Part shown: positions 1 through 64,000 of the stretch, piece after piece
How positions within the stretch are numbered: the stretch's first letter is position 1
How the letters are laid out: each line of letters begins with the position of its first letter
Assembly: GCA_965228895.1 (NCBI GenBank)
Contig: OZ245842.1
Span: 320,001 to 384,000 of the forward strand
From: Alphaproteobacteria bacterium
GTDB taxonomy: Bacteria; Pseudomonadota; Alphaproteobacteria; SP197
Direction: 5' to 3'
Length of the DNA: 64,000 bases
Made by a program: the position numbers and the translations under genes
The notes under the pieces: model-generated
What the model saw: the letters and a program-made list of their open reading frames with translations, nothing else
Told to the model about the DNA's origin: nothing
The model's database searches: none

Positions 1-125
1 TGCCGCCGAGCATGTCGAGGGCGATCAGACCGGCATGATGTAGCAGCCCCCGGTCGGATTTGTGACCTGACGGTTCCGCGTGAACGAGTGCTCGGTCATG
101 TCGATCGCCGACCAGGCGCGCCGCG

Positions 126-1610
126 TTACGGCGCGTGATACCGTCTTGCCATCTCCTTGACCTTCGTGCGGTCGAGCTTGCCGACGGGGGTCGTCGGCAG
201 TGTCGCGACGACAATGACGTGTTCCGGTGCCCGCCAGGTGATCTGCTCCTGCGAAAACGCGATGAGCTCGCTCTCCGTCGGTGGTGGTGCGTCGGGGTCG
301 AGGCTGACATAGGCCCAGACGTTCTCGCCGTGTAGATGATCGAGAACGCCGACGGCGGCAGCACCCGTGACGGCCGGGTGTGCCAGCAACGACTCCTCGA
401 CCTCTTGCGGACTGATGTTGACGGCATCGTGCAGGATGATCTGCTTGCTGCGGCCCCGGAAATAGACGAAACCCTCGTCGTCGAACGCCATCAGATCACC
501 GCTATAGAGCCAGCCGTCCTGCATGACCTCGGCGGTCGCATCCGGCCGTCCCCAGTAGCCGGTCGTCAGGGCCTTGGAACGGACCGTCAGCTCGCCTGTC
601 TGGCCGGCCGGCAGGATCTCGCCGGCTTTGTCTCTCAGGGCCAGTTCGTAGCCCGGTGCGACTCTGCCGAGGGCATCCTCGGCGGTCGCGCCCTTCGGCA
701 TCATGATGGCGGAGCCGATTTCGGTCATGCCGTAGGCTTCGCGAATGGCCGAGCCGGTCAGGCCGTGAAACTCGTCCTTCACCATCTTCGATGCTTTGTC
801 GCCGGCAACACTGAAGAGGCGAACGGACTCAAAGTCGCTGTGCGTCGCTTTGACGTGATGAAAGAAGGAGACGCAGACCGGCGACACCATAAAGACGATG
901 GTCGGACGGCGTTGACGCAGGAGAGCGAGGACACCGTCCAAATCGGACGCGCGGCCAACGATCGCCGAGGCTCCGGCCGCCAAGACCGCGAGATTGTACA
1001 TGACGCCAACCGCGAAGGATAACGTGCTTGTGCCCAGATAGATGTCGTCGTCACGGAGGTCGTGGCTCTTTTGAAGACTGGCAATAACCCAGCCCAGGGA
1101 ATCGCGCGTGTGCGTCACACCTTTCGGCGTTCCCGTGCTGCCGGACGTGAAGATAACCAGCGCGTTCGCCTGTTGGGGGAGGTCTTGCGGCACACGGTCC
1201 CCGCTCCCGGCAGCGAGCATGTCTTCGAGGTTGGATCCCGTACGCTCGGGGTCGCCGTAGCGGATCAGGTGTTGTTCGATACGGCCGAGTTCGTTGAGAT
1301 GGTCCAGCTCACCTTCGCGTTCCGCAAGGTAGAGCAGCGCCGAGGCTCCGGTTTCGCCGATGACGTAGTCGATGAACTGGCCGGACGAACGGTAATGGAT
1401 GGTGGTGATCGTGAGCCCGGCTTTCACGCAGGCGAGGTAATGCAGAACCGTCACCGGGTCGTCGGGCATCAAGGAGGCGATCCTGTCACCCGGCTCCATG
1501 CCAAGCGCCAGATAGCCGTTGGCGAGCGCTGACGTATCGTCATCGAGCTGCCGCCATGTCCACGAACGCGCCGTCCCGATGAGCGCATCGCTATCGGGCT
1601 TGTGCGTCAA
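126..1610 (-). CDS. AMP-dependent acyl-CoA synthetase/ligase (class I adenylate-forming enzyme)
   Basis: AMP-binding signature FTSGSTGTPKG, YGMTE, SGD, GRSK and C-terminal PVGK lysine. Confidence 0.9.
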   Translation of the reverse strand: MTHKPDSDALIGTARSWTWRQLDDDTSALANGYLALGMEPGDRIASLMPDDPVTVLHYLACVKAGLTITTIHYRSSGQFIDYVIGETGASALLYLAEREGELDHLNELGRIEQHLIRYGDPERTGSNLEDMLAAGSGDRVPQDLPQQANALVIFTSGSTGTPKGVTHTRDSLGWVIASLQKSHDLRDDDIYLGTSTLSFAVGVMYNLAVLAAGASAIVGRASDLDGVLALLRQRRPTIVFMVSPVCVSFFHHVKATHSDFESVRLFSVAGDKASKMVKDEFHGLTGSAIREAYGMTEIGSAIMMPKGATAEDALGRVAPGYELALRDKAGEILPAGQTGELTVRSKALTTGYWGRPDATAEVMQDGWLYSGDLMAFDDEGFVYFRGRSKQIILHDAVNISPQEVEESLLAHPAVTGAAAVGVLDHLHGENVWAYVSLDPDAPPPTESELIAFSQEQITWRAPEHVIVVATLPTTPVGKLDRTKVKEMARRYHAP

Positions 1611-1891
1611 GCCGTGCTGAAGAACATCGCCGAGCGGAAAGGGATCCGCCAGAGGTTCGCCCTTGAGAATTACGACAGGATCTCCTCAAAAAACATCGTG
1701 TCGACCCACTTCAGCCGCACCGCATGCCCGCTCGATCGGATCCAGGATACGATGTCGGAAGGACCGGTCAACCGAGCCGATCCGGTTTCGACGAACACGT
1801 GGGCGGATCCTGAGGGCGGTGACGCCATCATGATCGCCGGCGCCAGGGGTATCTTGCCGCGGCCCCATCAGCCAAGGTAAACAAGGCGCGG

Positions 1892-1968
1892 GGGCCTGTA
1901 GTTCAATTGGTTAGAACCCACCGCTCATAACGGTGTTGTTGCAGGTTCGAGTCCTGCCGGGCCCACCA
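1892..1968 (+). tRNA. tRNA with CAT anticodon, most likely tRNA-Ile2 (lysidine-modified); integration target of the island
   Basis: GGGCCTG/CGGGCCC acceptor stem, D-arm, CACCG-CTCATAA-CGGTG anticodon arm, GGTTCGAGTCC T-loop, encoded CCA. Paired G1-C72 argues against initiator Met. Confidence 0.93.
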
Positions 1969-2270
1969 ACTAGTCTGCCGGTTTCGGGTATCGTCCCCGA
2001 TCACACCGCAGAACCGCACAGTTCTGGGGGTTTCCGGGGCAGATGAGGCTCAGGATGTTGTCCGGAGACGCCTATCGGTCGCGAAACAGCCGCGAAGTGG
2101 GCAATAGTCTCTGTTCGCCATTTTAGACGATCACACTTCCAAATCGGTGTCTGGTCCAACGCGATCCATCGATCGGCAGTTGCCTCGATTCTGCCGAGGG
2201 CATGCTTGCAGGTGTAACCTGAATCGTAGTTGGGCTGTGGGGGATACTATCGGAGCCGAAGCTATCGTTA

Positions 2271-3980
2271 CTACTTCGGTTCTTCGAACCCGAGGAGGCG
2301 GCGCTGTTGGCGCCAGCAGGAGGGAAGGGGTGTTGCGCGCTTCAGCTTTTCCCAGGTCAGGTCAGTCGGCTGCCTTCCTGCAACGATCGCCTCGACGATA
2401 TCGGGCGCAAGGAAAGCCAACGGCAGCGTGCGGCTTACGTTGCATCTCGGTAGTCCCTCAGATGCCGCCAGTTCCTGAATGCTCGCGGCGTCGCCGGACG
2501 TGAGCTTCCTAAACCAGTTATGGGCGTTGGCGACTGCACCGATGAGTTTGCTGTCGGGATTGACCTGATCAGTCATACTCTTGTTGAGGACGATCTTGGT
2601 TTCGACACCGCGGCGTCGCAGGGTGAACGGAACGTCCAGGGTCTTGGCTTCTGAGTTGTTCCTGTCTGTGTCGCCTTCGTCTGTGGCACTACTAAGCCCA
2701 GTTAAGCCAGGCTGCTCAAGAAGCCTGATGCGCATGTGTCCTCGACAAATGTCGATCCGCTCTACAATCCGACGAAGGGCGGCTCTCTGTTCGGTAGGGT
2801 GATTGCTGGAGAGCTGTTGACGCAGGTCTTCGGAATTTTGTCGGGCGCGATGCAGTGTGTGGAGCTCGCAGTCGTTGTTCGCCCGTTGGCCGACATTGAG
2901 CTCAGTGTTGGTCAGATGCTCAGTAACGGCCTGAAGGACACTGCGTTCGAGCTCATGCGCCGGCAACCGCCAGCCGTCTTGGCCATCCGAATGTGTCTGC
3001 ATGAGCCTGTGCGAGATGTAGTAGCGATACCGTCTTCCCTTCTTCGTCGCATGGGAAAGTGACAATCGGTCGCCGGTATCGTCAAAAACGAGGCCACTCA
3101 GGAGACTTCTCTCGGTCGCGTTCTTCGCCTGATGGCGGCCCACCGTGTTCGAGGTCAGACGCTTGCTTACCGCGTTCCAATGAGCTTGATGGATGATGGC
3201 ATCGTGCTGACCGGGGAACCTCTCACCCCGGTGACGGATCTCTCCAACATAGACCGGATTGGACAAGAGAGCGTAGAGATGGCCGCGAGAGAATGGCTTC
3301 CCGCCGACAGTTCGCCCATCTTTGTACGTGTACAGTTTGGTGCGGAGGCTGAGGTTGTCCGCCGTGATTTTCAAACCGCGCACGCTGCCGACTTCCAGAT
3401 AGAGATCGAAGAGTTGCTTCACCACGCGTGCTTCGGCGACGTTGACGACAAGCTGCTTGTCCTCCACGTCATAGCCGAGCGGCGGAACTCCGCCCATCCA
3501 CATGCCCTTCCTCTTCGATGCCGCAATCTTATCCCGGATCCGTTCGGCGGTGACCTCACGCTCGAACTGGGCAAAGGACAGGAGCACGTTCAACGTCAGG
3601 CGACCCATGGATGTCGTCGTGTTGAACTGCTGGGTCACCGCCACGAACGACACGTCGTGCCGATCGAACACCGAGACCATCTTTGCGAAGTCCATGAGGG
3701 AACGTGTCAAGCGATCGATCTTGTAGACGACAACCACGTCGACCTTGCCGGCCTCAATGTCGCCGAGAAGTCGTTGCAGTCCCGGGCGTTCCATATGCCC
3801 GCCCGAGACGCCACCGTCGTCATAGCGTTTGGACGTTGACCTCCATCCCAGGCCGGCCTGAGATGTAACGAAGGCCTCGCATGCTTCGCGCTGGGCGTCG
3901 AGCGAATTGAAGTCCTGATCGAGACCTTCCTCCGTCGACTTTCTGGTGTAGATGGCACACCTGCTCCTCGACTTTGTCAT
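2271..3980 (-). CDS. Large serine recombinase (resolvase + recombinase domains)
   Basis: CAIYTRKS catalytic Ser motif, YDDGGVSG, VYKIDRLTRS, FAQFERE, GLYLE/LSNPVYVGEI recombinase domain; ATG 3980 overlaps the DUF2924 stop. Confidence 0.93.
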   Translation of the reverse strand: MTKSRSRCAIYTRKSTEEGLDQDFNSLDAQREACEAFVTSQAGLGWRSTSKRYDDGGVSGGHMERPGLQRLLGDIEAGKVDVVVVYKIDRLTRSLMDFAKMVSVFDRHDVSFVAVTQQFNTTTSMGRLTLNVLLSFAQFEREVTAERIRDKIAASKRKGMWMGGVPPLGYDVEDKQLVVNVAEARVVKQLFDLYLEVGSVRGLKITADNLSLRTKLYTYKDGRTVGGKPFSRGHLYALLSNPVYVGEIRHRGERFPGQHDAIIHQAHWNAVSKRLTSNTVGRHQAKNATERSLLSGLVFDDTGDRLSLSHATKKGRRYRYYISHRLMQTHSDGQDGWRLPAHELERSVLQAVTEHLTNTELNVGQRANNDCELHTLHRARQNSEDLRQQLSSNHPTEQRAALRRIVERIDICRGHMRIRLLEQPGLTGLSSATDEGDTDRNNSEAKTLDVPFTLRRRGVETKIVLNKSMTDQVNPDSKLIGAVANAHNWFRKLTSGDAASIQELAASEGLPRCNVSRTLPLAFLAPDIVEAIVAGRQPTDLTWEKLKRATPLPSCWRQQRRLLGFEEPK

Positions 3981-4423
3981 AGTCCGAAGAACCTCGGGCC
4001 GGACCAACGGGTTCCGGTGATCTCTCTCGCAATCGCTGATAACGAGCGATAGCGTCGACCGTCCCAAACAAACCCATCGTCGACGACATCGACGCTAAAG
4101 ACTTGGCCGTTCCATTCTCTGACCAGGCGCATCCCCGGCTTGGTCACAGGTGGTTGGGCACTCACTTGATTCGAGCGACGTGAACTCTTGCGAGACGGTC
4201 GGAATGACCGGAGGTCTTTCCTTGTCTTGATGCTTAGGCCGCCGAAGGTGTCGACCTGGGCCTGATAGGCGGCCGCCCGCTCGAGAAGCAAGGTGCTAAT
4301 GCCCTTGGGCGGGCGGCGTTTGTGGATCGCTGTCCACCTCTCAACAAGCGATTTCCTGGTTTCATCTGGTGACGGTGCAGCGTCGACACCCTCATGGTCA
4401 GGACTGGAGAGTGTCGATGTCAT
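3977..4423 (-). CDS. DUF2924 domain protein
   Basis: PGMRLVREWNG...YRSLSAIAREITGTRWSGPRFFGL; canonical position upstream of this recombinase type. Confidence 0.88.
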   Translation of the reverse strand: MTSTLSSPDHEGVDAAPSPDETRKSLVERWTAIHKRRPPKGISTLLLERAAAYQAQVDTFGGLSIKTRKDLRSFRPSRKSSRRSNQVSAQPPVTKPGMRLVREWNGQVFSVDVVDDGFVWDGRRYRSLSAIAREITGTRWSGPRFFGL

Positions 4424-4698
4424 TTGGCGCCACCCCGCTTCGCAAGCCTGTATCTCGTGGCGCCATGGTCATCTTTGAACCTCTCGATTGCGTGTCCCTT
4501 CTTGCGCAAACCCGTTAGCGCAGCTCGCAGGCTGTGCGGTTGCCAGCCGATACTCTCTTGCAGCTCGGAGATGCTGGTTCCTTTCGGTCGGGCCAATTGG
4601 CGCAGGACTGTGGATTCCTTAGTTTCTGGTCTTGTCTTTTCCTTCCTTTTGGCCCGTTTGCCATGTTGCAGTGCGGTTCTCTTGCGTGTTGCCGGCAT
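4420..4698 (-). CDS. DUF3489 domain small winged-helix protein
   Basis: GWQPHSLRAALTGLRKKG motif; GGAG before ATG 4698 (ORF extends to 4743). Confidence 0.82.
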   Translation of the reverse strand: MPATRKRTALQHGKRAKRKEKTRPETKESTVLRQLARPKGTSISELQESIGWQPHSLRAALTGLRKKGHAIERFKDDHGATRYRLAKRGGAK

Positions 4699-4883
4699 TT
4701 TGATCTCCATCCGCTTGCGCCTGCGGAAGACAAGCGCTTCCACTGCTCTAAGCCCGGCATTTTGAGCGAAGATGGCCGGGCTGGCGGCTTATGCAGGCGT
4801 TTTCGGATGACTGGTTGCCGCCGCGCAAGCAGCATCCATGCTTGCAATTGCAAAGAAGTCCAGCCGACTGTGAGAAGTATGTT

Positions 4884-6341
4884 CTAGCGTGGCATGGCGA
4901 GGCCTGGGGTCCAATATGGCCCTCCCTCATCATCACCCCAATCGGCTTCAAACCCACTCAATTGGTTGTCACTGACCCATTTCAGGAACTGCGAGAGACT
5001 GTCGACCTGATCGTCGTGACGACTTCCGGGGAACGCCAGGATCTCTTCGAGGAACGTCGCAAGCCACGCCGCTTCGCGGGGCAGATAGACTTGGCCCGCC
5101 TCGATTCTGGCGCATTGAGCGTGCATTCGCATGACCTTGTCGCCTTCCGGCTTGAAGGCGATAGGGTGGACAGTGCCTTCCCTCCGGAGGTCCTGAATGA
5201 GCGACGTGCCGGAAGCTCTGTCTTCGATGATGACAACTTCTGCTCGATGAGTTTGGGCGAGATCCGAGACCAAGGCTTTGAGCGATGGATAGTCGACGCG
5301 TTTGCGCGTGACGTCCTTCAGATAGTACTTGCCGTTTGATTCGAGCCACGTGGTACAAACGGATGGGTCATTGCGCTCTTCGGGTTTGTTTGCCGTATCC
5401 CAGCTCTGGATTGTCCGAACGGTCCAACCAGGCTCAGGCAACACGTGATAGTACTGAAACCACTCCCGCTTGACCATGTTGCCGCCTTCAGGCACCGGAC
5501 GCTGAAGATACTGAGCAGAGAATTGCTCCGTCCCCAGGGCTCTCATCATCATTTCGAGTGTCTCGCGCGACTCACGGCCTGGATGGAGAACATCGCCGGG
5601 CTCGCGATGAAAGCTATCTCCGTGACCAAGGGGGACGTCTTGTGTCTCCTGAGCGATCGCCGGAAGATCGAGATGAGTCCAATCGTCTCGTTCTCTCAGT
5701 AAGATGTTGCCGACCAAATCGTCGACATGCAGCCGTTGCATCACAATGATGATGCGATCTTCGTTCTTGTTGTTAAGGCGAGAAAGAAGCGCCCCGCGGT
5801 ACCAGTCGTTTGCGTGGTCACGCGCGACCTTTGACATGGCCTCGTCTGCCTTGAGTGGATCGTCAACAATGATCAGGTTGCCGCCTCGACCGGTCAACGT
5901 TCCGCCTACCGAGGTCGCGAGCCGAAAACCGCCCTTGGTCGTTACGTACTCCGTCGTCGTATGCTTTAACGCCCTGGTGTTCGGAAACAGATCTCTGTAC
6001 CAATCGGAATCGACAACTCGACTGAAGTCTCGACTGAACTTATCAGCCAACTCCTGCGAGTAGCTGGCACAGATGATCTGGCGAGTGGGCTGGTGGCCCA
6101 AGATCCACGCGGGAAGGGCTATCGACGAACATGTCGATTTCAGATTCCGCGGAGGCATGGTGATCATCAAACGTTTGATGTCACCGTTCGCACATCGTTC
6201 AACAAAGTGGGAAATTGCATCGATGTGCCAATTGTGAAGGAAAGGGGTGCCAGGTGACAGTGTTTGACACACGCGCTGGATGAATGCCGGAAGGCTATGG
6301 CGCAAGCCAGCTCTTAGGATTTCGCGATCAGTCATCCCCAT
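4884..6341 (-). CDS. Phage terminase large subunit-like protein (ATPase + RNase H-like nuclease)
   Basis: MPPRNLKS Walker A variant, IIVDD Walker B, MQRLH, QSWDTA and HDDQVDS nuclease motifs. Confidence 0.85.
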   Translation of the reverse strand: MGMTDREILRAGLRHSLPAFIQRVCQTLSPGTPFLHNWHIDAISHFVERCANGDIKRLMITMPPRNLKSTCSSIALPAWILGHQPTRQIICASYSQELADKFSRDFSRVVDSDWYRDLFPNTRALKHTTTEYVTTKGGFRLATSVGGTLTGRGGNLIIVDDPLKADEAMSKVARDHANDWYRGALLSRLNNKNEDRIIIVMQRLHVDDLVGNILLRERDDWTHLDLPAIAQETQDVPLGHGDSFHREPGDVLHPGRESRETLEMMMRALGTEQFSAQYLQRPVPEGGNMVKREWFQYYHVLPEPGWTVRTIQSWDTANKPEERNDPSVCTTWLESNGKYYLKDVTRKRVDYPSLKALVSDLAQTHRAEVVIIEDRASGTSLIQDLRREGTVHPIAFKPEGDKVMRMHAQCARIEAGQVYLPREAAWLATFLEEILAFPGSRHDDQVDSLSQFLKWVSDNQLSGFEADWGDDEGGPYWTPGLAMPR

Positions 6342-6771
6342 CGCTCTTGCCCCCCTCGCAATCGGCATCGCCGGTGTTCGAACTAGCTTTTTGGTGCTGT
6401 TTTACCCTCCGCATGATGTCGGCTTCCAGTGTCTCGAGAACCGCTTGCTCGTCGTCCGTCAATGGCTGGTCCGCATTCCCGCTATCGTCGAGATCGAGCA
6501 AGCGCTGCATCATGTTGTAGATCAACAGCATTGCCCGAGTGTCACCCTTGATGCTGCGGGCCATCAGGCTCTTCACCATGGCGCGTTGTTTGGTGATCTT
6601 TCTTTGCGATGAGCCCTCCTTTATGAGCACGCGTTCTTCGAGCTCTTCAACTAGATCGGTCTTGAGGTTCTTGGTGCCCTTGGGCCGCCCTTTCGAGTTG
6701 CCAGATTGGCCCTTCTTGAATTGCGCATGCTTAGGTGGGCGCTTGAATCCAACTTCGTAGTCATCGACCAT
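6328..6771 (-). CDS. DUF5681 domain protein (terminase small-subunit-like position)
   Basis: YEVGFKRPPKHAQFKKGQSGNSKGRPKG motif. Confidence 0.85.
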   Translation of the reverse strand: MVDDYEVGFKRPPKHAQFKKGQSGNSKGRPKGTKNLKTDLVEELEERVLIKEGSSQRKITKQRAMVKSLMARSIKGDTRAMLLIYNMMQRLLDLDDSGNADQPLTDDEQAVLETLEADIMRRVKQHQKASSNTGDADCEGGKSDGDD

Positions 6772-8161
6772 GGGTCGCCCTCCCTTTTGGCTCAGGGATT
6801 ACTGACGGGTCCGACTTGTTAGATCCGGCTCGGCTAGTCAGGACATTCTCGAAGGACTGGCCGCTGTGCTTATGCACGGCGACGGCACCAAATGCGTCTT
6901 GATAGCGGAGGATGCTGCTGTCCACGTAGTACGGATCTAGCTCCATCGTATAGGCACGACGGCCAGTCGCTTCGGCTGCGATGAGCGTTGTGCCGCTTCC
7001 GGCGAAACAGTCGAGAATGATCCCATTCCTATCGGAGCAGTCGAGCATGGCGTCGACCACCATTTGGACCGGTTTAACGGTCGGGTGGATCGGCAATGTC
7101 TTGGAACGGTCATCGCCAAACGTGTTGGCACCAGGGTAGTCCCACACATTCGTTCGGTTTCGGCCAAAACGCCCAAGCTGAACGTTGTTTACGTGAGGTG
7201 CCGTGCCACTCTTGAAGACAAATACAAGCTCATGCTTGGAACGATAGAGGGATCCCATGCCGCCGTTCGTTTTGTTCCAGATGCAAAGGTTCTGGAAGCT
7301 GTCATAGATGCCCCGCGCTGCGGCCGTGATCTCATAGGTATGGCGCCAGTCCATGCAGACGAAGTGAATCGCACCGTCCTTGGCAAACTTAACGACGTTG
7401 TTGAACGCCGATGACAGAAAGGAGACGAACTCACCTTCCGACATCTCGCCCGAGGCCATGACGAATTCCCCGTGTTTAATGTCTCCGAGACCGCTGACGT
7501 TGCCGGCAATCGGAACGTTGTAGGGCGGGTCGATGAAGACCATCTGTGCCTCCTCGCCATTCATCAGTTCGGCAAATGAGTTTGGCTTCGTGGCATCACC
7601 ACACATGAGCCGATGACGTCCAAGAAGCCAGACATCGCCCGGTTGACTTATCGGCGCGGCCGAACGATCGACGTCAGGGATGTTGTCGAGGGCTGGGTCA
7701 GTGTTGTCGTCCACACTGCCGATGTAGAGATCGAGCTCCGGCGTCTCAAACCCCGTAACGGTCAGATCGAGTTCGGTTTCAAACTGGACCAAGTCCCGCA
7801 GTTCCAGGGCAAGGATTTCAACATTCCAGCCGGCATTGTCAGCGATTTTGTTGTCGGCAAGACGAAGCGCTCGTTTCTGAGCGTCTGTTAAACCGCTGAT
7901 TCTAATAATCGGTACAGTCGGCATGCCGAGCGACTTGGCGGCTTCGATCCGACCATGACCGGCGATAATCGCAAGCTTCTCGTCCGTTAGGACGGGATTT
8001 GTGAAACCAAACTCTCGGATGCTCTTTTCGATCTGCTCAAGCTGCTTCTGAGAGTGTGCCCTGGCATTGTTCAAATAGGGCGTCAGCGATGCAGTTGATA
8101 CAAACTCCACATGTAAATCTCGAAGGCGGTCTACCGTGCATTTAGCGAAGGTGCTTTTCAT
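6761..8161 (-). CDS. ParB N-terminal domain-fused N4/N6 DNA methyltransferase
   Basis: NARAHS/FGFTNPVL/IIAGHGR ParB motifs; DPPY, HPTVKP and DCFAGSGT methylase motifs. Confidence 0.9.
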   Translation of the reverse strand: MKSTFAKCTVDRLRDLHVEFVSTASLTPYLNNARAHSQKQLEQIEKSIREFGFTNPVLTDEKLAIIAGHGRIEAAKSLGMPTVPIIRISGLTDAQKRALRLADNKIADNAGWNVEILALELRDLVQFETELDLTVTGFETPELDLYIGSVDDNTDPALDNIPDVDRSAAPISQPGDVWLLGRHRLMCGDATKPNSFAELMNGEEAQMVFIDPPYNVPIAGNVSGLGDIKHGEFVMASGEMSEGEFVSFLSSAFNNVVKFAKDGAIHFVCMDWRHTYEITAAARGIYDSFQNLCIWNKTNGGMGSLYRSKHELVFVFKSGTAPHVNNVQLGRFGRNRTNVWDYPGANTFGDDRSKTLPIHPTVKPVQMVVDAMLDCSDRNGIILDCFAGSGTTLIAAEATGRRAYTMELDPYYVDSSILRYQDAFGAVAVHKHSGQSFENVLTSRAGSNKSDPSVIPEPKGRATHGR

Positions 8162-8565
8162 GGCTCACCTACCTCCGCGGCAACCGTGTTGCTCGAACAA
8201 CTCTGGAAGAAATCGTAGAATCTGAGAATCTTGTCCTCCCAGGGGCCACGACGGAACGAAACGAGGTCGACGTATCCCTCATTGTTCCACTCGAGGTTAA
8301 GAACCTTTCCCCCGTACTGTTCGTCCCAGATGTCGAGACCATATCCGAGATAGACGAACTGCTGACCATCTCGCGCGACCATCGCCATCATCTCGCGAAC
8401 AGATTTCGGTAGCTCGATCGGTGGCGTGCGATAGGAAATCGTGATGCCGTCAAACTTTAGTGTGAGCTGATGACCAGGCACATCTGCAACAGGCAGCCCT
8501 TCGAACTTGAGGACTAGCAACGCCGAATCTCGTATCGCCACGGCATCGTTCAAACGCTTACTCAT
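8158..8565 (-). CDS. Hypothetical protein, first gene of the core operon
   Basis: AAGGAGA RBS before ATG 8565; stop overlaps the methylase start (ATGA). Confidence 0.65.
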   Translation of the reverse strand: MSKRLNDAVAIRDSALLVLKFEGLPVADVPGHQLTLKFDGITISYRTPPIELPKSVREMMAMVARDGQQFVYLGYGLDIWDEQYGGKVLNLEWNNEGYVDLVSFRRGPWEDKILRFYDFFQSCSSNTVAAEVGEP

Positions 8566-9008
8566 TGTAGTATCTCCTTTGAGTCTTGATGCGGGGCTTT
8601 CGCGTGGCGCAGGCATCGCAGAATACCGTGTTGCACGACCGATCCGCTGTGCCGTTGGGCCACGTTTGGTCCCCTCGTTAAGGGGCGGCTGCGCGAAGCA
8701 ATGCCCCTATAACTAACCAAAATATTTAACGAATCTGAGAAACCCGGTCGGATGTGAAGGGGTTCTGGCCGTCCAATCCCCATGGGGCGGGGATTAGAGC
8801 GTCAAGCCGTTTCTGGGCGAATCTGTCACAGGGCAGGAGGTCGTGAGCCTCATTAGGTGTGTTTTGATGGACGCGATCGTATCGAGACAAAGCACCACGA
8901 TAATCCGACGGTCGGCGAGATTGCTCTCGTCCAAACACCCCTCTTTCCCGCTTCACCTTTGGTGCCAACGAAGCTAGCTTTGCCAGTGGAGCCGCCACGC
9001 ACGGCTCT

Positions 9009-9154
9009 GGGGCTTAGAAAACCCCGCATAGAGCGGTTGTCGCTGACCGTAACAGCGACGCTCCTGACTTATGGTCGGGGTGCCTGTGGTTATACAACAG
9101 GCCCTCCGGCTAAAGGCCACAGGGGCCGTCTCTATGCGGTTTTTCTAACGCCCC
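9009..9154 (+). ncRNA. Candidate structured RNA: long closing stem with three internal hairpins
   Basis: 9009-9037 pairs with 9125-9154; internal stems GTCGCTG/CAGCGAC, TCCTGAC/GTCGGGG, CCTGTGG/CCACAGG; G-U pairs favour the + strand. Confidence 0.5.
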
Positions 9155-9235
9155 GATCACCAGTCGGTCTGAAGCCATCTTGCGATAGGCGTATCGCAAG
9201 CTCTGGTTTCCTTCGATTGGAGGTACGGGGCCACC

Positions 9236-10084
9236 ATGCCGCCGACCAGCATTTTCGAGGGAACGGACGAAATCGTCTCAAATGCCTTCGAGTTCCAACC
9301 TGGAGATTCCCTCAAGCACAAGTCGGTCTCGCGCCGCTTCAACGATCTTCCCGCGAACCATCCAGCCTTCGAGCGCTTGATCCCTAGGCTCTACGCCAGG
9401 ATTGAGGAGAATTGGTCGGGGCGAACACCATCCCCAGAGAATTGGCGCCTGGAGCTGCAGACCTACGTTGGAGAACGCAACACCAGCCCTGAGGTGCTGC
9501 TGGAGCGAGCCATAGCTGTACTGGCAGGCCGCGGGATCTTGAACGGTTGGTTCAACCAGATCCCTGTTGCATCCGGTCTTATTGACGAGCACGCGGACAA
9601 GCGGGCTGCCGTCGATCTTGTTCACGTACAGGGGCGTGAAGCCAATCTTGTCGAGTTGAAGTGGGAAAGCGACACACCTGTCTACGCAGCCTTTGAGATC
9701 TTGCGGTACGGGCTGGCCTTTCTCTTCTGTTATGAGAACCGAAAGAGATTTGGATACAGCGAGAATGGGCTCTTAGGTTGCAGCGCGGTCAAACTTAGCG
9801 TTCTGGCGCCTCAACCTTACTTCGAAACCTATGATCTTGCGAGCTTCGGACGCCAACTCAGCGCCGCCGCCCATAGATTTGTCGCTGATAGAACACGCGG
9901 CCGGTTGTCGATGACATTTCGCTTCGACCACCTCGCTGCGGGGTTCTCAATTCCCGTTCGGAGCGGTGCGGATGTGGCAATGCTGGGAAGTTCCATGTCG
10001 CACGCGGGTTGTGGCCAATCACTGAAGCAAGCACTCGACGGCATCGGCCCAGTCTGGGCGTGCTCGCCGGGAGAACGCCGTTGA
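9236..10084 (+). CDS. Putative PD-(D/E)XK (NucS/restriction-endonuclease-like) nuclease
   Basis: E...NQIP...VDL...VELK...EILRY pattern; GGAGG RBS upstream. Confidence 0.55.
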   Translation: MPPTSIFEGTDEIVSNAFEFQPGDSLKHKSVSRRFNDLPANHPAFERLIPRLYARIEENWSGRTPSPENWRLELQTYVGERNTSPEVLLERAIAVLAGRGILNGWFNQIPVASGLIDEHADKRAAVDLVHVQGREANLVELKWESDTPVYAAFEILRYGLAFLFCYENRKRFGYSENGLLGCSAVKLSVLAPQPYFETYDLASFGRQLSAAAHRFVADRTRGRLSMTFRFDHLAAGFSIPVRSGADVAMLGSSMSHAGCGQSLKQALDGIGPVWACSPGERR

Positions 10085-11322
10085 GACTATGCATTCACCG
10101 AGGTGCGGAAGAGATCGGCGGTAACTGCATTCAACTCGAGGCCGACGGCAAGTCACTGTTGCTCGACCTTGGTGCGCCACTGACAGGTGATTGGGAAATC
10201 GCAGAGGCGCTGCCGCAGGTAGACGGCCTTACTGATGGGGACAACCCGAACCTGCTGGGCATTGTCATCTCGCATCCGCATGCCGATCACTACGGTCTCG
10301 CTTGCCATGCGCATCTATCCATTCCGATTTACATTGGCGCCGAAGCCGACAAGTTACTGAGAGCGGCGAGCGCCTTCGGGCCATTCGGTGCGGCGTTCCC
10401 CAGTGTCATCCACTATGAAGACCGTAAGGCTTTCGACGTGGGACCGTTTCGCATTACGCCATATCTGAACGACCACTCAGCATTCGATGCGTACTCATTT
10501 CTGATTGAGGCTGGTGGCAAACGTCTCTTCTATTCCGGCGACATTCGTGGCCACGGGTGGAAGAAATGGGCCTTTGAGCGACTGCTTATGGACGGCCCTA
10601 GGTCCGTCGACGTCATGTTGCTCGAAGGGACGACGCTGGGTCGAGATGGAGAGGGACCTGTCGTGTCAGAAGCCGATCTTGTCTCGTCACTGGCGGCCAG
10701 CATGGCCGATACGAAGGGCATGGTTCTCGCGGCATTCTCCGGCCAGAACATCGATCGCCTGGTCACATTCTACAAGGCCTCACTAATGGCTCGCCGCAGT
10801 TTTGTAGCGGACCTCTACATTGCCCACTTACTTCGAGCAATTGGCCGCAAAACTCTGCCGGACCCGACAAGCAATGCGGCAAGGGTCTACTTGCCTCGAC
10901 GCATGAAGCTGAAGATTGTGCGAGACAAGTCGTTCGATCTCGTCGCCCCGTATAGACGGCGTCGTATCTATCCGAATGAACTCCGCCGCCGCCGCAACAA
11001 CCTTGTCATGACGTTCCGAGCATCGATGATCAAAGACCTGGAGGACGCCGGCTGTCTAAAGGGAGCTCGACTGATCTATTCGTTGTGGCCCGGCTATCTA
11101 GAACGCCAAACGCCCGACCTGCGTGAATGGTGCGATCAGCACGACATCTCGTTTGAGGTCATTCACACTTCTGGTCATGCGCACCCCACAGACCTCCGAC
11201 GGCTTATCGATGCATTGAACCCTGATACCGTCATTCCGATCCACACGATCGTGCCTGAGCGATACGCTCCAATGTTCAACGGCTCGATGATCCTAAGAAA
11301 TGGACAGTGGGTCGATGTATAG
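10081..11322 (+). CDS. MBL-fold metallo-hydrolase, beta-CASP/RNase J-like
   Basis: IHRGAEEIGGNC, HPHADH, DHS, SGD, HTSGHA, PIH motifs; TTG start overlaps the upstream TGA. Confidence 0.85.
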   Translation: MRLCIHRGAEEIGGNCIQLEADGKSLLLDLGAPLTGDWEIAEALPQVDGLTDGDNPNLLGIVISHPHADHYGLACHAHLSIPIYIGAEADKLLRAASAFGPFGAAFPSVIHYEDRKAFDVGPFRITPYLNDHSAFDAYSFLIEAGGKRLFYSGDIRGHGWKKWAFERLLMDGPRSVDVMLLEGTTLGRDGEGPVVSEADLVSSLAASMADTKGMVLAAFSGQNIDRLVTFYKASLMARRSFVADLYIAHLLRAIGRKTLPDPTSNAARVYLPRRMKLKIVRDKSFDLVAPYRRRRIYPNELRRRRNNLVMTFRASMIKDLEDAGCLKGARLIYSLWPGYLERQTPDLREWCDQHDISFEVIHTSGHAHPTDLRRLIDALNPDTVIPIHTIVPERYAPMFNGSMILRNGQWVDV

Positions 11323-11361
11323 GCATGACCGGAATAAGGGTAGAGTTCAAGGCCAGGATCG

Positions 11362-12163
11362 TCAGTTGATCTTTCTTTTCGTATTCTTACTTTTTGTCTC
11401 CGGATAGTGCTTGCTGACGAAGTAAGGATTATCCTGCCCGGAGAACTTCATATCAATGCTGTCGACGCGGTACAGGCCGCAATTGATCAGGTCGGCGGCA
11501 TCGATATCGAAGAGGGCGACGTTATAGCCAACTTCGCCGAAGTTGCTCTTGTAGGCGATGCCGTCATAGCCAGCGTCTTTGAACAACTCGGCAATGGTTT
11601 GTGTTGCTACATAGTCAGCCAAATTGTCGCTCCGCGTCATTGGCTCAGCAAACGCCTTGGCAATTTGCCCCCACACTGACCTTTCGATTTCTTCCGGATC
11701 CGGTTCGTCGAAATAGAAGTGCATTCGATCATAGTCACGCGAGCAGTCGATAACGTCGAGTGTCTGGAGAAGCTTGAATTGACCTACGGAGATTTCTGAT
11801 CCGATCCAGGGCCGGACCTCAGACATGGCCGCTTCTTTCGTGGTTGCAAGGTAGAGGCACGGGATACCTTTCGGATTGGCCCGCCCTTCGGAAGCCCTGT
11901 CGCGCAGCGGTTTCATGCGATCCGGGAGATGCGCACAGGGCACCTCGGATTCATCGTTGCCCTGTTCTTCCGTACGCCAGTTATGGCCGAGCTGTGCGCG
12001 CCAAAAAATCGAACCTTCTTTCAACTGGACCTTACGCGAAGCGGCACCCTTTTTTTACACTATCCAGGAAAGCTTCGGAATCGACTGACCGGACATACCG
12101 GCGGTCGCGCCTAACCGCGCGCTCAAAGTTCCGGTAGCTCTGCCACGATCGAAATCCGCCCAC
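11362..12163 (-). pseudogene. RES-domain (NAD+ phosphorylase-like) gene split by a frameshift in an A7 run
   Basis: GRANPKGIPCLY, SEVRP, GIAYKS RES motifs; N-terminus MGGFRSWQSY... (GTG 12163, GGAGG RBS) joins in frame if one A of the run at 12050-12056 is removed. Confidence 0.75.
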
Positions 12164-12530
12164 GCCTCCAACGCTCCCCGAAAATCCGGCGACCTCACCA
12201 CTAGATCGGAGTTTAGGCTACACATACGTGTATTCAATTACTATACTTTCAACCATAGAAGACGCCGGTCTTCGAATCTGGGTTCTGCGCAGATTGCGCG
12301 AAGAATTTCTTGAAGCGTGCCGTGCTGAATAAAAACCGGCAGCTCAGGTCATCCGCGAGTTCATGTGTGCCTATGTAGACCGCTACAAGCAAGCGGACGC
12401 AAGCAGCTCACGTCGTCGGGACCGACCGGCAGAAAATGAATGAGCAGCGTTCAGAGCGGGAAACAACGCGAGGTGGGAACTGAAGGCTGATAGGGGCAAC
12501 AACTATGCGATAGGCAGTTCCAGGTGAACC

Positions 12531-14360
12531 ATGCATCTACGTCAACTTGACCTCAGAAATTTCCGCTCGTTCTCGAAAGAAAATGTCTCTTTCGAGCGGG
12601 GACTGACGGTTCTTGTCGGCGAAAACAACGGCGGCAAGAGCAACATTATCGATGCGATCCGACTTGTCTCAACGCCACTCGGCGGCCGGCGGGAACTCTA
12701 CTGCGAACAGACCGACATTCGTTTCGGCGCAACGCCGCGCACTTTTGAACTCTGCGCCACATTCGAAGGGCTCTCACCGCCGCAGCAGGGACGGCTGCTT
12801 TCGGCAACCACAAACGACACCTTGCAAGAAGCTTGCTTTGGCCTGACCTACGATGCGACGGGCCGGCAATCGCATGTCCGGCCCACGCTATGGGCAGGCC
12901 GCTTCAAGGCGATGCCCGAGTCCGGCGCCCATGAGATGATCCGGCATGTTTATCTGCCACCGTTGCGCGACGCCAAGCGCGCGCTCGCCTCCGGCAATCC
13001 CACGCGCATCCATGCATTGCTCAATCATTTTCTCGGTGAGCGCGACCCCGAGGACGTTGCGAAGAGTCTTGCTCGCACAAGCGAGCATCCGATTTTGACC
13101 GACGTTGATACTGCCGTTGCGACAGGTCTGGATATATTGACTGCCGGTGTCCGGCGGCAGGGCGCGGCGCTCGGGTTCAGCGCGGATGAAAAGCTTATAG
13201 ACATCGCTCGCGACCTGCGGTTCAAGCTCGCCGATCATGGGATTACCCCGGAAGACCTTCAGTATTCCGGACACGGATTTGCGAACCTCCTGTATATCGC
13301 GACCATCGCCGTCGAGCTTGAAAGAACCGACAACGCCGAACTGACATTGTTCCTCGTTGAAGAACCGGAGGCCCATCTTCATCCCCAGCTTCAGGCCGCC
13401 GTCCTGAACTTCCTGGAAGAGCGGGCGGAACAGTCGCTCATAGCCAAGGCCGACAAAGACGCGCCGGCCGGCCATCTACAGGTAATCGTGGCTACGCATT
13501 CGCCCAATCTGTCGGCATGGGTGCCCAGCAAGAGCCTTGTATTTGTCCGATCCGTCGCGCCAGCGGCAAAGGACGGCGAAGCGGCGAACGAGCCTGAACC
13601 GGGCGAGGCGTTAGAAGCCGCTGATCCGCAAGCGGAAGGGAAGCTACCCCCGCGTCCCGAGTCACGGTGTATTCCTCTTGCTAAACTTGACCTGACCGAC
13701 CCCGACCGCAGAAAGATCGATCGCTATCTCGACGTCACCAAATCAGCCCTGCTGTTTAGCGGCCGGGTGCTGCTGGTCGAGGGCATTGCCGAAGCGCTAT
13801 TGTTGCCGGTCATCGCCAAGCATTATGTCCTCAAGGACCGCCCCGCGGAATTACGCATATTCCGTTCGGCTGTTTTTGTGCCCATCGACGGTGTTGATTT
13901 TGCGCCGTACGCCAAAGCCCTGCTGTCCCCGTTTGACGGTGTGCGGATCGCGGACCGTCTTGTCATCGTCACGGACGGCGACAAACACACCAAAGATGAC
14001 GGAGAAACCGCCACCGGCGACAACCGGAAGACCGATCTTGATGAGCTGGCGGCTGAGAAGGGCGCGGCCGATGTTCTCGACGTATTCGTGAATACCTACT
14101 CGCTGGAAACCGAGCTGGTTGCCGCGGGGAATGCAGCGGATATGAAAGAGGTGTATTTGCACCTACATCCGCGGTCCGGGGCGAAGTGGGACGAGGCTAT
14201 CGCCAAGGAAGGCGATGACCGCGCCAAAGCCATACAAGAGCTTTTCAAGAACACGCCAAAGGGAGACTTTGCACAGCTTCTGGCGGAAAAGGTCGCCGCC
14301 AGCGACTCGTTCAACGTTCCCGTCTACATCCGGGATGCCATCGAAGCGCTGGTCAAATGA
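12531..14360 (+). CDS. OLD-family ATP-dependent endonuclease (ABC ATPase + TOPRIM), GajA-like
   Basis: GENNGGKS, VEEPEAHLHPQ, ATHS, LLVEGIAE and TDGD TOPRIM motifs. Confidence 0.88.
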   Translation: MHLRQLDLRNFRSFSKENVSFERGLTVLVGENNGGKSNIIDAIRLVSTPLGGRRELYCEQTDIRFGATPRTFELCATFEGLSPPQQGRLLSATTNDTLQEACFGLTYDATGRQSHVRPTLWAGRFKAMPESGAHEMIRHVYLPPLRDAKRALASGNPTRIHALLNHFLGERDPEDVAKSLARTSEHPILTDVDTAVATGLDILTAGVRRQGAALGFSADEKLIDIARDLRFKLADHGITPEDLQYSGHGFANLLYIATIAVELERTDNAELTLFLVEEPEAHLHPQLQAAVLNFLEERAEQSLIAKADKDAPAGHLQVIVATHSPNLSAWVPSKSLVFVRSVAPAAKDGEAANEPEPGEALEAADPQAEGKLPPRPESRCIPLAKLDLTDPDRRKIDRYLDVTKSALLFSGRVLLVEGIAEALLLPVIAKHYVLKDRPAELRIFRSAVFVPIDGVDFAPYAKALLSPFDGVRIADRLVIVTDGDKHTKDDGETATGDNRKTDLDELAAEKGAADVLDVFVNTYSLETELVAAGNAADMKEVYLHLHPRSGAKWDEAIAKEGDDRAKAIQELFKNTPKGDFAQLLAEKVAASDSFNVPVYIRDAIEALVK

Positions 14361-16105
14361 CCCAGCAACCCTTCAAGCCCACTGATCAGCAACGCGTGGT
14401 CATAGGTCATGACGGCTCGGCCTTCGTAGCGGCCTGTCCGGGAGCCGGGAAAACACGCGTTATGACCGAACGCGCCCGCCGACTGTTCCAGGGAATACCG
14501 GCGGGACGCGGCGTGGCTTTCCTGTCTTTCACGCAGGCCGCCGTTTTTGAACTCGACACCCGCCTTAGGCAAGAAGGGCTGCTGTCCACGCCGGTCTTTC
14601 CATACTTCATAGGCACCTTTGACAGCTTCGTCTGGCAGTTTCTTATTGCGCCGTTTGGAGTCAAGGATTGCGAGGCGCGCCCCCGCCTGATCGCCGACAC
14701 GGCGCATCTTCTGGTCGAGCCGTTTGATGGCGCTCATGCTTTGCCCCTTTCTTGTTTTTGTCCGCAGACAGGCGCGATTTTCGAGCGCGCAGCCAAGCGC
14801 AAGCGTTTTGACGTATCTCAAAAAACGGAGGCTCAAATTCAGAGATACGTAACCGCTGCCAACCGGCTCCGGGCGGGACTACGACAACGAGGTCATTTGG
14901 GTTTTGACGAAGCGCGCGCGGTTGCGCTCGAACGCCTCAATGACAAGGCGCTTGCTGACCGGATCGTTGCCGCGCTCGCGGGGCGCTTTCGCGAGGTAAT
15001 CGTGGATGAGGCGCAGGACTGTAATCCGGATGATCTGACAATTATTTCGTGGCTGCGCAATTTCGGCCTGCCCGTGAAGGTGGTCTGCGATCCCCATCAA
15101 TCCATCTATGAATTCCGCGGAGGCGTCACCGATCACCTTATTGAGTTTGCGGAAACATTTCCCTCCGACCAGCGTAAGGATTTGACAGGCAATTTCCGGT
15201 CTACACCCAATGTCTGCAAAGCCCTCGCCCAGCTGCGGCCGCCGACTGCTCGCGGCGCCCCTGATGATGCTCTGGGACCGCTAAAAGATGAAACTGCGCC
15301 GGTTCAGATTCTGTCATACGCGGGCAATGGTGTTCCCGCTTCGATCGGCACGACATTTTGCGCCCTGCTGCAGGAGGCGGGTATTGACATTTCATCCGCG
15401 CCCATCGTTGCGGCAACCAAGGCCAGCGGCGCTGTCGCCGCCGGGCAGCCCCGACCGACAGGCGGTAACCACCGGACTATCCGTCTCGCAGAAGCAGTGA
15501 CCGACTTTCATTTCGCCGCCGGCTTCAGCGACATGAAGACGGCCATCGAAAGCGTTCACCGGATTCTCCTGGAATTGGAAGGACGCCTTGGCGACCGTTC
15601 TTACCATCAATATCTCACGGACAATGAAATCGAACTGGCTAGCTGGCGTCCAAAAGTTATCTCCTTTCTCAGAGCTCTTAGGTTTGATGCGGCCAAATAT
15701 ACAGATGCAAGAGCGTGGCATGAGGCCGCCAAGGATTTCTTATCAAGCGAACTAACGATTGAAGACGGTAGGTCTATCTCGCAAAAGCTGACTTGGAATG
15801 CCGGCCTGGACGCGGCGCTTGCAGCTGTACCGGCCAAAACAGCAATGCCCCGGACAATCCATTCGGTTAAGGGCATGGAGTACCCGGCTGTCTGTGTGGT
15901 CACGACAGCATCCACGCTCAAGCGCATTCTGGATTTTTTGGAAACGGGCGAGCCGGTCGACAAAGCCGAGGATGCGCGCAAGCTTTATGTGGCCGCTTCA
16001 AGGGCCGAAAGGCTGCTGGTCATCGCGGCACCCAAGAGCCAGGCCGAACGGCTGAAGGCTCATCTTTCCAGCCAAGGTGCGGCCGTTACGATAAATGAGA
16101 TTTGA
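14357..16105 (+). CDS. UvrD/SF1 helicase, GajB-like (Gabija-type pair)
   Basis: ACPGAGKT, VDEAQD, DPHQSIY, NFRS, TIHSVKG, LYVAASRA; ATGA overlap with the OLD nuclease. Confidence 0.87.
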   Translation: MTQQPFKPTDQQRVVIGHDGSAFVAACPGAGKTRVMTERARRLFQGIPAGRGVAFLSFTQAAVFELDTRLRQEGLLSTPVFPYFIGTFDSFVWQFLIAPFGVKDCEARPRLIADTAHLLVEPFDGAHALPLSCFCPQTGAIFERAAKRKRFDVSQKTEAQIQRYVTAANRLRAGLRQRGHLGFDEARAVALERLNDKALADRIVAALAGRFREVIVDEAQDCNPDDLTIISWLRNFGLPVKVVCDPHQSIYEFRGGVTDHLIEFAETFPSDQRKDLTGNFRSTPNVCKALAQLRPPTARGAPDDALGPLKDETAPVQILSYAGNGVPASIGTTFCALLQEAGIDISSAPIVAATKASGAVAAGQPRPTGGNHRTIRLAEAVTDFHFAAGFSDMKTAIESVHRILLELEGRLGDRSYHQYLTDNEIELASWRPKVISFLRALRFDAAKYTDARAWHEAAKDFLSSELTIEDGRSISQKLTWNAGLDAALAAVPAKTAMPRTIHSVKGMEYPAVCVVTTASTLKRILDFLETGEPVDKAEDARKLYVAASRAERLLVIAAPKSQAERLKAHLSSQGAAVTINEI

Positions 16106-16183
16106 GAGGCCCGCCTTGAAGAGACAGCAAATCAGCGTTCGTTTGCCACGCTTCTTTGAGCGCGTTGTTTCGGATACCGCCAT

Positions 16184-17539
16184 ATGGTTCTGACGATTCA
16201 GCCCATTGGAGAACGCGAATTCGAACTATACGCTCTGTCACTGCCGCAAGGGCCGAATTTTGGGCACCACATGTTTCATTCCGCCTGGAAAACGCCGCAC
16301 AGCGAGGCGGTCGGCGCGGTCCTAATCGATCCCCAACGGCAGACGTTTCGCGCGCTGGTCATGCGGCGCCGTGGGGATCACCGTTTCGCTGTCACCCATC
16401 AGACAGACAGTCCCAGTTCGCCAGAAGCCGCGGCTGCTGTTGTGGCAGAGGCTATGCGGCCGGAAGACCCGCCCGAAGCTCTTCAACCCGGCGAAAAGCG
16501 GAGGCCAAAACTGTTCGCCGCCGGCAAAAAGCGGGTTTCTGAACAGCTCAGGATACTGACCGGCACGGTCTCGCATGTTCCGGCGCTCATGACCATCGGC
16601 GAGGTATACCTGGCCATGCCGCGTCCGGACGATAATTTCGTCCCCGATTTCCAGACGGAGAATTTCGATTCCCGCCTCTGGGAACTTTACCTGCTGGCCT
16701 GCTTCCGTGAACAGGGCGCGATGGTATCGCAGGATTATCCGTCGCCCGATTTTCACATCGAACGAGAGGGGCATTCCTGCTGGATTGAAGCCGTGACTGC
16801 TAATCCGCAGGAGCGGAGCGCACACGACATTGCCGCGCCGGTTCACGCACCCGAGGACCTTGGCGAGCGCTTACTGGGTGCGCCCGCCGCGCGTTTTGCT
16901 AAAACCCTGCGGAGCAAACTTCAGCGGGATTATGAAAAGCAACCCCATGTTCGGGGACAGCCGTTTGCGTTGGCGTTCGCGGATTTTCATGCGCCGAGTT
17001 CAATGGTGTGGAGCCGCGAGGCGCTGCCCTGCTATTTGTATGGCGTGCATCCACGCGTGAACGAGGGCCAGGATGGGCGGTACGCCGCCATGGTGTCCGT
17101 GCAAACGCTTCGAGGGAAACAGCAAATTCCCGCCGGTTTGTTTCGCGATCCGGTAATGGCGCACGTGTCTGCCGTCATCTTCAGCAACGCGGGGACGTTC
17201 TCCAAGTTCAACCGCATGGGCTTCCTGGCAGGATGGCGGCCCCAGGGACTGACGATGGTGCGCGACGGAATCCTGTTCGACCGCGATCCCGGTGCTTTGG
17301 AGCCGAAGCCCTTCAGGTTCGATGTTCTCAGCGATGAATATGCATCACTATGGCCCGGCGGCGAAGCGTGGTGCCAGGAGCTTGATGTGTTTCACAATCC
17401 ACTGGCGACGTATCCCATGAACTTCGATCTTCTGCCCGGCGCGACGCACTGGTTCGAGCAAGACGGCGACATTGAATGTTCGACGATCTGGGAATGGTCG
17501 GTGCTTTCGTCGGTGACTCATTTGAAAGTTGAGAAATAG
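16184..17539 (+). CDS. Hypothetical protein with a restriction-endonuclease-like core
   Basis: Long ORF; FDSRLWELY...SPDF...WIEAVT resembles a variant PD-(D/E)XK arrangement. Confidence 0.6.
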   Translation: MVLTIQPIGEREFELYALSLPQGPNFGHHMFHSAWKTPHSEAVGAVLIDPQRQTFRALVMRRRGDHRFAVTHQTDSPSSPEAAAAVVAEAMRPEDPPEALQPGEKRRPKLFAAGKKRVSEQLRILTGTVSHVPALMTIGEVYLAMPRPDDNFVPDFQTENFDSRLWELYLLACFREQGAMVSQDYPSPDFHIEREGHSCWIEAVTANPQERSAHDIAAPVHAPEDLGERLLGAPAARFAKTLRSKLQRDYEKQPHVRGQPFALAFADFHAPSSMVWSREALPCYLYGVHPRVNEGQDGRYAAMVSVQTLRGKQQIPAGLFRDPVMAHVSAVIFSNAGTFSKFNRMGFLAGWRPQGLTMVRDGILFDRDPGALEPKPFRFDVLSDEYASLWPGGEAWCQELDVFHNPLATYPMNFDLLPGATHWFEQDGDIECSTIWEWSVLSSVTHLKVEK

Positions 17540-17692
17540 GCGATGACCCGTGGACTATCAGTACCAGAAACAGATCAAAATAGAGATGTCTGATTTTATT
17601 GCGTAATATTGAGTAATATTTCTAATTTGTTGATAGACCTGATAGAGAAATTCGAAATATTTGAATGTTAAATAATATTTAGAGACAAGAAA

Positions 17693-18034
17693 ATGGCTTC
17701 TGGTGGAGACTTGACGTATTGGGCCAATCTTGCGGCGATAGCCGGTTTTATCGTGACGTTTGTTGGCGCCTGTGTCGGAATTTTTGGGTACTGCAGCTAC
17801 CGGCGAAGCTGGAAAAAGAAGACGGACGCCCTTGTTGGGTACTTAAAGACAAAGAAAGCGCAGGCTGGTCCCGGCAAGAAAGGGCAGCAGACCACTACGC
17901 ATCTGATCCGCTATGTCGGCCTTACCGAGGACGAGATTCTTAAGATCAGTTTTGAGAACAAGCACGTCGAGCGGACGGTCGGCAAGGATGAAGAGGGAAA
18001 GGCGGATACCCTCTTTTTCGAATACAAAGAATAG
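17693..18034 (+). CDS. Small membrane-anchored hypothetical protein
   Basis: N-terminal hydrophobic helix followed by a basic segment; AT-rich upstream region. Confidence 0.6.
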   Translation: MASGGDLTYWANLAAIAGFIVTFVGACVGIFGYCSYRRSWKKKTDALVGYLKTKKAQAGPGKKGQQTTTHLIRYVGLTEDEILKISFENKHVERTVGKDEEGKADTLFFEYKE

Positions 18035-18068
18035 GAAACAAGATGCCCAGCTGAAATCCGAGGATGCG

Positions 18069-19103
18069 ATGGTATTAAGAATAATAGTCGATACGTGCGT
18101 CTGGCTCGACCTGGCCAAAGACTATCGGCAGCAACCGGTCATCGGCGTTCTTGAAGATCTGGTCAAAGCGCGAGAGATCGAATTGCTTGTGCCTGAAACT
18201 GTTCTCGATGAATTCGGGCGTAACAAGGCCCGCGTGATCGAAGAAACGCGCCGCAGTCTTCAATCTCATTTCCGACTGGTACGCGAGGCCGTAAACAGAT
18301 TTGGCGACAATGCTTCCAGGATGGATACGCTCAACGGCCTGAACGAAGTCGATCACAAAATTGCAACCAAGGCGGAAGCGGTCAACGACTCGGTCGACCG
18401 GATTGAAGCACTCCTGAAATCAGTGCCGGCACTGCCGACGAGCGATACTGTCAAACAGCGCGTAACCGAACGGGCTATCGCAAAAAGAGCCCCATATCAT
18501 CGCGACCGCAACAGCGTTGGCGATGCCATCCTCGTTGAAATCTATGCCGAGCAGATATCAGCCGCTTCCGGCGCGCACGCAGAGTTCGCATTTGTGACGC
18601 ACAACACAAAAGACTTCAGTACGGTGAACGGTGATCGACGCAGGCCTCATGACGATCTGGAAAGCCTCTTCGATGCACCCGGATCGACCTATTGGGTTTC
18701 GATCGTTGACCTTATCAAGGCGCGTGATCCTGACCTACTGGCGGATCACGACTCCGAGTTCAACTTCTCTCAACAGTCCCGCACACTCTCCGAAATTCTG
18801 GAGGCGGAGCACCTTCTATTCCGGCAGGTCTGGTACAACCGCCACTGGAATCTTCGGGCCAAGATCGAGGACGGCAAGCACCATGTCGTTCCAGAGAAGG
18901 ATTATTCCCGCAATCCCTACCGTCGGGACCAGACCCTGGACAGCGTATGGGAGCAAGCTCTTGCAGCAGCTAAACGCACCGAAGAAGAGGTCGGCCTTGA
19001 GAATCTCGGGCCATGGGATGAATTCGAGTGGGGAATGATTAACGGCAAGCTGTCCGCTCTGCGCTGGGTACTGGGGGACGATTGGGACATGCTGGATACG
19101 TAA
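18069..19103 (+). CDS. PIN-domain protein with an extra C-terminal domain
   Basis: IIVDTCVWLD, VLDEF, GDAIL, VTHNTKDF PIN acidic motifs; GAGG RBS before ATG 18069. Confidence 0.8.
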   Translation: MVLRIIVDTCVWLDLAKDYRQQPVIGVLEDLVKAREIELLVPETVLDEFGRNKARVIEETRRSLQSHFRLVREAVNRFGDNASRMDTLNGLNEVDHKIATKAEAVNDSVDRIEALLKSVPALPTSDTVKQRVTERAIAKRAPYHRDRNSVGDAILVEIYAEQISAASGAHAEFAFVTHNTKDFSTVNGDRRRPHDDLESLFDAPGSTYWVSIVDLIKARDPDLLADHDSEFNFSQQSRTLSEILEAEHLLFRQVWYNRHWNLRAKIEDGKHHVVPEKDYSRNPYRRDQTLDSVWEQALAAAKRTEEEVGLENLGPWDEFEWGMINGKLSALRWVLGDDWDMLDT

Positions 19104-19168
19104 CCCATGGCTTCGGGGAATTTCCTTCGCGACGAGGAGGGCAGGAAGGTGCACGATAGCAAAGAGAT

Positions 19169-22100
19169 ATGATGCGCACTGAGGACGAACCCGAACACAG
19201 TACGATTAGAGCCTGGAAGTCTTCACGATCCGGGGCTTGGGCCGGGCGCGGATTTCATTACCAGCACCTGATTTCAACTTTGATTCTATCACGACAGTGG
19301 GCCGGCCTTGCGCCATCCGGTTTTCTCGTGCCCGAGGGACTAGACGACTGCGTTGTCGAGCTTGCAGACCGTGATATCTGGCTTCAGATCAAATCGCGAA
19401 AGGACAGTGCATTCAACAACAGCGAAGTGCAGGCGTTCCTGACCGCTACCCGTGCCAAGGCCGCAGCGGTTGAAGGCGCGAAGGAGAACCATGCTACCGT
19501 TGTTCTTGAGCATCCGCGGACCGGCCGCACTGAGGCGGGCATCGACCAGATGTTCGCGGATGAGAACCTATCGGTATTTGCATGTACGGAGCCGGGAGAG
19601 GAAGCTGTCAAACTGCTTTTGGGGCAGCTCGACATAGCGGAAGTCATCGCTGAAGGTATTGTCAGCGATCTGTACAGACTGGTTGCCGATGCGTCGCAGG
19701 CGAACGCATCTTTACCCTTCGAACAAAGACAGCGGATTTCCACAACAGAGGTAGAACGACGTATCCTTGAACGTTTGGAGGCCGAAGACCCTTCCGCAAT
19801 AGACCGCGCCATGGCGTCCGGCGCTCTGGAACCCGTCGATTTCAAGAGCTCTATCAGCGAGCCAGCCTTCTACCAAGGTGTAAAGGTCAGGCCAGGCCAC
19901 GTCGCTGCCGGGCTTGTGCTGGACCGCCCGGACGATACGGATACGGTTGTCCGTACACTCAGACGGCTACGGCATGTGCTCATATCGGGTCCGTCGGGCG
20001 CCGGAAAATCCGCGCTCATGTGGCTGTGCGCCCGTCTGTTGGCTGGTGAGATCAGGTGGTACCAGATCACCGCACGGGCTGTTCCTGCGGATGCCGATGC
20101 CGTCATTCGCTTTGTACGCGCCCGCCGTCCCACCGAAGATTCCCCGATCGGTTTGGCGTTCGATGATGTTGGTTCTACAAACAGCGACCTTTGGGACGTG
20201 CTCGTCCGTGAACTGAGAGGGATGCCGTCCGTCTATTTTCTTGGCTCGGTGCGCCAGGAAGATGTCACTCTCATCGCCAACCAGTCAGATACCGAGTTCA
20301 TAGCCGTCAGCCTTGATGAAGAGCTGGCCGAAACTGTCTGGCAGAATCTCCACGCCGAGAATCAGACAAACTGGGAACACTGGCGCGAACCCTTCGAGCA
20401 GTCCGAAGGTCTCATGCTCGAATATGTACACCTGCTGAACAAGGGACGACGGCTTGCAGCCGTTATTGACGAACAGGTTCGGCAGCGGCGACAGGAGGAG
20501 CGGCTCGACGAACTTGCGATCATAAGAAGCACCGCCGTGCTATGCGCCCGTGGTGCAGAAGTTCATGCGGGCAAGCTGTTCAAACTACTCAACATTAACC
20601 CCGAGGACGCCAGCCGTGCAATGTCCCGTCTCCTTGACGAGCATCTGGTGAGAGAAAGCCGACCCGGTGTACTGGGCGGCCTGCACATGTTGCGCTCGCA
20701 GGCACTCAGCGAGGCATCACACGATGAGGTTGCCCTCTTAAGTGCGGACTCCCTCTGGCAGGGCCTGCCTGCGACGACAAACGAAACCCTGCCAAGGACA
20801 GTTCAATCGATCCTCGCAGACGCGCGGGACGAAGGCGAGGCAACAGCCTTAGGCAAATTCGCGGAAATGCTTGGAGCCAGCGCCGATGTTGATACATGGG
20901 TGGCCCTCCTGACTGGACTTGGGCTCGCAACCCTGGAACGCCGGGTTGCCTCGTTTATGGAAGTGCTTGAACAGCACGGGGTGCAGCGCGCCCAATGGTC
21001 GCTTGCATCCATGTTCAGCGATCCGGGCATCGACATTCCTGAGCTGTCAGAGTTTGAACAATGGCAAGACCTTCGAGACGCTGTGCTCGCTTTCCGTGCT
21101 TTACCGAAAGACGACCTTCGGCCCGCCTGCCTGGAGCACCTTCCCAAGGAAAGTACCGCCCCGTCCTGCCAGAATTTGCAGCAGGCCAACAAGTTTCTCT
21201 CATGCCTCGCACCGATCGGCGGGGGTGAGCCCGTGCCGCTTACAATCGCGCCAGATTTCGTTGGCGATGCACAGCAGGATATACGGCAAGTCGCAGCCTT
21301 GCTTTCCACGGCTTACCTAATCGGACCGGACCTGGCCCGAGATCTCGTGCAGGCGTTCGGCGGCGAACAGGTCCTGTTTGAGTTGTTCCGGTCTCAAACG
21401 CCGTGGGTATCCACCCCCGTTATTGACCCCAACGGGGCGCATGGACGTACTGTCCGTTCCGACTGGTACTACGTGGCTGAACAGGAACAGTCCGATCCCC
21501 ATGAGTCGGTTTGCAGCATTGGCGAGACCTTGATCGCAATATCACCGGACTCGGATGCTGCGGCATCGGATGCGGTGAATCCGCAGGGCGAGCCTATTAC
21601 AATCGGGGACCTCACGCCCTGGTCCAAGAATATGCCGAGGAAAAACATTCCCAGCAAAACCCGCGTTGCGTGGAACGTGGCCTTCCGGCAAGTCATGCTT
21701 GCCCGATCAGCTTCCGACAGTCTCACCGACTATACCCGGCAAATGGCTGAACTGCTAAGGCGCACCGAAAAGGTCTTTCGGTCGTTCACCGAGAAATGGA
21801 TCAAGGGCAAAAGCATCGGGAATGCCGACGCGCTGGCCGAGGAAGTCAATGAGATTATTCAGGCCGTCAATGCACTCGCCTACGCCACGCCCGAAGAACC
21901 AACATCTGAAATGACAGCGCCTGCGGCTGGTGCAGGGGAGGACGATACACTCGGCGCGCTGCTTACGGGCATACTCGGCAATCTCATGAGAAGAATGAGC
22001 AAGCTTCCCGGAGAAGGAGCCAAGGGCACAGCCACCTTTGCGGGGAGCCTGGCAGCACAGGCGTGCGAACATGAGAAATCGGCCATATGGCGGACAAGTT

Positions 22101-23059
22101 CAGAACCGCCCCTTCGTGAACTCGGCGCTTTGAGAGAACGTCTCGGCGATGTCGCCTGCATATTGCACGAAATGGCGCATGACGATGGGACATCGTCAAT
22201 TCAGGGAATCGTCAAGGCCGCGCGAAAAGGCCACTTAGGTAAGGCAGTCCGTGCGGCTGCTCGGCGTTGCGGTTCGTTGGCCGATCAGCGGTTCGGCCAA
22301 CGGCTGAAGGCTATGGAAACAGCGCTTAGGGATAACGGCTGGAATGCCCGGTGCTGGTCCCGGCCGATTGACGAGGCCGACAGCGTGTACTGGCCCGCGC
22401 GGGAGGTCGCGGTTCTTGTTGAAATCACGGATTTTGAGACGGACGCGGGATACATCGAAGATTCTCTTATGATGGGGCAGGACTATCTTGGAACCGACTG
22501 GCGCTTCAGAGTTTTGCCGGTCCTCAATGGCTATGTTGTGCCGGCTTTGGCCTTGCTTCCTTCATCACATGTACCGTTGCCTGATCAGGACTTCGCGAAG
22601 GACTGGCGGGACCATATTGACCGTCCGTTCTTGTCCCCGGAAATCGTAGACAGATTTGATGAAGCGTTAGCCGCCTGCAACCAGCTATCAGGAATCCTGG
22701 CTTGCCGCAATCCGGACAATCTTCATCCGGATGAAAATGAGGTACTTTCGAAGTCCGCTGAGTCCTTCGAGCGCAATCATGACTTGGTTGCTGAAGCGGC
22801 TGAACGGACCGGATCCGAGTACCTGGCATGGGCATACAACTATCTGAGCGAAACCTGGGATCAGGTTGTTCGTGAGTTTGAGTCTGTAAAAGCCGGCCAT
22901 AACGTTGCCCAGCCGCTTTGTATGAATGCCCATTTGGCACTTGCAGGCGAGACGAACGACCAGCTAGCGGATCTTGCCGCCGCGCGCATCCTTTTGCTGC
23001 AGGCTGAGTGCATGAGCACAGTCGAACACACTGACACTCTGCCGTCAGGAGCATCGTGA
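19169..23059 (+). CDS. Large nuclease-NTPase protein (Cap4/DUF4297-like N-terminal nuclease + P-loop NTPase + long C-terminus), Avs/STAND-like
   Basis: AGRGFHYQ...EGLDD...LQIKS; GPSGAGKS Walker A; LAFDD Walker B. Confidence 0.7.
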   Translation: MMRTEDEPEHSTIRAWKSSRSGAWAGRGFHYQHLISTLILSRQWAGLAPSGFLVPEGLDDCVVELADRDIWLQIKSRKDSAFNNSEVQAFLTATRAKAAAVEGAKENHATVVLEHPRTGRTEAGIDQMFADENLSVFACTEPGEEAVKLLLGQLDIAEVIAEGIVSDLYRLVADASQANASLPFEQRQRISTTEVERRILERLEAEDPSAIDRAMASGALEPVDFKSSISEPAFYQGVKVRPGHVAAGLVLDRPDDTDTVVRTLRRLRHVLISGPSGAGKSALMWLCARLLAGEIRWYQITARAVPADADAVIRFVRARRPTEDSPIGLAFDDVGSTNSDLWDVLVRELRGMPSVYFLGSVRQEDVTLIANQSDTEFIAVSLDEELAETVWQNLHAENQTNWEHWREPFEQSEGLMLEYVHLLNKGRRLAAVIDEQVRQRRQEERLDELAIIRSTAVLCARGAEVHAGKLFKLLNINPEDASRAMSRLLDEHLVRESRPGVLGGLHMLRSQALSEASHDEVALLSADSLWQGLPATTNETLPRTVQSILADARDEGEATALGKFAEMLGASADVDTWVALLTGLGLATLERRVASFMEVLEQHGVQRAQWSLASMFSDPGIDIPELSEFEQWQDLRDAVLAFRALPKDDLRPACLEHLPKESTAPSCQNLQQANKFLSCLAPIGGGEPVPLTIAPDFVGDAQQDIRQVAALLSTAYLIGPDLARDLVQAFGGEQVLFELFRSQTPWVSTPVIDPNGAHGRTVRSDWYYVAEQEQSDPHESVCSIGETLIAISPDSDAAASDAVNPQGEPITIGDLTPWSKNMPRKNIPSKTRVAWNVAFRQVMLARSASDSLTDYTRQMAELLRRTEKVFRSFTEKWIKGKSIGNADALAEEVNEIIQAVNALAYATPEEPTSEMTAPAAGAGEDDTLGALLTGILGNLMRRMSKLPGEGAKGTATFAGSLAAQACEHEKSAIWRTSSEPPLRELGALRERLGDVACILHEMAHDDGTSSIQGIVKAARKGHLGKAVRAAARRCGSLADQRFGQRLKAMETALRDNGWNARCWSRPIDEADSVYWPAREVAVLVEITDFETDAGYIEDSLMMGQDYLGTDWRFRVLPVLNGYVVPALALLPSSHVPLPDQDFAKDWRDHIDRPFLSPEIVDRFDEALAACNQLSGILACRNPDNLHPDENEVLSKSAESFERNHDLVAEAAERTGSEYLAWAYNYLSETWDQVVREFESVKAGHNVAQPLCMNAHLALAGETNDQLADLAAARILLLQAECMSTVEHTDTLPSGAS

Positions 23060-23062
23060 CCA

Positions 23063-23326
23063 ATGACGTGTTCACCGTCTCCAGAAGAAACTGTTGTCGC
23101 CCATATGACGGGTCCTGTACCGGAACGCCGTGACGACATGCGGGCTTTATGGGAATGGTATGACCTGGAAGTGATCGTCGTTCAGGATGCGAAACACATC
23201 ACGTGGAATGCAACCAAAGGGGACACCAATCACGGCGCAGCCTATGCACGCCCGTCCACTCAGGAAGTATCCGGTGGCCGAACTCTGGTACACTCTCTTG
23301 GCGGCCTTAGGTCGGACTTCCTGTGA
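23063..23326 (+). pseudogene. Probable truncated gene (N-terminus reminiscent of Lit/peptidase U49-like proteins)
   Basis: ATG 3 nt after the upstream stop; protein-like for about 50 codons, then overlaps a convergent gene. Confidence 0.3.
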
Positions 23327-24131
23327 TCATATCTGAGGCCGGTATGCGCAGCGACCAATCGTGCCTGCGCTCTGCACGAAAGCGGCGCCTTTTGGCACAT
23401 GCGCCATCGGGCCGGATTTCACAGTCCAGATCGTCTAGGGATGGCTTGGACATGTTGAAATTTACATTGAGCGAGTCGTAACCCAGATCATCTATGTAAG
23501 TCTTGTATCTAAAGCCGGCATAGACAGCGGCGGCGATCAACGCGCCGTTGGATACATAGCGTGGGCCCAGCCTGCCGCCCTCCGGGTAGTTGCAGCTGTA
23601 GTTTTCCGCGATATGCTTTAGCCGGTCGCTGCCGGTGCCAGGTCTTATTGTCTTCGTCGGCTCAACGCGCCCGACAAAAGCGAGTGAGAGCAGGAACTGC
23701 TCAATTCCGTCATTGCCGAGAAATTCCTTGCGGCTTTGAAGCACGCGGCCATAGTGCTCCTGTGCGGTCTCCCAGTTGCCGTCATCTTTGCGTTTGCGCC
23801 GGCCGACACCGATACCGTGTAGGGTCAACCTCCTATCAGTAGCAAGTAGGGCTCGTACTAGAAATCGGGCGACCGCCAGATAGAAGGGCTTCGGTTCGAC
23901 CTGAAAATCGTGTGCCGCGAGATATGCGCCGAAAGCAGCACCGTCTGCCGTCGCCATAACGGGCGAGGGCGCGCGGGCGGCTGCTAGGAGTGAGGCGTAA
24001 GTCTGAAAACCGAGGCCGCGGCCAAGGGCTTCACAGCGATGCGAAGACTTCACGCCGCACAGTGCTTTGCCCAGATCGGTCTTGAGTTCAGCAATGTTCG
24101 ATGACGTTACAGGAAATGTAAGAGTAAACAC
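23307..24131 (-). CDS. Hypothetical protein with an N-terminal Glyoxalase_8-like helical domain
   Basis: GGAGG RBS + GTG 24131; LK..L....SSHRCEALGRGLGFQTYASL pattern. Confidence 0.65.
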   Translation of the reverse strand: MFTLTFPVTSSNIAELKTDLGKALCGVKSSHRCEALGRGLGFQTYASLLAAARAPSPVMATADGAAFGAYLAAHDFQVEPKPFYLAVARFLVRALLATDRRLTLHGIGVGRRKRKDDGNWETAQEHYGRVLQSRKEFLGNDGIEQFLLSLAFVGRVEPTKTIRPGTGSDRLKHIAENYSCNYPEGGRLGPRYVSNGALIAAAVYAGFRYKTYIDDLGYDSLNVNFNMSKPSLDDLDCEIRPDGACAKRRRFRAERRHDWSLRIPASDMITGSPT

Positions 24132-24255
24132 AGATGCATCCTCCAGTCTTGGGGGCAGTGCCGTTCGCCGATTACGCAGCAGCCCGCTGGTGTGATGCGG
24201 TCTGTTACACGAGATACAATTTGACTGCAGGACGTTTGACTCGGCGACAAGTCGA
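24130..24255 (-). promoter_or_regulatory. Structured 5' leader sequestering the RBS and start codon, with a 7-nt loop-pairing element
   Basis: 24130-24146 pairs with 24187-24205; 7-mer at 24165-24171 is complementary to 24241-24247. Confidence 0.55.
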
Positions 24256-24508
24256 TGGTGTCCAAACCGAGCCCAAAAATAGTCGCCACAGCCTTTTTGG
24301 TCAAGGTCGAACGTTCTAAGCATTTGACCACAATCCGTTTTTGACCTTTCTGCTGAGTGCGTCCGCCCGCCTGCGCTTCGGGCTCCGGCGAGACGAACCG
24401 GGCTCTCGTGAACCGAGCCCGCAAGGTGCGGTCTCGGCCATGCCATCGCTCAAAGTGACGCGACAGGCCAGAGCGGCGCTAAGCCTGTCGCGCCTGCGAG
24501 CTACGATG

Positions 24509-25204
24509 TTAGGCAGCTTTCCAGAACGGCTCAGCGAAAATGTCGATCGGCGTCGCGCTGCATTTTGGGCAGTGCCACATGTTCGTGGCCATCTGCGCAC
24601 CTGTGGAGACAGCATCACAGTGTAAACAGTGCCACTCACTCGACAGCCCTCGCTCACCAAATAGCGGATGAAGTGTCCGCCCTTTTCCATCTGGTTTTGT
24701 CGAGCGCCGCGGCCAGTCAGTCGCGATGCGGGCCCGCAGTTCTTCTGCGCCGATGTTTGCGATCGTCAGAGCTTTCGATACGAACGCCGGGTCCAGGATA
24801 GGGTTGTCCATGGAATCGTCGTACATCTCGATCACCGGCTCTTCGGACGGTGCCTGTTCCACGCAAATGGCCCATCCTTGCCCGTACATAAGCACCTCGA
24901 AATCGATCTCTATTGTGTAATCGTGAGCATCGATACTGCCGTGTTCCTTGGTCGTGAAGCCCAGTCCAATAGGGGGGCGAGAGTGCGTGTCGACATTCCC
25001 TGCATTTGAGGCATTAGCGAGAGCATCCACCTTCGCAGGGTCAGGCCGCCAGCCGGTTTCCCATGCGATGGTCAATGCCTTCCAATGCTGAAATTCGAAG
25101 GCGTTCGCAACCGCATCAAGAGCCTTGTGGTGGGCAATGCGTTGCCGGCGTGCGAGCCGCTTGGCGATGATCTTTAGAGAGTTCAGGTTGTTGTAGTTGG
25201 TCAT
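24509..25204 (-). CDS. Hypothetical protein with an N-terminal Glyoxalase_8-like helical domain and a C-terminal Zn ribbon
   Basis: LKIIAKRLAR...HHKALDAVANAFEFQHWKAL; CLHC...CPKC. Confidence 0.75.
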   Translation of the reverse strand: MTNYNNLNSLKIIAKRLARRQRIAHHKALDAVANAFEFQHWKALTIAWETGWRPDPAKVDALANASNAGNVDTHSRPPIGLGFTTKEHGSIDAHDYTIEIDFEVLMYGQGWAICVEQAPSEEPVIEMYDDSMDNPILDPAFVSKALTIANIGAEELRARIATDWPRRSTKPDGKGRTLHPLFGERGLSSEWHCLHCDAVSTGAQMATNMWHCPKCSATPIDIFAEPFWKAA

Positions 25205-25335
25205 GGTCCATTCCTACGATCTCGGACCTGACTAGGTGCCCACTGCCAATCAAGTCCGCCCAAAGGGAACGGTCATGAAAGAGCTTTAGAGAAAGCACTG
25301 CATAGCTTCGCGCAGGTGGGCAAACCGGCCTGTGC
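25201..25335 (-). promoter_or_regulatory. Structured 5' leader sequestering the RBS and ATG, with a 7-nt loop-loop element
   Basis: Outer stem 25201-25214/25266-25278; 13-bp inner stem 25223-25258; loop 7-mer 25237-25243 complementary to 25316-25322. Confidence 0.6.
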
Positions 25336-25424
25336 TTAAGGCCATGGAAAAAATAGGAAAGATCCGTCGCTTAGTCAAGATACGGGACATTAGCCAACCG
25401 TGTTTACGCACTCAAATGGGCCGC

Positions 25425-25452
25425 ATTTTCCATAATGCAGATTATGGCGCTC
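25425..25452 (+). repeat. dif-like (XerCD-type) site 1
   Basis: ATTTTCCATAA-TGCAGA-TTATGGCGCTC, 11-6-11 layout with CATAA/TTATG inner arms. Confidence 0.65.
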
Positions 25453-25579
25453 GAGAATGTAGGTGCAGAGTTAACAGGTCAGTCCCGAGTAAAATACAGA
25501 TGTCAGTTTTCAACCCTTTTGATGGGGTCTCAGGGATGATGCTAGCGACGGAATTGATGCTGATGAGTGGACGAGAAAT

Positions 25580-26410
25580 AGGCCTTCATCGCAAGGCTGT
25601 CGTTCGATGGCGCTGGAAGGTTTCAGTCCCTACTGATGTTGGAGGTTTCGTCGGCGCGGTGCGCTGCCAAGACATCTGGTGAGATTGGATCTCTCATTCG
25701 ATGGATGAGAGAGCGGGGTCGCCTGTGGGATATGTCGCGTATTCACGGAGAGAAGCCGAGGCTCGCTTTTGGCGTCAGCCAAGCAATAGTCTTGTGCAAC
25801 GTGCAGAAGCGACCCTCCGATACCGATCAGATGTCGAGGACTCTCTACCGAATCTAGACGGTTTGGACGATCGCCATCGACTTGCCGGTCATGCTGGCGT
25901 CGACGTTTCGCATTGTCAGAGTCCGCCGACCCTGTGTTTCGAACAGCAAAATCTGGTGCACCTTGACGTGACAGCCAACCCAATGGCCGAGTGGGCGGTA
26001 CATCAAGTGACCAAAGTGTCTCCATGCGATGCTGTACCCGGTCTCCTCGTCTGTGACCGAGATCAGAAATCCAACGGCATCCAGATTGTGCCGATAGAAT
26101 CTCAATCACCGTGAAAAACGAGACCGTGGAACGCGTGATGGTTTCGCTCCGTCAAGAGCGTCTGGTTCACGTCACGTCATCGTCTAAAATGAACCGCACC
26201 TACAGCACGTTTTCAAGGTCACCCCAACCCACCTCTACAGGTCCCGACCACTTCTGTCGCTGTACAGAAACTCTCCAGCCTCCTTAGGGACGTCGACGAG
26301 CTCGCAGGGCTGCATCGCTGCCCTTCCTGGTGTTGGGGCACAGCATCATCAATAAAAGAGGATGGCGGCGTGGTAGTCAGCACCTTCCGAGGGAATTGGC
26401 GTGTTGGAAA
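25580..26410 (+). pseudogene. Degenerate integrase-core (rve) transposase remnant
   Basis: Fragments HRKAVVRWRWK, SRIHGE, VTANPMAEW, DRD across frames, with stops and frameshifts. Confidence 0.6.
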
Positions 26411-26421
26411 GAGGCTATGGT

Positions 26422-27549
26422 CTAGCATTTAGAGGGCTGCTCAGAATCCTCCAAAAAGTCGAGCGCGAGGCATGACTCGGCGCTCCAGCCAACGGAACAT
26501 GTCATGCCTGGATTAAGCGTCAGGCCGCTTGTCGCAGGCACCATGGTCACGAAGTCATCCCTGCCGCAGAGTGACAATACAACGCGAGTGTGCAGGCCAA
26601 CATAGACCAGCTCCAGAACACGCGCGTGGAACACATTTGCCAAGGAATCTGCGGCGGGATTCCACACAACTTGCTCAGGTCGAACCGATAGCGTAGTCCG
26701 GTCTCCTACTGCATCAACCGCCACCGGCGTGGCTCGAATAATGGAGCCGTCGCTTACTTCGACGCCGCAAACACCTCCACCCATGGAGGCCACGTGGCCA
26801 TCAATGGAGTTGTTGTCACCCACAAATCGAGCGACGAACGTGGTGTCCGGTCGATCATAAATGGTCTTGGGCGCGGCAACTTGCTGCACAGCTCCTCCAT
26901 TGAACACGGCGATCCGGTCGGACATGGTCAGTGCTTCGGCCTGATCGTGGGTTACGTAGACCAAGGTTAGGTTGAGGTCATGATGCAGTTGGCGAATTTC
27001 CAACTGCATCTGTTCACGCAACTGCTTGTCGAGTGCGCCGAGCGGTTCGTCCATTAACACCAAGTCCGGTTCAAACACCAAAGCCCGCGCCAGCGCAACC
27101 CGTTGCTGCTGGCCACCTGACAGGGCACTAGGCTTTCGATGTTCATACCCGCTCAATCTAACCATAGCGGTCGCTCGGGCGACCCTGTCGTCGATCTCGG
27201 CTCGCCCCACGCCACGCACGCGCAACGGGAATCCAACATTACCAGCGACTGTCATGTTCGGAAACAACGCGTAGTTCTGGAACACTACACCAATGTTTCG
27301 GTCCTGCGGCAGTAGATGTGTAATAGGCCGTCCGCGCAACAGGATCTCGCCGACGGTCGGTTCCTCAAATCCGGCAAGCATCATCAGCGTTGTCGTTTTC
27401 CCTGAACCGGATGGGCCCAACAACGTCAGGAACTCCCCTTTCCGGACCTCAAGATCGAGGTCCCGAACGGCCATGACTCCACCTCCATAACTTTTGGAGA
27501 TGTTGCGATAACAGACCAGGTTTTCTGATGCGTTTGCCTCAGCGAACAT
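26422..27549 (-). CDS. Polyamine/amine ABC transporter ATP-binding protein (PotA-like)
   Basis: GPSGSGKT, LSGGQQQR, LMDEP, VTHDQ, TOBE-like C-terminus. Confidence 0.92.
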   Translation of the reverse strand: MFAEANASENLVCYRNISKSYGGGVMAVRDLDLEVRKGEFLTLLGPSGSGKTTTLMMLAGFEEPTVGEILLRGRPITHLLPQDRNIGVVFQNYALFPNMTVAGNVGFPLRVRGVGRAEIDDRVARATAMVRLSGYEHRKPSALSGGQQQRVALARALVFEPDLVLMDEPLGALDKQLREQMQLEIRQLHHDLNLTLVYVTHDQAEALTMSDRIAVFNGGAVQQVAAPKTIYDRPDTTFVARFVGDNNSIDGHVASMGGGVCGVEVSDGSIIRATPVAVDAVGDRTTLSVRPEQVVWNPAADSLANVFHARVLELVYVGLHTRVVLSLCGRDDFVTMVPATSGLTLNPGMTCSVGWSAESCLALDFLEDSEQPSKC

Positions 27550-27631
27550 TATGCTGATGCTCCAGTTAACAGTCGTGGCAGATGTGGCTTTACTGCGATC
27601 GACGGGCCGGACGCCCAGTGGATCGCCTTGA

Positions 27632-28294
27632 TCACGAGACCGTGCCTCTAGATTTCTTAGTCCGACGCATGCGCCGATCCGTGTCTTGCCAGCCCTTGAG
27701 CATCAAATCGACACGTCTTGCAACTAGCTGCTTGACCCGATTCGTCGTGTTTTGGCGGGTCGCGATGTGCGACATCCATTCGTAGTTGGCCATGCCGAAC
27801 AACGCAATCGCCATGTCGTCCGCCGGTAGTTTACGGCTCAACCGATCACGTTCGATCAAAGTCCGTAGCAATTTCGCAATCTGGTCGCAGTCCGCTTCGT
27901 CCCATTGCCGGAAGACGGTGCTGACTTCTGAGCCGGACGTAAGCCATGCCGAATAGGCGTGACACCAGAACGTCCTGTCCCCGATAGCGCTGGAAGAATC
28001 GATCATAGCGTGAAGCAGGTTGACCACGGCTACGACCGGATCATCGTCCGGATCGTCCAGCAATGGCTGGCGCTCGACTTTGACTCGCTCGGTCTGGTCA
28101 AGGATCAGCTCCAACAGCACGCCGTCCTTGGAGCCGAAGTAGTTGTAAATCGTGCCCGTCGCGATTTCGGCATGCTCGGCAATGGTTGTAATCCTGGTTT
28201 GCTCGTAACCACGCTCGTGAAATAGTTTTGCGGCCGCTTCCAGAATCTGCTGCCGCCGGGATGCCTTTTGCCGCGTTCTCAAACCATTCATCAC
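27632..28294 (-). CDS. TetR/AcrR family regulator
   Basis: ILEAAAKLF...GTIYNYFGSK HTH. Confidence 0.9.
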   Translation of the reverse strand: MMNGLRTRQKASRRQQILEAAAKLFHERGYEQTRITTIAEHAEIATGTIYNYFGSKDGVLLELILDQTERVKVERQPLLDDPDDDPVVAVVNLLHAMIDSSSAIGDRTFWCHAYSAWLTSGSEVSTVFRQWDEADCDQIAKLLRTLIERDRLSRKLPADDMAIALFGMANYEWMSHIATRQNTTNRVKQLVARRVDLMLKGWQDTDRRMRRTKKSRGTVS

Positions 28295-28350
28295 AGCAAC
28301 CTCGTCTATGATTGCACAGGTGCTACTATTCCGTTGTCAAGTTAGTTCGC

Positions 28351-29148
28351 TCAACGCCTTAGGGTGCCGTCTCGCCGTCTTAGGAGCCAGGGAGTCAGGA
28401 GCGCTGCTGTTAGCAGGACAAGCAGCGTCGAAACGGCGGCGACCACCGGGTCGGTGTCATCGCGGATCGCCTCCCACATTCTTTTGGGTAACGTCTGAAC
28501 GTTTCGTCCCGTCAGGAAAATGGTCAGGATCAATTCATCCCAAGAGATCAGAAATGCGAGCGCAACACCTGACAACACGCCGGGCCGTATAGTCGGTATC
28601 AGTACGTAACGCAGGAATTGTGAAACAGACGCACCCAGGCTGTGTGCCGCACGTGATAGGTTGGCATCAACCCGGGACAACGACACAAGCACTGCAATAA
28701 CGACAAAAGGCAGTGTGAATGTGGTGTGCGCAATGATTGTGCCGGCGAACGTATCATAAAGGCCAAGTCGGCTCCAGATGCGATACTCACCCAACGCGAG
28801 TACGACGGAGGGAATGACAATCGGAATCAGCGCAAACGTGAGCACAGCTTCCGAGAGCCTCGGATCGAGGCGCCATATACCGATCGCTCCCAGAGTTCCG
28901 AGAACAGTAGCCAGACAAGCTGTTCCCAAGGCCACTAGGATGCTTTGAAAAATTCCTCGCAACCAGCGTTCGCTCGGTGTCATTAGGGTTTCGTAGTGAT
29001 GAAGCGACAAATCGCCGACCGATGGCAGCGAGAGGTAGTCGGTGTTGGTTAGAGACACTGGGAAGGCGACGAACAGGGGCAACACCAGGTAGAGCGCCAA
29101 ACACCACGCGAGACCGCGCACAATACGATATCCGGTCGAAACGCGCAT
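28351..29148 (-). CDS. ABC transporter permease (PotC-like)
   Basis: Transmembrane helices, AAHSLGA EAA loop, SWDE; ATG 29148. Confidence 0.88.
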   Translation of the reverse strand: MRVSTGYRIVRGLAWCLALYLVLPLFVAFPVSLTNTDYLSLPSVGDLSLHHYETLMTPSERWLRGIFQSILVALGTACLATVLGTLGAIGIWRLDPRLSEAVLTFALIPIVIPSVVLALGEYRIWSRLGLYDTFAGTIIAHTTFTLPFVVIAVLVSLSRVDANLSRAAHSLGASVSQFLRYVLIPTIRPGVLSGVALAFLISWDELILTIFLTGRNVQTLPKRMWEAIRDDTDPVVAAVSTLLVLLTAALLTPWLLRRRDGTLRR

Positions 29149-29150
29149 TC

Positions 29151-29999
29151 CTACGAATGTCCGATCAGCAAGCGATGTAAGCGGATGAGCCTTGACATGA
29201 CATAGAGCGCCAGCGCGACAGCGGCCAACATCACAGTCGCCAGTGCCGCGGGCATGCCCCACCTTGCAGCTTGCAGGACTTGCAAACTGATGTACTCGGC
29301 AACCATGACGGTCTTCCCGCCGCCCAAGAGCGCCGGTGTGATGAAGAAGCCGAGCGAAACAATAAAGACTATGACCGAGGCGCCCACGACGCCGGGAATT
29401 GACTGTGGCAAATAGACGAACAGAAAGGCTTGCCACGGACGTGCACCAAGGCTCTTTGCGGCCTGCACAAGATGTCGATCGATAGCGCTGAAGTTTCCGA
29501 TCATCAACAGGATTGCAGCCGGCATAAGCAGGTGAACCATGCCGATAAAGACGCCAAACTCGTTGCGCATCATGCGAATGGGGCTGTCGATCAGGCCGAA
29601 TTCCAATAGCCAGAGGTTCACAACACCATTACTTCTCAGCAACATGATCCACGCGAATGCTCGAATCACGGCTGATAGCCAGAAAGACAGCAGAACGCTC
29701 AGCAGGAGCCACTGTAGTACACGTCCGCGCTCGTGAACCATGACGTAGGCCACGACGTATGATGCGATGATGGTCAATGCCGTCGTCACTACGCTGATTC
29801 GGGCCGTAGTTAGGAGCAACTGATGGACTCCGCTGTCGGTCAACAGTCTCGCATAGTTGCCCAGACTGAGATCGGGCTCGGTCACACTGGTGACGGCGAC
29901 GCTAACCAACGGCCAGCCGACAAACACCGCAAGAAACACGACCATGGGCGCGGTGAGCAGCAGATAAGCCCGGCCCTGATCGCTCGGTCTAAACCACAT
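29151..29999 (-). CDS. ABC transporter permease (PotB-like)
   Basis: QAAKSLGA EAA loop, TPALLGG. Confidence 0.88.
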   Translation of the reverse strand: MWFRPSDQGRAYLLLTAPMVVFLAVFVGWPLVSVAVTSVTEPDLSLGNYARLLTDSGVHQLLLTTARISVVTTALTIIASYVVAYVMVHERGRVLQWLLLSVLLSFWLSAVIRAFAWIMLLRSNGVVNLWLLEFGLIDSPIRMMRNEFGVFIGMVHLLMPAAILLMIGNFSAIDRHLVQAAKSLGARPWQAFLFVYLPQSIPGVVGASVIVFIVSLGFFITPALLGGGKTVMVAEYISLQVLQAARWGMPAALATVMLAAVALALYVMSRLIRLHRLLIGHS

Positions 30000-30032
30000 C
30001 GTTTCGGACTATGTCTTTCTGCAGCGGTTTGA

Positions 30033-31145
30033 CTATGCCACAACTCTTTCAAGAAACAGCCCGACGAGCATTTCTTCGTGCTCGGCGTAGTACGTGTCGT
30101 CCCAAAGAACTTGCCTAGAGAACCACTCGGGATTATGCGGATCGTAACTTTGACCTGCTGGGCTCAGACGATCGAATACCTGAGGGTTGCCTGGGCCGAT
30201 CTTGGCGTCCTCACAAACGGCGATTTGAACGTCGGCTTCCATGGTCCAGTCAATAAATCGCATCGCCATCTCTGTGCCCCACGGAGCGCCCTTTGGCACT
30301 ATCCAGGATGCGGCACCCATCAAACCTTGATTCCAGCTCCAGCTTGTCCGGCCGTCGGTCTCTTCTGCAGCATTGGCCGCGCGTGATGCAAATGTCGCTG
30401 CCATCGCGACTTCGCCATCACGCAACATGGCGTGACCTTCGGCGATACTGTTGAAATAGATTGATTGATCCTTGATCGTCAGGAACTTCGCAATTGCACG
30501 CTCCGTATCCAGCGGATAAAGCTCCTCCGGTGGGACCCCATCGGCGAGCAACGCCGCTTCCCAGGCGTACCCATACTTCCAGATCGCTCGCATACCGGGA
30601 AACTTCTCCACATTGAAGAAGTCGGCCCAAGAATTCGGTGTGGTCTCAACGTAGCGCGAAGCGTCATACGCCATTACAACACTGTACCAGCCCCAACATG
30701 CGCCGTAGTCCAGTGCGCCATCAGGATAGATATTGCTCTTGTCGACGACACTGTAGTCGATCGGCTCCAGCAAGTCGGCGGATGACAACGAGATTGAAGT
30801 GTAGCTGTTCGAGTCAACGACATCCCAGATCACTTGATCTTCCTCGACCATGGCGCGCAATCGGCCTGGCAATGGGCCGGAGTTATCGACCGCCGTGCTA
30901 ACGCCGTTATCGATCCCGAATGGCTCGACCTGGAACTTTTGCTGTGCTTCGGCTGTCGTGCCTCCCCATAACGCAACGACAAAGTCATCGTCGGCGCGGG
31001 TCGGCACGATCGTTGGCCCAACGAGCAGCGGCGCGATACCGGCTGCGCCGGCCAGCCTGAAAAAGTGGCGCCGGTCGATACGACCAGCACGCAGCTCCCT
31101 GCTCAAGAATGCTCTCCACTGGCGCTCGAATGACATAGCCTTCAT
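30033..31145 (-). CDS. ABC transporter substrate-binding protein (PotD/SBP_bac_8 type), Tat signal
   Basis: DRRHFF twin-arginine motif, WGG, WDVV, ALLADGV; GGAGG RBS. Confidence 0.88.
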   Translation of the reverse strand: MKAMSFERQWRAFLSRELRAGRIDRRHFFRLAGAAGIAPLLVGPTIVPTRADDDFVVALWGGTTAEAQQKFQVEPFGIDNGVSTAVDNSGPLPGRLRAMVEEDQVIWDVVDSNSYTSISLSSADLLEPIDYSVVDKSNIYPDGALDYGACWGWYSVVMAYDASRYVETTPNSWADFFNVEKFPGMRAIWKYGYAWEAALLADGVPPEELYPLDTERAIAKFLTIKDQSIYFNSIAEGHAMLRDGEVAMAATFASRAANAAEETDGRTSWSWNQGLMGAASWIVPKGAPWGTEMAMRFIDWTMEADVQIAVCEDAKIGPGNPQVFDRLSPAGQSYDPHNPEWFSRQVLWDDTYYAEHEEMLVGLFLERVVA

Positions 31146-31416
31146 GTGAGTTTCCTCCCAATTGCCCCGCGGTCCATTTGGCGACGTTCTCTTGCTTCGC
31201 CCAAACGACCGATGTGATCCGTTTTGTTGTGGCACAACCTCCGACATGCACCATCACAGGCTTTCCATGTCGACAAAATGAACTAGTTACAATAATGAAA
31301 TTGATTTTATTTTCAAGTCAAGAAGTAGCCTTGCAGCTTGACAATCGGAAGTGTGGTGGCCGTGATGATGTGTCATCAAGGCGCAGTTACCTTCGGTGCG
31401 GCGTTCATGAGGTCTC

Positions 31417-32061
31417 ATGCAGAAGTCGAGACGGACTCCAATCCAGCAGCGCGGGCGTCGCACGGTTGATCAGATTCTCGATGCAACCGAATCGCTCATG
31501 GCGACAACTCGGCTTGACGCGATCTCGACAAACTTGATTGCCGAGCACGTTGGTCTTCCGATCGGCACGATCTATCACTACTTTTCGAACAAACATGAAG
31601 TGTTCTACGCCCTCGCTGAGCGTGCCTTTGAGGAGTATGTGCAGCTGCTCGAGGATGCATCCCGCCCAGTCGATCTCAAGCGACCGCTGCCGTCGTACTA
31701 CGGACGCCTAATTGACGAGTTGGCAATCTGGTGGGTGCACAAAAAGGACTTCATGGTGTTGTGGCGGTTGATTGACCAACCTTCGGAGATGCGCGATGCG
31801 TCGCGTGCTCACGCCCGGCAGATTGCTGAGCGTATGGGCCGCTGGATCTCGTTTCACCACCCATCCGTACCTCGTGGCACAGTTTTGACGATGGGGCGTA
31901 TCATACATTTGGCGATTGCATCGGCGCTCGACACATTGTTTTTTGAGCCACCTGCTGCACGCAAAGCAATTCTTCGCGAGCTTAAAGCAATGATCGTCGG
32001 CTATCTCACCTGTTCTTTGGCTGACGTATCACGTAAGGACGATCCGAGCCGGACTCGTTGA
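31417..32061 (+). CDS. TetR/AcrR family regulator
   Basis: PIQQRGRRTVDQILDA...GTIYHYFSNK. Confidence 0.9.
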   Translation: MQKSRRTPIQQRGRRTVDQILDATESLMATTRLDAISTNLIAEHVGLPIGTIYHYFSNKHEVFYALAERAFEEYVQLLEDASRPVDLKRPLPSYYGRLIDELAIWWVHKKDFMVLWRLIDQPSEMRDASRAHARQIAERMGRWISFHHPSVPRGTVLTMGRIIHLAIASALDTLFFEPPAARKAILRELKAMIVGYLTCSLADVSRKDDPSRTR

Positions 32062-32085
32062 TCGAGGGGCGCATCTTTTGCGCCG

Positions 32086-33279
32086 TCATCGTGCCCGTAG
32101 CTCGGCTCCCGTCGCCTCGACAACCATTTTCTGAAAGTGATGTACCGCACCTTCCCAGTAGGGTGAGAATCGCGGTCCAATACCCAGCTCGTCGCGTAGG
32201 ACATTGTTTGCCTGAACACCATGAATGAATTTTAGGTCCTGGCTCGCGACAAAGACGAGACCGTCGACAAGTTCGCGCCGCGCAGTCTCCAGGTCCGACG
32301 TCATGGCCTCTTCACCGCAGAAATAGTGGTGAAATCCAAGAAAGGTCTTGTCGGGCCCATCTGGAGAAAAGACCGTCATAACCACATGGTCGGGCTTCAC
32401 GACCATGATCGCGGTTGGGAAGATATTGATGATATCGATAAAGCTACCTCCCGACTCGCCATTACCTGCCCTGCGCGGTAAACCCGGCATTTGCCCTTTG
32501 ATGGACGGCGCTTCGACGTCGTCAACGTCAATGTCGAGCGTATTGCGTGTCGCCGCAAAACAGTTCGCATGGGTCGAGATTTCTACGCTTTGCCCATTGA
32601 CGCCAACCATCAGTTCGGGATGGCCGAATGGGAGATGATAGTCTTCCATAGCACCCTCGATGGACACCTTCCAATTCCCTGGGTAGCTGCCTTGCCACAT
32701 GCCGCCATGGCGAAGATTGGTCATGTCATAGTCGTGAAGATAGCTCTCGACAGGCGAGATATGATCCTCGAACGCCGGCGCCCTACCATCAAGATTCACA
32801 AAAATGTAGTCGAGCCAGTGTGCCGAGCGTACCTCTACCAGTGATAGATCTTCTCTGCGAATTCCCTTGGAGGTACCAACTTTCGGCCCGCCAATGTTTG
32901 GGGTGGTCACGAGTCTGCCATCGAGATCATAGGTCCATCCGTGCCAAGGGCAGTGGATCTTTCCACTGCTCTTACACGGCTCGCTAACGAGTTTGGTGCA
33001 GCGATGGCGGCAGACGTTGTGGAACACCTTGATGGATCCATTCTTCGTACGCGAAACGAGTAGAGGCCGACCGGCGAGGTCGACCGGCAACATATCTCCG
33101 GGATCGGGAACTTGAGCGCCAACACCGATCGCGCACCAGCTCCGGGGAAACAAATCCCGCTGCTCGAGCGAATAGAACTCCGCACCATAGGCACGGCCGG
33201 GCAATCCAACTGCCGATTCGATCGGTTGGAAAAGGACGTTGAGATCCTCGCTGCTCAGAAAATCGTTGAGACAGACCAT
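32086..33279 (-). CDS. Rieske non-heme iron oxygenase alpha subunit (choline monooxygenase/CntA-like group)
   Basis: CRH...CPWH Rieske motif; NWK...EDYH...H iron site. Confidence 0.88.
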   Translation of the reverse strand: MVCLNDFLSSEDLNVLFQPIESAVGLPGRAYGAEFYSLEQRDLFPRSWCAIGVGAQVPDPGDMLPVDLAGRPLLVSRTKNGSIKVFHNVCRHRCTKLVSEPCKSSGKIHCPWHGWTYDLDGRLVTTPNIGGPKVGTSKGIRREDLSLVEVRSAHWLDYIFVNLDGRAPAFEDHISPVESYLHDYDMTNLRHGGMWQGSYPGNWKVSIEGAMEDYHLPFGHPELMVGVNGQSVEISTHANCFAATRNTLDIDVDDVEAPSIKGQMPGLPRRAGNGESGGSFIDIINIFPTAIMVVKPDHVVMTVFSPDGPDKTFLGFHHYFCGEEAMTSDLETARRELVDGLVFVASQDLKFIHGVQANNVLRDELGIGPRFSPYWEGAVHHFQKMVVEATGAELRAR

Positions 33280-33394
33280 CGGAGTTCCTTTCAAAGAGCT
33301 GGAATTGATAGAAACCGAGTAACAGCTCGATATTCGATCTTTGTTTTTGAATTGTCAAATCGATACCGTGAGACCGAATGCAATGGCACGCGGA

Positions 33395-33900
33395 CTAGGT
33401 CGGGGACTCATAGACACCGAGCCTTAGGCCGATGGAGTGAGTCTGGCGAATGCGAGATATCGGGCGACAAGCTTGTCGTGCCGGTTGGCAACGCGGTGAC
33501 ACGACTTGATCTTGTTGAAGAACCGTTCAATCAGGCTGCAATCCCTGCAACAGCTAGAAACTGAAGCGTACTGGGATCTTTCGGTTGCGTCCTGGCGGGA
33601 TATTGGCCCATGCGCGCCTTTGGGCGACAAAGGCCCTGATCCAGTGCACGTCGCAGACGCCAGCGTACCGCCAGCGAACGAAGAGAGTGCAGCAGGTAGC
33701 GTCAGGATCGAACTGATGGGCAAATCGCGCCATGGTGCACCGGATCGTAGAGCCCGGAAGATGCCGTTGAGAACACGCCGGTCATCGACGCGAGGCGAGC
33801 CACGCGGCTTGTTAGGCAAGGTGTATTGGAGGAACGCCCAATCTCGATTTGTCGGGGGCATAGCGCGTGGATCGGGCTCCCTTTTTATGAAGCTTGAATC
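33395..33900 (-). mobile_element. IS5-family (IS427-like) transposase remnant
   Basis: PRVDDRRVLNGI...GAPWRDLP, IERFFNKIK...NRHDK; internal deletion; ATGAGTCCCCGACCTAG end. Confidence 0.75.
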
Positions 33901-34038
33901 ACGCGAGCGTCAATTGCCGCAAGCCACAAGTCGATGTTGCGAAGACACCACGAAGCGGACTCAGTGGCAGTCCAGATGGATGCTGCAATTTTATACCCAA
34001 GCAAACAATGCCGGAAATGACTCCCGCCGCGCCTTGTC

Positions 34039-34896
34039 TCAATCATTGCGAAGGCGCTCCGGATAGCGTCCAAAATACTCCTCCAGCGTGTAGGGACGGC
34101 GTCCGGTCGTGCGCTCCACGGTGTCGCTGACCTCCGCGACCTCGCCTTTTGCGATCGCCAGGTAGGAACCGATCCAGGCGTCGATTTGGTAGGGTTTCGC
34201 ACCCATGGCGACAAACCGTTCTCGGGCCTTGCCCGAGCTCTCTTCCACATATCGGAAAGTGCGATCAGATATCGCTGAAAGACGGGCGCATGCTGCGGCC
34301 AGTCCGACAGCCTCGGGTCCGGTCACATCGAGGGTCTGGTTCTCGTGGCGTCCTTCCGCCAAGATCGTGGCTACCGTCTGCGCCACGTCCTCGCGTGAGA
34401 CCCATGCGACCTTTCCGTCGCCAGCATGTCCACGAATCTCGCCGTCATTCCCGGCCATGCCGATCAGCAGGTCCTGATAGAAGCTGTCGCGCAGCAGAGT
34501 GTAGCGCAGACCGGAGGCCCTCAGATGTTCTTCGGTCTGCCAATGGTCCACGGAATAGGGAAAGGCCGAGTCCGGGGACGCGCCCTGGAACGAGAGATAC
34601 ACAATTGCCTGGACTCCGACTTCCCGTGCTGCATCGATCGCGTTCATGTGCAATCGCGCCCGTTCGCCGACAGCACCATAGACGGAGGCGATGAATGCGG
34701 TATGGCAGCCCTCCATCGCGGTGCGCAGCGTGTCCGGCCGGCCATAGTCGGCCTGAACCACTTCCGCGCTTGCAAGGGGCGGCACCCGATCGGGCGAACG
34801 TGCAGCGAGTCTGAGATCCGCCTCGCGCTCGGCCATCAGGTCTGCCACCCTCCGGCCGATATGTCCGGTTGCTCCTGTGACGAGGATCATGCGCAT
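34039..34896 (-). CDS. NmrA-like NAD(P)H-binding SDR oxidoreductase (QorB/YtfG-like)
   Basis: VTGATGHIG, atypical SDR layout. Confidence 0.88.
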   Translation of the reverse strand: MRMILVTGATGHIGRRVADLMAEREADLRLAARSPDRVPPLASAEVVQADYGRPDTLRTAMEGCHTAFIASVYGAVGERARLHMNAIDAAREVGVQAIVYLSFQGASPDSAFPYSVDHWQTEEHLRASGLRYTLLRDSFYQDLLIGMAGNDGEIRGHAGDGKVAWVSREDVAQTVATILAEGRHENQTLDVTGPEAVGLAAACARLSAISDRTFRYVEESSGKARERFVAMGAKPYQIDAWIGSYLAIAKGEVAEVSDTVERTTGRRPYTLEEYFGRYPERLRND

Positions 34897-34922
34897 CTCC
34901 TATCTTCTTTCCACACTGTCTA

Positions 34923-34945
34923 TATGTTACCATCATAGTTACATA
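34923..34945. promoter_or_regulatory. Probable Rrf2 operator between divergent genes
   Basis: Near-palindrome TATGTTAC-N7-GTTACATA. Confidence 0.55.
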
Positions 34946-34958
34946 TTGGAGAAGGCCA

Positions 34959-35381
34959 ATCAACACCCGCTTTTCCGTCAGCGTGCACATTCTCACATTT
35001 CTTGCGACGCTCGAGGGTCAGCCCGCCTCGTCGGATCTAATCGCATCCAGTGTCGGGACCAATCCCGCCCTGATCCGGCGGCTCTTGGCAGCCTTGACCA
35101 AGGCCGGCCTGACGAAATCACAGATGGGGGCAGGCGGGGGCGCTTATCTTGCGCGCCCGCCAGAAACCATCACGTTGAAAGATATCTTTGACACGACGCA
35201 GTCCCTGAACGCTCTCATCCCGCTGCATTCCGGACCCAATCCGGCCTGCCCGGTCGGCCGCAATATCTCAGCCGTGTTGAGCGATGAAACCGAAGCGGCG
35301 CGAGACGCTCTGGTTGCGCGCCTTGCCAAGACAAGCATCGCAGATCTCGCCGGGCGGATCGGTCAAGCAAACTCGGCTTGA
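34959..35381 (+). CDS. Rrf2 family regulator (apparent ATC start)
   Basis: (I)NTRFSVSVHIL, SVGTNPALIRR, GAGGG, CPVG; GGAGAAGG before ATC 34959. Confidence 0.85.
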   Translation: MNTRFSVSVHILTFLATLEGQPASSDLIASSVGTNPALIRRLLAALTKAGLTKSQMGAGGGAYLARPPETITLKDIFDTTQSLNALIPLHSGPNPACPVGRNISAVLSDETEAARDALVARLAKTSIADLAGRIGQANSA

Positions 35382-35852
35382 AGGCCTATTGGCCAGGCGA
35401 GGATCATCCCTTGGCAAATCTGAGACCCGTATAGCCGCTCCTGCTAAGTCGACGACGCAACCAGGTGCAGTAGCCCGCTGGATCAGCCTCTCGGCTGACG
35501 AAAAAACGCCCTACTTCTGGTCGGGAAAGCCATCTCGATGTTGTGTCGTCGGCAGCCGCGCCTACCCAGAATTGTAGCCAGCGCTGTATCGATGTTTGCC
35601 CTTAAGTAACGATGTCTGGTCTTACACATGGCTGACGTCTGGTCCCATCAGTTGCTGCATAAATCTTTGCATCAAGTTTTGTAGATATGTATTTTATTGC
35701 CAACTATGTATGCATTTTCGTGCTAGCCGACTCCGGTCGAACCTTGGCACGTCGCAGTTGATCTCTTGAAAATTTCGGTAACGCGCGGCGGCCGACACGG
35801 TTAGCGGTGGGGCACTTGTACAAAAAGTGGAAGAGCAAAAGGGGGAAGATCC

Positions 35853-36809
35853 ATGAAACGGACAAGTTTCGTTGCCGGTGTGGCGATGTTGGCTGTCATG
35901 TCCACTGGTCCGGCTATAGCTGCTGATGTTGTCATTGGTGTGCCCAACTGGCCGACGGTCAATGCGACGGCCCACATCCTCAAACACGTCATTGAGGACA
36001 ATCTCGGATTGGAGGTCGAGCTACAGAATGGTGCGAACCCGATCATCTTTGAGGGTATGGACAAAGGGGCCATTCATGTACACCCCGAAGTCTGGCTTCC
36101 GAACCAGCAGAACCTCTACGAAGAGTATGTGACCGAGCGCGGGACCGTCGTTGGAACTGACAACGTCGTGCCCGCCGTTCAGGGCATATGTGTGCCGGAA
36201 GCGTTCGCCGCGGCGCACGATTTGAATGCGGTCGAGGACATCACGAACCCCGACATCTCGCCGCTGTTTGATTCCAATGGCGATGGCCGTGGCGAGTTCT
36301 GGATCGGTGCACCCGGCTGGGCGTCGACGAATATCGAACGTGTCCGGGCGAAGTCCTATGGTTATGATCAGGTCTTTGATCTGTCTGAGATTGACGAGAC
36401 GCTTGCCTATGCGGATCTTGGTCAGGCCGTTAGTGCCGGGGAGGGGTGGATCGGATTCTGTTATTCCCCGCACTATGTGCTGACACTCTACGATATCCGT
36501 ATGCTCGAAGAGCCGGAGCACGACCCGTCTAAGTGGACCATCGTTCAACCAACTGACGATTCGAACTGGCTAGAAAACTCAGAGGCCGGGGTGGCTTGGC
36601 CAGAGGCCTACGCAAGTCTGTACTATGCCAAGGCCATCGGTGAAGAGTACCCCGACGTCAAGGCGCTTCTCGACAATGTCGATCTGACAGCTCAGGATTT
36701 GAGCGATATGGCCTACGCGCTCGTTATTGAAAACGAAGATCCTGAAGAATTTGCCGAGAAGTGGACCTCAGAGAACGATGATCGTGTGCTCGGGTGGCTT
36801 GGAAACTGA
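35853..36809 (+). CDS. Glycine betaine/proline-type ABC substrate-binding protein (ProX-like), orphan
   Basis: Signal peptide, PEVWLPNQ, GAPGW, YSPH; no cognate permease adjacent. Confidence 0.85.
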   Translation: MKRTSFVAGVAMLAVMSTGPAIAADVVIGVPNWPTVNATAHILKHVIEDNLGLEVELQNGANPIIFEGMDKGAIHVHPEVWLPNQQNLYEEYVTERGTVVGTDNVVPAVQGICVPEAFAAAHDLNAVEDITNPDISPLFDSNGDGRGEFWIGAPGWASTNIERVRAKSYGYDQVFDLSEIDETLAYADLGQAVSAGEGWIGFCYSPHYVLTLYDIRMLEEPEHDPSKWTIVQPTDDSNWLENSEAGVAWPEAYASLYYAKAIGEEYPDVKALLDNVDLTAQDLSDMAYALVIENEDPEEFAEKWTSENDDRVLGWLGN

Positions 36810-37174
36810 TGGGTTCAACAACGGTTTCGAGGCAAGTGTTGGTGTCCGGTTTCGTTTGAGTTCGCTCGCACACCAGAATCATCCTCTTTGGCCGTAACCT
36901 GATCGTGCAGCGAAAGTCACACAAGTCAGGTGAAGAGCTAGTTCATATTGAAGGCCGCCTCGCGGGGCCGGCCGGCATTAGCGACGGTGCGAATAAGGTG
37001 TGCCGAATGAGGGCCGCAGTGAGTCATAGATGTGCTCCTCTAGTTCAAGGCGCGCTTGCTTGACCAAACCGGCGGGCGCACTCGCAGAGGGTGGAATGAC
37101 TCGCGCAAAACTGCACAGGAGGCGAGTTTACGTTGTGCAACAACGGCTGAGGAAGTTCTCTATTCGATATCGAA

Positions 37175-38098
37175 TCACCGCTCTCCGAGGAAGCCGCGTT
37201 CATGAATCAACGTGACGAGTTCGTCAACGGAGGTCTGCAGAGACTTGTTGACGGTACTCAGTTGTGCGGCCGCGCGTTCGTAAAGCGCCTCCCGGCTCTT
37301 CAGGATCGACTTGAGTTGACTCATTGCCTCAGGGTTGCCCGACATCGGCCGCGTATCGCCCTGGGCAAGCACTCGTGCCATGTGTTCGTCTGGGCTAGCC
37401 TTGATCCAAATGGTATGGAAGTTCGCCAAAAGTGTCCGGTAGGTGTCCGGCTCTGATACGATACCACCGGCAACAGCGAGGATGAGGCAATCGTGCGTAG
37501 CAATGACCCGGCCAACTTCCTGTGCTTCAAGCGTTCGAAATCCCTCCTGTCCGTAAAACGCGATTACCTCGGAAATGGGCATTCCGGAGTGTTCCTCGAT
37601 CTCACGGTTCAGTTCGACGAAGGGAACGTCCAGTATCTGTCCGGCCATCGCACCCAAAGTCGATTTGCCGGCCCCGCGAAGTCCAATGAGGCAAACGCGA
37701 TGGGCGCGGAGGCGTTCTGGCGGTAGGGGACTAAGGATCTCCATCGCCCTTTGCCGTGTTTCAGTGGTCGAAGAGCGAAAGAGGTCTGCTGCGCGAACGA
37801 CTTCTGACGTCCAGGGATCGTCTTCGCCGACGAACCATTCGATTCTAAGGTCGAGTGCAATGGCGACGCGCTGCAGAAGACCGATCGAAATGTTCCCCTT
37901 GCCAGCTTCGAGTTGCGCAAGATACCGCGGCGACACACCGGAGATTTCTGACACTACGCGACGCGGCATGCCCTTTAGTTCGCGCGCTTTTCGAACCCTC
38001 TCACCGACGCGTGAAATCAACGCTCGGACTTCCGTCTCTACATCATCTTCTGGTCTGGAGACGGTTGCCTCGCCTCGAAAACTCGCAACCTCGGTCAT
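37175..38098 (-). CDS. boxR: BoxR/BzdR-type regulator (XRE HTH + shikimate-kinase-like domain)
   Basis: SPRYLAQLEAGKGNIS HTH; GLRGAGKS; adjacent to boxABC. Confidence 0.88.
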   Translation of the reverse strand: MTEVASFRGEATVSRPEDDVETEVRALISRVGERVRKARELKGMPRRVVSEISGVSPRYLAQLEAGKGNISIGLLQRVAIALDLRIEWFVGEDDPWTSEVVRAADLFRSSTTETRQRAMEILSPLPPERLRAHRVCLIGLRGAGKSTLGAMAGQILDVPFVELNREIEEHSGMPISEVIAFYGQEGFRTLEAQEVGRVIATHDCLILAVAGGIVSEPDTYRTLLANFHTIWIKASPDEHMARVLAQGDTRPMSGNPEAMSQLKSILKSREALYERAAAQLSTVNKSLQTSVDELVTLIHERGFLGER

Positions 38099-38110
38099 TT
38101 GTGAACCTTG

Positions 38111-38126
38111 ATGAAATATATTGCAG
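38111..38126. promoter_or_regulatory. Putative BoxR operator
   Basis: ATGAAATATATTGCAG, TGCA-N6-TGCA-like; similar boxes at 42911 and 46359. Confidence 0.4.
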
Positions 38127-38406
38127 ATACTTAGAATATGGGTCGAATTTTGCAATGTTTTTCGGCCAATGTGCCGAAGTGATCATCAGGCTCTTATCCT
38201 GCAGAAACCAGCCGAGCTGTTACGAGCTCGCGTAGATGTCTGAGAATGGAAGGCCCGGTGAGGCAGGTGAACTCAACGACAACAAAGGCAGAGTTGCATT
38301 GGTTCAGTGATAACGGAATGGGCGGGCCATCCGAGTCAGAGACTGCAAGCATTCATTGCGACGTTGCAATTTCCTTCAGCGACTCTCACCTGACATTCTA
38401 ACACCA

Positions 38407-39594
38407 CTAGTACGTCTCAACGTGGTAGCGACCATCCTCACGCATGACATCTCGGTTGGCTGCCCAAGAAATGCCCATGCCTTCCGTGATGTTCGCAAAA
38501 GCACTCTCGACACCTTCCTCCATTTCCCGAAGGCCACAAACGTAGATATGCGTCTTCGGATCGGCGAGCATCTCAGCGATGGCGTCTTGCTCCAACATCA
38601 TACGATCCTGGACGTATTCCTTCTGTGCGCCGGGTATTCGGCTGAACACAATGTTCTTCTTAAGAATGTCATCCGGGACTTTTTTCAGCGGGCGGAAGTA
38701 GGGTAGCTCGTCCGGAGTCCGCGCCCCGAAGAACAACACCATGTCGCCGGACGAATTGGCGGCTGTGCGCTGGCGACGCATAGTGAAGGCACGAAATGGC
38801 GCGGAGCCAGTGCCCGTACAGATCATTAGAAGCCTTGCCGACGGGTCGTCGGGCATCAGGAAAGTGGAACCGAACGGGCCGATGACCTGTACCTCGTCGC
38901 CCTCTACAAGATCGCAAAGATAGTTTGAGCAGACTCCGTCGGGTTCCCGCCCTACCGTGAGAGAAACATTGTTGTGGTTCGTGCGTTCGCCGTCGCGAGG
39001 GCTAGCTACCGAGTAAAGCCGGGGTAGGTGCGGTTTTCCCGTGGTATCGGAGCCCGGCGCAATGACGCCGACCGACTGGCCTTCCAGGACAGGGAAGGAC
39101 TGGTCGCCAAACTCGAGAATGATATGGCGAACATCCCTCTCCGATTCTTCCGACGTCAGTCGATAGATTCCCTGAACCTTCGCGGTCGCCGGCTTCGCCA
39201 GATTGTACAGGTTGACCGAAGGTTCGCTGGCTGTGGTTGGTGCCTTGCTCGTTCCACCGGCGCCCTTATGCGCGTTTTCCAGCATCTCGGCCATCGCTTC
39301 GTCGAGCGCCCGAATGCCACCGTTGCCGCTGTCCTTGAGTTCCGCCTGAGCTGGAAGTTCACCCCAGGAATACTGTTCCTCGAGAGAGTAAGGCACCATG
39401 ACCGTGCGCCATTCGTCGATTGATCCTGTTGGGCAAACGGGAATGCAGCTCATGCAGAAGTTACACACTGATTGATCGATTACGACGTTGTCTTCGTTGT
39501 GTTGGATGGCCTGGATTGGGCAGGTCATCTCGCACGTGTAGCACCTTATGCAAACTTCTGGGTCAATCAGGTGCTGTTTCAGAAGCTTGCTCAT
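38407..39594 (-). CDS. boxA: Benzoyl-CoA 2,3-epoxidase reductase subunit
   Basis: KQHLIDPEVCIRC, two 4Fe-4S motifs, RLYSVAS, CTGTG, YHVETY. Confidence 0.93.
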   Translation of the reverse strand: MSKLLKQHLIDPEVCIRCYTCEMTCPIQAIQHNEDNVVIDQSVCNFCMSCIPVCPTGSIDEWRTVMVPYSLEEQYSWGELPAQAELKDSGNGGIRALDEAMAEMLENAHKGAGGTSKAPTTASEPSVNLYNLAKPATAKVQGIYRLTSEESERDVRHIILEFGDQSFPVLEGQSVGVIAPGSDTTGKPHLPRLYSVASPRDGERTNHNNVSLTVGREPDGVCSNYLCDLVEGDEVQVIGPFGSTFLMPDDPSARLLMICTGTGSAPFRAFTMRRQRTAANSSGDMVLFFGARTPDELPYFRPLKKVPDDILKKNIVFSRIPGAQKEYVQDRMMLEQDAIAEMLADPKTHIYVCGLREMEEGVESAFANITEGMGISWAANRDVMREDGRYHVETY

Positions 39595-39737
39595 GGAGTT
39601 CCTCCCGTGCATGTCGCAGTGTTCGACAAGAATCTAACGTCCCGACGCATCGTGTTGAAGGACGGTGGCCATCGACTTTTTCGGGGCTACGTATGCTGCG
39701 TCGGTCCGCCATTACTTTCGTGCCAGCTCAAGGGCGC

Positions 39738-41189
39738 TCATGCAGCGTGTAGCTTTACGTACTCAAAGTCGCCAGGCTTGTTGTCGATACTGACCTTCGG
39801 CGGCGCAATCCAGCCCGCGTACTCACCAATCTCAGTGACCGGAACCATCAGGGACTGGATGAAATCGCCATCAGCTTTCGATGGCAGCCAGTCCTTGACG
39901 CCAGCATCATACTCTGCGCCGGTGACAATGTTCCCGCTGGGATCAAACAGGTCTTGTGAGAACACACCGATCTTCCGGTTAAATGACTCGTGGGGTAGCT
40001 CCAACTGAAACTGGATTCCCGACTTCTTAATCAAGTTGTTCCATCGACCAACACCGCCTGTGGCGTCGCGAATGTAGTCGTCACGAAGACGCATGTTAAT
40101 TGCTGTCAGAGCCGGCACGTCTTTCTGAATCAGCTTACCGTCCTCCAGATCCCAGACGCGATACGTGTCATTCGTGAGCTTGTGATCATCATCAATACGG
40201 TGCTCCATGAAACGCCCCTTGATGCCAGCGTTGAATGCGTTCGCCGCGTTGGTTGAGACTTCTTGGCCAAACAAATCGAGACTGAGCGTGAAATGAAGAT
40301 TCAGCTTCTTTTGTATGGTCGGTAGATCGATAACACCGAGTCCACGAATTCGGTCGACGTCGTAAGGATCCTCTATACGGTTGTCATTCATGACCTGACA
40401 TGTGCGTTCGACCGTACGACCGACTCCGGTTTCCCCAACGAACATATGGTGCGCTTCCTCGGTCAGCATGAAGCGGCAGCTTCGCGATAGCGGGTCAAAG
40501 CCGGACTGGGCAAGGCTCTCGAGCTGCATCTTCCCATCACGATCGGTGAAATAGGTGAACATGAAGAACGACAACCAGTCTGGTGTTTCTTCGTTGAAGG
40601 CGCCCAGTAGGCGAGGCACCTCTTCAGAACCCGATCGACGACGCAACAGGTCGTCGGCCTCTTCGCGGCCATCAACACCGAAGTACTTATGCAGCAGATA
40701 AACCATGGCCCACAGGTGACGGCCCTCTTCGACATTGATTTGAAACAGGTTGCGCATGTCGTAGAGCGACGGGGCAGTCATGCCCAGAAAGCGCTGCTGC
40801 TCAACAGACGCGGGCTCCGTGTCGCCTTGAATCACGATAAGCCGTTTTAGCACACTTCGGTATTCGCCCGGGACTTCTTGCCAGGCGAGTTGGCCCGCAT
40901 GTTCGCCACAAGGGATGGTTCGATCCTCGACCTGAGGCGCAAGGAGAATACCCCATCGGTATTCAGGCATCTTAACGTAGTCGAACTTCGCCCATCCCTT
41001 TGGATCGACGGAGACCGCAGTTCGTAGATAGACCTCGGACCTTTGGAATCGCTCGGGGATCAGGTCGCTCCACCATTTTATGTAGCGGGGGTGCCACTTC
41101 TCAAGTGCCTTAAGGACACGGCGATCCGAAGACAGACCGACGTTGTTTGGAATTTGCGTGTCATATCGGACGTTCGTGCTGTCGGGCAT
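39738..41189 (-). CDS. boxB: Benzoyl-CoA 2,3-epoxidase di-iron subunit
   Basis: IPNNV, QGDTEPASVEQ, EEGRH, EEAHH. Confidence 0.95.
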   Translation of the reverse strand: MPDSTNVRYDTQIPNNVGLSSDRRVLKALEKWHPRYIKWWSDLIPERFQRSEVYLRTAVSVDPKGWAKFDYVKMPEYRWGILLAPQVEDRTIPCGEHAGQLAWQEVPGEYRSVLKRLIVIQGDTEPASVEQQRFLGMTAPSLYDMRNLFQINVEEGRHLWAMVYLLHKYFGVDGREEADDLLRRRSGSEEVPRLLGAFNEETPDWLSFFMFTYFTDRDGKMQLESLAQSGFDPLSRSCRFMLTEEAHHMFVGETGVGRTVERTCQVMNDNRIEDPYDVDRIRGLGVIDLPTIQKKLNLHFTLSLDLFGQEVSTNAANAFNAGIKGRFMEHRIDDDHKLTNDTYRVWDLEDGKLIQKDVPALTAINMRLRDDYIRDATGGVGRWNNLIKKSGIQFQLELPHESFNRKIGVFSQDLFDPSGNIVTGAEYDAGVKDWLPSKADGDFIQSLMVPVTEIGEYAGWIAPPKVSIDNKPGDFEYVKLHAA

Positions 41190-41209
41190 TGTTTGAAGAC
41201 TCCTGAGGC

Positions 41210-42862
41210 TCAAACGCGTTGGATGTTGTACTCGCCACGGACGCCGGTGCCGTAACGCTGCAAAGCACCATTTTCGCCGACGGCATTGGGGCGCTGAAAA
41301 ATCCAGTTCTGCCAAGCGGTAAGGCGTCCGAAGATCTTGGTTTCCATGGTTTCGGGCCCGGCGAACCGCAGATTTGCTTCCAATCCGGACATTGCATCGG
41401 GACTGAACGAGGCGCGCTCTTCCATAAAAATCCGGACTTCGTTTTCCCAGTCGACATCATCCAGGGCGAACGTGACCAGGCCGAGTTCCAATGCTCTGGC
41501 CGCATCTAGCTTCTCGCCAATCGTGCCCTTGAGTGCTTCGACCCTCTCGGGCTCGCCGAGAAACCGAGTTTGCAGTCGGGTAAGGCCGTTGCTCGCTGCA
41601 AACTCGCCGAAGTTTGCATCGCTGAGGCCGATCTGCGCCGGCGTGCGGTTGTCGCCTTCGAAGTCACCCTCCATCATGTAGGTGCGGTCTACGCCCCACA
41701 GGATTTCAGCCAGCCCGCCCGCGAAGCACGATCCATTCTCGACCAGGGCAACCAGAGAACGCGACGTCACATCGATCCGCTTAAGTACGCGCTTCCAGTA
41801 GGCCATGATTTCGTTGGCCAACCAGTGTCCCTTGTTGGCGACGAGAGAAGCTTCGTGGGCTAGTACGGCATCCGGATCGCCCTGGCTGCGGAAGACGATG
41901 AGGCCGAGTTCCGTCTCGTTTAGGCGGAGATGGAGAATTGCGTCGTCGAGCTCACGAGCTAATCGAAGCAAGTAGAATGCGTCGCCCAGCGCAACGAGGT
42001 CGTCCGATGAGCCCGGTGGATCGTTATCAGGGCCACTGATGTTGATTGTCGCCTTTTGTCCTTTGCGATCGACGACCACATCGGCAAGTGAGTACGCCAC
42101 AGAGCCATCTTCACCAAATATTCGAGAGATTGGCCCGAGCGATATTCCCTTCTCCGCCTTCTTCGGAATGCTGGCCGCAAATTCTCTCGCGCGGGCGTTG
42201 ACGAACTGGTCAAACTTGAAGCTTGGGATCAGCTCGTCGACGAGGCGCCATTCAACCGCGCGCTTGCCTCTCACACCCTCTTCGGTTGAACAGAAGATGT
42301 CAGCGAGGTCGCGGCGTACCATTCGCTTGTCCGTGACTCTGGTAAGCCCGCCCGTGCCGGGAAGGACTGCCAAAAGCGGCACCTCGGGCAGCGCCACGGC
42401 AGAAGATCCATCATCGGTCAGCATAATGTGGTTGCAGGCCAACGCGAGCTCGTACCCGCCGCCAGCACATGTACCCTTTACGGCTGCAATGTATTTCTGA
42501 CCGGACTCGACTTCGGCTGCCTCGAGCGTATTTCGGGTTTCATTGGTGAACTTGCAGAAGTTGACCTTGTCCGCATGGGACGCACGACCCAGCATCCGAA
42601 TGTTGGCGCCAGCGCAAAAAACATTGTCCTTCCCCGAACGCAAGACGACGACCTTTACCTCGGGATGCTCGAACTGTAGCCGCTGAACAACATCCGCGAG
42701 TTCGATATCGACACCAAGGTCATACGAATTGAGCTTTAACTGATACCCATCAGACAAACCGCCCTTCTCGTCGACATCCATGTACAAGTTGGCGATGTCG
42801 CCGCTGTAGTCGACGCGCCAATGACGATAGCGGGACGGGTTAGTCTGAAAATCGATCATCAT
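41210..42862 (-). CDS. boxC: 2,3-epoxybenzoyl-CoA dihydrolase
   Basis: LKLNSYDLGVDIEL, FCKFTNETRN, AWQNWIFQRPNA. Confidence 0.95.
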   Translation of the reverse strand: MMIDFQTNPSRYRHWRVDYSGDIANLYMDVDEKGGLSDGYQLKLNSYDLGVDIELADVVQRLQFEHPEVKVVVLRSGKDNVFCAGANIRMLGRASHADKVNFCKFTNETRNTLEAAEVESGQKYIAAVKGTCAGGGYELALACNHIMLTDDGSSAVALPEVPLLAVLPGTGGLTRVTDKRMVRRDLADIFCSTEEGVRGKRAVEWRLVDELIPSFKFDQFVNARAREFAASIPKKAEKGISLGPISRIFGEDGSVAYSLADVVVDRKGQKATINISGPDNDPPGSSDDLVALGDAFYLLRLARELDDAILHLRLNETELGLIVFRSQGDPDAVLAHEASLVANKGHWLANEIMAYWKRVLKRIDVTSRSLVALVENGSCFAGGLAEILWGVDRTYMMEGDFEGDNRTPAQIGLSDANFGEFAASNGLTRLQTRFLGEPERVEALKGTIGEKLDAARALELGLVTFALDDVDWENEVRIFMEERASFSPDAMSGLEANLRFAGPETMETKIFGRLTAWQNWIFQRPNAVGENGALQRYGTGVRGEYNIQRV

Positions 42863-42910
42863 GAACTCCGGCCGGTCTTGCTCGCTGCTCGACTCTCACA
42901 TTCTATGGAT

Positions 42911-42926
42911 GTGCAGTATAATACAC
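42911..42926. promoter_or_regulatory. Putative BoxR operator upstream of boxC
   Basis: GTGCAGTATAATACAC imperfect palindrome in an AT-rich promoter region. Confidence 0.5.
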
Positions 42927-43462
42927 TATCATCATGATGTACACCTTTCTGTGATAAACTTCTTAAGTTATTTCAGACTATTACATCGAATGAGAGATTT
43001 TCTAAGACTTGTGAATTTTATTGCAAAAATCCGAAGCTAGCCGCTCAGCTTCGATCTGGTTCATCCAATCTGTCAGGTCGAGGACTCCGTGCAGCCCCAA
43101 CAATGCCGACGTGACAGAACCTTGAGTACGTTCTGGAAGCCGAGGTTCGTCGCAAGCCGTTCTGGTCAAAACTCGGCAGCGACACCGGACTTTAGGTTAT
43201 TCAAACAGATCGACATGGGGGCGTGGCGTGCGCCCTAAGATGCAGAGGCAATGAGTAGTTGCCCAGTTGTTGTGTCGGACATACTTGCAATGACGGTTCC
43301 ACGACGTCCTCAGACCAGCGCGTCAGGATCCCTAGTATCGCGTTACCCAGCATGCGGGCGTAGAGGTTGGAGAAACCCGCACGTCCGTCACTCCTCACGC
43401 AGCTTGTTTACGCGACCTGTTCACCCGCGGTCAGTCCGTTTCCCTTGATCAGTCAGTGCCCA

Positions 43463-44995
43463 TTACGCGGGCGTGCGAAGCTTGAAACGCTGAATCTTGC
43501 CTGTCGCCGTTTTCGGCAGTTCATCAACGACTTCAATCCAGCGCGGGTACTTCCATTTGCCAATGCTGTCTTTGACAAACTCTTTAAGATCGCCCAGAGA
43601 CACCTCCGTTGGTTCGCCTTTGAGCACCACGAACGCTTTCGGTTTCTCGAGACCATCCTCGTCACGTTTAGCAACAACTGCAGCTTCCAGTACGTCCGGA
43701 TGACCAACTAAAGTCTGTTCGATCTCGAACGGCGACACCCAGATCCCTGACACTTTGAACATGTCGTCAGTGCGACCGCAAAACACCAAACGACCTCCTT
43801 CGATAAGCTCGTACTTATCGCCGGTACGCGTCCATGATCCCTCGAACGTTAAGCGGCTCTTCTCGCGCTGGTTCCAATACCCATCGGCCGCTGAGTCGCC
43901 GTGGACGAGCAGCTCGCCAATCTTACCGGTCGTGACCTCGTTGTCGTTGTCGTCGACAAGCCGCAGTGTGTAACCAGGAACTGCCACGCCCGATGTTCCG
44001 TAGACAACGTCGCCTGGCGCATTCGAGAGAAAGATGTGAAGCATCTCGGTCGAACCGACACCATCGAGAATGTCGACTCCTAAGAGTGCATGCCACTTCC
44101 TGCCCAGTTCTGACGGCAGCGCCTCGCCAGCTGAAATGCAGAGTCGAAGCATCGCGACCCTCGGCGGGCCAACTTCCTCCCAGTAGTGCAAGGCCGCCGC
44201 ATAAAGAGTTGGTACGCCGCAGAATATGGTCGGATTGTCATTCTGGAGTATCTGTGAAACGACTTCCGGCGTGGGACGGCCGCCAAACAAGATGGCGGTC
44301 GCTCCGACCGACAGAGGGAACGTCATTGCGTTGCCTAGACCGTACGCGAAGAACAATTTGGCGACGGAGAAAACCACGTCGTCTTCTCGAATACTCAGAA
44401 TTTTTGCACCATAGGTGTCGGCCGTGAACTTTAGGCTCCCGTGCACGTGGCGTACACCCTTTGGACGTCCGGTTGAGCCGGAGGAATAGAGCCAAAATGC
44501 GGTCTCATCGCGAGCAACCTCAACAGCATCGCGCGGTTCGGATCCTTTCATGAAGGCATCGAACGTGATGCCCTCGGGCGCAGTTTCACCGATTACGACA
44601 ACTTGGCGAAGGAAGGGATTTTGTCGCAGTAAAGGCGCAATCTTCTCGAAGAGTTCCTTTGATACAAACAGGCATGATGCGCGGCTATCGTTTAGGATTT
44701 CGTTGTAGAGGGCGGTCGACAGAAGTGTGTTGAGCGGGATTGGTACGACGCCCGCCTTGAGCGCACCCCAGAAGATTATTGGGAACTCGATTTGATCGAG
44801 GACGAGCATGAGTGCGCGTTCCTCTCGCCGAGTTCCGCCCTTCAGCAGTCCGTCTGCAACGCGTCCAGTTGCTGAACTCAGATCTGAATAGCTGATAGAT
44901 CGCCTTTTACCGACCACCTCGCGAAACGCCGTCTTGTTCTCACGACCTTCGGTCACGTGCCGGTCGACGAAATAGAGAGCGGCATTCTCGTTCAA
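43463..44995 (-). CDS. Benzoate-CoA ligase
   Basis: WLYSSGSTGRPKG, KLFFAYGLGN, DGVGSTEMLHIF, TATGKIQRF; TTG start with GGAGG. Confidence 0.92.
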   Translation of the reverse strand: MNENAALYFVDRHVTEGRENKTAFREVVGKRRSISYSDLSSATGRVADGLLKGGTRREERALMLVLDQIEFPIIFWGALKAGVVPIPLNTLLSTALYNEILNDSRASCLFVSKELFEKIAPLLRQNPFLRQVVVIGETAPEGITFDAFMKGSEPRDAVEVARDETAFWLYSSGSTGRPKGVRHVHGSLKFTADTYGAKILSIREDDVVFSVAKLFFAYGLGNAMTFPLSVGATAILFGGRPTPEVVSQILQNDNPTIFCGVPTLYAAALHYWEEVGPPRVAMLRLCISAGEALPSELGRKWHALLGVDILDGVGSTEMLHIFLSNAPGDVVYGTSGVAVPGYTLRLVDDNDNEVTTGKIGELLVHGDSAADGYWNQREKSRLTFEGSWTRTGDKYELIEGGRLVFCGRTDDMFKVSGIWVSPFEIEQTLVGHPDVLEAAVVAKRDEDGLEKPKAFVVLKGEPTEVSLGDLKEFVKDSIGKWKYPRWIEVVDELPKTATGKIQRFKLRTPA

Positions 44996-45163
44996 CTATG
45001 CTCCCTCCCCATATTCAGTCCCGTCTTCTGTCGCAGCGGCAATTGCCATGCGTTCCGCCCGATTTCCTGTGGAGTCAACTGCGCATGCGGCACTAGGAAA
45101 TGGGCTTTGGCATTGTTGTAAGGCAATGACCATCGACGCTCAGCGACTGGGTGGCATGACAAT

Positions 45164-46297
45164 CTACCCAGCGGCCAACTGTGGTGATGTCTGTGTTTGT
45201 TCCAGGTATGATCGATAGGACTGGCAGATAAGACCATTGACAAATAGGACCGGCTGTTCACGGGCTGGTAGCAAGCGGCTGCGATCTAGAACGCCTGTGC
45301 GCAACCCTTTTTGCTGAATTGCCGTCGCATCACCGTCTTCAATGAAGGTCTGTTCGTAAAGAGCGATCCACGCCTCAACCGTCGCTTCATCGGACCCCTC
45401 TTCCATGAAGTAATGGATGGTTTGACAAACGCTTTCGGAACCTGTCGGGCGCATTTGGGTGGCGATCATCAGGTCGTCGTGCTGCAACAAGACAAGGCCT
45501 GGAAAAATGCTTAGTGAACGAAAATTGTCAGCGCGCAGCGCTGTTTTGCTCGGCCCTTCGCGAGGGGGATAACGCGAAGCCATGAAGCGCGAACAGTATC
45601 GCGTGTTGATCTTATTGATATCGGCTTCAAACGCTGCCGCAAACGAGCTGGGATGAATGTTGTTGCAGTGATAACACTCGACAAAATTGTCGTACCAGAG
45701 TTTCCAGTTCGAGCAAACGTCGTGCCTGCATTCCCGCACGAATTTGTAGCGCGCTAGATCCAGGTCCATACCTATTCTTTCTGCTTCTGCGGCCATGTCT
45801 GGGAAGAATTCCAAAATTGGCTTAGCATTTGGATCAGCATTGACGAACACCCACGGTCCCAATTGGTCAATCGCAACCGGCAAAAGGCCGAGCTGATTCA
45901 CTGGAAAATCATCTTCGGCATCACTTCCAGGTGCATTGGCAAGCTGGCCATTGAGCCTGTAGGACCAGGCGTGATAGCGACATACGAGTCGCTTGCATTT
46001 CTTTGTGTTCTTCTCTGCCACCTGATAGCCGCGATGGCGGCAGACGTTGACGAACGCATGCAGCTTGCCGTCGTCGCCGCGAGTGGCGACCACGGGTACG
46101 TCGCCAGCGTAGCCAACCATTACATCACCGGGATCCGACAACTCTGACAGCGGCCCGATGTACTGCCAGTTGCGCCGATAGACCGATTTCAGATCCAAAT
46201 CGTAGATTGCCGGATCAAAGTAGAAGTGCGCTGGCAGGCCCCAAGACTGTTCGAGCTTAACTTGAATGTCGTCTATATCGATCAAGTTGGTGTGCAT
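45164..46297 (-). CDS. Rieske non-heme iron oxygenase alpha subunit (CntA/choline monooxygenase-like group)
   Basis: CRH...CRYH; NWKLWYDNFVECYHCNNIH; GGAGG before ATG 46297. Confidence 0.88.
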   Translation of the reverse strand: MHTNLIDIDDIQVKLEQSWGLPAHFYFDPAIYDLDLKSVYRRNWQYIGPLSELSDPGDVMVGYAGDVPVVATRGDDGKLHAFVNVCRHRGYQVAEKNTKKCKRLVCRYHAWSYRLNGQLANAPGSDAEDDFPVNQLGLLPVAIDQLGPWVFVNADPNAKPILEFFPDMAAEAERIGMDLDLARYKFVRECRHDVCSNWKLWYDNFVECYHCNNIHPSSFAAAFEADINKINTRYCSRFMASRYPPREGPSKTALRADNFRSLSIFPGLVLLQHDDLMIATQMRPTGSESVCQTIHYFMEEGSDEATVEAWIALYEQTFIEDGDATAIQQKGLRTGVLDRSRLLPAREQPVLFVNGLICQSYRSYLEQTQTSPQLAAG

Positions 46298-46727
46298 TTC
46301 AGCCTCCAAAGCCGTTAGTTCCCGCTGCGCTCATACATCAAGCTAACAGGCCGTGTTGTGGCGTTATAATGCATGTTCTGCGACATAGTGCAACAGTAGA
46401 CTCATCAAGCTGTAGTATGTCGGCAGCGATTTCACGCTGTTCCATCAAACCGAGGGCTTTGCTTCGTGAAGCACCTACACTGGAGGAAGAGATCTTCGAC
46501 GTTCCGGAGCCGCAAGGCTGCGTTGGTGTCACGAGCTCCCTCACGAGCCAAGAGATGATCTTGCTGCGGGCCTAGAGCAGTAATCGTCGCTGCGTCTACT
46601 CGAAGCCGGGAAATCTGCTGATCTTCCCCGCCTAGTGCTGCCACCTCGTTCAGCCAGTTTCGCGGTATGGCGAGGAGTTTGTGTCGTCTTCAATGCGACC
46701 GTTTCGCACCGCCAGACATCCCGCACC

Positions 46728-46755
46728 ATTTTCCATAATGCAGAATATGGAACTT
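46728..46755 (+). repeat. dif-like site 2
   Basis: ATTTTCCATAA-TGCAGA-ATATGGAACTT. Confidence 0.6.
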
Positions 46756-46923
46756 ACGACTGTAGGCGGAGAGCCAATAGGTCAGTGTCCATCCTAGCTG
46801 ACGAAGTCATCAGAGATGAGAATAGGACGTGCGCCTCGTGATATTGATTCCACTTTGTTCGGGCGGAGATACCGATAACCTCTGACTCTTGTAGGAGTCC
46901 TAGCGCTCACCATTGTTAGGCAA

Positions 46924-47381
46924 CCTGTCCCAATCGAACACTCTATCTGCCGATCGAGCCTTGACAGGCAGACCGGTCAGCCGGTGATCGGTTGTCATGT
47001 AGAATGTCCTGCGAACGATGTTGTCGTGTCTGTTTCGTTGCCTGGTGCGTGGACCAGCGACCGAAACGGGCCTGAGGGGATGTGCATTCGAGGTCGGCCG
47101 ATTGCGCCACAATCGCCTTGGCAAAACGGATACGTTGAACGTGTCATCGGGTCGATTCGACGCGATCTACTGAACCACTTTGTCGACGTAAACGAAGGAC
47201 ACCTCAGAAAACTGTTTCGCCGTAATGCCGACTACTAACAGCGGCTTTCGTACCAGTCTTGGATTGGCGAAAGACACCCCAGACTATCGACCCATTCAAT
47301 CGATTTGAAAGACCTCGTCACAGCAGTTCCTGGTGGCCTGCACCACGCCTAGTTGCGGATGGAGTAAACAGTAGGGACAGG
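46924..47381 (+). mobile_element. Internally deleted IS remnant (integrase-core transposase)
   Basis: Imperfect terminal IRs CCTGTCCC.../...GGGACAGG; SPWQNGYVERVIGSIRR and GGLHH fragments. Confidence 0.7.
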
Positions 47382-47493
47382 TACTAGCAACGCCTGACCT
47401 TGTCCTATGTCAGTTGAAAGAGCGCCCTATCTTCCGCCTTGCAAAACCGCAAACCTCGAGAACGTCGCGCACCACCTCCAGCATACTCGCACG

Positions 47494-48042
47494 TCAGCGT
47501 TGAGTCTTTGCGGTCAGATTTCCGCTTAACGGAACACCGTGCGCAACAGTCATCGCGTTCGGACTGAAGTTAACCGCCGCTTCCTGAATCTCCGCGAGTA
47601 ACTCGTCGTCGGCATCTGCGTCGACGACAATGTGATACTCCATGCCCAACATCTTTATCTCTGCGTCATCGCGCAGGTTCATGAAGCCTGCTAGATCGAG
47701 ACTTCCTCGCACGGTCACCTCGAGCGACCTGATCTCGACATTTTTGACAGACGCGTTGACGACGAAACCGACCATGATGCAGGCGCCGACACCCGACATC
47801 AGGTACTCCTGCGGCGTCGGTCCTTCGGAGTCGCCCAGCAGTTGGGGCGGCTCATCGACAACCCACGTAAACGGTCGAGGGATGATGTCGCTCCCGACCT
47901 TCATGTCGAGCGTCTTGACGTTGGCGCGCACACCCTGGTCCCAATCCAACGACACGCCATACTCGGCAATACCGTTGGCGGGATTCTGCCTGATGCTGTC
48001 CATGGCTTCGAAAAGCGATTTGGTGTCTACGTGGTTGAGCAT
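47494..48042 (-). CDS. OsmC family protein
   Basis: DEPPQLLG...GPTPQEY...GAC; GSLDLAGF. Confidence 0.85.
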   Translation of the reverse strand: MLNHVDTKSLFEAMDSIRQNPANGIAEYGVSLDWDQGVRANVKTLDMKVGSDIIPRPFTWVVDEPPQLLGDSEGPTPQEYLMSGVGACIMVGFVVNASVKNVEIRSLEVTVRGSLDLAGFMNLRDDAEIKMLGMEYHIVVDADADDELLAEIQEAAVNFSPNAMTVAHGVPLSGNLTAKTQR

Positions 48043-48082
48043 GATTCACTCCTATGACTCAGTTCAATGACCCTTGGACCAT

Positions 48083-48613
48083 TCAGGATTCGGAAGGTGG
48101 TGCCGGATACCACGATTCAGGTTCGGGAAACTCGAATCCGTCCGGAATAGTAAATGTCTCGATCGTCGTGCTGATCGCGTCTTCGGTCCCGAAGTAGGCC
48201 CACGGTATCTCGCCCTTCAACGACCCCGACTGGATCACGTCAAAGCCCCGGTCCTTGTACCCCGCAAGTCTCTCTTGCCAACTCAGGCCCGCACAATCGA
48301 CGGCGACGTGATGGATCCCTTCGCCATGGTCGTTGAGGAACTCGTGGTAGATCGTCCGCCCATGAAGCGGCTCAACCACCTCCCACATCATTTTTCCCGA
48401 GAAGGCGATGCAGAGTTTCATCGCAAAGTCTTCCGGCGCGCCCCGGTACATGAGATCGGTGTTGTTCTGTTTGTCGTATGTGTAGATTCGCCACGGTCCT
48501 ACGCCGAGCCGTGTCATGCCTTCGAGTGTTCGAAGATGATCGCGCGTTACGATGCAGACCTGGATCGTCTCGCCCAGAATGTTCGTCGGCATCAGGTTGG
48601 TGTCGTTGTTCAT
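48083..48613 (-). CDS. VOC/glyoxalase family protein (methylmalonyl-CoA epimerase-like)
   Basis: QVCIV, GPW, EVVEP, GEGIHHVA. Confidence 0.82.
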   Translation of the reverse strand: MNNDTNLMPTNILGETIQVCIVTRDHLRTLEGMTRLGVGPWRIYTYDKQNNTDLMYRGAPEDFAMKLCIAFSGKMMWEVVEPLHGRTIYHEFLNDHGEGIHHVAVDCAGLSWQERLAGYKDRGFDVIQSGSLKGEIPWAYFGTEDAISTTIETFTIPDGFEFPEPESWYPAPPSES

Positions 48614-48642
48614 CGTTTTGCCTCTCCTACGTTCGGCCTTGA

Positions 48643-49419
48643 TCACCAGGCCGTATAGCCGCCGTCGACGTGAAGGATCGTACCGGTGCAATAGCTTGAT
48701 GCGTCACTCGACAAGAACAGAACGGCGGAGGCGATCTCACGGGGTTCCGCTAAACGCCCCAAGGGCGTCATATCGACCCAGCGGTCAAACCAATCGGGGT
48801 TCTCTTCCTTCAACGGCAAGACCATGTCGGTCCCGACATATCCTGGCGCGACGGCATTGACCCGAACGTTGTCGGGCGCCAGCGCGCATGCGAGCGACTT
48901 CGTCAGCAGGTGTATGGCGCCCTTGCTGGCAATGTAGGGTACAGAGTTCTGTGGTCGAGAGGCGACGGTCCCGAGAATTGACCCGATGTTGACAATGCAA
49001 CCGCTTTTGCGCGCCGACATGTGCCGTCCGAAGGCCCGCGCACACCAGAAGGCTGCGTCGACATTTACGCTCATGGTGAGGTTCCATTCGTCGTCCGAGG
49101 TCGCCAGTGGGTCGGGAACGAACGCTACGCCGGCATTGTTGACCAAGATATCGACAGGACCTTCGTATGTGATTACCTCGTCTGCGACTTCTGTCACAAT
49201 CGAGGAATCCGTCACATTGACCCGGCGGCTCGTCGCCTCATATCCGGCATCGCGTAACTCAGCGACGGCCGCCATGCCGCTATCGGACTCCTTCTCGAGG
49301 ATCACGATCTTGGCGCCGGCCTCGGCGAGAGCTTGGCAAATCTCGCGTCCAATACCCCGACCGCCGCCGGTCACGACGGCGCGGCGATCGGTGAGACGGA
49401 AACCCTCCAGATACGACAT
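48643..49419 (-). CDS. Short-chain dehydrogenase/reductase
   Basis: TGGGRGIG, NNAG, YIASK. Confidence 0.92.
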   Translation of the reverse strand: MSYLEGFRLTDRRAVVTGGGRGIGREICQALAEAGAKIVILEKESDSGMAAVAELRDAGYEATSRRVNVTDSSIVTEVADEVITYEGPVDILVNNAGVAFVPDPLATSDDEWNLTMSVNVDAAFWCARAFGRHMSARKSGCIVNIGSILGTVASRPQNSVPYIASKGAIHLLTKSLACALAPDNVRVNAVAPGYVGTDMVLPLKEENPDWFDRWVDMTPLGRLAEPREIASAVLFLSSDASSYCTGTILHVDGGYTAW

Positions 49420-50282
49420 CGCAGTATTCTCTACCTTCTCTGCGCGTTCTCACGACGAACAACTGTCTATGCCGCAGTGAAAGCTTGGCCGGATCCGCCG
49501 GTGGCAGGCTTCCGACTTATGCGCAGTTACGATAGGGCCTCCAAACAACGTTACAAAGGAAATTTCTGTTCATCAGATAAAATTATTGCCTAACAGAACT
49601 TTGATGTCCCATAATCTGTGGCATTTGAGACAAGGGGCTACAGGTCTTTGCCCGACCGGAGGTGTTCGTGCGGAACGCCCCCAGCGGAGCAGATAAAATG
49701 GTCTGCGAGGCAGAAACACATGCTGGCGCCGCGACGTTCGTGTTGCGGGGTTTCGACTTCAGCCAACCTTGAATCGATCGATTGGGGGTGCTGAAGTTGA
49801 TAATCGAAAGCACCATGCAGTCCGCCCGGCTGGACGTTGCGCGTCTGCTTCGATTGGCGCCGAACGGACGGGCGTCATACAGCATCACAAGATGGCGAAA
49901 CGGAGAGCCGGACACCGTTGGCTATGCCGCGGTGGTGTCCCGTGCCGCCAAGTCGCCGTCTGCGATGCGCGCGGCCGGCATCAGTTCCGGTGATGCGGTC
50001 GGGTCTTTCTGCTCAGCGGCGCTTGAACATGTCGAGTCAGCCTGCGGTATGGGCTTCGGGTGGCTTCAACCAAAGGTGATGGACTACCGCACGATGGCGT
50101 TTCCGTCGGTGAGATTCAGATCAGTGGCGCTTGGATGACAGCGTCTTACTTGGCGAGTTCATCCGATGAGCAGTCTGACAACCACTGACCAAGAACTGGT
50201 GGCACTGGTCCGAGCAGTCCGACTGGGCAAGTGACATTGACGAATCGAAGCAAGGCTATCGAACTGGAGAAGGACGAAAAAA

Positions 50283-51098
50283 ATGGGTGTCGCCGAAACT
50301 GAAGTGAAAAACAGTGTTGGTTGGATCACGATCAACCGTCCGAAGAAAGTCAATGCGCTCTCGTCCGAAACAGTCGGTGCCTTGAGGGAGGCCGTCGAGT
50401 CGTTCGAGGCTGACGAAGACGTCCGCGTCATTGTGCTGCGCGGCGCCGGCGACAATTTTTCCGTTGGCTACGACATCACCGAGGAGGTCGAGGCCGGTTT
50501 GTCCAAGCCCGAGGATTGGCACGGCGCGCTTTCTAACAATGTCGGGCTTTCCATGGCAGTTTGGTCGTCGACCAAACCTACCATCGCCGCCGTTGACGGA
50601 TGGTGTCTAGCGGGTGCCTGCGAGTTGGCGATGGCTTGTGATCTGATCGTTGCAAGCGACCGGGCAAAATTCGGAGAACCGGAGATACGATTTGGTTCGG
50701 GTCCGGTTACGTTGCTGATGCCCTTCGTGCTGGGCCAGAAAAAGACGATGGAATTGCTGCTAACCGGCGACACGATAGGTGCGGATGACGCGGAACGCTT
50801 CGGACTGATCAACAACGTGGTGTCGCCCGAAGCGTTGTTTGACACGGCCCAGGCGCTGGCAGAGAAAATCGCGCTTACGCCTTTGATCACGCTTCGCCTG
50901 ACCAAAATAGCGCTGACCCGGGCCTATGAGGCCATGGGACTCCGCAATGCCGTTAACGTCAACTTGGACTTGGCGGCGACGTTGAACGCTGCCGAGTCGC
51001 CCGAGAAGACACAGTTTGTGGATCTGGTTCGCTCCGAAGGTCTCCGCAAGGCCCTCGACTTTCGCGATCAGCGGTACGGTGCGCTTACAGAGGAGTAA
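50283..51098 (+). CDS. Enoyl-CoA hydratase/isomerase family protein
   Basis: NRPKKVNAL, FSVGYD, AGACEL, FGEPE. Confidence 0.9.
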   Translation: MGVAETEVKNSVGWITINRPKKVNALSSETVGALREAVESFEADEDVRVIVLRGAGDNFSVGYDITEEVEAGLSKPEDWHGALSNNVGLSMAVWSSTKPTIAAVDGWCLAGACELAMACDLIVASDRAKFGEPEIRFGSGPVTLLMPFVLGQKKTMELLLTGDTIGADDAERFGLINNVVSPEALFDTAQALAEKIALTPLITLRLTKIALTRAYEAMGLRNAVNVNLDLAATLNAAESPEKTQFVDLVRSEGLRKALDFRDQRYGALTEE

Positions 51099-51117
51099 CC
51101 GGGCGCGCTCGCGACAA

Positions 51118-51897
51118 TCAGTATGTCGCGTATCCACCATCGACATTGATTGACTGACCAACGATGTGCGGAGACGTCGCAAGAAAGACCACGAGTTCGC
51201 CCATATCCTCGGGCGTTTGCGGCTCGCCTTGGGGAAGCAGTGTTTCAATAAACCGCTCCCAGGCGTCATCGACGGTCTCGCCGTCGTTCCGCCACCGCGA
51301 TGCCAGGCCGTCATCGCTCATCCACATGGCCGTGCCCACCAAGCCCGGGCAGATCGCATTGATGCGAACACCTTTTCGGGCAAACTCCTTGGCGATCGAG
51401 TTGGTAAAGCCAACAACCGCGAACTTCGAGGCGCAGTAGTGTGAAAGCCCCGGAAACCCGATCTTGCCGGCGACGGAAGCGATATTGACGATGGCGCCGC
51501 CGCTCCGCGCCGACATCAATGCGGCCTCGGCCTTGCAACACAGATAGACGCTCTTGACGTTCACCGTCATGACGCGGTCCCACTCCGTCTCTTCCAGATC
51601 GCCGAGCTCGACCGCACCGACAACGCCGGCATTGTTCACGGCAATGTCGAGCTCGCCGAACTCGTCCAACGCCTTCTGCAACATGGTGTCGACCTGGCTG
51701 GCGCTGGTGACGTCGGCGTTGACGGCAACGGCCTGCGCGCCCGACGCTGAAAGATCCTTCGCCGTACTCTCCGCGGCGGCGCCATCGATGTCGGCAATGA
51801 CAACCTTCGCCCCTTCGCGCGCCAGGCACTCGGCAATACCCTTGCCGATTCCCCGACCAGCACCGGTAACCAACGCGACCCTGCCTTTCAGTTTCAT
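51118..51897 (-). CDS. Short-chain dehydrogenase/reductase (butanediol/acetoin reductase-like)
   Basis: TGAGRGIG, NNAG, YCASKFAV, CPGLVGTAMW. Confidence 0.88.
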   Translation of the reverse strand: MKLKGRVALVTGAGRGIGKGIAECLAREGAKVVIADIDGAAAESTAKDLSASGAQAVAVNADVTSASQVDTMLQKALDEFGELDIAVNNAGVVGAVELGDLEETEWDRVMTVNVKSVYLCCKAEAALMSARSGGAIVNIASVAGKIGFPGLSHYCASKFAVVGFTNSIAKEFARKGVRINAICPGLVGTAMWMSDDGLASRWRNDGETVDDAWERFIETLLPQGEPQTPEDMGELVVFLATSPHIVGQSINVDGGYATY

Positions 51898-52299
51898 CTT
51901 CTACCCTCCCGTTTGTCCGTCATGTGGCGTTGCCGTCCAGGTGAGAAGCGTGCGCTATCGACGGCTATCAAGACCATCCCCGCTTTCACCGATGCAGCGG
52001 ACGACAAATGACGTCGCGCGACATCTGGCGAGCCGCGGGAGATGGTTTCGGTGAGTTTTCATAAGTGAGAAAACATTCCGTTTGTCAAGATTGGTAAGGG
52101 AGCCCTTGATCTTCGATCTGAAGACGTTTCGACGTGCAACTTGACCCACTCCACAGTCGCGGTAGTATCGTCTAGTAAATAAAAATATCGCTCACCGAAA
52201 TGACTGTGTTCGACGACGACTTCTTTGGACGAACAAAACGTGGGACAAAAACCCATGGATCGAAGGAAGAGTCATTTCCAACCTGATGGGAGAAAATCA

Positions 52300-53355
52300 A
52301 TGTCTGAAGAACGGCGAGAAGCTCAGGAAGTTGAAGCTGGTGAAATCGACCTAACCCGGCGCATGCTGCTTGGGAGCGGTGCCGCGCTTGGCGCCGCAGC
52401 CGCGGTCGGCGTGCCAAACTTTGCGTGGGCATCCGATAAGGATCCAAAGGATTTTCGTTTCGGCGTTTCGATTCCGTTCAGCGGACTTGACGCTTATCAA
52501 CATCTGATCCAAGGCTACGAGGCTGCCGTCAACGATCTGGGTGGCGACGTGACGATCGTTGAAGCCAACTATGACATCAAGAAACAGGCTGACCAGATTG
52601 CAACGATGGTTGCGTCCGGTGTCGATGCGGTCTGTGTCCTGCCGATCGATCCGGCGGGCATCTCAACCGCTGTGCAGGCGGCCGTCGAGTCCGGCACGCC
52701 GGTCTTCTCGACCAACTCGTATGTGCCGTACGCGACGACGGCCTCGACGTCGATCCACGACGGCTACGGCATGGGCGCGGCAACTGCGCGGTACCTCGTC
52801 AATCGTCTCGGCGGCCAAGGTAAGATCGGTATCATCACGTTGCCACTCAACGAAGGTTGGGCGACGCGTACGATGGGAATGGAGTTCGTCGTTCAGCAGT
52901 ATCCGGATATCGAGATCGTCACAGAGTGGCCGTTCGACGCGACACTAAAGGTCACCGCCCGCGAAGCGGTCGACAATATGCTGACAGCACATCCCGAGTT
53001 GAACGCCATATGGGCGTCATGGGACGGCGCAGCGATCGAAGCCACACTGGCCATGCGTTCGGCGGGACGCGACGATATGTTCGTGACCGGAAACGACGGC
53101 GGCCGCCAGGCATTCGAATACATCCAGGGGAATACGCAGTTCGAGTACACGGTGGTCCAGAGTTTCTTCCAGGAGTCGTATCACAGTATCTACTTCGCCC
53201 ACGAAGTTCTGCAGGGGCGACCTGCGCCGCGTATCGTCATCAACAAGACTTACGGTTGCGGACGAGAGGACTTGGAAGGCGTCGATCTGGATTCGATTGC
53301 CGACTACGATCGCTTCGGTCGCGCCGAGGAGATCGGTTGGGAACGGGTCGCTTAG
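52300..53355 (+). CDS. Sugar-type ABC substrate-binding protein, Tat signal
   Basis: TRRMLL twin-arginine motif; periplasmic binding type I motifs. Confidence 0.87.
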   Translation: MSEERREAQEVEAGEIDLTRRMLLGSGAALGAAAAVGVPNFAWASDKDPKDFRFGVSIPFSGLDAYQHLIQGYEAAVNDLGGDVTIVEANYDIKKQADQIATMVASGVDAVCVLPIDPAGISTAVQAAVESGTPVFSTNSYVPYATTASTSIHDGYGMGAATARYLVNRLGGQGKIGIITLPLNEGWATRTMGMEFVVQQYPDIEIVTEWPFDATLKVTAREAVDNMLTAHPELNAIWASWDGAAIEATLAMRSAGRDDMFVTGNDGGRQAFEYIQGNTQFEYTVVQSFFQESYHSIYFAHEVLQGRPAPRIVINKTYGCGREDLEGVDLDSIADYDRFGRAEEIGWERVA

Positions 53356-53526
53356 CCTTGGCTCACTGATGTTCGGCCAGCCTGTGCCGCAATTCCCAGG
53401 TTGCGCTCGGCTGGCCGGGCACCAACGGCTCGAGATGGTCTTTTGTCCGCCGATGGCGCGGTGCGGCCAATGCGTCGCACCAACCTCGGCGCTGTAACTA
53501 TCACTTCACTCCTCTACTGTTGCCCC

Positions 53527-55041
53527 ATGACAGACGTTCTCAACATGACGGGCATGACCAAGCACTTCGGGTCAGTCGCCGCGCTTAGCAATGTTGACTT
53601 CTCGGTCGCCCCTGGGGAGATCCACGCGCTTTTGGGCGTCAACGGCGCCGGCAAGTCGACACTCGTCAAAATCATCTCCGGACTCTACGCCGCCGATGAA
53701 GGAGACATCCGGATCGACGGTGAGCTTAAGAGTATTCATTCACCTCGCGATGCAATTGACTGCGGGATCGCGTCGGTCCAACAACACCCGGAACTCGTCG
53801 GTAGTCTCTCTGGCTACGAGAACATCTTTCTGGGGCAGGAAGCCGACGATGGCGGTTTGTTCAGAAAGGTGAACCGGCAATCGATGAAAGCGCGGGCAGA
53901 GAAGCTGCTCGAGCGATTCCCGATTCCGATTGATCTGTCGACCAAACTCGAGGACATGGAGAGTGTCGAACGTGAAACCGTTGCCATTCTCCATGCGCTC
54001 AAACAAGAGCACACAAAACTGCTGATTCTCGACGAGCCGACATCGACATTGACGCAGACAGAGGCGAACAAGCTGTTCGACGTGATGCGGGCGCTCAAGC
54101 AGTCGGGAATCGGCATAATCTACATTACGCACCGACTGGAAGAGATTCGAGAGATCGCGGACAGGGTCACGATATTCCGTGACGGCAGGAGCGTTGCCGT
54201 GCTGGATGCCGGCGTCGAATCACTCGACGAAGCGGCTATCTCACGGCACATGCTGCAAGAGGAACTGGAAGAGCTGTTTCCTGCCAAAGGTGCCGCTGTC
54301 GGCGAAGACGAACCGCCTTTGTTGGAGGCGATCGATCTGGGAGTCGACGGCGCCTTTAACAACGTGAACCTGACGCTTAGGCGCGGCGAGATCGTTGGCG
54401 GCTTCGGTCTTGTCGGCTCTGGCGTCGAGGCCGTCGCAATGACGTTGTTCGGCGCCGTGCGGCCCACATCCGGCGAGATCAAAATCAAGGGCGAGACGGC
54501 GAACCTCAAAGGTCCGCGAGACGCACTAAGGAAGGGTATCTTTCTTGTCCCCGGCGATCGCAAGGCCGAGGGATTGACCCTGACAAAGACCATCACCTTC
54601 AACGTCACTCTCGCCAATCTTCAGCGCGCAACCTACCTCGGCGGGCTGTTGCGTCGTCGTCGCAATGTAGAGGACGTTGCCGGCATCTTGGAGGCGCTTG
54701 ATCTGCGTCCGCCGCAACTCTGGCGCCGGGCGTCGGAGTTCAGCGGTGGCAATCAGCAGAAGGTTGTTCTTGCGAAGGGCCTGTTCCGGAAGGCCGAGAT
54801 CTATGTCTTTGTCGAACCGACGGTCGGGGTCGACATCGGCGCACGCTCGAAGCTTTATGCCTTGATGCGCGAGCTGAGCAAGGAAGCCGCCGTTTTGATT
54901 TTGTCTTCGGATGTTGATGAAGTCTTCGGCGTCGCGGACAGCATTTTCGCGCTCTACCGGGGGCGGACGTCAATTCCGCAGTCCCGAGGCTCGTCTCGGG
55001 AAGCCCTGCTCTCAGGTGGTCTGATGGGTAGCATGCAATGA
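53527..55041 (+). CDS. Sugar ABC transporter ATP-binding protein (two ABC domains)
   Basis: GVNGAGKS, LDEPT, SGGNQQK. Confidence 0.92.
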   Translation: MTDVLNMTGMTKHFGSVAALSNVDFSVAPGEIHALLGVNGAGKSTLVKIISGLYAADEGDIRIDGELKSIHSPRDAIDCGIASVQQHPELVGSLSGYENIFLGQEADDGGLFRKVNRQSMKARAEKLLERFPIPIDLSTKLEDMESVERETVAILHALKQEHTKLLILDEPTSTLTQTEANKLFDVMRALKQSGIGIIYITHRLEEIREIADRVTIFRDGRSVAVLDAGVESLDEAAISRHMLQEELEELFPAKGAAVGEDEPPLLEAIDLGVDGAFNNVNLTLRRGEIVGGFGLVGSGVEAVAMTLFGAVRPTSGEIKIKGETANLKGPRDALRKGIFLVPGDRKAEGLTLTKTITFNVTLANLQRATYLGGLLRRRRNVEDVAGILEALDLRPPQLWRRASEFSGGNQQKVVLAKGLFRKAEIYVFVEPTVGVDIGARSKLYALMRELSKEAAVLILSSDVDEVFGVADSIFALYRGRTSIPQSRGSSREALLSGGLMGSMQ

Positions 55042-56039
55042 GTATCGAGGCGATCCGTCCCTTGCTGTATCGGACCTTGGCGTTCATCGCCATCGCCGTC
55101 GTTATCGCGCTAGTTTTCCAGTACTTCACACCCAACTATCTCTCGACTCGAAACATCTCCGCGATCTTCAAGCACATGTCGGTCAATGCTATCACGGCGG
55201 TTGGCCTGACTTTCGTGATCGTGCTGAGGCGCTTCGACCTGTCGCTCGCCGGTGTGGCCTCGTTTAGCGCCATGTCGCTGGGTTTCGCAATCGAACAGAC
55301 CAACAGTCTGGTTGCGTCGATCGCATACTGCGTTGCTGTGGGTGCGACCTGCGGCGTCATCAGCGGCGTACTAATCGGCCGGCTACGGATGCCGGATGTG
55401 GTGACGACGATTGCGATTGGCTCGATCGCTTTCGGTATGGGTTTCGTCTATAGCGGTGGCCGGCAATTCTCGAGAAACTTCTTCTCGTCAGGCATTCTGG
55501 ATATCAACGATGGCCACCTTGCGTTCCTGCCGATGCCGGTCGTCATTATGTTGGTCACCGTTATCGTCGCATTTGTCGCGTTGCATATGTCGCGGTTTGG
55601 CCAGTCGTTCTATGCGGTCGGCGAAAACCCGGTATCAGCGCGCCTTTCCGGTATTCCCATTCGCGCCTATGTCATAACCGGTTTCGTCATTTGCGGGGCG
55701 CTTGTTGGTGTATCGATGATCCTCAATGTGGCGGCTCTGGGGGCCGCCTATGTGAATACGGGAAACCGGATTCTGCTTCCGTCCTACACAGCCGTCTATC
55801 TGGGCGCCGCGATGTTCGGTGCTCCGACCGTGCTTGCGTCTCTTGCCGGCGCGCTACTGATGGCCATGCTGCTTAACGGATTCACAGTCGTCGGCATTCC
55901 GTTCTATTACAGCGACGCCGTCGTCAGCTTCATCTTGATAGCGGCGATTGCCATCTTCAGCCCGCAATCGCTGTCGTGGTTTGCCAAATCGTTCCGTTTA
56001 GTCAGGTCGCGAACGGACCTCGCGCGGGGGCCGGACTGA
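55038..56039 (+). CDS. Sugar ABC transporter permease
   Basis: DLS motif, YAVGENPVSARLSGI. Confidence 0.9.
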   Translation: MSIEAIRPLLYRTLAFIAIAVVIALVFQYFTPNYLSTRNISAIFKHMSVNAITAVGLTFVIVLRRFDLSLAGVASFSAMSLGFAIEQTNSLVASIAYCVAVGATCGVISGVLIGRLRMPDVVTTIAIGSIAFGMGFVYSGGRQFSRNFFSSGILDINDGHLAFLPMPVVIMLVTVIVAFVALHMSRFGQSFYAVGENPVSARLSGIPIRAYVITGFVICGALVGVSMILNVAALGAAYVNTGNRILLPSYTAVYLGAAMFGAPTVLASLAGALLMAMLLNGFTVVGIPFYYSDAVVSFILIAAIAIFSPQSLSWFAKSFRLVRSRTDLARGPD

Positions 56040-57019
56040 TGTCGAGCGCCGGCAACGTCGTTGCGAACGGCAGACGCAATGTAGGGAACCTGGTCGTTTC
56101 GTTCGGCTTGATCGGTGTTCTCTTTCTGGTTGTCGTCGGGGTGTCCGTGGTGGCGCCGGCATTCTTGTCGATCGACAACATTGCAAACACCGTGCGCTCC
56201 GCCAGCGTAGCCGGGCTCATGTTCCTTGGTTTGACATGGGTCTTCGCCGTCGGCGAGATCGATGTCAGTTTTGTCGCGATCGCGGCGCTGACAAACATGA
56301 TCGCCGCGGGCTTGGTCGCGGGAGGGCATGCGTCTTGGGATGTCGCGTTGCTGGTCGGCTTTGCGGCTGGCATCGTCTTCGGCATCGTCAATGGAGTCTT
56401 GATCGCCTATCTCGGGCTCCCGTCACTCGTCACGACGATCGCCGTTGGCGGCATCGCCGGTGCGTTCGCCAATTCGATCGGAGAGGGATACTCCATTGCG
56501 ATCCCGGCCGCGGAGCACCTGAAGTTCATCACCGAAACGACTCTCGGACCTATTCCCCTATTGGCGCCGGTTTGCGGCGCCGCGTTCCTGGTGGCCTGGT
56601 ATGTGCAAGAGCGGCTGACGATTGGTCACTACATCTATGCAATTGCCGAGAACCGCGAAGCCGTGGTCGAGGCCGGTGTGCCGGTCAAGAAGATCGTCTG
56701 CCTTTTGTTCGTGTTTTCAGCCATGTGCGCCAGCTTGGGAGGTGTTCTGTTGACGTTGGAGTTGACGTCCGGTCAACCCTCGATCGCGGCATCGTTCTTT
56801 CTCGAAGGACTCACGGCAGTATTGTTGGGCGGAGCCATGCTGAAACTCGGTAAGCCCAACGTGATTGGAACATTGGTGAGTGTCTTGATACTCGCGACGC
56901 TAGTCCGCGGCGGTGCGTTGCTGGGTTTGCAGGATTCTTGGCTCCAGATATTCAAAGGCGTCCTGTTGATTTCGGGAGTCATGACGATCATCTGGATTAA
57001 TCACAAAAGTAAACAGTGA
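56039..57019 (+). CDS. Sugar ABC transporter permease
   Basis: GEIDVS, YAIAENREAVVEAG; ATG overlaps the upstream TGA. Confidence 0.9.
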   Translation: MSSAGNVVANGRRNVGNLVVSFGLIGVLFLVVVGVSVVAPAFLSIDNIANTVRSASVAGLMFLGLTWVFAVGEIDVSFVAIAALTNMIAAGLVAGGHASWDVALLVGFAAGIVFGIVNGVLIAYLGLPSLVTTIAVGGIAGAFANSIGEGYSIAIPAAEHLKFITETTLGPIPLLAPVCGAAFLVAWYVQERLTIGHYIYAIAENREAVVEAGVPVKKIVCLLFVFSAMCASLGGVLLTLELTSGQPSIAASFFLEGLTAVLLGGAMLKLGKPNVIGTLVSVLILATLVRGGALLGLQDSWLQIFKGVLLISGVMTIIWINHKSKQ

Positions 57020-57095
57020 AGCCGCAACACAATACAAAGAGCGTTCCGTTAGAGAACTACAACTATGCATTTCAGGCTGATCGATTGTATGAATA

Positions 57096-57890
57096 ATGGA
57101 TGAGCTATCTGACAACAAGAGTGTGCTGAACAAGGTCGCGAGCATTCTTGACGCTTTCGGTCAGCCGCCGCATAAGTTCACGTTCACGGATGTCTACGAG
57201 CAGACCGATATTTCAAAGGCCAGCATTCATCGATTGATGGGCCAGCTCGTCGATGCCGGCTTCCTGGAGAAGAGTGGTACCGGTAAGACTTACCAGTTGG
57301 GTAGACGTCTCAACCGCTTGCTGCATTTCAATGCCTCTGGCGCGCTGCTTGAACCGATGTTCAACACCGAACTTCAGTCGGTGGCCGATGCCCTGGGTGA
57401 AGCGGCGTTCGCTGCTCGATTGAGTGGAAACGAAGTCGAACTCTTCGAGGTGTGTGGCCCATCCGCGAAGAACAGCTCCTATCTGCATCCCGGTCTCGGC
57501 ATTCGCCCGATTCACGCATGCTCGTCCGCGAAGTGCATTCTCGCCTATCAAGACGAGGAAGAGATCACGCGTTTGCTTGAGACCAATCTTGCCAAAATCG
57601 CGACAACCGCTAAGCGGACCAAGAAGGATCTACAGAGTGAGTTACTGGAGATTCGGCGAGTTGGATTTGCCGTGTGTGATGAGGAATTGGAGGAGGCCGT
57701 GTACTCCATTGCGTTCCCCATCATGCTTCAGGAGGCGGGCGTCATGTATTCTATCGGCATTGCCGCACCCAAAAGCCGGATCTCCGATGCGACTCTGACA
57801 GTAGTCCGGGATCGGCTGTCGTTAGCTGCCAGCCAAATCGGCAGCTTGCTGGGAACCAGCGTCGAACCTGTGGCAGCACCGCAGGATTGA
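57096..57890 (+). CDS. IclR family regulator
   Basis: N-terminal HTH, HACSSAK, GFAVCDEE. Confidence 0.9.
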   Translation: MDELSDNKSVLNKVASILDAFGQPPHKFTFTDVYEQTDISKASIHRLMGQLVDAGFLEKSGTGKTYQLGRRLNRLLHFNASGALLEPMFNTELQSVADALGEAAFAARLSGNEVELFEVCGPSAKNSSYLHPGLGIRPIHACSSAKCILAYQDEEEITRLLETNLAKIATTAKRTKKDLQSELLEIRRVGFAVCDEELEEAVYSIAFPIMLQEAGVMYSIGIAAPKSRISDATLTVVRDRLSLAASQIGSLLGTSVEPVAAPQD

Positions 57891-58089
57891 GCTGAGCAGT
57901 AGTATAGTTGAACGAAGGGCCAACCTCGCGCTGCGAGATAAGTCCGGGCAAAGAGCGTGCTAAAAATCTCGCTGATTGGGATTTTTGCTTTCTGAACGGG
58001 ACTTTATTCTTCTCTGTAAGGCCGATCTTCGATACCCTCTGACAAAACGGCAGGAATGGCTGGCCCGCCACAACGATGGGAGGTGCTCA

Positions 58090-59064
58090 ATGACAAGCGG
58101 TCTGCAAATGTCGCGTGACCAACTGGAAGACGCTTACGAGCGCATGATCACCATGCGGGAGTTTGACGAGCGCATGCGCGAGGAATTCGCCGCCGGGAGC
58201 ATTCCAGGGTTTGTCCACCTTTATTGCGGCGAGGAGGCTTCTGGCGTCGGGGTGTGCCTGGCATTGGGTGACAAGGACGTCATCTCGTCGACGCACCGCG
58301 GCCACGGACATTGCATCGCCAAGGGCTGCGACGTCGGCGGCATGGTCAAAGAAATCATGGGGCGACGCGATGGTTTGTGCGGTGGCAAAGGTGGTTCGAT
58401 GCACATTGCCGACCTGGCGAAGGGAATGCTCGGCGCGAACGGGATTGTCGGTGCCGGTGGGCCATTGGCCTGCGGGGCTGCACTAACTGCAAAGGCCCAG
58501 GGCACGGGCGGCGTGTCGGTTTGTTTCTACGGAGACGGCGCGTCGAACCAAGGCGCCATACTTGAGAGCTACAACCTGGCCAAGATATGGAATCTGCCGG
58601 TGATCTTCATCTGTGAGGACAATGGTTATGCGGAAGCGACAGCGTCCACTTGGTCGGTATCAGGTTCACAGGTCAGACGAGCCGACGCCTTTGATATGCC
58701 GGCCAAGGAAGTCGATGGCAGAGACTTCTTCGCCGTTTTCGAAGCTGCATCCGAGATGATCGAGCGAGCCCGTGCGGGCAATGGACCTTCGCTGCTTCAC
58801 GTCAAGCTCGACAGGTACTATGGCCACTACGAGGGCGATGCGCAAACCTATCGCGGCGAGGAAGAGGTCGAGGACGCTCGGGCGCAAGATCCGTTGCAGG
58901 CATTTCGCGACCGCGTGATGGAGACATCCTTGTTGGATGCAGAAACACTCGCATCCATTGACGCAAAAGTCAGTTCACTTCTCGAAGAAGCGATCGCGGC
59001 GGCGAAAGAGAGCCCCATGCCGACGGAAGCCGATCTGTTGACAGACGTCTACTCGGCGTACTGA
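58090..59064 (+). CDS. acoA: Acetoin dehydrogenase-type TPP-dependent E1 alpha
   Basis: PGFVHLY, STHRGHGH, GDGASN, YYGHYEGD. Confidence 0.85.
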   Translation: MTSGLQMSRDQLEDAYERMITMREFDERMREEFAAGSIPGFVHLYCGEEASGVGVCLALGDKDVISSTHRGHGHCIAKGCDVGGMVKEIMGRRDGLCGGKGGSMHIADLAKGMLGANGIVGAGGPLACGAALTAKAQGTGGVSVCFYGDGASNQGAILESYNLAKIWNLPVIFICEDNGYAEATASTWSVSGSQVRRADAFDMPAKEVDGRDFFAVFEAASEMIERARAGNGPSLLHVKLDRYYGHYEGDAQTYRGEEEVEDARAQDPLQAFRDRVMETSLLDAETLASIDAKVSSLLEEAIAAAKESPMPTEADLLTDVYSAY

Positions 59065-59082
59065 GCGGGAGGGACGAATCGG

Positions 59083-60105
59083 ATGCCAGTCATCAGTTTC
59101 AGGCAAGCAATCAACGATGCGCTCAGCGGTGAGATGGAGCGGGACCCCACCGTGATCGTCATGGGAGAGGACATCTCAGGCGGCACGGGCGCCGCCGGTG
59201 AACAGGATGCCTGGGGTGGACCAATGGGTGTCACCAAGGGGTTGTACACGAAGTTTGGTCCCGACCGGGTTATGGACACGCACCTTGCAGAAATGTCGTT
59301 CGTTGGCGCGGCAGTCGGTGCCGCGGCAACGGGTATGCGGCCGGTCGTGGAGTTGATGTTTGTCGATTTCATTGGCGTCTGTCTGGACCAGCTCCTTAAT
59401 CAGGCTGCGAAGTTCCGTTACATGTTCGGAGGAAAGGCAACCACCCCGCTTGTCGTCCGCACGATGTACGGCGCGGGTCTCAACGCGGCCGCGCAGCATT
59501 CGCAATCGCTCTATCCGTTGGTCACGCACATTCCCGGTTTGAAGACGGTGATCCCGTCCGGGCCCTACGATGCCAAGGGTCTGCTTCTGCAAGCCATCCG
59601 GGACAATGATCCCGTCATCTTCTTCGAGCATAAGGCGATGTACGAAATGGAGGAGGACGTACCCGACGAGCCCTATGTCATCTCCTTCGGCGAGGCCAAT
59701 GTCGCGCGAGAGGGCGACGACGCTACAATTGTTGCCTTTGGTCGTATGGTCTCGATGGCGCATGAAGCAGCCGACATCCTGGCAAAGGACGGGATTGAAT
59801 GCACCATCGTCGATCCAAGGACGAGTTCCCCGCTCGATGAGGAATGCATCATCGAAACCGTCGAGGAAACCGGGCGGCTCGTTGTCGTTGACGAGAGCAA
59901 TCCGCGCTGTTCGCTGGCAACGGACATCGTCTCGCTTGTGACGACAAATGCGTTCTCCGCACTAAAAGGCCCGCCGCAGGTGGTGACCGCACCTCACTGT
60001 CCGGTTCCGTTCTCACCGACACTGGAGCAAGCCTACATTCCCTCGCCCGAGAAGATCGTTGCGGCGGTGCGGCGAACCATGGGGAAGGAAGGAGACGCCG
60101 CGTAA
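59083..60105 (+). CDS. acoB: Acetoin dehydrogenase-type E1 beta
   Basis: DAWGG insertion, NQAAKFRYMFGG, AQHSQ. Confidence 0.85.
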   Translation: MPVISFRQAINDALSGEMERDPTVIVMGEDISGGTGAAGEQDAWGGPMGVTKGLYTKFGPDRVMDTHLAEMSFVGAAVGAAATGMRPVVELMFVDFIGVCLDQLLNQAAKFRYMFGGKATTPLVVRTMYGAGLNAAAQHSQSLYPLVTHIPGLKTVIPSGPYDAKGLLLQAIRDNDPVIFFEHKAMYEMEEDVPDEPYVISFGEANVAREGDDATIVAFGRMVSMAHEAADILAKDGIECTIVDPRTSSPLDEECIIETVEETGRLVVVDESNPRCSLATDIVSLVTTNAFSALKGPPQVVTAPHCPVPFSPTLEQAYIPSPEKIVAAVRRTMGKEGDAA

Positions 60106-60168
60106 GCGGATCCTCGCCGTCACCGAACCACTCGTTAGATCAACGTCTAGACTCCGAGGAATCCGACC

Positions 60169-61290
60169 ATGGGTGAGATCTTGCCGATAACAATGCCGAA
60201 ATGGGGGCTCGCGATGGATGAGGGCATTGTCGCGATGTGGTCTGCCGAAGAGGGCGACGAGATTGCCACCGGCCAGGAGATTCTGGATATCGAGACATCG
60301 AAGGTCGCGAATGCTTACGAAAGCCCAGTCAGCGGAACGTTACGGCGAAAGGTGGCTGCTGAGGGCGATGTCTTACCTGTCGGCGGGCTAATCGGCGTTG
60401 TCGCTGGCGCGGATGTTCCGGATGGCGACATCGATGCGTTCATCGAGGCGTTCAACGAGAGTTTCGTTCCGCCCGAAAGCTCATCGGACACGACCTCGTC
60501 TGCGGACGCCATCGAGGTCGATGGCCGACGCATCGTCTACCAGATGGCCGGCCCCAACCAAGACGAGGCGATCATCTTCGTCCATGGCTTCGGTTCGGAC
60601 CACAAGTCCTGGCTCATGAATCAGGCGGAGCTGGCCGACTTGATAGCGACATTCGCGGTCGACCTTCCTGGCCACGGGGCATCGGAGAAAGCGATTGAGG
60701 ACGCGTCGGCCGATAGTCTTGCGGACACGGTCGCATCATTCGTCAGCACCATGGAACTTGGCCCCGTTCACTTGGTTGGACATTCTCTCGGCGCAGCCGT
60801 CGTATCGATTGTCGCACACAAGATGCCGGATTCAGTGCGCTCTCTATCGCTGATCGCGCCGGCGGGTCTCGGCGGCACGATTTCGGGCGAGTTTCTCGAC
60901 GGTTTCCTCACCCAAACTCGCGCGAAGAAACTGCGCGCTACACTTGACATGCTGGTTGCGGACCCTGGCCTCATCTCGGCGGAAATGGTTGAGGAGATCG
61001 TGAAGTTCAAGCGCCTGGACGGGGCGCAATCGGCGATCGAAGCTGTCCGGAATGCCAACTTTCCGAGTGATACACAAACTGTCGATGTTGCAGACATTCT
61101 GAAAGCACTGGAGATTCCGATTACAATCATCATCGGCTCAGAAGACCGGATCATTCAGCATGATCCGACTTTCCTACGCGACCTCGGGACCCTGATCGAG
61201 ATCAAAGGAGCGGGTCACATCCCTCACATGGAAAAGGCGGTAGAGGTAAACACGGCGCTCTACGATTTTATCAGTGCCAACATCTCGTAG
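60169..61290 (+). CDS. acoC: AcoC-type dihydrolipoamide acetyltransferase (lipoyl domain + alpha/beta hydrolase)
   Basis: MPKWGL, ETSK lipoyl lysine, HGFG, GHSLG. Confidence 0.85.
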   Translation: MGEILPITMPKWGLAMDEGIVAMWSAEEGDEIATGQEILDIETSKVANAYESPVSGTLRRKVAAEGDVLPVGGLIGVVAGADVPDGDIDAFIEAFNESFVPPESSSDTTSSADAIEVDGRRIVYQMAGPNQDEAIIFVHGFGSDHKSWLMNQAELADLIATFAVDLPGHGASEKAIEDASADSLADTVASFVSTMELGPVHLVGHSLGAAVVSIVAHKMPDSVRSLSLIAPAGLGGTISGEFLDGFLTQTRAKKLRATLDMLVADPGLISAEMVEEIVKFKRLDGAQSAIEAVRNANFPSDTQTVDVADILKALEIPITIIIGSEDRIIQHDPTFLRDLGTLIEIKGAGHIPHMEKAVEVNTALYDFISANIS

Positions 61291-61565
61291 CTGGTAAGTC
61301 TTCAAGAAGTCCCTCTGCCTTCTCAAAAACTAGATTCCATCGAAATCTGTTGGGGGTTTGACTGCGGGCCGTCAATCTCGATTGCACGATCATCCCCGGT
61401 GTCATTGTCAGAGCAAACCGGATTACGACGGGTTGAAGTGATCCATAACATCCGGCAACTCACGTTCCATTTTGATTCTTCAACACCTGATCCGGGGCGC
61501 TCGAATAGTAGAAATTAGAATGGCAGGCCAAGATGATTGAGGGCCCGCGCATTTTGCTAGGCGGC

Positions 61566-61756
61566 TTTCGCTGTTCCGGCGAGAAGTTTCCCTGATCCAC
61601 TGCGGAATTTCCCTGTTCGGCCCAACAATTTCCCTGTTCCGTCGCGTAGGGAAATTGTCTCTAAGATGTTGAAAACACTGCAAGAATTGGGACGAAGGAC
61701 TCAGAACTTGGCGAAATTCGATGATATTCCCTGTATTTTCCCTGTTAACAGGGAAA
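61566..61756. repeat. TTTCCCTG repeat array with 21-bp period plus a 20-bp palindrome at the island right end
   Basis: Copies start at 61566, 61587, 61608, 61629; TTTCCCTGTTAACAGGGAAA at 61737-61756. Confidence 0.8.
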
Positions 61757-61797
61757 TCACCGCAGAGACGGGTTCGCAGCAGACTGCCTGCACCACC

Positions 61798-61825
61798 ATT
61801 TTCCATAATGCAGACTATGACGCTG
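61798..61825 (+). repeat. dif-like site 3, directly abutting attR
   Basis: ATTTTCCATAA-TGCAGA-CTATGACGCTG. Confidence 0.6.
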
Positions 61826-62055
61826 ACTGTGATCGATACGATAGCGAAGAGCAGCCAATCGGGTACGATCCCGTGTGCCCCTTGGCCCTGTCTTTTGGGC
61901 AGCTTGATGGTCCAGGCGGCATTGGCATCCATGGACGTTGCTTGTTATCTCGCTTGTAGAGTTCGAGCATCTTTGGACTTTTCGGTGCAGAGGCCGTGGT
62001 TCCAATCTTGATGGTTCCGCGCCGTTGCCGCCGTTGATCAACCCTTTGGGTCGAT

Positions 62056-62826
62056 CTACTTGGTCGGCTTATCACCGACGGGGAGGGGGCGGCCGGCACA
62101 GACGTCCACATAGCGGGTGACGGCGCCTTCCATGCCGTAGATCAAGGCATCCGCCGTCAGGCAGTGACCGATTGACACTTCCAGGAGGTTTGGCAGGGCG
62201 GCGACCAGAGGCGGGAGGTTGTCGAGTGTCAGATCGTGACCGGCGTTCAGGCCAAGTTCCTGGGCCGCCGCAGCCTGGCCGGTGGCAATGACACGATCGA
62301 ACTCCCTGCGCCGAATATCCGCCTCCAAGGCGCCGCCATAGGGGCCGGTGTAGATTTCGATGCGGTCGGCGCCGACCTCGCGGGCCAGGGTCGCAGCGCT
62401 TGGGTCAGGGTCGACGAATATAGAGACACGCATGCCGCCGTCTATGAGGCGCGCGATGATGTCGGTTAGAAAGCTCCGATGATAGCTGATATCCCACCCG
62501 TGGTCGGAGGTTGCCTGGCGGATGTCGTCCGGTACCAAGGTCACCTGATTGGGGCGAACGCGTTCGACGAGTTCGATGAAGCGGGCGTCCGGGTTTCCCT
62601 CGATGTTAAATTCCCGATCGGGAAAGTCGGCTTCGATCATGTCGGCGAGTTGTGTGACATCAGATCGGCGGATGTGACGCTCGTCCGGCCGAGGGTGAAC
62701 GGTAATCCCCGCTGCCCCCGCCGAAAGTGCTGTCCGTGACAGGTCGACGACCGAGGGCCACGGCAGGTTCCGTCTGTTCCGTAGCTGTGCGATGGCATTG
62801 ACGTTGGCCGATAGGGATACTGGCAT
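62056..62826 (-). CDS. pdxJ: Pyridoxine 5'-phosphate synthase
   Basis: ITVHPRPDERHI, NIEG, TLVPD, EIYTG, NAGHDL, EVSIGH. Confidence 0.95.
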   Translation of the reverse strand: MPVSLSANVNAIAQLRNRRNLPWPSVVDLSRTALSAGAAGITVHPRPDERHIRRSDVTQLADMIEADFPDREFNIEGNPDARFIELVERVRPNQVTLVPDDIRQATSDHGWDISYHRSFLTDIIARLIDGGMRVSIFVDPDPSAATLAREVGADRIEIYTGPYGGALEADIRRREFDRVIATGQAAAAQELGLNAGHDLTLDNLPPLVAALPNLLEVSIGHCLTADALIYGMEGAVTRYVDVCAGRPLPVGDKPTK

Positions 62827-63034
62827 CGAATTTCCTCGCCGGAAGTAACAGGAAAGGATTGGCGTATGGCATTCAAACTTTACTCGTTCGCAACTCGTAG
62901 CATTGTCATGGTCCGGTCAGCTGGAATGCGTCAAATACGGAGCGGGCTATGAGTTCGATAATTGTCGCCGCTTCAGTCTATCCAAGATCACATTGTCGAC
63001 GTACGGATCTTCATTTCGAACCTGATCGGCTTCG

Positions 63035-63062
63035 TTTTTCCATAATGTAGATTATGGGATCA
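63035..63062 (+). repeat. dif-like site 4 (closest of the four to E. coli dif in its core)
   Basis: TTTTTCCATAA-TGTAGA-TTATGGGATCA versus E. coli GGTGCGCATAA-TGTATA-TTATGTTAAAT. Confidence 0.65.
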
Positions 63063-63150
63063 CACGCTGCGCCACCTTATGGACTCCGTGGCGTCGTGCT
63101 TTTTTGTCGCTCTGCGCACGCGTTCCGGCCTCAACGTTCGGTCTGACCGT

Positions 63151-63504
63151 TCAGGCCATGCCGTGGAGATCACGCCAGTTGACGGGATAGACAACAATGA
63201 CCGCTTTTGCCCAGGTTGCGCGGTAGACCATCCACGTGCCTTCCGGTAGCCATATGCCGTCGCCCGGCAAAAGGTCGAACGTCCCTTCCTTCGTCTCCAG
63301 ATTGAGTTCACCTTCGAGCACATAGATGTACTCGTCATAGAGAACGGTCCACTCCATATCGCAGTTCTCGAACGTACCGACGGCGGCGCCGAAGCTCTCG
63401 CTCTCGTTCTTTGATACGTCGCGTGCAACATAGATGGCACCGGGGTCACCGCCTATCTGCTCGAAAACGCGGTCCTTTGATTTGACGTAGCGGATACCGG
63501 ACAT
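63151..63504 (-). CDS. EutQ-like cupin protein
   Basis: WTVLYDEYIYVLEG...PGDGIWLPEG...YPVNW. Confidence 0.82.
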   Translation of the reverse strand: MSGIRYVKSKDRVFEQIGGDPGAIYVARDVSKNESESFGAAVGTFENCDMEWTVLYDEYIYVLEGELNLETKEGTFDLLPGDGIWLPEGTWMVYRATWAKAVIVVYPVNWRDLHGMA

Positions 63505-63521
63505 GGTTGTCTTCCTCTCGC

Positions 63522-64000
63522 TCAATACGGCTTGTCGCCGTTGATGGTGACGCGCCACATCAGCCGGCTCTCGTTCGGGTAGTCGTTGGCGGCGTAGTGC
63601 TGGGTGCAGCGGTTGTCCCAGAAGACGAGTGCGCCTTCGCTCCAGCGCACCCTGCAGGTGAACTCCGGCCGCACCATGTGCCGGTAGAGGAAGTCGAGGA
63701 TCGGCGCGGCTTCGTCGGATGTCATGCCGTCGATGCCACAGGTGAAATACTCGTTGACGAAGAGCGCCTTGCGCCCGGTCTCCGGATGGGTGCGCACCAG
63801 GGGATGGACGACCTTGTCCGGCGCCTCGGCAAAGGCGGCATCGCGGCCGTGCCCCTGAAACGCCGTGTGCTCGCCGCGCAAGCCGTCGAGTGTGCGGCGC
63901 ATCGTCGGCGAGAGGCTCTCGTAAGCGAGGTACATGTTGGCGAATAGCGTATCGCCGCCATAGGTCGGAATGGTTTTGGCGTAGAGAAGAGAGCCCAAGG
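63522..64000 (-). CDS. TauD/TfdA family alpha-ketoglutarate-dependent dioxygenase (5' end outside the window)
   Basis: GGDTLFAN, HPLVRTHPETG, WDNRCTQH, R-x-T. Confidence 0.92.
   Translation of the reverse strand, partial: LGSLLYAKTIPTYGGDTLFANMYLAYESLSPTMRRTLDGLRGEHTAFQGHGRDAAFAEAPDKVVHPLVRTHPETGRKALFVNEYFTCGIDGMTSDEAAPILDFLYRHMVRPEFTCRVRWSEGALVFWDNRCTQHYAANDYPNESRLMWRVTINGDKPY

Follow-up and report, generated by a model that had tools for sequence, protein, structure and literature searches.

Two adjacent, unrelated genes on the minus strand of an SP197 alphaproteobacterial contig, here called A and B, each have a folded RNA leader upstream, and the locus raises the question of whether these leaders are real, whether they form one system and what they do. 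The window referred to throughout is the whole 64,000-nt stretch analysed, positions 320,001–384,000 of the forward strand of contig OZ245842.1 (GCA_965228895.1); its features are collected in Table 1. An earlier note on this DNA described the leaders as parts of one modular system, in which a stem over each start region accompanies a short complementary key carried in hairpin loops. The RNA features, the pairing of the keys and the modularity have held up, whereas the union of A and B and the conservation of leader A's outer stem have not. On comparative sequence evidence, leaders A and B are real, conserved, strand-specific RNA structures. They are judged real because relatives were compared; the window sequence by itself is not beyond chance, with single-sequence folds that are not unusual at 151 nt (z −1.40 for A, −0.86 for B) or at 91 nt (−1.77 and −1.62).

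Table 1. Features of the two genes and their leaders, in window coordinates.
Feature	Position	Strand	Details
Gene A promoter	25350-25378	minus	TTGACT, 17-nt spacer, TATTTT (promoter scan)
Leader A, ~140 nt	25205-25344	minus	Inferred transcript start to base preceding ATG; 5' end inferred from promoter
Leader A P1, 5'-terminal hairpin	25326-25344	minus	GGCCU...AGGCC; A3 columns 7-12 with 20-25
Leader A PK1	25293-25337	minus	P1 loop 25332-25337 with 25293-25298; A3 columns 14-19 with 56-61
Leader A key 5' strand	25316-25323	minus	UGCCCAC (25316-25322) plus one base; A3 columns 28-35
Leader A P4 hairpin	25225-25256	minus	Arms 25246-25256 and 25225-25235; 10-nt loop, key 3' strand 25236-25243
Leader A alternative helix	25200-25232	minus	P4 3' arm 25224-25232 with GGACC-AUGAC 25200-25209, over start codon
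Gene A	24509-25204	minus	231 aa; 158 relatives found
Gene B promoter	24276-24304	minus	TTGACC, 17-nt spacer, TATTTT (promoter scan)
Leader B, ~140 nt	24132-24272	minus	Alignment A4; 5' end inferred
Leader B 5' two-tier hairpin	24230-24263	minus	Hb 24260-24263 with 24230-24233; Ha 24250-24253 with 24238-24241
Leader B inner hairpin	24153-24185	minus	Arms 24177-24185 and 24153-24163; 13-nt loop, key 3' strand 24165-24170
Leader B outer stem	24136-24198	minus	GCAUC 24193-24198 with Shine-Dalgarno-region GAUGC 24136-24141; A4 columns 85-90/151-156
Gene B	23307-24131	minus	274 aa, GTG start; 255 relatives found; no known family

The minus strand of 23000-25700 contains just two promoter-like sites, each directly upstream of one leader. 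Upstream of gene A, TTGAC recurs at the corresponding position in 75 of 77 regions, and a loose -35/-10 pattern occurs in 45 of 58 upstream regions of gene B. Relatives use the ATG at 25204 (gene A) and the GTG at 24131 (gene B) as starts. Gene B is present at 0/80 A loci and gene A at 0/80 B loci, and this lack of co-occurrence removes the earlier proposal that they belong together. A and B are not one system; they are independent single-gene transcription units, each of which would be transcribed from a sigma70-type promoter of its own into an mRNA with a structured leader of ~140 nt. The leaders themselves differ in sequence and have a common layout, as the earlier note had it.

Leader A is conserved in the window and 75 other loci (alignment A3, 76 sequences), is single copy in the window's genome, and remains alignable although the downstream proteins fall to 37–45% identity. 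P1 is 87.7% paired, with both sides changed in three of its six pairs, and its loop pairs downstream to form PK1, whose four core pairs (columns 16-19 with 56-59) are each double-changed in 14–25 sequences and unpaired in 0–2. The key follows just after the P1 hairpin. UGCCCAC at 25316-25322 and its complement GUGGGCA in a downstream loop are present on the minus strand as first read from the window, and across relatives the key (columns 28-35 with 115-122) is paired in 99.7% of cells, with all eight pairs complete in 74 of 76 sequences and 10 key types. The predicted pairing of seven bases is preserved by compensatory changes, including pair 34-116 (GC in 58, AU in 16) and pair 31-119 (CG 64, UG 9, UA 3). 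P4, which presents the key's 3' strand (columns 102-112 with 123-133), is 93.8% paired with five pairs double-changed and numerous G-U pairs; in the window this inner stem spans 11–13 bp (25224-25257) with three G-U pairs, in line with the original description. Two crossings, of P1 with PK1 and of the key pairing with P4, make leader A pseudoknotted, with covariation in every one of these helices; beside them lies a highly conserved unpaired GCNAAGC. A small ACGC/GCGU hairpin was rejected, as it fails in a GUGC/GCAC clade where PK1 holds, and a 19-codon ORF seen by eye at the inferred 5' end in the window is absent from aligned relatives.

Around the start codon, the outer stem originally drawn for leader A (25201-25214/25266-25278) folds in the window, but its pairing in the 76 sequences is 49% and 60%. 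The conserved element here is instead an alternative helix that is mutually exclusive with P4 (columns 126-134 with 154-164). It is 89.2% paired, with substitutions at pair 126-164 (GC 53, UA 15) and pair 131-157 (AU 50, GC 6), and column 131 covaries with both of its alternative partners, 104 and 157. This start-codon helix contains coding bases, so the protein may account for part of its conservation. In a nested-fold model the start region of leader A gains no concealment from its own upstream sequence: its openness is 0.43 vs. 0.42 when that sequence is shuffled, and is lower in 40/76.

Leader B is likewise single copy in the window's genome and is conserved in the window and 50 other loci (alignment A4, 51 sequences). 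Its 5' hairpin has two tiers, Hb (columns 14-17 with 45-48; 96.6% paired, three pairs double-changed) and Ha (columns 24-27 with 37-40; 99.0% paired), and the Ha loop contains the 5' strand of the key at 24242-24247. The inner hairpin (columns 106-114 with 128-138) is 85.4% paired with five pairs double-changed. The UCGCCGA at 24241-24247 and the UCGGCGA at 24165-24171 in the inner-stem loop, from which the pairing was first proposed, are both found on the minus strand. Loop-loop pairing (columns 30-36 with 121-126) is 100% paired over the 51 sequences; six pairs form in 51/51, among five key types, with compensatory changes at 31-125 (CG 48, UA 3) and 34-123 (CG 50, UA 1). As both strands lie in loops of supported hairpins, the two hairpin loops are joined by a true intramolecular kissing contact. 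The outer stem over GGAGG and GUG was correctly described for the window, and in relatives it is 74.3% paired with four pairs double-changed. In 42/51 sequences the start region of leader B is more open once the upstream sequence is shuffled. Unpaired CACC...AAAC and GUAAU are conserved beside the covarying helices, and no mutually exclusive helix pair like that of leader A was found in leader B.

The GC-rich loops (UCGGCG in leader B), with two unpaired bases 5' and none 3', bear a certain likeness to antisense kissing loops, and gene A is often plasmid-borne. The loops might then be targets of a trans-acting or antisense RNA in the style of plasmid copy control, the internal pairing being one of several competing contacts. 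This is very improbable. The internal partners covary, which an external target alone would not need, and no second locus complementary to these single-copy leaders was found in the genome. A simple consensus scan of the opposite strand of 23000-25700, confined to the window, also found no promoter-like site.

Upstream regions of PF20066 (Glyoxalase_8) genes, which the earlier note had suggested collecting, contain a third covarying leader type with the layout of leader A (alignment A6). It precedes 16 of 18 PF20066 genes and all six N-module-only genes (two Glyoxalase_7 fusions, one LON_substr_bdg, two zf-C4_ClpX, one short ORF), and thereby follows the N-terminal module across differing C-terminal domains, as the modular picture had anticipated. 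Its key pairing is complete in 22/22 sequences with seven key types, a stem covers the Shine-Dalgarno region, GGUGAA is conserved and unpaired, and in 17/22 shuffling of the upstream sequence leaves the start region more open. The idea of orthogonal keys is weakened, as keys are mostly conserved inside each family and those of the A and PF20066 types can cross-pair. The module itself lies at residues 1–60 in almost every one of the best 150 among 3534 protein clusters, in proteins of 59–462 aa. Of Glyoxalase_7 loci lacking the module, 16 of 17 have no leader match at E ≤0.01. A third-type leader does precede L202, a Glyoxalase_7 gene with no detectable N-module; this leader scores 23.3 bits (E 4e-4), and inspection by eye shows both its key and its PK1 pairing. 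A leader without a module counts against the module being required. Leader and module are also adjacent DNA, so their co-inheritance is expected and does not demonstrate binding.

The L202 leader would suit constitutive elements that sense nothing, whose 5' hairpin and compact fold protect the mRNA from decay and fix a low or set translation rate on mobile DNA. In each of the three leader types P1 begins at most a few bases from the inferred transcript start, the promoters are near consensus, and variable, plasmid and island contexts are where insulation from the surroundings would help. This reading is nonetheless rather unlikely, since a 5' hairpin alone is enough for stability, and two compensated long-range pairings (99.7–100% paired) together with the exclusive helices of leader A exceed that need.

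Covariation across relatives, one of the checks put forward with the original description, was found for leaders A and B and for the third type. Overall pairing is 90.4% of cells in A3 vs. 30–42% with slid partners, and 90.1% in A4 vs. 27–43%; the third leader is 81.8% paired. The covariation scores are 0.311 vs. 0.058–0.083 with slid partners (A), 0.260 vs. 0.061–0.091 (B) and 0.503 vs. 0.088–0.193 (third type), and in each case the observed score was reached in 0/500 shuffles. As the sequences share descent, shuffle controls overstate how significant this is, and several of the compensatory changes may each have arisen once and been passed down within a clade. G-U pairs exceed A-C pairs in leader A (10.9% vs. 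2.2% of cells), leader B (8.2% vs. 2.7%) and the third type (7.8% vs. 4.0%), an excess that fits a sense-strand RNA. These observations leave barely any credence for an absence of RNA function, in which conservation would reflect signals in the DNA itself (operators, recombination sites) or the recent spread of a mobile cassette. The elements are patchy, their contexts are mobile and the single-sequence folds are ordinary, all of which this explanation would accommodate; it does not account for pairing kept by compensatory changes in several helices or for the outnumbering of A-C by G-U pairs. Recent spread is further contradicted because the proteins are ~40% identical while the leader can still be aligned.

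The products of the two genes differ in how clearly they carry the module. In the product of gene A a three-helix module at the N-terminus is followed by a beta domain in the middle and a CxxC...CxxC zinc ribbon at the C-terminus (AlphaFold model, pLDDT 78.6). The N-terminal part of PF20066 (profile positions ~6-58) is matched by 27/31 gene A relatives, with a best E of 9.2e-6; the window protein scores E 0.041 and 14.4 bits, below the 23.7 cut-off, and aligns with the N-terminal module in module alignment A7. By these profile matches, the N-terminus of gene A belongs to the PF20066-type module. Gene B has a confident model (pLDDT 93.1) and no Pfam, NCBIfam or PADLOC match, and 0/29 of its relatives match the same part of PF20066. 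The A and B protein alignments compare at E 0.41 in hhalign; an improved module profile reaches B at E 0.0054, with a probability of 6.7%, collinear over 45 N-terminal columns, and both AlphaFold models begin with three helices of similar length. Membership of gene B in the module is only hinted, so that the common N-terminal motif proposed for both proteins is half confirmed, for A. A wide VIA-align search with gene B gave a best Z of 5.7, to the helical bundles NAB2-N and PWI, below the tool's noise level for helical folds. Neither model has a Foldseek match in the PDB at E ≤0.001 and no PADLOC family matches A or B at E 0.01; the ESM Atlas search returned unnamed clusters only, and PHROGs and NCBIfam weak matches only. 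A PDB sequence profile search with the module found only a Myb repeat (E 0.81), and none of the searches run on the N-module yielded a function.

Gene A frequently occurs on plasmids (40 plasmid records, 25 conjugative). The 130 ORFs flanking its relatives include AbiEii (6), RVT_1 (3) and restriction-modification (3), RES-Xre adjoins a relative on a Phaeobacter plasmid, and the neighbours GajA, GajB and PD-T7-1 match strongly in PADLOC. No conserved partner gene emerged for A from neighbour clusters or a Pfam tally of the 130 flanking ORFs, nor for B from 90 flanking ORFs. The plasmid and island neighbourhoods of gene A, with their toxin-antitoxin and defence genes, would suit a leader RNA that partners its protein in a stable RNA-protein particle, as an antitoxin-like inhibitor or cofactor comparable to type III toxin-antitoxin systems. 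A strong promoter beside a pseudoknotted RNA directly upstream of the gene, and a protein type specific to each RNA type, would also agree. Such a particle is improbable, as Tandem Repeats Finder (minimum score 30) detected no tandem arrays in 23000-25700, the only terminator-like site between leader and gene is one weak match inside leader A, there is no sign of toxicity, and the fused domains, namely VOC fold, Lon-N and ClpX zinc finger, do not resemble toxins.

Structured 5' leaders are a familiar class of control element, within which leaders A, B and the third type are families absent from Rfam. A scan of 22500-26500 in the window against Rfam 15, another of the checks proposed, gave three matches at 15.5–21.8 bits vs. 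cut-offs of 50–100 and no family, so neither leader matches a described Rfam motif. One of the three, a weak match to sR40 (16 bits), covers part of leader A at its 5' end. At 16 PF20066 loci, Rfam matched tRNA and one weak sRNA elsewhere, and no leader family. The leader A model (R1) had 0 matches on 80 B loci, as did the leader B model (R2) on 80 A loci; R1 with filters off found nothing below E 1 on 24 PF20066 loci, and the third-leader model (R3) found nothing in the window. As the models find no other leader type, common descent of the three is unsupported. In 150 other genomes of the class R1 had one weak match (E 9.7e-4) and no new gene contexts, and degenerate DNA patterns in the window's genome matched by chance or at the locus itself only. 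As described in the accessible part of a bioRxiv preprint (10.64898/2026.10.21.760802), motif cluster 630,527 covaries, lies directly upstream of glyoxalase and other enzyme genes (flavin monooxygenase, NmrA-like) and is read there as a common 5' leader; its likeness to the third leader is a comparison by description only. A literature search on Glyoxalase_8 and PF20066 found no paper, and a look-up of terms in the accessible text of PMC11109978 and PMC8632094 found no mention of glyoxalase or alphaproteobacterial motifs.

These searches also bear on whether the leaders could be riboswitches, in which the 5' pseudoknot domain and the loop contact form a binding pocket whose ligand, a small molecule or an ion, chooses between an open and a hidden start. 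Highly conserved unpaired bases beside covarying helices in all three types, two sub-domains split by a variable linker, and the two exclusive helices of leader A (P4 93.8% and start-codon helix 89.2% paired, the latter including coding bases) are what a riboswitch would be expected to display. It is an unlikely explanation all the same. The three types have no core bases in common and no cross-matches, Rfam has no match, and the genes controlled are diverse rather than metabolic or transport-related (unknown proteins, VOC-fold, Lon-N, ClpX zinc-finger) and do not point to any ligand. What the leaders go with is a protein domain rather than a pathway.

The most likely reading, at about an even chance in our judgement, is that the leaders are cis-acting translational control elements, with the N-module as their possible reader. 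In leader A, the loop of the 5' hairpin pairs downstream as PK1, and the strand after this hairpin pairs with the loop of the long 3' hairpin; the third family repeats this layout before genes that start with a PF20066-type three-helix module, whatever the C-terminal domain. The leaders would determine translation initiation, which the stem over the Shine-Dalgarno region may bring about in leader B and the third family. Leader A may have two exclusive states, the 3' arm of its P4 being able to switch to GGAYC-AUGAC across the start codon. Less certainly, the trans factor reading the fold could be the N-terminal module of the encoded protein, in autogenous control, which is proposed because the leader type travels with the N-module and not with the effector domain. 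A more far-reaching version, possible but doubtful, is that leader and three-helix N-module are a matched RNA-protein pair, forming a portable cassette of promoter, leader and RNA-reading domain joined to many effector domains, perhaps among them those by which the Lon, ClpX and ClpA proteases recognise their substrates. If so, each fusion gains self-limiting or RNA-gated expression, and the module would be a new widespread RNA-binding domain (3534 protein clusters) with a new class of autoregulatory leader.

On a plain reading, the work provides three covariance models that can be used directly to annotate plasmids and genomic islands of Alphaproteobacteria, as well as corrected gene starts and the independence of A and B. 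The three covariation-supported families, none in Rfam 15, each have an unusual long-range loop pairing, and two of them are tied to one promiscuous N-terminal module (~3500 protein clusters), with B only hinted. If the module reads its own leader, a great many 'glyoxalase superfamily' and hypothetical proteins would gain a function, and small, mutually non-interfering RNA-protein control parts would become available.

Several known systems resemble these leaders in part. Type III toxin-antitoxin RNAs such as ToxI are pseudoknotted and lie upstream of their protein partner, and like them the leaders directly precede a protein gene, have a strong promoter and occur on plasmids and defence islands; unlike them, they have no tandem repeats, no sign of endoribonuclease or toxicity, and would be continuous with the mRNA. 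The ZTP/pfl, SAM-II and preQ1-II/III riboswitches join two sub-domains by a pseudoknot and have in common with these leaders covarying helices, a long-range pseudoknot, a variable linker, conserved junction bases and a 5' location. The leaders differ from them in having no Rfam match, no core common to the three types and no metabolic gene theme. The pseudoknot-dependent translational control of repZ and repA in IncI-alpha and IncB plasmids resembles these leaders in the long-range pairing of a GC-rich hairpin loop, in a stem that closes off the ribosome-binding region and in its plasmid-borne genes. The present leaders place the 3' partner in a hairpin loop, ~33 nt before the start, rather than beside the ribosome-binding site; no opposite-strand promoter or conserved leader peptide is seen, and the genes are not replication genes. 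Phage T4 gene 32 is under autogenous control via a 5' pseudoknot, and ribosomal-protein leaders are likewise autogenous. Unlike gene 32, the present leaders have two long-range pairings, and the reader would be a three-helix domain with putative RNA binding; like both, they combine a folded 5' element with a variable, often U-rich linker, and the gene's own product is the proposed reader.

Three families of strand-specific, covarying leader RNAs lie behind near-consensus promoters, and two of these families track a single protein module, a three-helix N-terminal domain of PF20066 (Glyoxalase_8) type. Leaders A and B precede genes A and B, whose start codons are fixed by aligning 31 relatives of A and 29 of B. 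A simple promoter scan of the minus strand of 23000-25700 returned exactly two sigma70-like sites, ~145 nt before the start codon in both cases. As each gene has its own promoter at this distance, A and B are separate units, each with a leader of ~140 nt and a putative 5' end placed from the promoter position. The stems, the three G-U pairs of the leader A inner stem, and both sets of complementary 7-mers (the keys) described in the earlier note were found where it had put them. The window folds of these leaders by themselves prove little, with z-scores against dinucleotide shuffles of -1.40 and -0.86 over 151 nt and -1.77 and -1.62 over 91 nt for the two leaders.

Genes, promoters and conserved leader helices. 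Positions are those of the window or, for helices, columns of the alignments of leader A (A3), leader B (A4) and the third leader (A6)
Feature	Position	Strand or place	Details
Gene A	24509-25204	minus	231 aa, ATG start; complete
Gene B	23307-24131	minus	274 aa, GTG start; complete, tandem with gene A
Promoter A, TTGACT-17-TATTTT	25378-25350	minus	sigma70-like, simple promoter scan
Promoter B, TTGACC-17-TATTTT	24304-24276	minus	sigma70-like, simple promoter scan
RES-domain gene	11362-12024	defence island	
Gabija GajA + GajB	12531-16105	defence island	PADLOC E 5e-294 and 1e-249
PD-T7-1	16184-17539	defence island	PADLOC E 1e-95
PIN_12 protein	17913-19103	defence island	
1296-aa STAND NTPase	19169-23059	defence island	weak nSTAND and LmuA-like N-terminal matches
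Leader A P1	7-12 with 20-25	A3	
Leader A PK1 (P1 loop with downstream strand)	14-19 with 56-61	A3	four core pairs each changed on both sides in 14-25 sequences, <=2 unpaired
Leader A key pairing	28-35 with 115-122	A3	99.7% paired
Leader A small hairpin	89-91 with 96-98	A3	
Leader A P4 (3' hairpin)	102-112 with 123-133	A3	93.8% paired, five pairs changed on both sides
Leader B two-tier 5' hairpin	Hb 14-17 with 45-48; Ha 24-27 with 37-40	A4	
Leader B 3' hairpin	outer stem 85-90 with 151-156; inner stem 106-114 with 128-138	A4	
Leader B loop-loop pairing	Ha loop 30-36 with inner loop 121-126	A4	formed in 51/51
Third leader 5'-hairpin loop pairing	22-27 with 66-71	A6	91.7% paired, all six pairs changed on both sides
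Third leader key	35-40 with 153-158	A6	100% paired, four compensatory pairs

A scan with one genome per species gave 80 loci with relatives of A, and in the 77 with enough upstream DNA the upstream bases are strikingly similar even at 37-45% protein identity. Alignment A3 consists of the window and 75 loci (76 distinct rows, 171 columns). Left out were L016, L038, and L049, with too little upstream DNA, L074, an N-terminally truncated match with no leader, and L072, in which the 5' half of the leader is replaced. The five-helix structure is 90.4% paired across A3, against 30-42% when partners are slid by 1-3 columns, and its covariation score of 0.311 compares with 0.058-0.083 for slid partners and is reached by 0/500 shuffles. 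Because the sequences share ancestry, shuffle controls overstate significance; controls with slid partners and the count of distinct pair types weigh more. Helices are under-counted in the linker (A3 columns 62-100; in A6, the 3' arm of the long hairpin) due to poor alignment there. Within the key, 58 sequences have GC and 16 have AU at pair 34-116, while pair 31-119 is CG in 64, UG in 9, and UA in 3. RNAalifold, unprompted, gave the key pairing as the top consensus helix of A3. A weak terminator-like match (5-bp stem and U-rich run) is found inside leader A at 25298-25315 on the minus strand, directly preceding the variable U-rich linker, and its stem is not kept in the alignment.

The outer stem of leader A, which the earlier note saw burying AGGA and AUG, is merely 49% and 60% paired across A3 and belongs to the window's clade, not the whole family. 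The helix that is kept joins the 3' arm of P4 (126-134) to GGAYC-AUGAC (154-164) over the start codon. It is 89.2% paired, with pair 126-164 being GC in 53 sequences and UA in 15 and pair 131-157 AU in 50 and GC in 6, and must be read with caution as it is partly coding sequence. Column 131 covaries as well with column 104, to which it is joined in P4 (UA 54, CG 7). As P4 and the start-codon helix are mutually exclusive, two states are suggested for leader A.

For B, a metagenome scan gave 80 loci, 57 of which match over the full N-terminus and have sufficient DNA upstream. Once six duplicates and the non-alignable upstream region of L138 were taken out, the window and 50 loci remained in alignment A4 (51 rows, 173 columns). 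The structure is 90.1% paired versus 27-43% with slid partners and scores 0.260 versus 0.061-0.091, with 0/500 shuffles as high. Compensatory pairs occur in the loop-loop pairing at 31-125 (CG 48, UA 3) and 34-123 (CG 50, UA 1), and since both strands lie in loops of supported hairpins the two loops make a genuine intramolecular kissing contact. GGAUGC of the Shine-Dalgarno region is covered by the outer stem, which is 74.3% paired. In a nested-fold accessibility model that ignores pseudoknots, shuffling the upstream sequence makes the start region of leader B more open in 42/51 sequences; that of leader A shows no extra hiding (0.43 versus 0.42 with shuffled upstream sequence, lower in 40/76).

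The third family emerged from the upstream regions of Glyoxalase_8-like genes, a check proposed earlier. PF20066 genes were taken from 301 genomes of the class, with a match in 25, and 16 of 18 full-length genes carry a conserved leader and a promoter-like TTGACA box. The leader also precedes all six genes in which only the module matched, identified by Pfam as two Glyoxalase_7 fusions, one LON_substr_bdg, two zf-C4_ClpX, and one short ORF. The 22-row alignment A6 has the layout of leader A, with a 5' hairpin whose loop pairs downstream and a key strand that starts two bases after this hairpin and pairs with a loop far downstream. Its structure is 81.8% paired against 30-43% with slid partners, and the score of 0.503 (slid partners 0.088-0.193) is equalled by 0/500 shuffles. 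Of two covarying motifs mentioned in a 2026 preprint, one (cluster 630,527) precedes genes for glyoxalase, monooxygenase, and NmrA-like proteins and may overlap with the third leader, while the other precedes DUF736 genes (bioRxiv 10.64898/2026.10.21.760802).

The key pairing is complete in 74/76 sequences of family A, 51/51 of B, and 22/22 of the third, with compensatory pairs, and takes 10, 5, and 7 types, respectively. Cognate key duplexes have energies of -16.0, -9.3, and -9.6 kcal/mol (same order) and cross-family duplexes -3.7 to -5.7 kcal/mol, except for the third-family 5' key with the A 3' key at -10.4 kcal/mol. A third-family variant, GCCCGC/GCGGGC, is the core of the A key. These energies and this variant indicate that the keys vary from family to family yet are not freely diversified. 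The proposed orthogonality is weakened, as the keys are mostly conserved within a family and the third and A keys can cross-pair. G-U cells outnumber A-C cells in all three alignments (10.9 vs. 2.2% in A3, 8.2 vs. 2.7% in A4, 7.8 vs. 4.0% in A6), hence the structure belongs to the sense strand, the mRNA.

Residues 5-48 of protein A resemble the start of PF20066, which 27/31 relatives match (best E 9.2e-6). The N-terminal motif said to be shared by A and B is upheld for A and no more than hinted at for B, where 0/29 relatives match. Comparison of B with the module profile A7 (37 rows) by hhalign gave E 0.0054 and a probability of 6.7%, with a collinear 45-column alignment at the extreme N-terminus, and AlphaFold models of both proteins begin with three helices of similar length. 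The N-terminus of B is not a demonstrable module member. A7 matches 3534 protein clusters at E <=0.001 and 909 at <=1e-10; for the best 150 of the 3534, the match lies at residues 1-60 in nearly all, in proteins of 59-462 aa. Among the matches listed, fusions of the module with a ClpX zinc finger or a ClpA-type N-domain were seen by eye in some, as was a protein carrying two zinc fingers and four copies of the module. Fusions to substrate-recognition domains of AAA+ proteases without the ATPase parts were seen in P0241, P0242, P0244, P0291, P0368, and P0390 and at L192, L195, and L196. Those with the Lon N-domain and ClpX zinc finger are confirmed by Pfam, those with ClpA-type N-domains by eye alone. 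Such fusions hint at adaptor or decoy roles in proteolysis. Family A itself (loci L017-L081, such as L042:3983-5131) comes in two lengths, a short form of ~225-247 aa, to which the window protein belongs, and one of 382-386 aa, whose extra C-terminal ~150 aa have no Pfam match; leader A is present before both.

A and B are not a system, contrary to the earlier proposal. No B relative occurs within 4 kb of A in 80 loci and no A relative in 80 B loci, the covariance models of leaders A and B do not cross-match, and the flanking ORFs examined contain no conserved neighbour for either gene. In the window's genome, both leaders and both genes are single-copy. Next to A, defence or plasmid functions are common, and the 130 flanking ORFs include AbiEii (6), DUF736 (4), Eco57I-type methylases (3), and reverse transcriptases (3), as well as HEPN, GmrSD, and HipA. 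A relatives are found on 40 plasmid records, 25 typed conjugative, and B relatives on 7. On two of the A plasmids, AbiE, RES-Xre, and restriction modules flank the gene, with ParB, DUF736, or RepC nearby.

In the window, genes A and B adjoin a defence island (11362-23059). The sole tRNA gene, tRNA-Met at 1892-1968, precedes the first defence gene by ~9 kb and could mark the island boundary. The ~1 kb upstream of promoter A (25380-26420), situated between the island and an ABC-transporter/TetR block, holds short overlapping ORFs only, and the two scanned (25332-25682 and 25630-26109) have no Pfam match; this stretch may be the edge of the island or else a degenerate remnant. The A-B intergenic region contains GC-rich inverted repeats after the A stop codon, seen by eye, and a sub-threshold Rfam match to the alphaproteobacterial sRNA ar7 (24422-24548, minus strand; E 0.25, 21.8 bits where the cut-off is 60).

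The leaders probably act on translation initiation. In leader B and the third family a stem would cover the ribosome-binding region, while the two exclusive helices of leader A would expose or occlude the start codon. Since the long-range pairing joins the 5' domain to the 3' hairpin loop, it would stabilise one state. The P4 loop of A and the Ha loop of B have two unpaired bases 5' of the paired stretch and none 3', a geometry that would suit a loop contact over a classical H-type pseudoknot. Rival explanations to initiation control are that the leaders are ligand-sensing riboswitches, constitutive stability or insulation elements, antisense targets, or the RNA part of an RNA-protein particle with the protein.

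What reads the fold may be the encoded protein's own module, the preferred candidate, though this step is rated well below even odds. It is favoured in that leader type tracks the module and not the effector: two of 19 Glyoxalase_7 loci have the module, both already in A6 and both with the leader, whereas 16 of the 17 without it have no match to the third-leader covariance model (R3) at E <=0.01. However, adjacent DNA is inherited together regardless, and L202 is a counter-example. This Glyoxalase_7 gene (L202:1370-1554) has an R3 match (23.3 bits), with the key and PK1 pairing visible by eye, but neither a detectable module nor an obvious ATG. It may be a deletion derivative, yet a leader without the module disfavours a strict need for the latter. 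The window's own genome has a Glyoxalase_7 gene (L204, G000:C1:5318506-5318853) with neither module nor leader match.

The search for a named motif left the leaders unassigned: Rfam 15, scanned at E up to 10 over 22500-26500, gave sub-threshold hits only, one of which (sR40, 16 bits) overlaps the 5' end of leader A, and the third leader has no Rfam match. A literature search, with supplementary files outside its scope, found no paper describing them. A structured cis-regulatory leader is itself a known kind of element, and among the closest mechanisms are the control of IncI-alpha repZ and IncB repA through a pseudoknot in these plasmids, the autogenous control of T4 gene 32, and two-domain pseudoknotted riboswitches. 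None of these fits the three leaders as a family.

Follow-up and report, generated by a model that had tools for sequence, protein, structure and literature searches.

The four dif-like sites in the DNA analysed here (the window: 64,000 nt, OZ245842.1:320001-384000, of the genome GCA_965228895.1, termed G000 below) are probably the first in a series of Xer-type (dif-like) sites which form a chromosomal array and bound mobile modules. The best reading of this array, to which we assign a probability of about 0.6, is that cargo modules accrete by Xer-type recombination, in an IMEX-like or dif-module-like manner. The arrangement is distinguished from known systems by its direct repeats, its accessory arm, its linkage to tRNA genes and its distance from the terminus. 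This suggests that the housekeeping enzyme pair acting at dif, the short site at which sister chromosomes are normally unlinked, has been borrowed to gather and shuffle large gene cassettes in a marine bacterium.

Four sites in the window

The preliminary description had reported four dif-like sites, all on the + strand, and each is present as written: core 1 (25425..25452, ATTTTCCATAA-TGCAGA-TTATGGCGCTC), core 2 (46728..46755, ATTTTCCATAA-TGCAGA-ATATGGAACTT), core 3 (61798..61825, ATTTTCCATAA-TGCAGA-CTATGACGCTG) and core 4 (63035..63062, TTTTTCCATAA-TGTAGA-TTATGGGATCA). A search for the 16-mer TTTTCCATAATGYAGA that allowed at most 2 mismatches gave 4 matches in the window, compared with a mean of 0.02 in shuffled sequences (0 of 100 shuffles reached 4). 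One arm is nearly invariant, as had been claimed, differing only at the fourth site; three sites have the spacer TGCAGA and the fourth has TGTAGA (TGCAGA in strain X3), and only (T)TATG is retained in the variable arm. The sites are directly repeated, bound cargo blocks and fall between the gene blocks named previously.

Two arrays in the genome

This four-site picture, although accurate, understated the system. A genome-wide scan of G000 identified 18 such 28-bp cores in two arrays, and about half of the cores terminate a ~250-bp repeat (acc, with the core as its 3' end) which had not been noticed. Array 1 comprises 14 cores spanning 217 kb downstream of tRNA-Met(CAT) (1892..1968, + strand; ARAGORN and Rfam), and array 2 comprises 4 cores over ~80 kb downstream of tRNA-Ser(GGA); together they constitute ~5% of the genome. 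Their G+C content is low (0.597 and 0.584, versus 0.624 for the genome and a 5th percentile of 0.605 for 216-kb windows), they lie ~0.8-1 Mb from the origin and about 1.9 Mb from dif, and all cores of one array have the same orientation (14/14 and 4/4 direct). Outside the arrays G000 contains no copies except dif and one second dif-like site, and in a 400-genome sample of the class no other genome had more than one match. That array 1 starts at tRNA-Met was borne out by the congener G002, whose first core lies 2 nt after the same tRNA; core 4 of G000 is the positional counterpart of this core.

Over the 18 cores the spacer is the best-kept part (17-18/18), followed by the inner TTATG (16-17/18), the XerD arm (13-17/18), the outer XerC arm (8-11/18) and the flanks (6-9/18). 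Judged by sequence conservation, this is the profile that would be expected of sites obliged to pair mutually. For the cores at genome positions 345,425, 383,035, 402,640 and 427,145, the sequence in common with other cores is limited to the core. A full acc (61584..61797, + strand) precedes core 3; it contains eight copies of the motif AATTTCCCTGTT, the palindrome TTCCCTGTTAACAGGGAA and a tRNA-3'-end-like tail (GAGACGGGTTCGCAGCAGACTGCCTGCACCACC). Core 2 is preceded by a vestigial acc tail (46697..46727, + strand; nhmmer match at genome positions 366697-366760, profile positions 186-252). The acc copies are 72-93% identical.

The modules range from 1 to 35 kb and consist of cargo only: no phage genes, replication genes or XafT-like gene were found in them, and no gene family recurs beside the 35 sites examined. 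Another genome, G045, has 11 cores with the same acc and with cargo unrelated to that of G000.

Relation to dif and to the Xer recombinases

The sites are indeed dif-like, since their invariant arm has the same sequence as the XerD arm of both G000's own dif and the single-copy dif of the family. The pattern TTCCATAA-N6-TTATGCGA (at most 1 mismatch) matched 30 of the 33 genomes of the family, compared with 0 matches for the reversed control, and each matching genome had a single match except G000 (4) and G002 (2). The dif copy of G000 at 2,268,576 (ATTTTCCATAA-TATATA-TTATGCGACTT) lies 85 kb from the cumulative GC-skew maximum (2.354 Mb) and is syntenic with the G002 copy on both sides. The XerD arm of this dif is reproduced at 11/11 positions in 5 of the 18 array cores, and the inner TTATG is also common to both; the outer XerC arm of the cores is not conserved and has no match to GCGACTT of dif. 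XerC binding may be weak or absent, which speaks against accretion by Xer. TGCAGA with full dif-type arms occurs in other alphaproteobacterial contigs (L004, L007, L010 and L011), which marks it as a natural dif spacer of other lineages; in L007 and L010 the gene end in front of it is the one that also precedes dif in G000.

The assignment of the arms, previously considered ambiguous, could be resolved by this comparison together with IS1202-type remnants located 5 bp from the variable arm: the latter corresponds to the XerC side and its invariant counterpart to the XerD side. Core 1 reads XerD arm, spacer, XerC arm on the + strand, with the canonical C-spacer-D order on the - strand. At all six places seen (345,425, 366,728, 427,145 and 4,237,508 in G000; loci L006 and L008 in G045), the IS remnant follows the variable arm at a distance of exactly 5 bp, and since the six 5-bp gaps all differ in sequence, the insertions were separate events. 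Two of the remnants are in the window, both beginning with TGT at this distance: an IS1202-family (ISNCY) left end (25458..25682, + strand), whose family was assigned by analogy to the 4,237,508 copy and to PMC10132070, and a decayed IS1202-family element (46761..47238, + strand) with an rve-type transposase C-terminal fragment (~47080-47238). The longest remnant ORF matches ISNCY/ISMex6-family transposases. In Harmer, Pong and Hall 2023 (PMC10132070), IS1202-family elements are placed 5 bp from the XerC side of dif/pdif in one orientation, and one XerD arm given there (TTATGGAAAAT) equals that of the present cores.

As stated previously, the window encodes no tyrosine recombinase (no match to Phage_integrase, Pfam PF00589). 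Such matches number 4 in G000, 3 in G002 and 8 in G045, and none lies in any array or on a core-bearing contig of these genomes; the serine recombinases considered below aside, the arrays contain no other recombinases. XerD and XerC of G000 scored 323.6 bits (TIGR02225) and 318.2 bits (TIGR02224), respectively, and the NCBIfam integron-integrase models scored far under cut-off on these proteins, the only Xer-like ones.

Proposed accretion by Xer

We propose that each module would have its own weak XerC arm at the front and, at the rear, the conserved ~250-bp acc, the XerD arm and the spacer TGCAGA. A circular module could recombine with any array site sharing its spacer and become inserted, recombination between two direct sites would excise it again, and repeated rounds would produce the two trains of 14 cores at tRNA-Met and 4 at tRNA-Ser(GGA). 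The catalyst would be the host pair XerC and XerD, and the array spacer, unlike the TATATA of the host dif, would prevent recombination between array and dif. Elements of the IS1202 family would use the site as a landmark 5 bp from its XerC side, and large-serine-recombinase islands would use the outer edge of the XerD arm. FtsK-dependent XerD activation is not expected ~1.9 Mb from dif, so an FtsK-independent route must be assumed, which counts against accretion by Xer; because the arrays are distant from the septal FtsK zone, we infer that acc either replaces FtsK activation or imposes resolution selectivity.

The accessory repeat and the tRNA link

The acc motif is present in 4-8 copies per element (45 in 7 elements). 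The best tRNA likeness of the acc tail is 18/24, to tRNA-Thr, and its trailer occurs in two variants, which match the trailers of tRNA-Met (…ACCACC) and tRNA-Ser (…GCCAGTCTCC). A tRNA-like tail with matching trailers is the classical footprint of a tRNA-targeting integrase. It is not predicted by a crossover in the spacer and speaks against the Xer reading, as does the occurrence of solitary acc copies lacking an intact core in 5 further genomes from other genera of the family. These features, the repeated motif and the tRNA genes heading both arrays would be accommodated if the arrays were fossil or cis-mobilisable (CIME-like) remains of tRNA-targeting elements, whose own lambda-type integrase has been lost or acts in trans; acc would then comprise arm-type integrase or excisionase sites, the tail would be a duplicated tRNA end and the dif-like core would be the core site of the integrase. 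Tandem genomic islands and CIMEs accrete at tRNA genes, and the present arrays resemble them in the use of tRNA 3' ends, direct repeats, absence of an integrase and tRNA-end-like right junctions.

We nevertheless consider this origin unlikely. The repeat core corresponds to the XerD arm of the host dif plus a 6-bp spacer, is recognised by a dif-hunting IS family and, unlike in such islands, forms 14 junctions in a row. No integrase gene was found in or beside any array in G000, G002 and G045, the additional integrases in G000 and in G002 are not related (21% identity to each other), and in G005, which has an acc relic, only the two Xer genes are present. Moreover, the tRNA-like tail could not serve as a substitute 3' end for either tRNA-Met or tRNA-Ser, and the crossover must therefore be 3' of the tRNA.

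Synteny breakpoints

Comparison with two congeners revealed that synteny breaks map to the sites, as the preliminary description had anticipated. Of the homology-block ends that fall within the array, 5 of 6 in the comparison of G000 with G002 and 3 of 4 in that with G001 have a core or acc at most 500 bp away (naive binomial probabilities 6e-6 and 1e-3, respectively). The G000 segments absent at those places in G002 measure 63.5 kb (window 30-63520) and 51.5 kb (399,798-451,292), and the module order in G001 differs. A step in divergence was located at core 3 by comparison with contigs of run X3, from a near-identical strain (different organism label, different study): they differ from the window at 5 positions over 44001-61756, and at 36 positions plus 6 gaps over 61770-64000. 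Against accretion by Xer stand one off-site block end in each congener (G000 510,133 for G002; 561,056 for G001) and two adjacent modules with no core between them in G001.

Ordinary homologous recombination between direct 250-bp repeats would be another possible cause of synteny breaks. The cores would then be dif-like, or formerly so, within a dispersed repeat having no present site-specific reaction, and the module differences would be due to RecA-dependent recombination. The length and identity of the acc copies, the breakpoints in acc as well as in cores, and the coreless modules kept in G001 are consistent with this view, which we nonetheless judge to be quite improbable: in cores lacking acc, conservation extends over 22 bp only, no part is better kept than the spacer, for which homologous recombination would not select, the copies run in one direction per array and are confined to two tRNA-linked regions, and no comparable genome appeared among the 400 of the class.

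Serine-recombinase islands

A 23.5-kb island (1969..25424; defined by Pfam and its junctions), absent from G002, is inserted exactly between the 3' end of tRNA-Met and the XerD arm of core 1. It encodes a large serine recombinase (2271-4067, - strand) and, also identified with Pfam, a terminase-like gene (4884-6368), a methylase (6761-8161), an OLD-like ATPase with a UvrD helicase (12531-16105), a PIN protein (17913-19103) and a STAND NTPase (19169-23059); with its defence-like genes it has also been termed the defence block. This island is a separate insertion and not part of the cassette system. The earlier proposal that it mobilises the modules is not supported, given its position, wedged between the tRNA and core 1, and the 6-core array of G002, a genome with no serine recombinase match.

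On this proposal, the sites would be attachment sites of the large serine recombinases encoded beside the tRNAs, and these enzymes would move the modules. Three islands do occupy precisely the interval from a tRNA or pseudo-tRNA end to the XerD arm (at tRNA-Met and tRNA-Ser(GGA) in G000 and on contig C178 of G045), and a fourth serine recombinase is located just inside array 2. This is very improbable, however, since G002 (97% complete) has well-kept cores and 0 matches to the Resolvase domain (Pfam PF00239), the conserved block of 22 bp has dif symmetry and is shorter than serine-integrase attachment sites (about 40-50 bp), and the islands are single insertions at one core edge, as for a site-targeting element.

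A transcription-factor operator before co-regulated catabolic genes, suggested by the inverted repeat CCATAA-N6-TTATGG in intergenic positions beside catabolic operons, can be dismissed as least probable of all, because core 3 lies between convergent genes (60169-61290, + strand, and pdxJ, - strand) and so not at a promoter position, the orientation is constant whatever the direction of neighbouring genes, the 18 copies are restricted to the arrays, and cargo is unrelated between genomes.

Comparison with known systems

Accretion by Xer has its closest parallels in two groups of elements. IMEX (CTXphi, TLCphi and VGJphi of Vibrio; the gonococcal genetic island; see PMC5357621, PMC9226527 and PMC6744903) lack their own recombinase, lie between direct dif-like sites of which one arm is good and the other degenerate, and form tandem arrays by successive integrations, with host XerCD as the presumed enzyme. 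IMEX reside at the chromosomal dif in the terminus, whereas the present arrays are tRNA-linked, far from dif and have a spacer unlike that of the host dif, and their modules are pure cargo with a 250-bp accessory arm. In addition, the XerC arm is the one kept in Vibrio IMEX phages and the XerD arm in the present cores.

Acinetobacter dif modules and 'chromosomal dif module islands' (PMC12907356 and PMC10132070) likewise lie between extra dif-like sites in linear multi-module arrays, also on chromosomes, with the XerD arm better kept than the XerC arm and IS1202-family elements 5 bp from the XerC side. They are small, mostly plasmid-borne and carry resistance genes, in contrast to the large, tRNA-linked catabolic and transport blocks with an accessory arm found here. 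Acinetobacter modules are bounded by inversely oriented sites, whereas all 14 and all 4 sites of the present arrays are direct.

In cer and psi, which resolve plasmid multimers, a Xer core plus ~180-250 bp of accessory DNA, located beside the XerC arm and binding PepA with ArgR or ArcA, leads to an FtsK-independent, intramolecular reaction. The accessory DNA of the present sites is of comparable length; it consists of AATTTCCCTGTT repeats and lies beside the XerD arm, which by analogy would argue against the Xer reading. Moreover, cer and psi are single plasmid sites that bound no cassettes. Integrons share with the arrays the one-orientation stacking of promoterless or self-contained cassettes via short imperfect sites and the addition of new cassettes at the array head (the stretch from the tRNA to the shared module is 38 kb longer in G000 than in G002). 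They differ in that the arrays have no intI, attI or attC, their modules are 10-100 times larger, and insertions also occur at internal sites.

Modules of the window

Module A (25453..46727, 21.3 kb; Pfam) contains genes for an ABC transporter, two TetR regulators, three Rieske oxygenases, OpuAC, a BoxR-like regulator (HTH plus shikimate kinase), Box-like genes and a CoA ligase. Module B (46756..61797, 15.0 kb; Pfam) carries OsmC, glyoxalase, SDR and enoyl-CoA hydratase (ECH) genes, a sugar ABC transporter and acetoin-dehydrogenase (Aco)-like genes, and is near-identical in run X3 (5 differences over 17.7 kb). The next module (63063..64000 in the window, extending to genome position 399,779; blastn) is common to G002 and G001, with homology beginning at window position 63520. 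Between module B and this module lies a 1.2-kb mini-module (61826..63034), without acc at its right end, which contains pdxJ (62056-62826, - strand). This is the sole pdxJ match in G000, and with the same query the gene was not found in G001 and G002. The flank of the pdxJ mini-module also follows acc and a core in contig C127 of G045.

Two arrays of directly repeated dif-like sites

The four 28-bp sites of the window (cores 1-4, positions 25425, 46728, 61798 and 63035) are present with the sequences originally given, all on the + strand, and the 16-mer TTTTCCATAATGYAGA (up to two mismatches) has four matches in the window, versus a mean of 0.02 in dinucleotide-preserving shuffles. Pfam analysis of the window bore out that these sites part distinct gene blocks. 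The first is a 23.5-kb island (large serine recombinase, terminase-like gene, methylase, OLD-like ATPase and UvrD helicase, PIN protein, STAND NTPase); the second (21.3 kb) carries genes for an ABC transporter, TetR regulators, Rieske oxygenases and OpuAC as well as Box-like genes, and the third (15.0 kb) those for OsmC, SDRs, enoyl-CoA hydratase and a sugar ABC transporter, together with acetoin-dehydrogenase-like genes. The fourth block consists of pdxJ alone (1.2 kb) and is followed by the flank.

The genome-wide motif scan that had been proposed was carried out on G000 (a single contig of 5.53 Mb, 62.4% G+C, whose positions 320,001-384,000 are the window) with patterns and an nhmmer profile, and gave a curated set of 18 cores, of which the four window sites are members. 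They form two arrays: array 1 comprises 14 cores between 345,425 and 561,838, spaced at 1.2 to 35 kb, and array 2 four cores between 4,224,334 and 4,295,107. Each array runs in one direction only (array 1 all +, array 2 all -), and direct cores were also found in the congener G002 (contig C4, 6/6 on the - strand) and in another core-bearing assembly, G045 (contig C106, 5/5 on +). Two-mismatch matches at 4,523,801 and 4,540,628 had no second arm and were treated as chance occurrences. Both arrays are lower in G+C than the genome (0.597 and 0.584 versus 0.624). Among 30 relatives an array was found in G002 only, and a class-wide sample of 400 genomes (308 genera) contained two with a single match each and no arrays.

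The 11-6-11 layout with the inner palindrome CATAA/TTATG, first read from four sites, fits all 18 cores (CATAA kept in 15-17 of 18), and so does the contrast between a near-invariant and a variable arm. Agreement per position is 13-17/18 in the XerD arm, 16-17/18 in the inner TTATG, 8-11/18 in the outer XerC arm and 6-9/18 in the flanks. The best-kept part is the spacer (17-18/18; TGCAGA in 15 cores). In Xer sites this segment provides no specificity contacts, yet it must match between partners. The full XerD arm of the host dif, ATTTTCCATAA, recurs unchanged in 5/18 cores; none matches the XerC arm of that dif, TTATGCGACTT, of which only the inner TTATG is kept, and the outer six positions of the core XerC arm differ from the GCGACTT of dif.

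The chromosomal dif and the identity of the arms

The same left arm, followed by the full second arm TTATGCGACTT, occurs at two further sites in G000, 2,268,576 (spacer TATATA) and 2,598,514 (TGTAGC). The former is the chromosomal dif: on either side its neighbouring genes are those of the G002 copy, and it lies 85 kb from the maximum of the cumulative GC skew (2.354 Mb; minimum at 5.05 Mb). The dif pattern TTCCATAA-N6-TTATGCGA (up to one mismatch) was found in 30/33 family genomes (reversed control, 0), as a single match in each except G000 (four) and G002 (two), with the spacers TATATA, TATACC, TATGTA, TATGCC, TATATC and TCAATA; G045 gave no match with this pattern. A position near the GC-skew terminus thus holds for the true dif and not for the arrays, which lie far from it (0.35-0.56 and 4.21-4.30 Mb). 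Being neither single copy nor at the replication terminus, the array cores are not chromosomal dif proper. The invariant arm points towards the origin in either array.

Which arm is which had been ambiguous by eye. Comparison with the arms of E. coli dif and with the table of arms in PMC10132070, which lists TTATGGAAAAT as one XerD arm, resolved this: reverse-complemented, the invariant arm ATTTTCCATAA gives the XerD arm, and the variable arm is the XerC side, an assignment with which the insertion sequence remnants described below agree. The spacer TGCAGA between full dif-type arms was detected on four contigs of other Alphaproteobacteria (L004, L007, L010 and L011), in two cases (L007 and L010) behind the gene end that is also found ahead of dif in G000. 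We infer from these sites that some other lineages have TGCAGA as the spacer of their native dif.

The site at 2,598,514-2,598,541, outside the window (L016, approximately 6514-6541, - strand), has both dif arms perfect (ATTTTCCATAA…TTATGCGACTT) around its TGTAGC spacer. It shares the orientation of dif, from which it is 330 kb away, and falls within a stretch of 56-58% G+C. It is accompanied by genes for an HNH endonuclease, a T5orf172 protein and a methyltransferase and by unknown genes, and may serve an integrated phage-like element as its attachment site. In G002, a 1.7-kb insert (C28 29,597-31,299; L048) abuts the true dif on its XerC side and contains one gene on the opposite strand; G000 has 51 bp at the same place.

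The accessory repeat

An accessory repeat of approximately 250 bp (acc) adjoins the XerD arm. It is complete at eight G000 cores (381,798, 399,780, 451,356, 463,536, 501,917, 527,045, 4,237,508 and 4,251,535), partial at four (366,728, 537,486, 561,838 and 4,224,334) and missing from those at 345,425, 383,035, 402,640, 427,145, 466,540 and 4,295,107. Each element contains 4-8 copies of the motif AATTTCCCTGTT (45 in seven aligned elements, 33 of them in one direction). The motif has 7/11 positions, mostly outer ones, in common with the XerD arm ATTTTCCATAA, a likeness that may serve as a weak lead only. The palindrome TTCCCTGTTAACAGGGAA (up to three mismatches) has 10 matches in the genome, 10/10 inside acc copies, and was therefore ruled out as an operator elsewhere. 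That the sites as a whole are operators, i.e. transcription-factor sites, is among the less likely explanations.

The tail of acc, GAGACGGGTTCGCAGCAGACTGCCCGCACC, has the look of a generic tRNA 3' end (best local match 18/24, to tRNA-Thr(TGT)). It equals neither tRNA-Met nor tRNA-Ser and agrees with each in the trailer only, of which there are two variants: ACC, as behind tRNA-Met in G002, and GCCAGTCTCC plus 10 nt, as behind tRNA-Ser(GGA) in G000. An Rfam search of the whole window returned tRNA only, so acc is not a known RNA family, and a distant-mode search with acc plus core of 72,556 plasmid records gave no match and hence no vehicle. Single copies of acc without an intact core are present in five other family genomes, one of which (G005) has the two Xer genes and no further recombinase gene of this type. 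The solitary acc-like elements of five such genomes (L050-L055) end in …CACCACCATTTTTCC and then diverge, having kept the outer half of the XerD arm and lost the rest of the core. In G000 a lone tRNA-like tail, without repeats or core, was found at 934,746-934,783, beside a terminase-like gene homologous to that of the window's island; tRNA-Ser(CGA), together with a serine-recombinase island of its own, is located 57 kb upstream of this tail.

Mobile elements at the two edges of the sites

A conserved sequence with the beginning TGTAGGCGCAG… is separated from the variable arm by exactly 5 bp at all six places where it was seen (G000 cores 345,425, 366,728, 427,145 and 4,237,508; G045 loci L006 and L008), in five cases with TGT. 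The six 5-bp gaps all differ (GAGAA, ACGAC, TGGTG, AACAC, CTGGC and ACTGT), and the insertions were therefore separate events. A 112-aa N-terminal ORF at 4,237,508 matches ISNCY-family transposases, one of them of the ISMex6 family (35-50% identity, tblastn), and a C-terminal rve-like fragment lies at window 47080-47238. No right ends or right inverted repeats were found within 4 kb, nor any rve match at the remnant places; these IS elements are remnants. In Harmer, Pong and Hall 2023 (PMC10132070), the IS1202 family is described as lying 5 bp from the XerC side of pdif/dif sites in constant orientation, with TGT…ACA ends, and its alphaproteobacterial members ISRel10, ISRel26 and ISMex6 as adjoining sites with XerD arms TTATGGAAC…; the authors suggest that the transposase may contact site-bound XerC. 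By analogy, the remnants lend independent support to the variable arm being the XerC side and to the cores being seen as dif-like in vivo, and they extend the published “dif-hunter” behaviour to marine Alphaproteobacteria. Array 2 also contains two equal-scoring rve-transposase copies in inverse orientation (4,267,466, +; 4,288,528, -), which bracket approximately 21 kb and possibly constitute a composite transposon.

The linkage to a tRNA gene, originally seen for the window alone, extends to both arrays, which start at tRNA-Met and tRNA-Ser(GGA), approximately 1.9 Mb from dif. In G002 the tRNA-Met gene ends in …GGGCCCACCA, followed by CC and then by TCTTTCCATAATGCAGATTATC. In G000 the serine-recombinase island is wedged exactly between the end of tRNA-Met and core 1 (window 1969-25424). 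A related island occupies the interval between the trailer of tRNA-Ser(GGA) (position 4,310,749, the head of array 2) and core 4,295,107 (genome 4,295,135-4,310,748), and a third, in G045 (C178, approximately 2,066-17,631), splits an internal site between acc trailer and XerD arm. All three are bounded by a tRNA or pseudo-tRNA end with trailer and by the first base of an XerD arm, and two of the three begin with AACTAG. In the congener G001 (500 contigs) no ortholog of tRNA-Met was found, the best match being 74% over 81 nt.

The outer edge of the dif-like site thus appears to be what these islands home on. The preliminary description had assigned the mobilisation of the modules, i.e. the cargo blocks between cores, to the window's island; this was not upheld, since G002 has an array and no Resolvase-domain match (PF00239) in its genome. 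The site would therefore be a target for the islands, which are dispensable for the arrays. A serine-recombinase mechanism is one of the less likely explanations.

Rearrangement of modules between related genomes

To examine synteny, contigs C4 of G002 and C76 of G001 were aligned to G000 with blastn. The backbone (G002 139,395-169,258; G000 320,030-291,210) is followed in G002 by segments 122,302-138,975 (G000 399,798-383,520), 110,393-122,385 (463,291-451,292) and 46,702-58,711 (526,763-514,677). It follows that two stretches of G000, one of 63.5 kb (nearly the entire window) and one of 51.5 kb, are absent from G002 at these places; modules adjacent in G002 are separated by 51 kb in G000. 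G001 has yet another order: there 20,034-36,000 (G000 399,492-383,520) is joined to 36,097-36,752 (G000 561,710-561,056) at a junction without a core.

The expectation that breakpoints would map to the sites was largely borne out within the array: 5/6 block ends for G002 and 3/4 for G001 have a core or acc no more than 500 bp away, those at 510,133 and 561,056 being the exceptions, and one block end is common to both comparisons. Naive binomial probabilities of this placement (6e-6 and 1e-3, respectively) are rough, because the block ends are self-defined and the genomes related. In G045 (which holds L003, L006, L008 and L012), 11 cores on four contigs, direct within each contig, are associated with the same acc; the cargo is unrelated to that of G000, except for the pdxJ-side flank of core 3, which there stands behind a different module.

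Contigs from four sequencing runs were also compared. Those of X3, which comes from a different study and bears a different organism label, show 5 differences from window 44001-61756 and 36 differences plus 6 gaps from window 61770-64000. This step in divergence coincides with acc/core 3, which is also where the short-read contigs stop, and the spacer of core 4 is TGCAGA in X3. The step fits a recent exchange bounded by core 3, by site-specific or homologous recombination alike. A purely RecA-driven history, which would accommodate this step and the coreless G001 junction, is less likely overall. The one long joint, in X3, of 47069 to 61772 (739 letters between) was rejected as a deletion, as it represents a paralogous locus. 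Run X4 (low depth) is identical to the window, and X1 (marine metagenome) contains short pieces at 90-95%; neither changed the picture.

Recombinases and the origin of the arrays

As first noted, the window encodes no tyrosine recombinase (Phage_integrase, PF00589). G000 has four such proteins, none in the arrays: an XerD-like and an XerC-like protein (TIGR02225, 323.6 bits, and TIGR02224, 318.2 bits, each just under the equivalog cut-off; the former is above the cut-off of the tyrosine recombinase subfamily NF001399) and two others, at 1.23 and 5.26 Mb. The latter were rejected as a shared dedicated recombinase, with 21% identity to that of G002. G002 has three (none on C4 or C9) and G045 eight (none in the array or on a core-bearing contig). 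In G000 the only matches to integron-integrase models were the Xer proteins, whose 120 bits fall short of the cut-off of 265. No conserved accessory gene (Xaf-like, excisionase or integrase) was present among ORFs within 3 kb of 35 sites, near which only generic paralogues (ABC, Rieske, SDR) recur.

The simplest account of these sequences is Xer-type accretion of modules. A module would bring its own XerC arm in front and acc plus XerD arm behind, and could enter or leave at any array site of the same spacer; a foreign spacer would insulate the array from dif, and acc would presumably replace FtsK or impose topology. The main rival is a tRNA-targeting integrase, since lost or acting in trans. 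It is favoured by the likeness of the acc tail to a tRNA end, by the two trailer variants and by the many repeats in the arm; against it stand the identity with dif, the targeting by IS1202-type elements and the lack of an array integrase in three genomes.

Xer-type accretion can be developed into a more far-reaching and clearly tentative proposal, to which, with all its parts taken jointly, we would assign a probability of roughly 0.3: that the housekeeping pair XerCD runs a chromosomal integron-like platform. At arrays linked to tRNA genes and remote from the terminus, large catabolic modules might enter, leave and change places, each module having a weak XerC arm and an arm of approximately 250 bp composed of XerD-arm-like repeats. 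This accessory arm might recruit extra XerD or an unknown host factor, and the recruitment might permit an FtsK-independent reaction; the spacer, foreign to the host dif, might separate the platform from chromosome dimer resolution. The site might be so conspicuous in the cell that IS1202-type IS and large-serine-recombinase islands, which are unrelated, have evolved homing on its two edges.

Comparison with known systems and significance

In cer and psi the accessory DNA lies beside the XerC arm, whereas acc is on the XerD side. IMEX resemble the modules in being elements without a recombinase of their own, with direct dif-like sites on both sides; they are integrated at the host dif, whereas the present arrays are at tRNA-Met and tRNA-Ser(GGA). 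Acinetobacter-type dif modules have inversely oriented sites (C/D then D/C), in contrast to the uniformly direct cores. Integrons have intI by attI and cassettes ending in attC, unlike the window, which has no integrase; tRNA-targeting integrative elements have the integrase gene at their tRNA-proximal end, where none was found in or beside the arrays of G000, G002 and G045. The literature, supplementary files aside, yielded work on IMEX, on Acinetobacter dif modules (including a 2026 report of chromosomal dif module islands, PMC12907356) and on IS1202, and no description of dif-like arrays that combine direct repeats, an accessory arm and a place beside tRNA genes.

If Xer drives the arrays, enzymes of dimer resolution can build and reshuffle hundreds of kb of metabolic genes, here approximately 300 kb or 5% of the genome of a free-living marine alphaproteobacterium, without an element-encoded recombinase. 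Xer-exploiting mobility, known from phages that integrate at dif and from the small resistance modules of Acinetobacter plasmids, would then take in large catabolic cassettes as well, with direct repeats, platforms linked to tRNA genes and an XerD-side accessory arm, and would offer a testable answer to how FtsK-independent XerD-side reactions are organised. For practical purposes, the 22-bp core plus acc is a marker with which flexible genomic islands can be delimited in such genomes.

Cargo of the window modules

The pdxJ gene (vitamin B6 synthesis; window 62056-62826, - strand) stands alone between two cores and is the sole pdxJ match in G000; the same query found none in the congeners G001 and G002. 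It seems to have been acquired as a single-gene cassette. The second block includes a Box-type benzoyl-CoA cluster (37175-44995, - strand), whose regulator combines HTH_3 and a shikimate-kinase domain (BoxR/BzdR-like architecture) and which contains a 525-aa ORF (39738-41315) with no Pfam match at 1e-5. Within the serine-recombinase island, an OLD-family ATPase/TOPRIM protein followed by a UvrD-like helicase (12531-16105, + strand) resembles Gabija, and downstream of this pair are encoded a PIN_12 protein and a STAND NTPase of 1296 aa.
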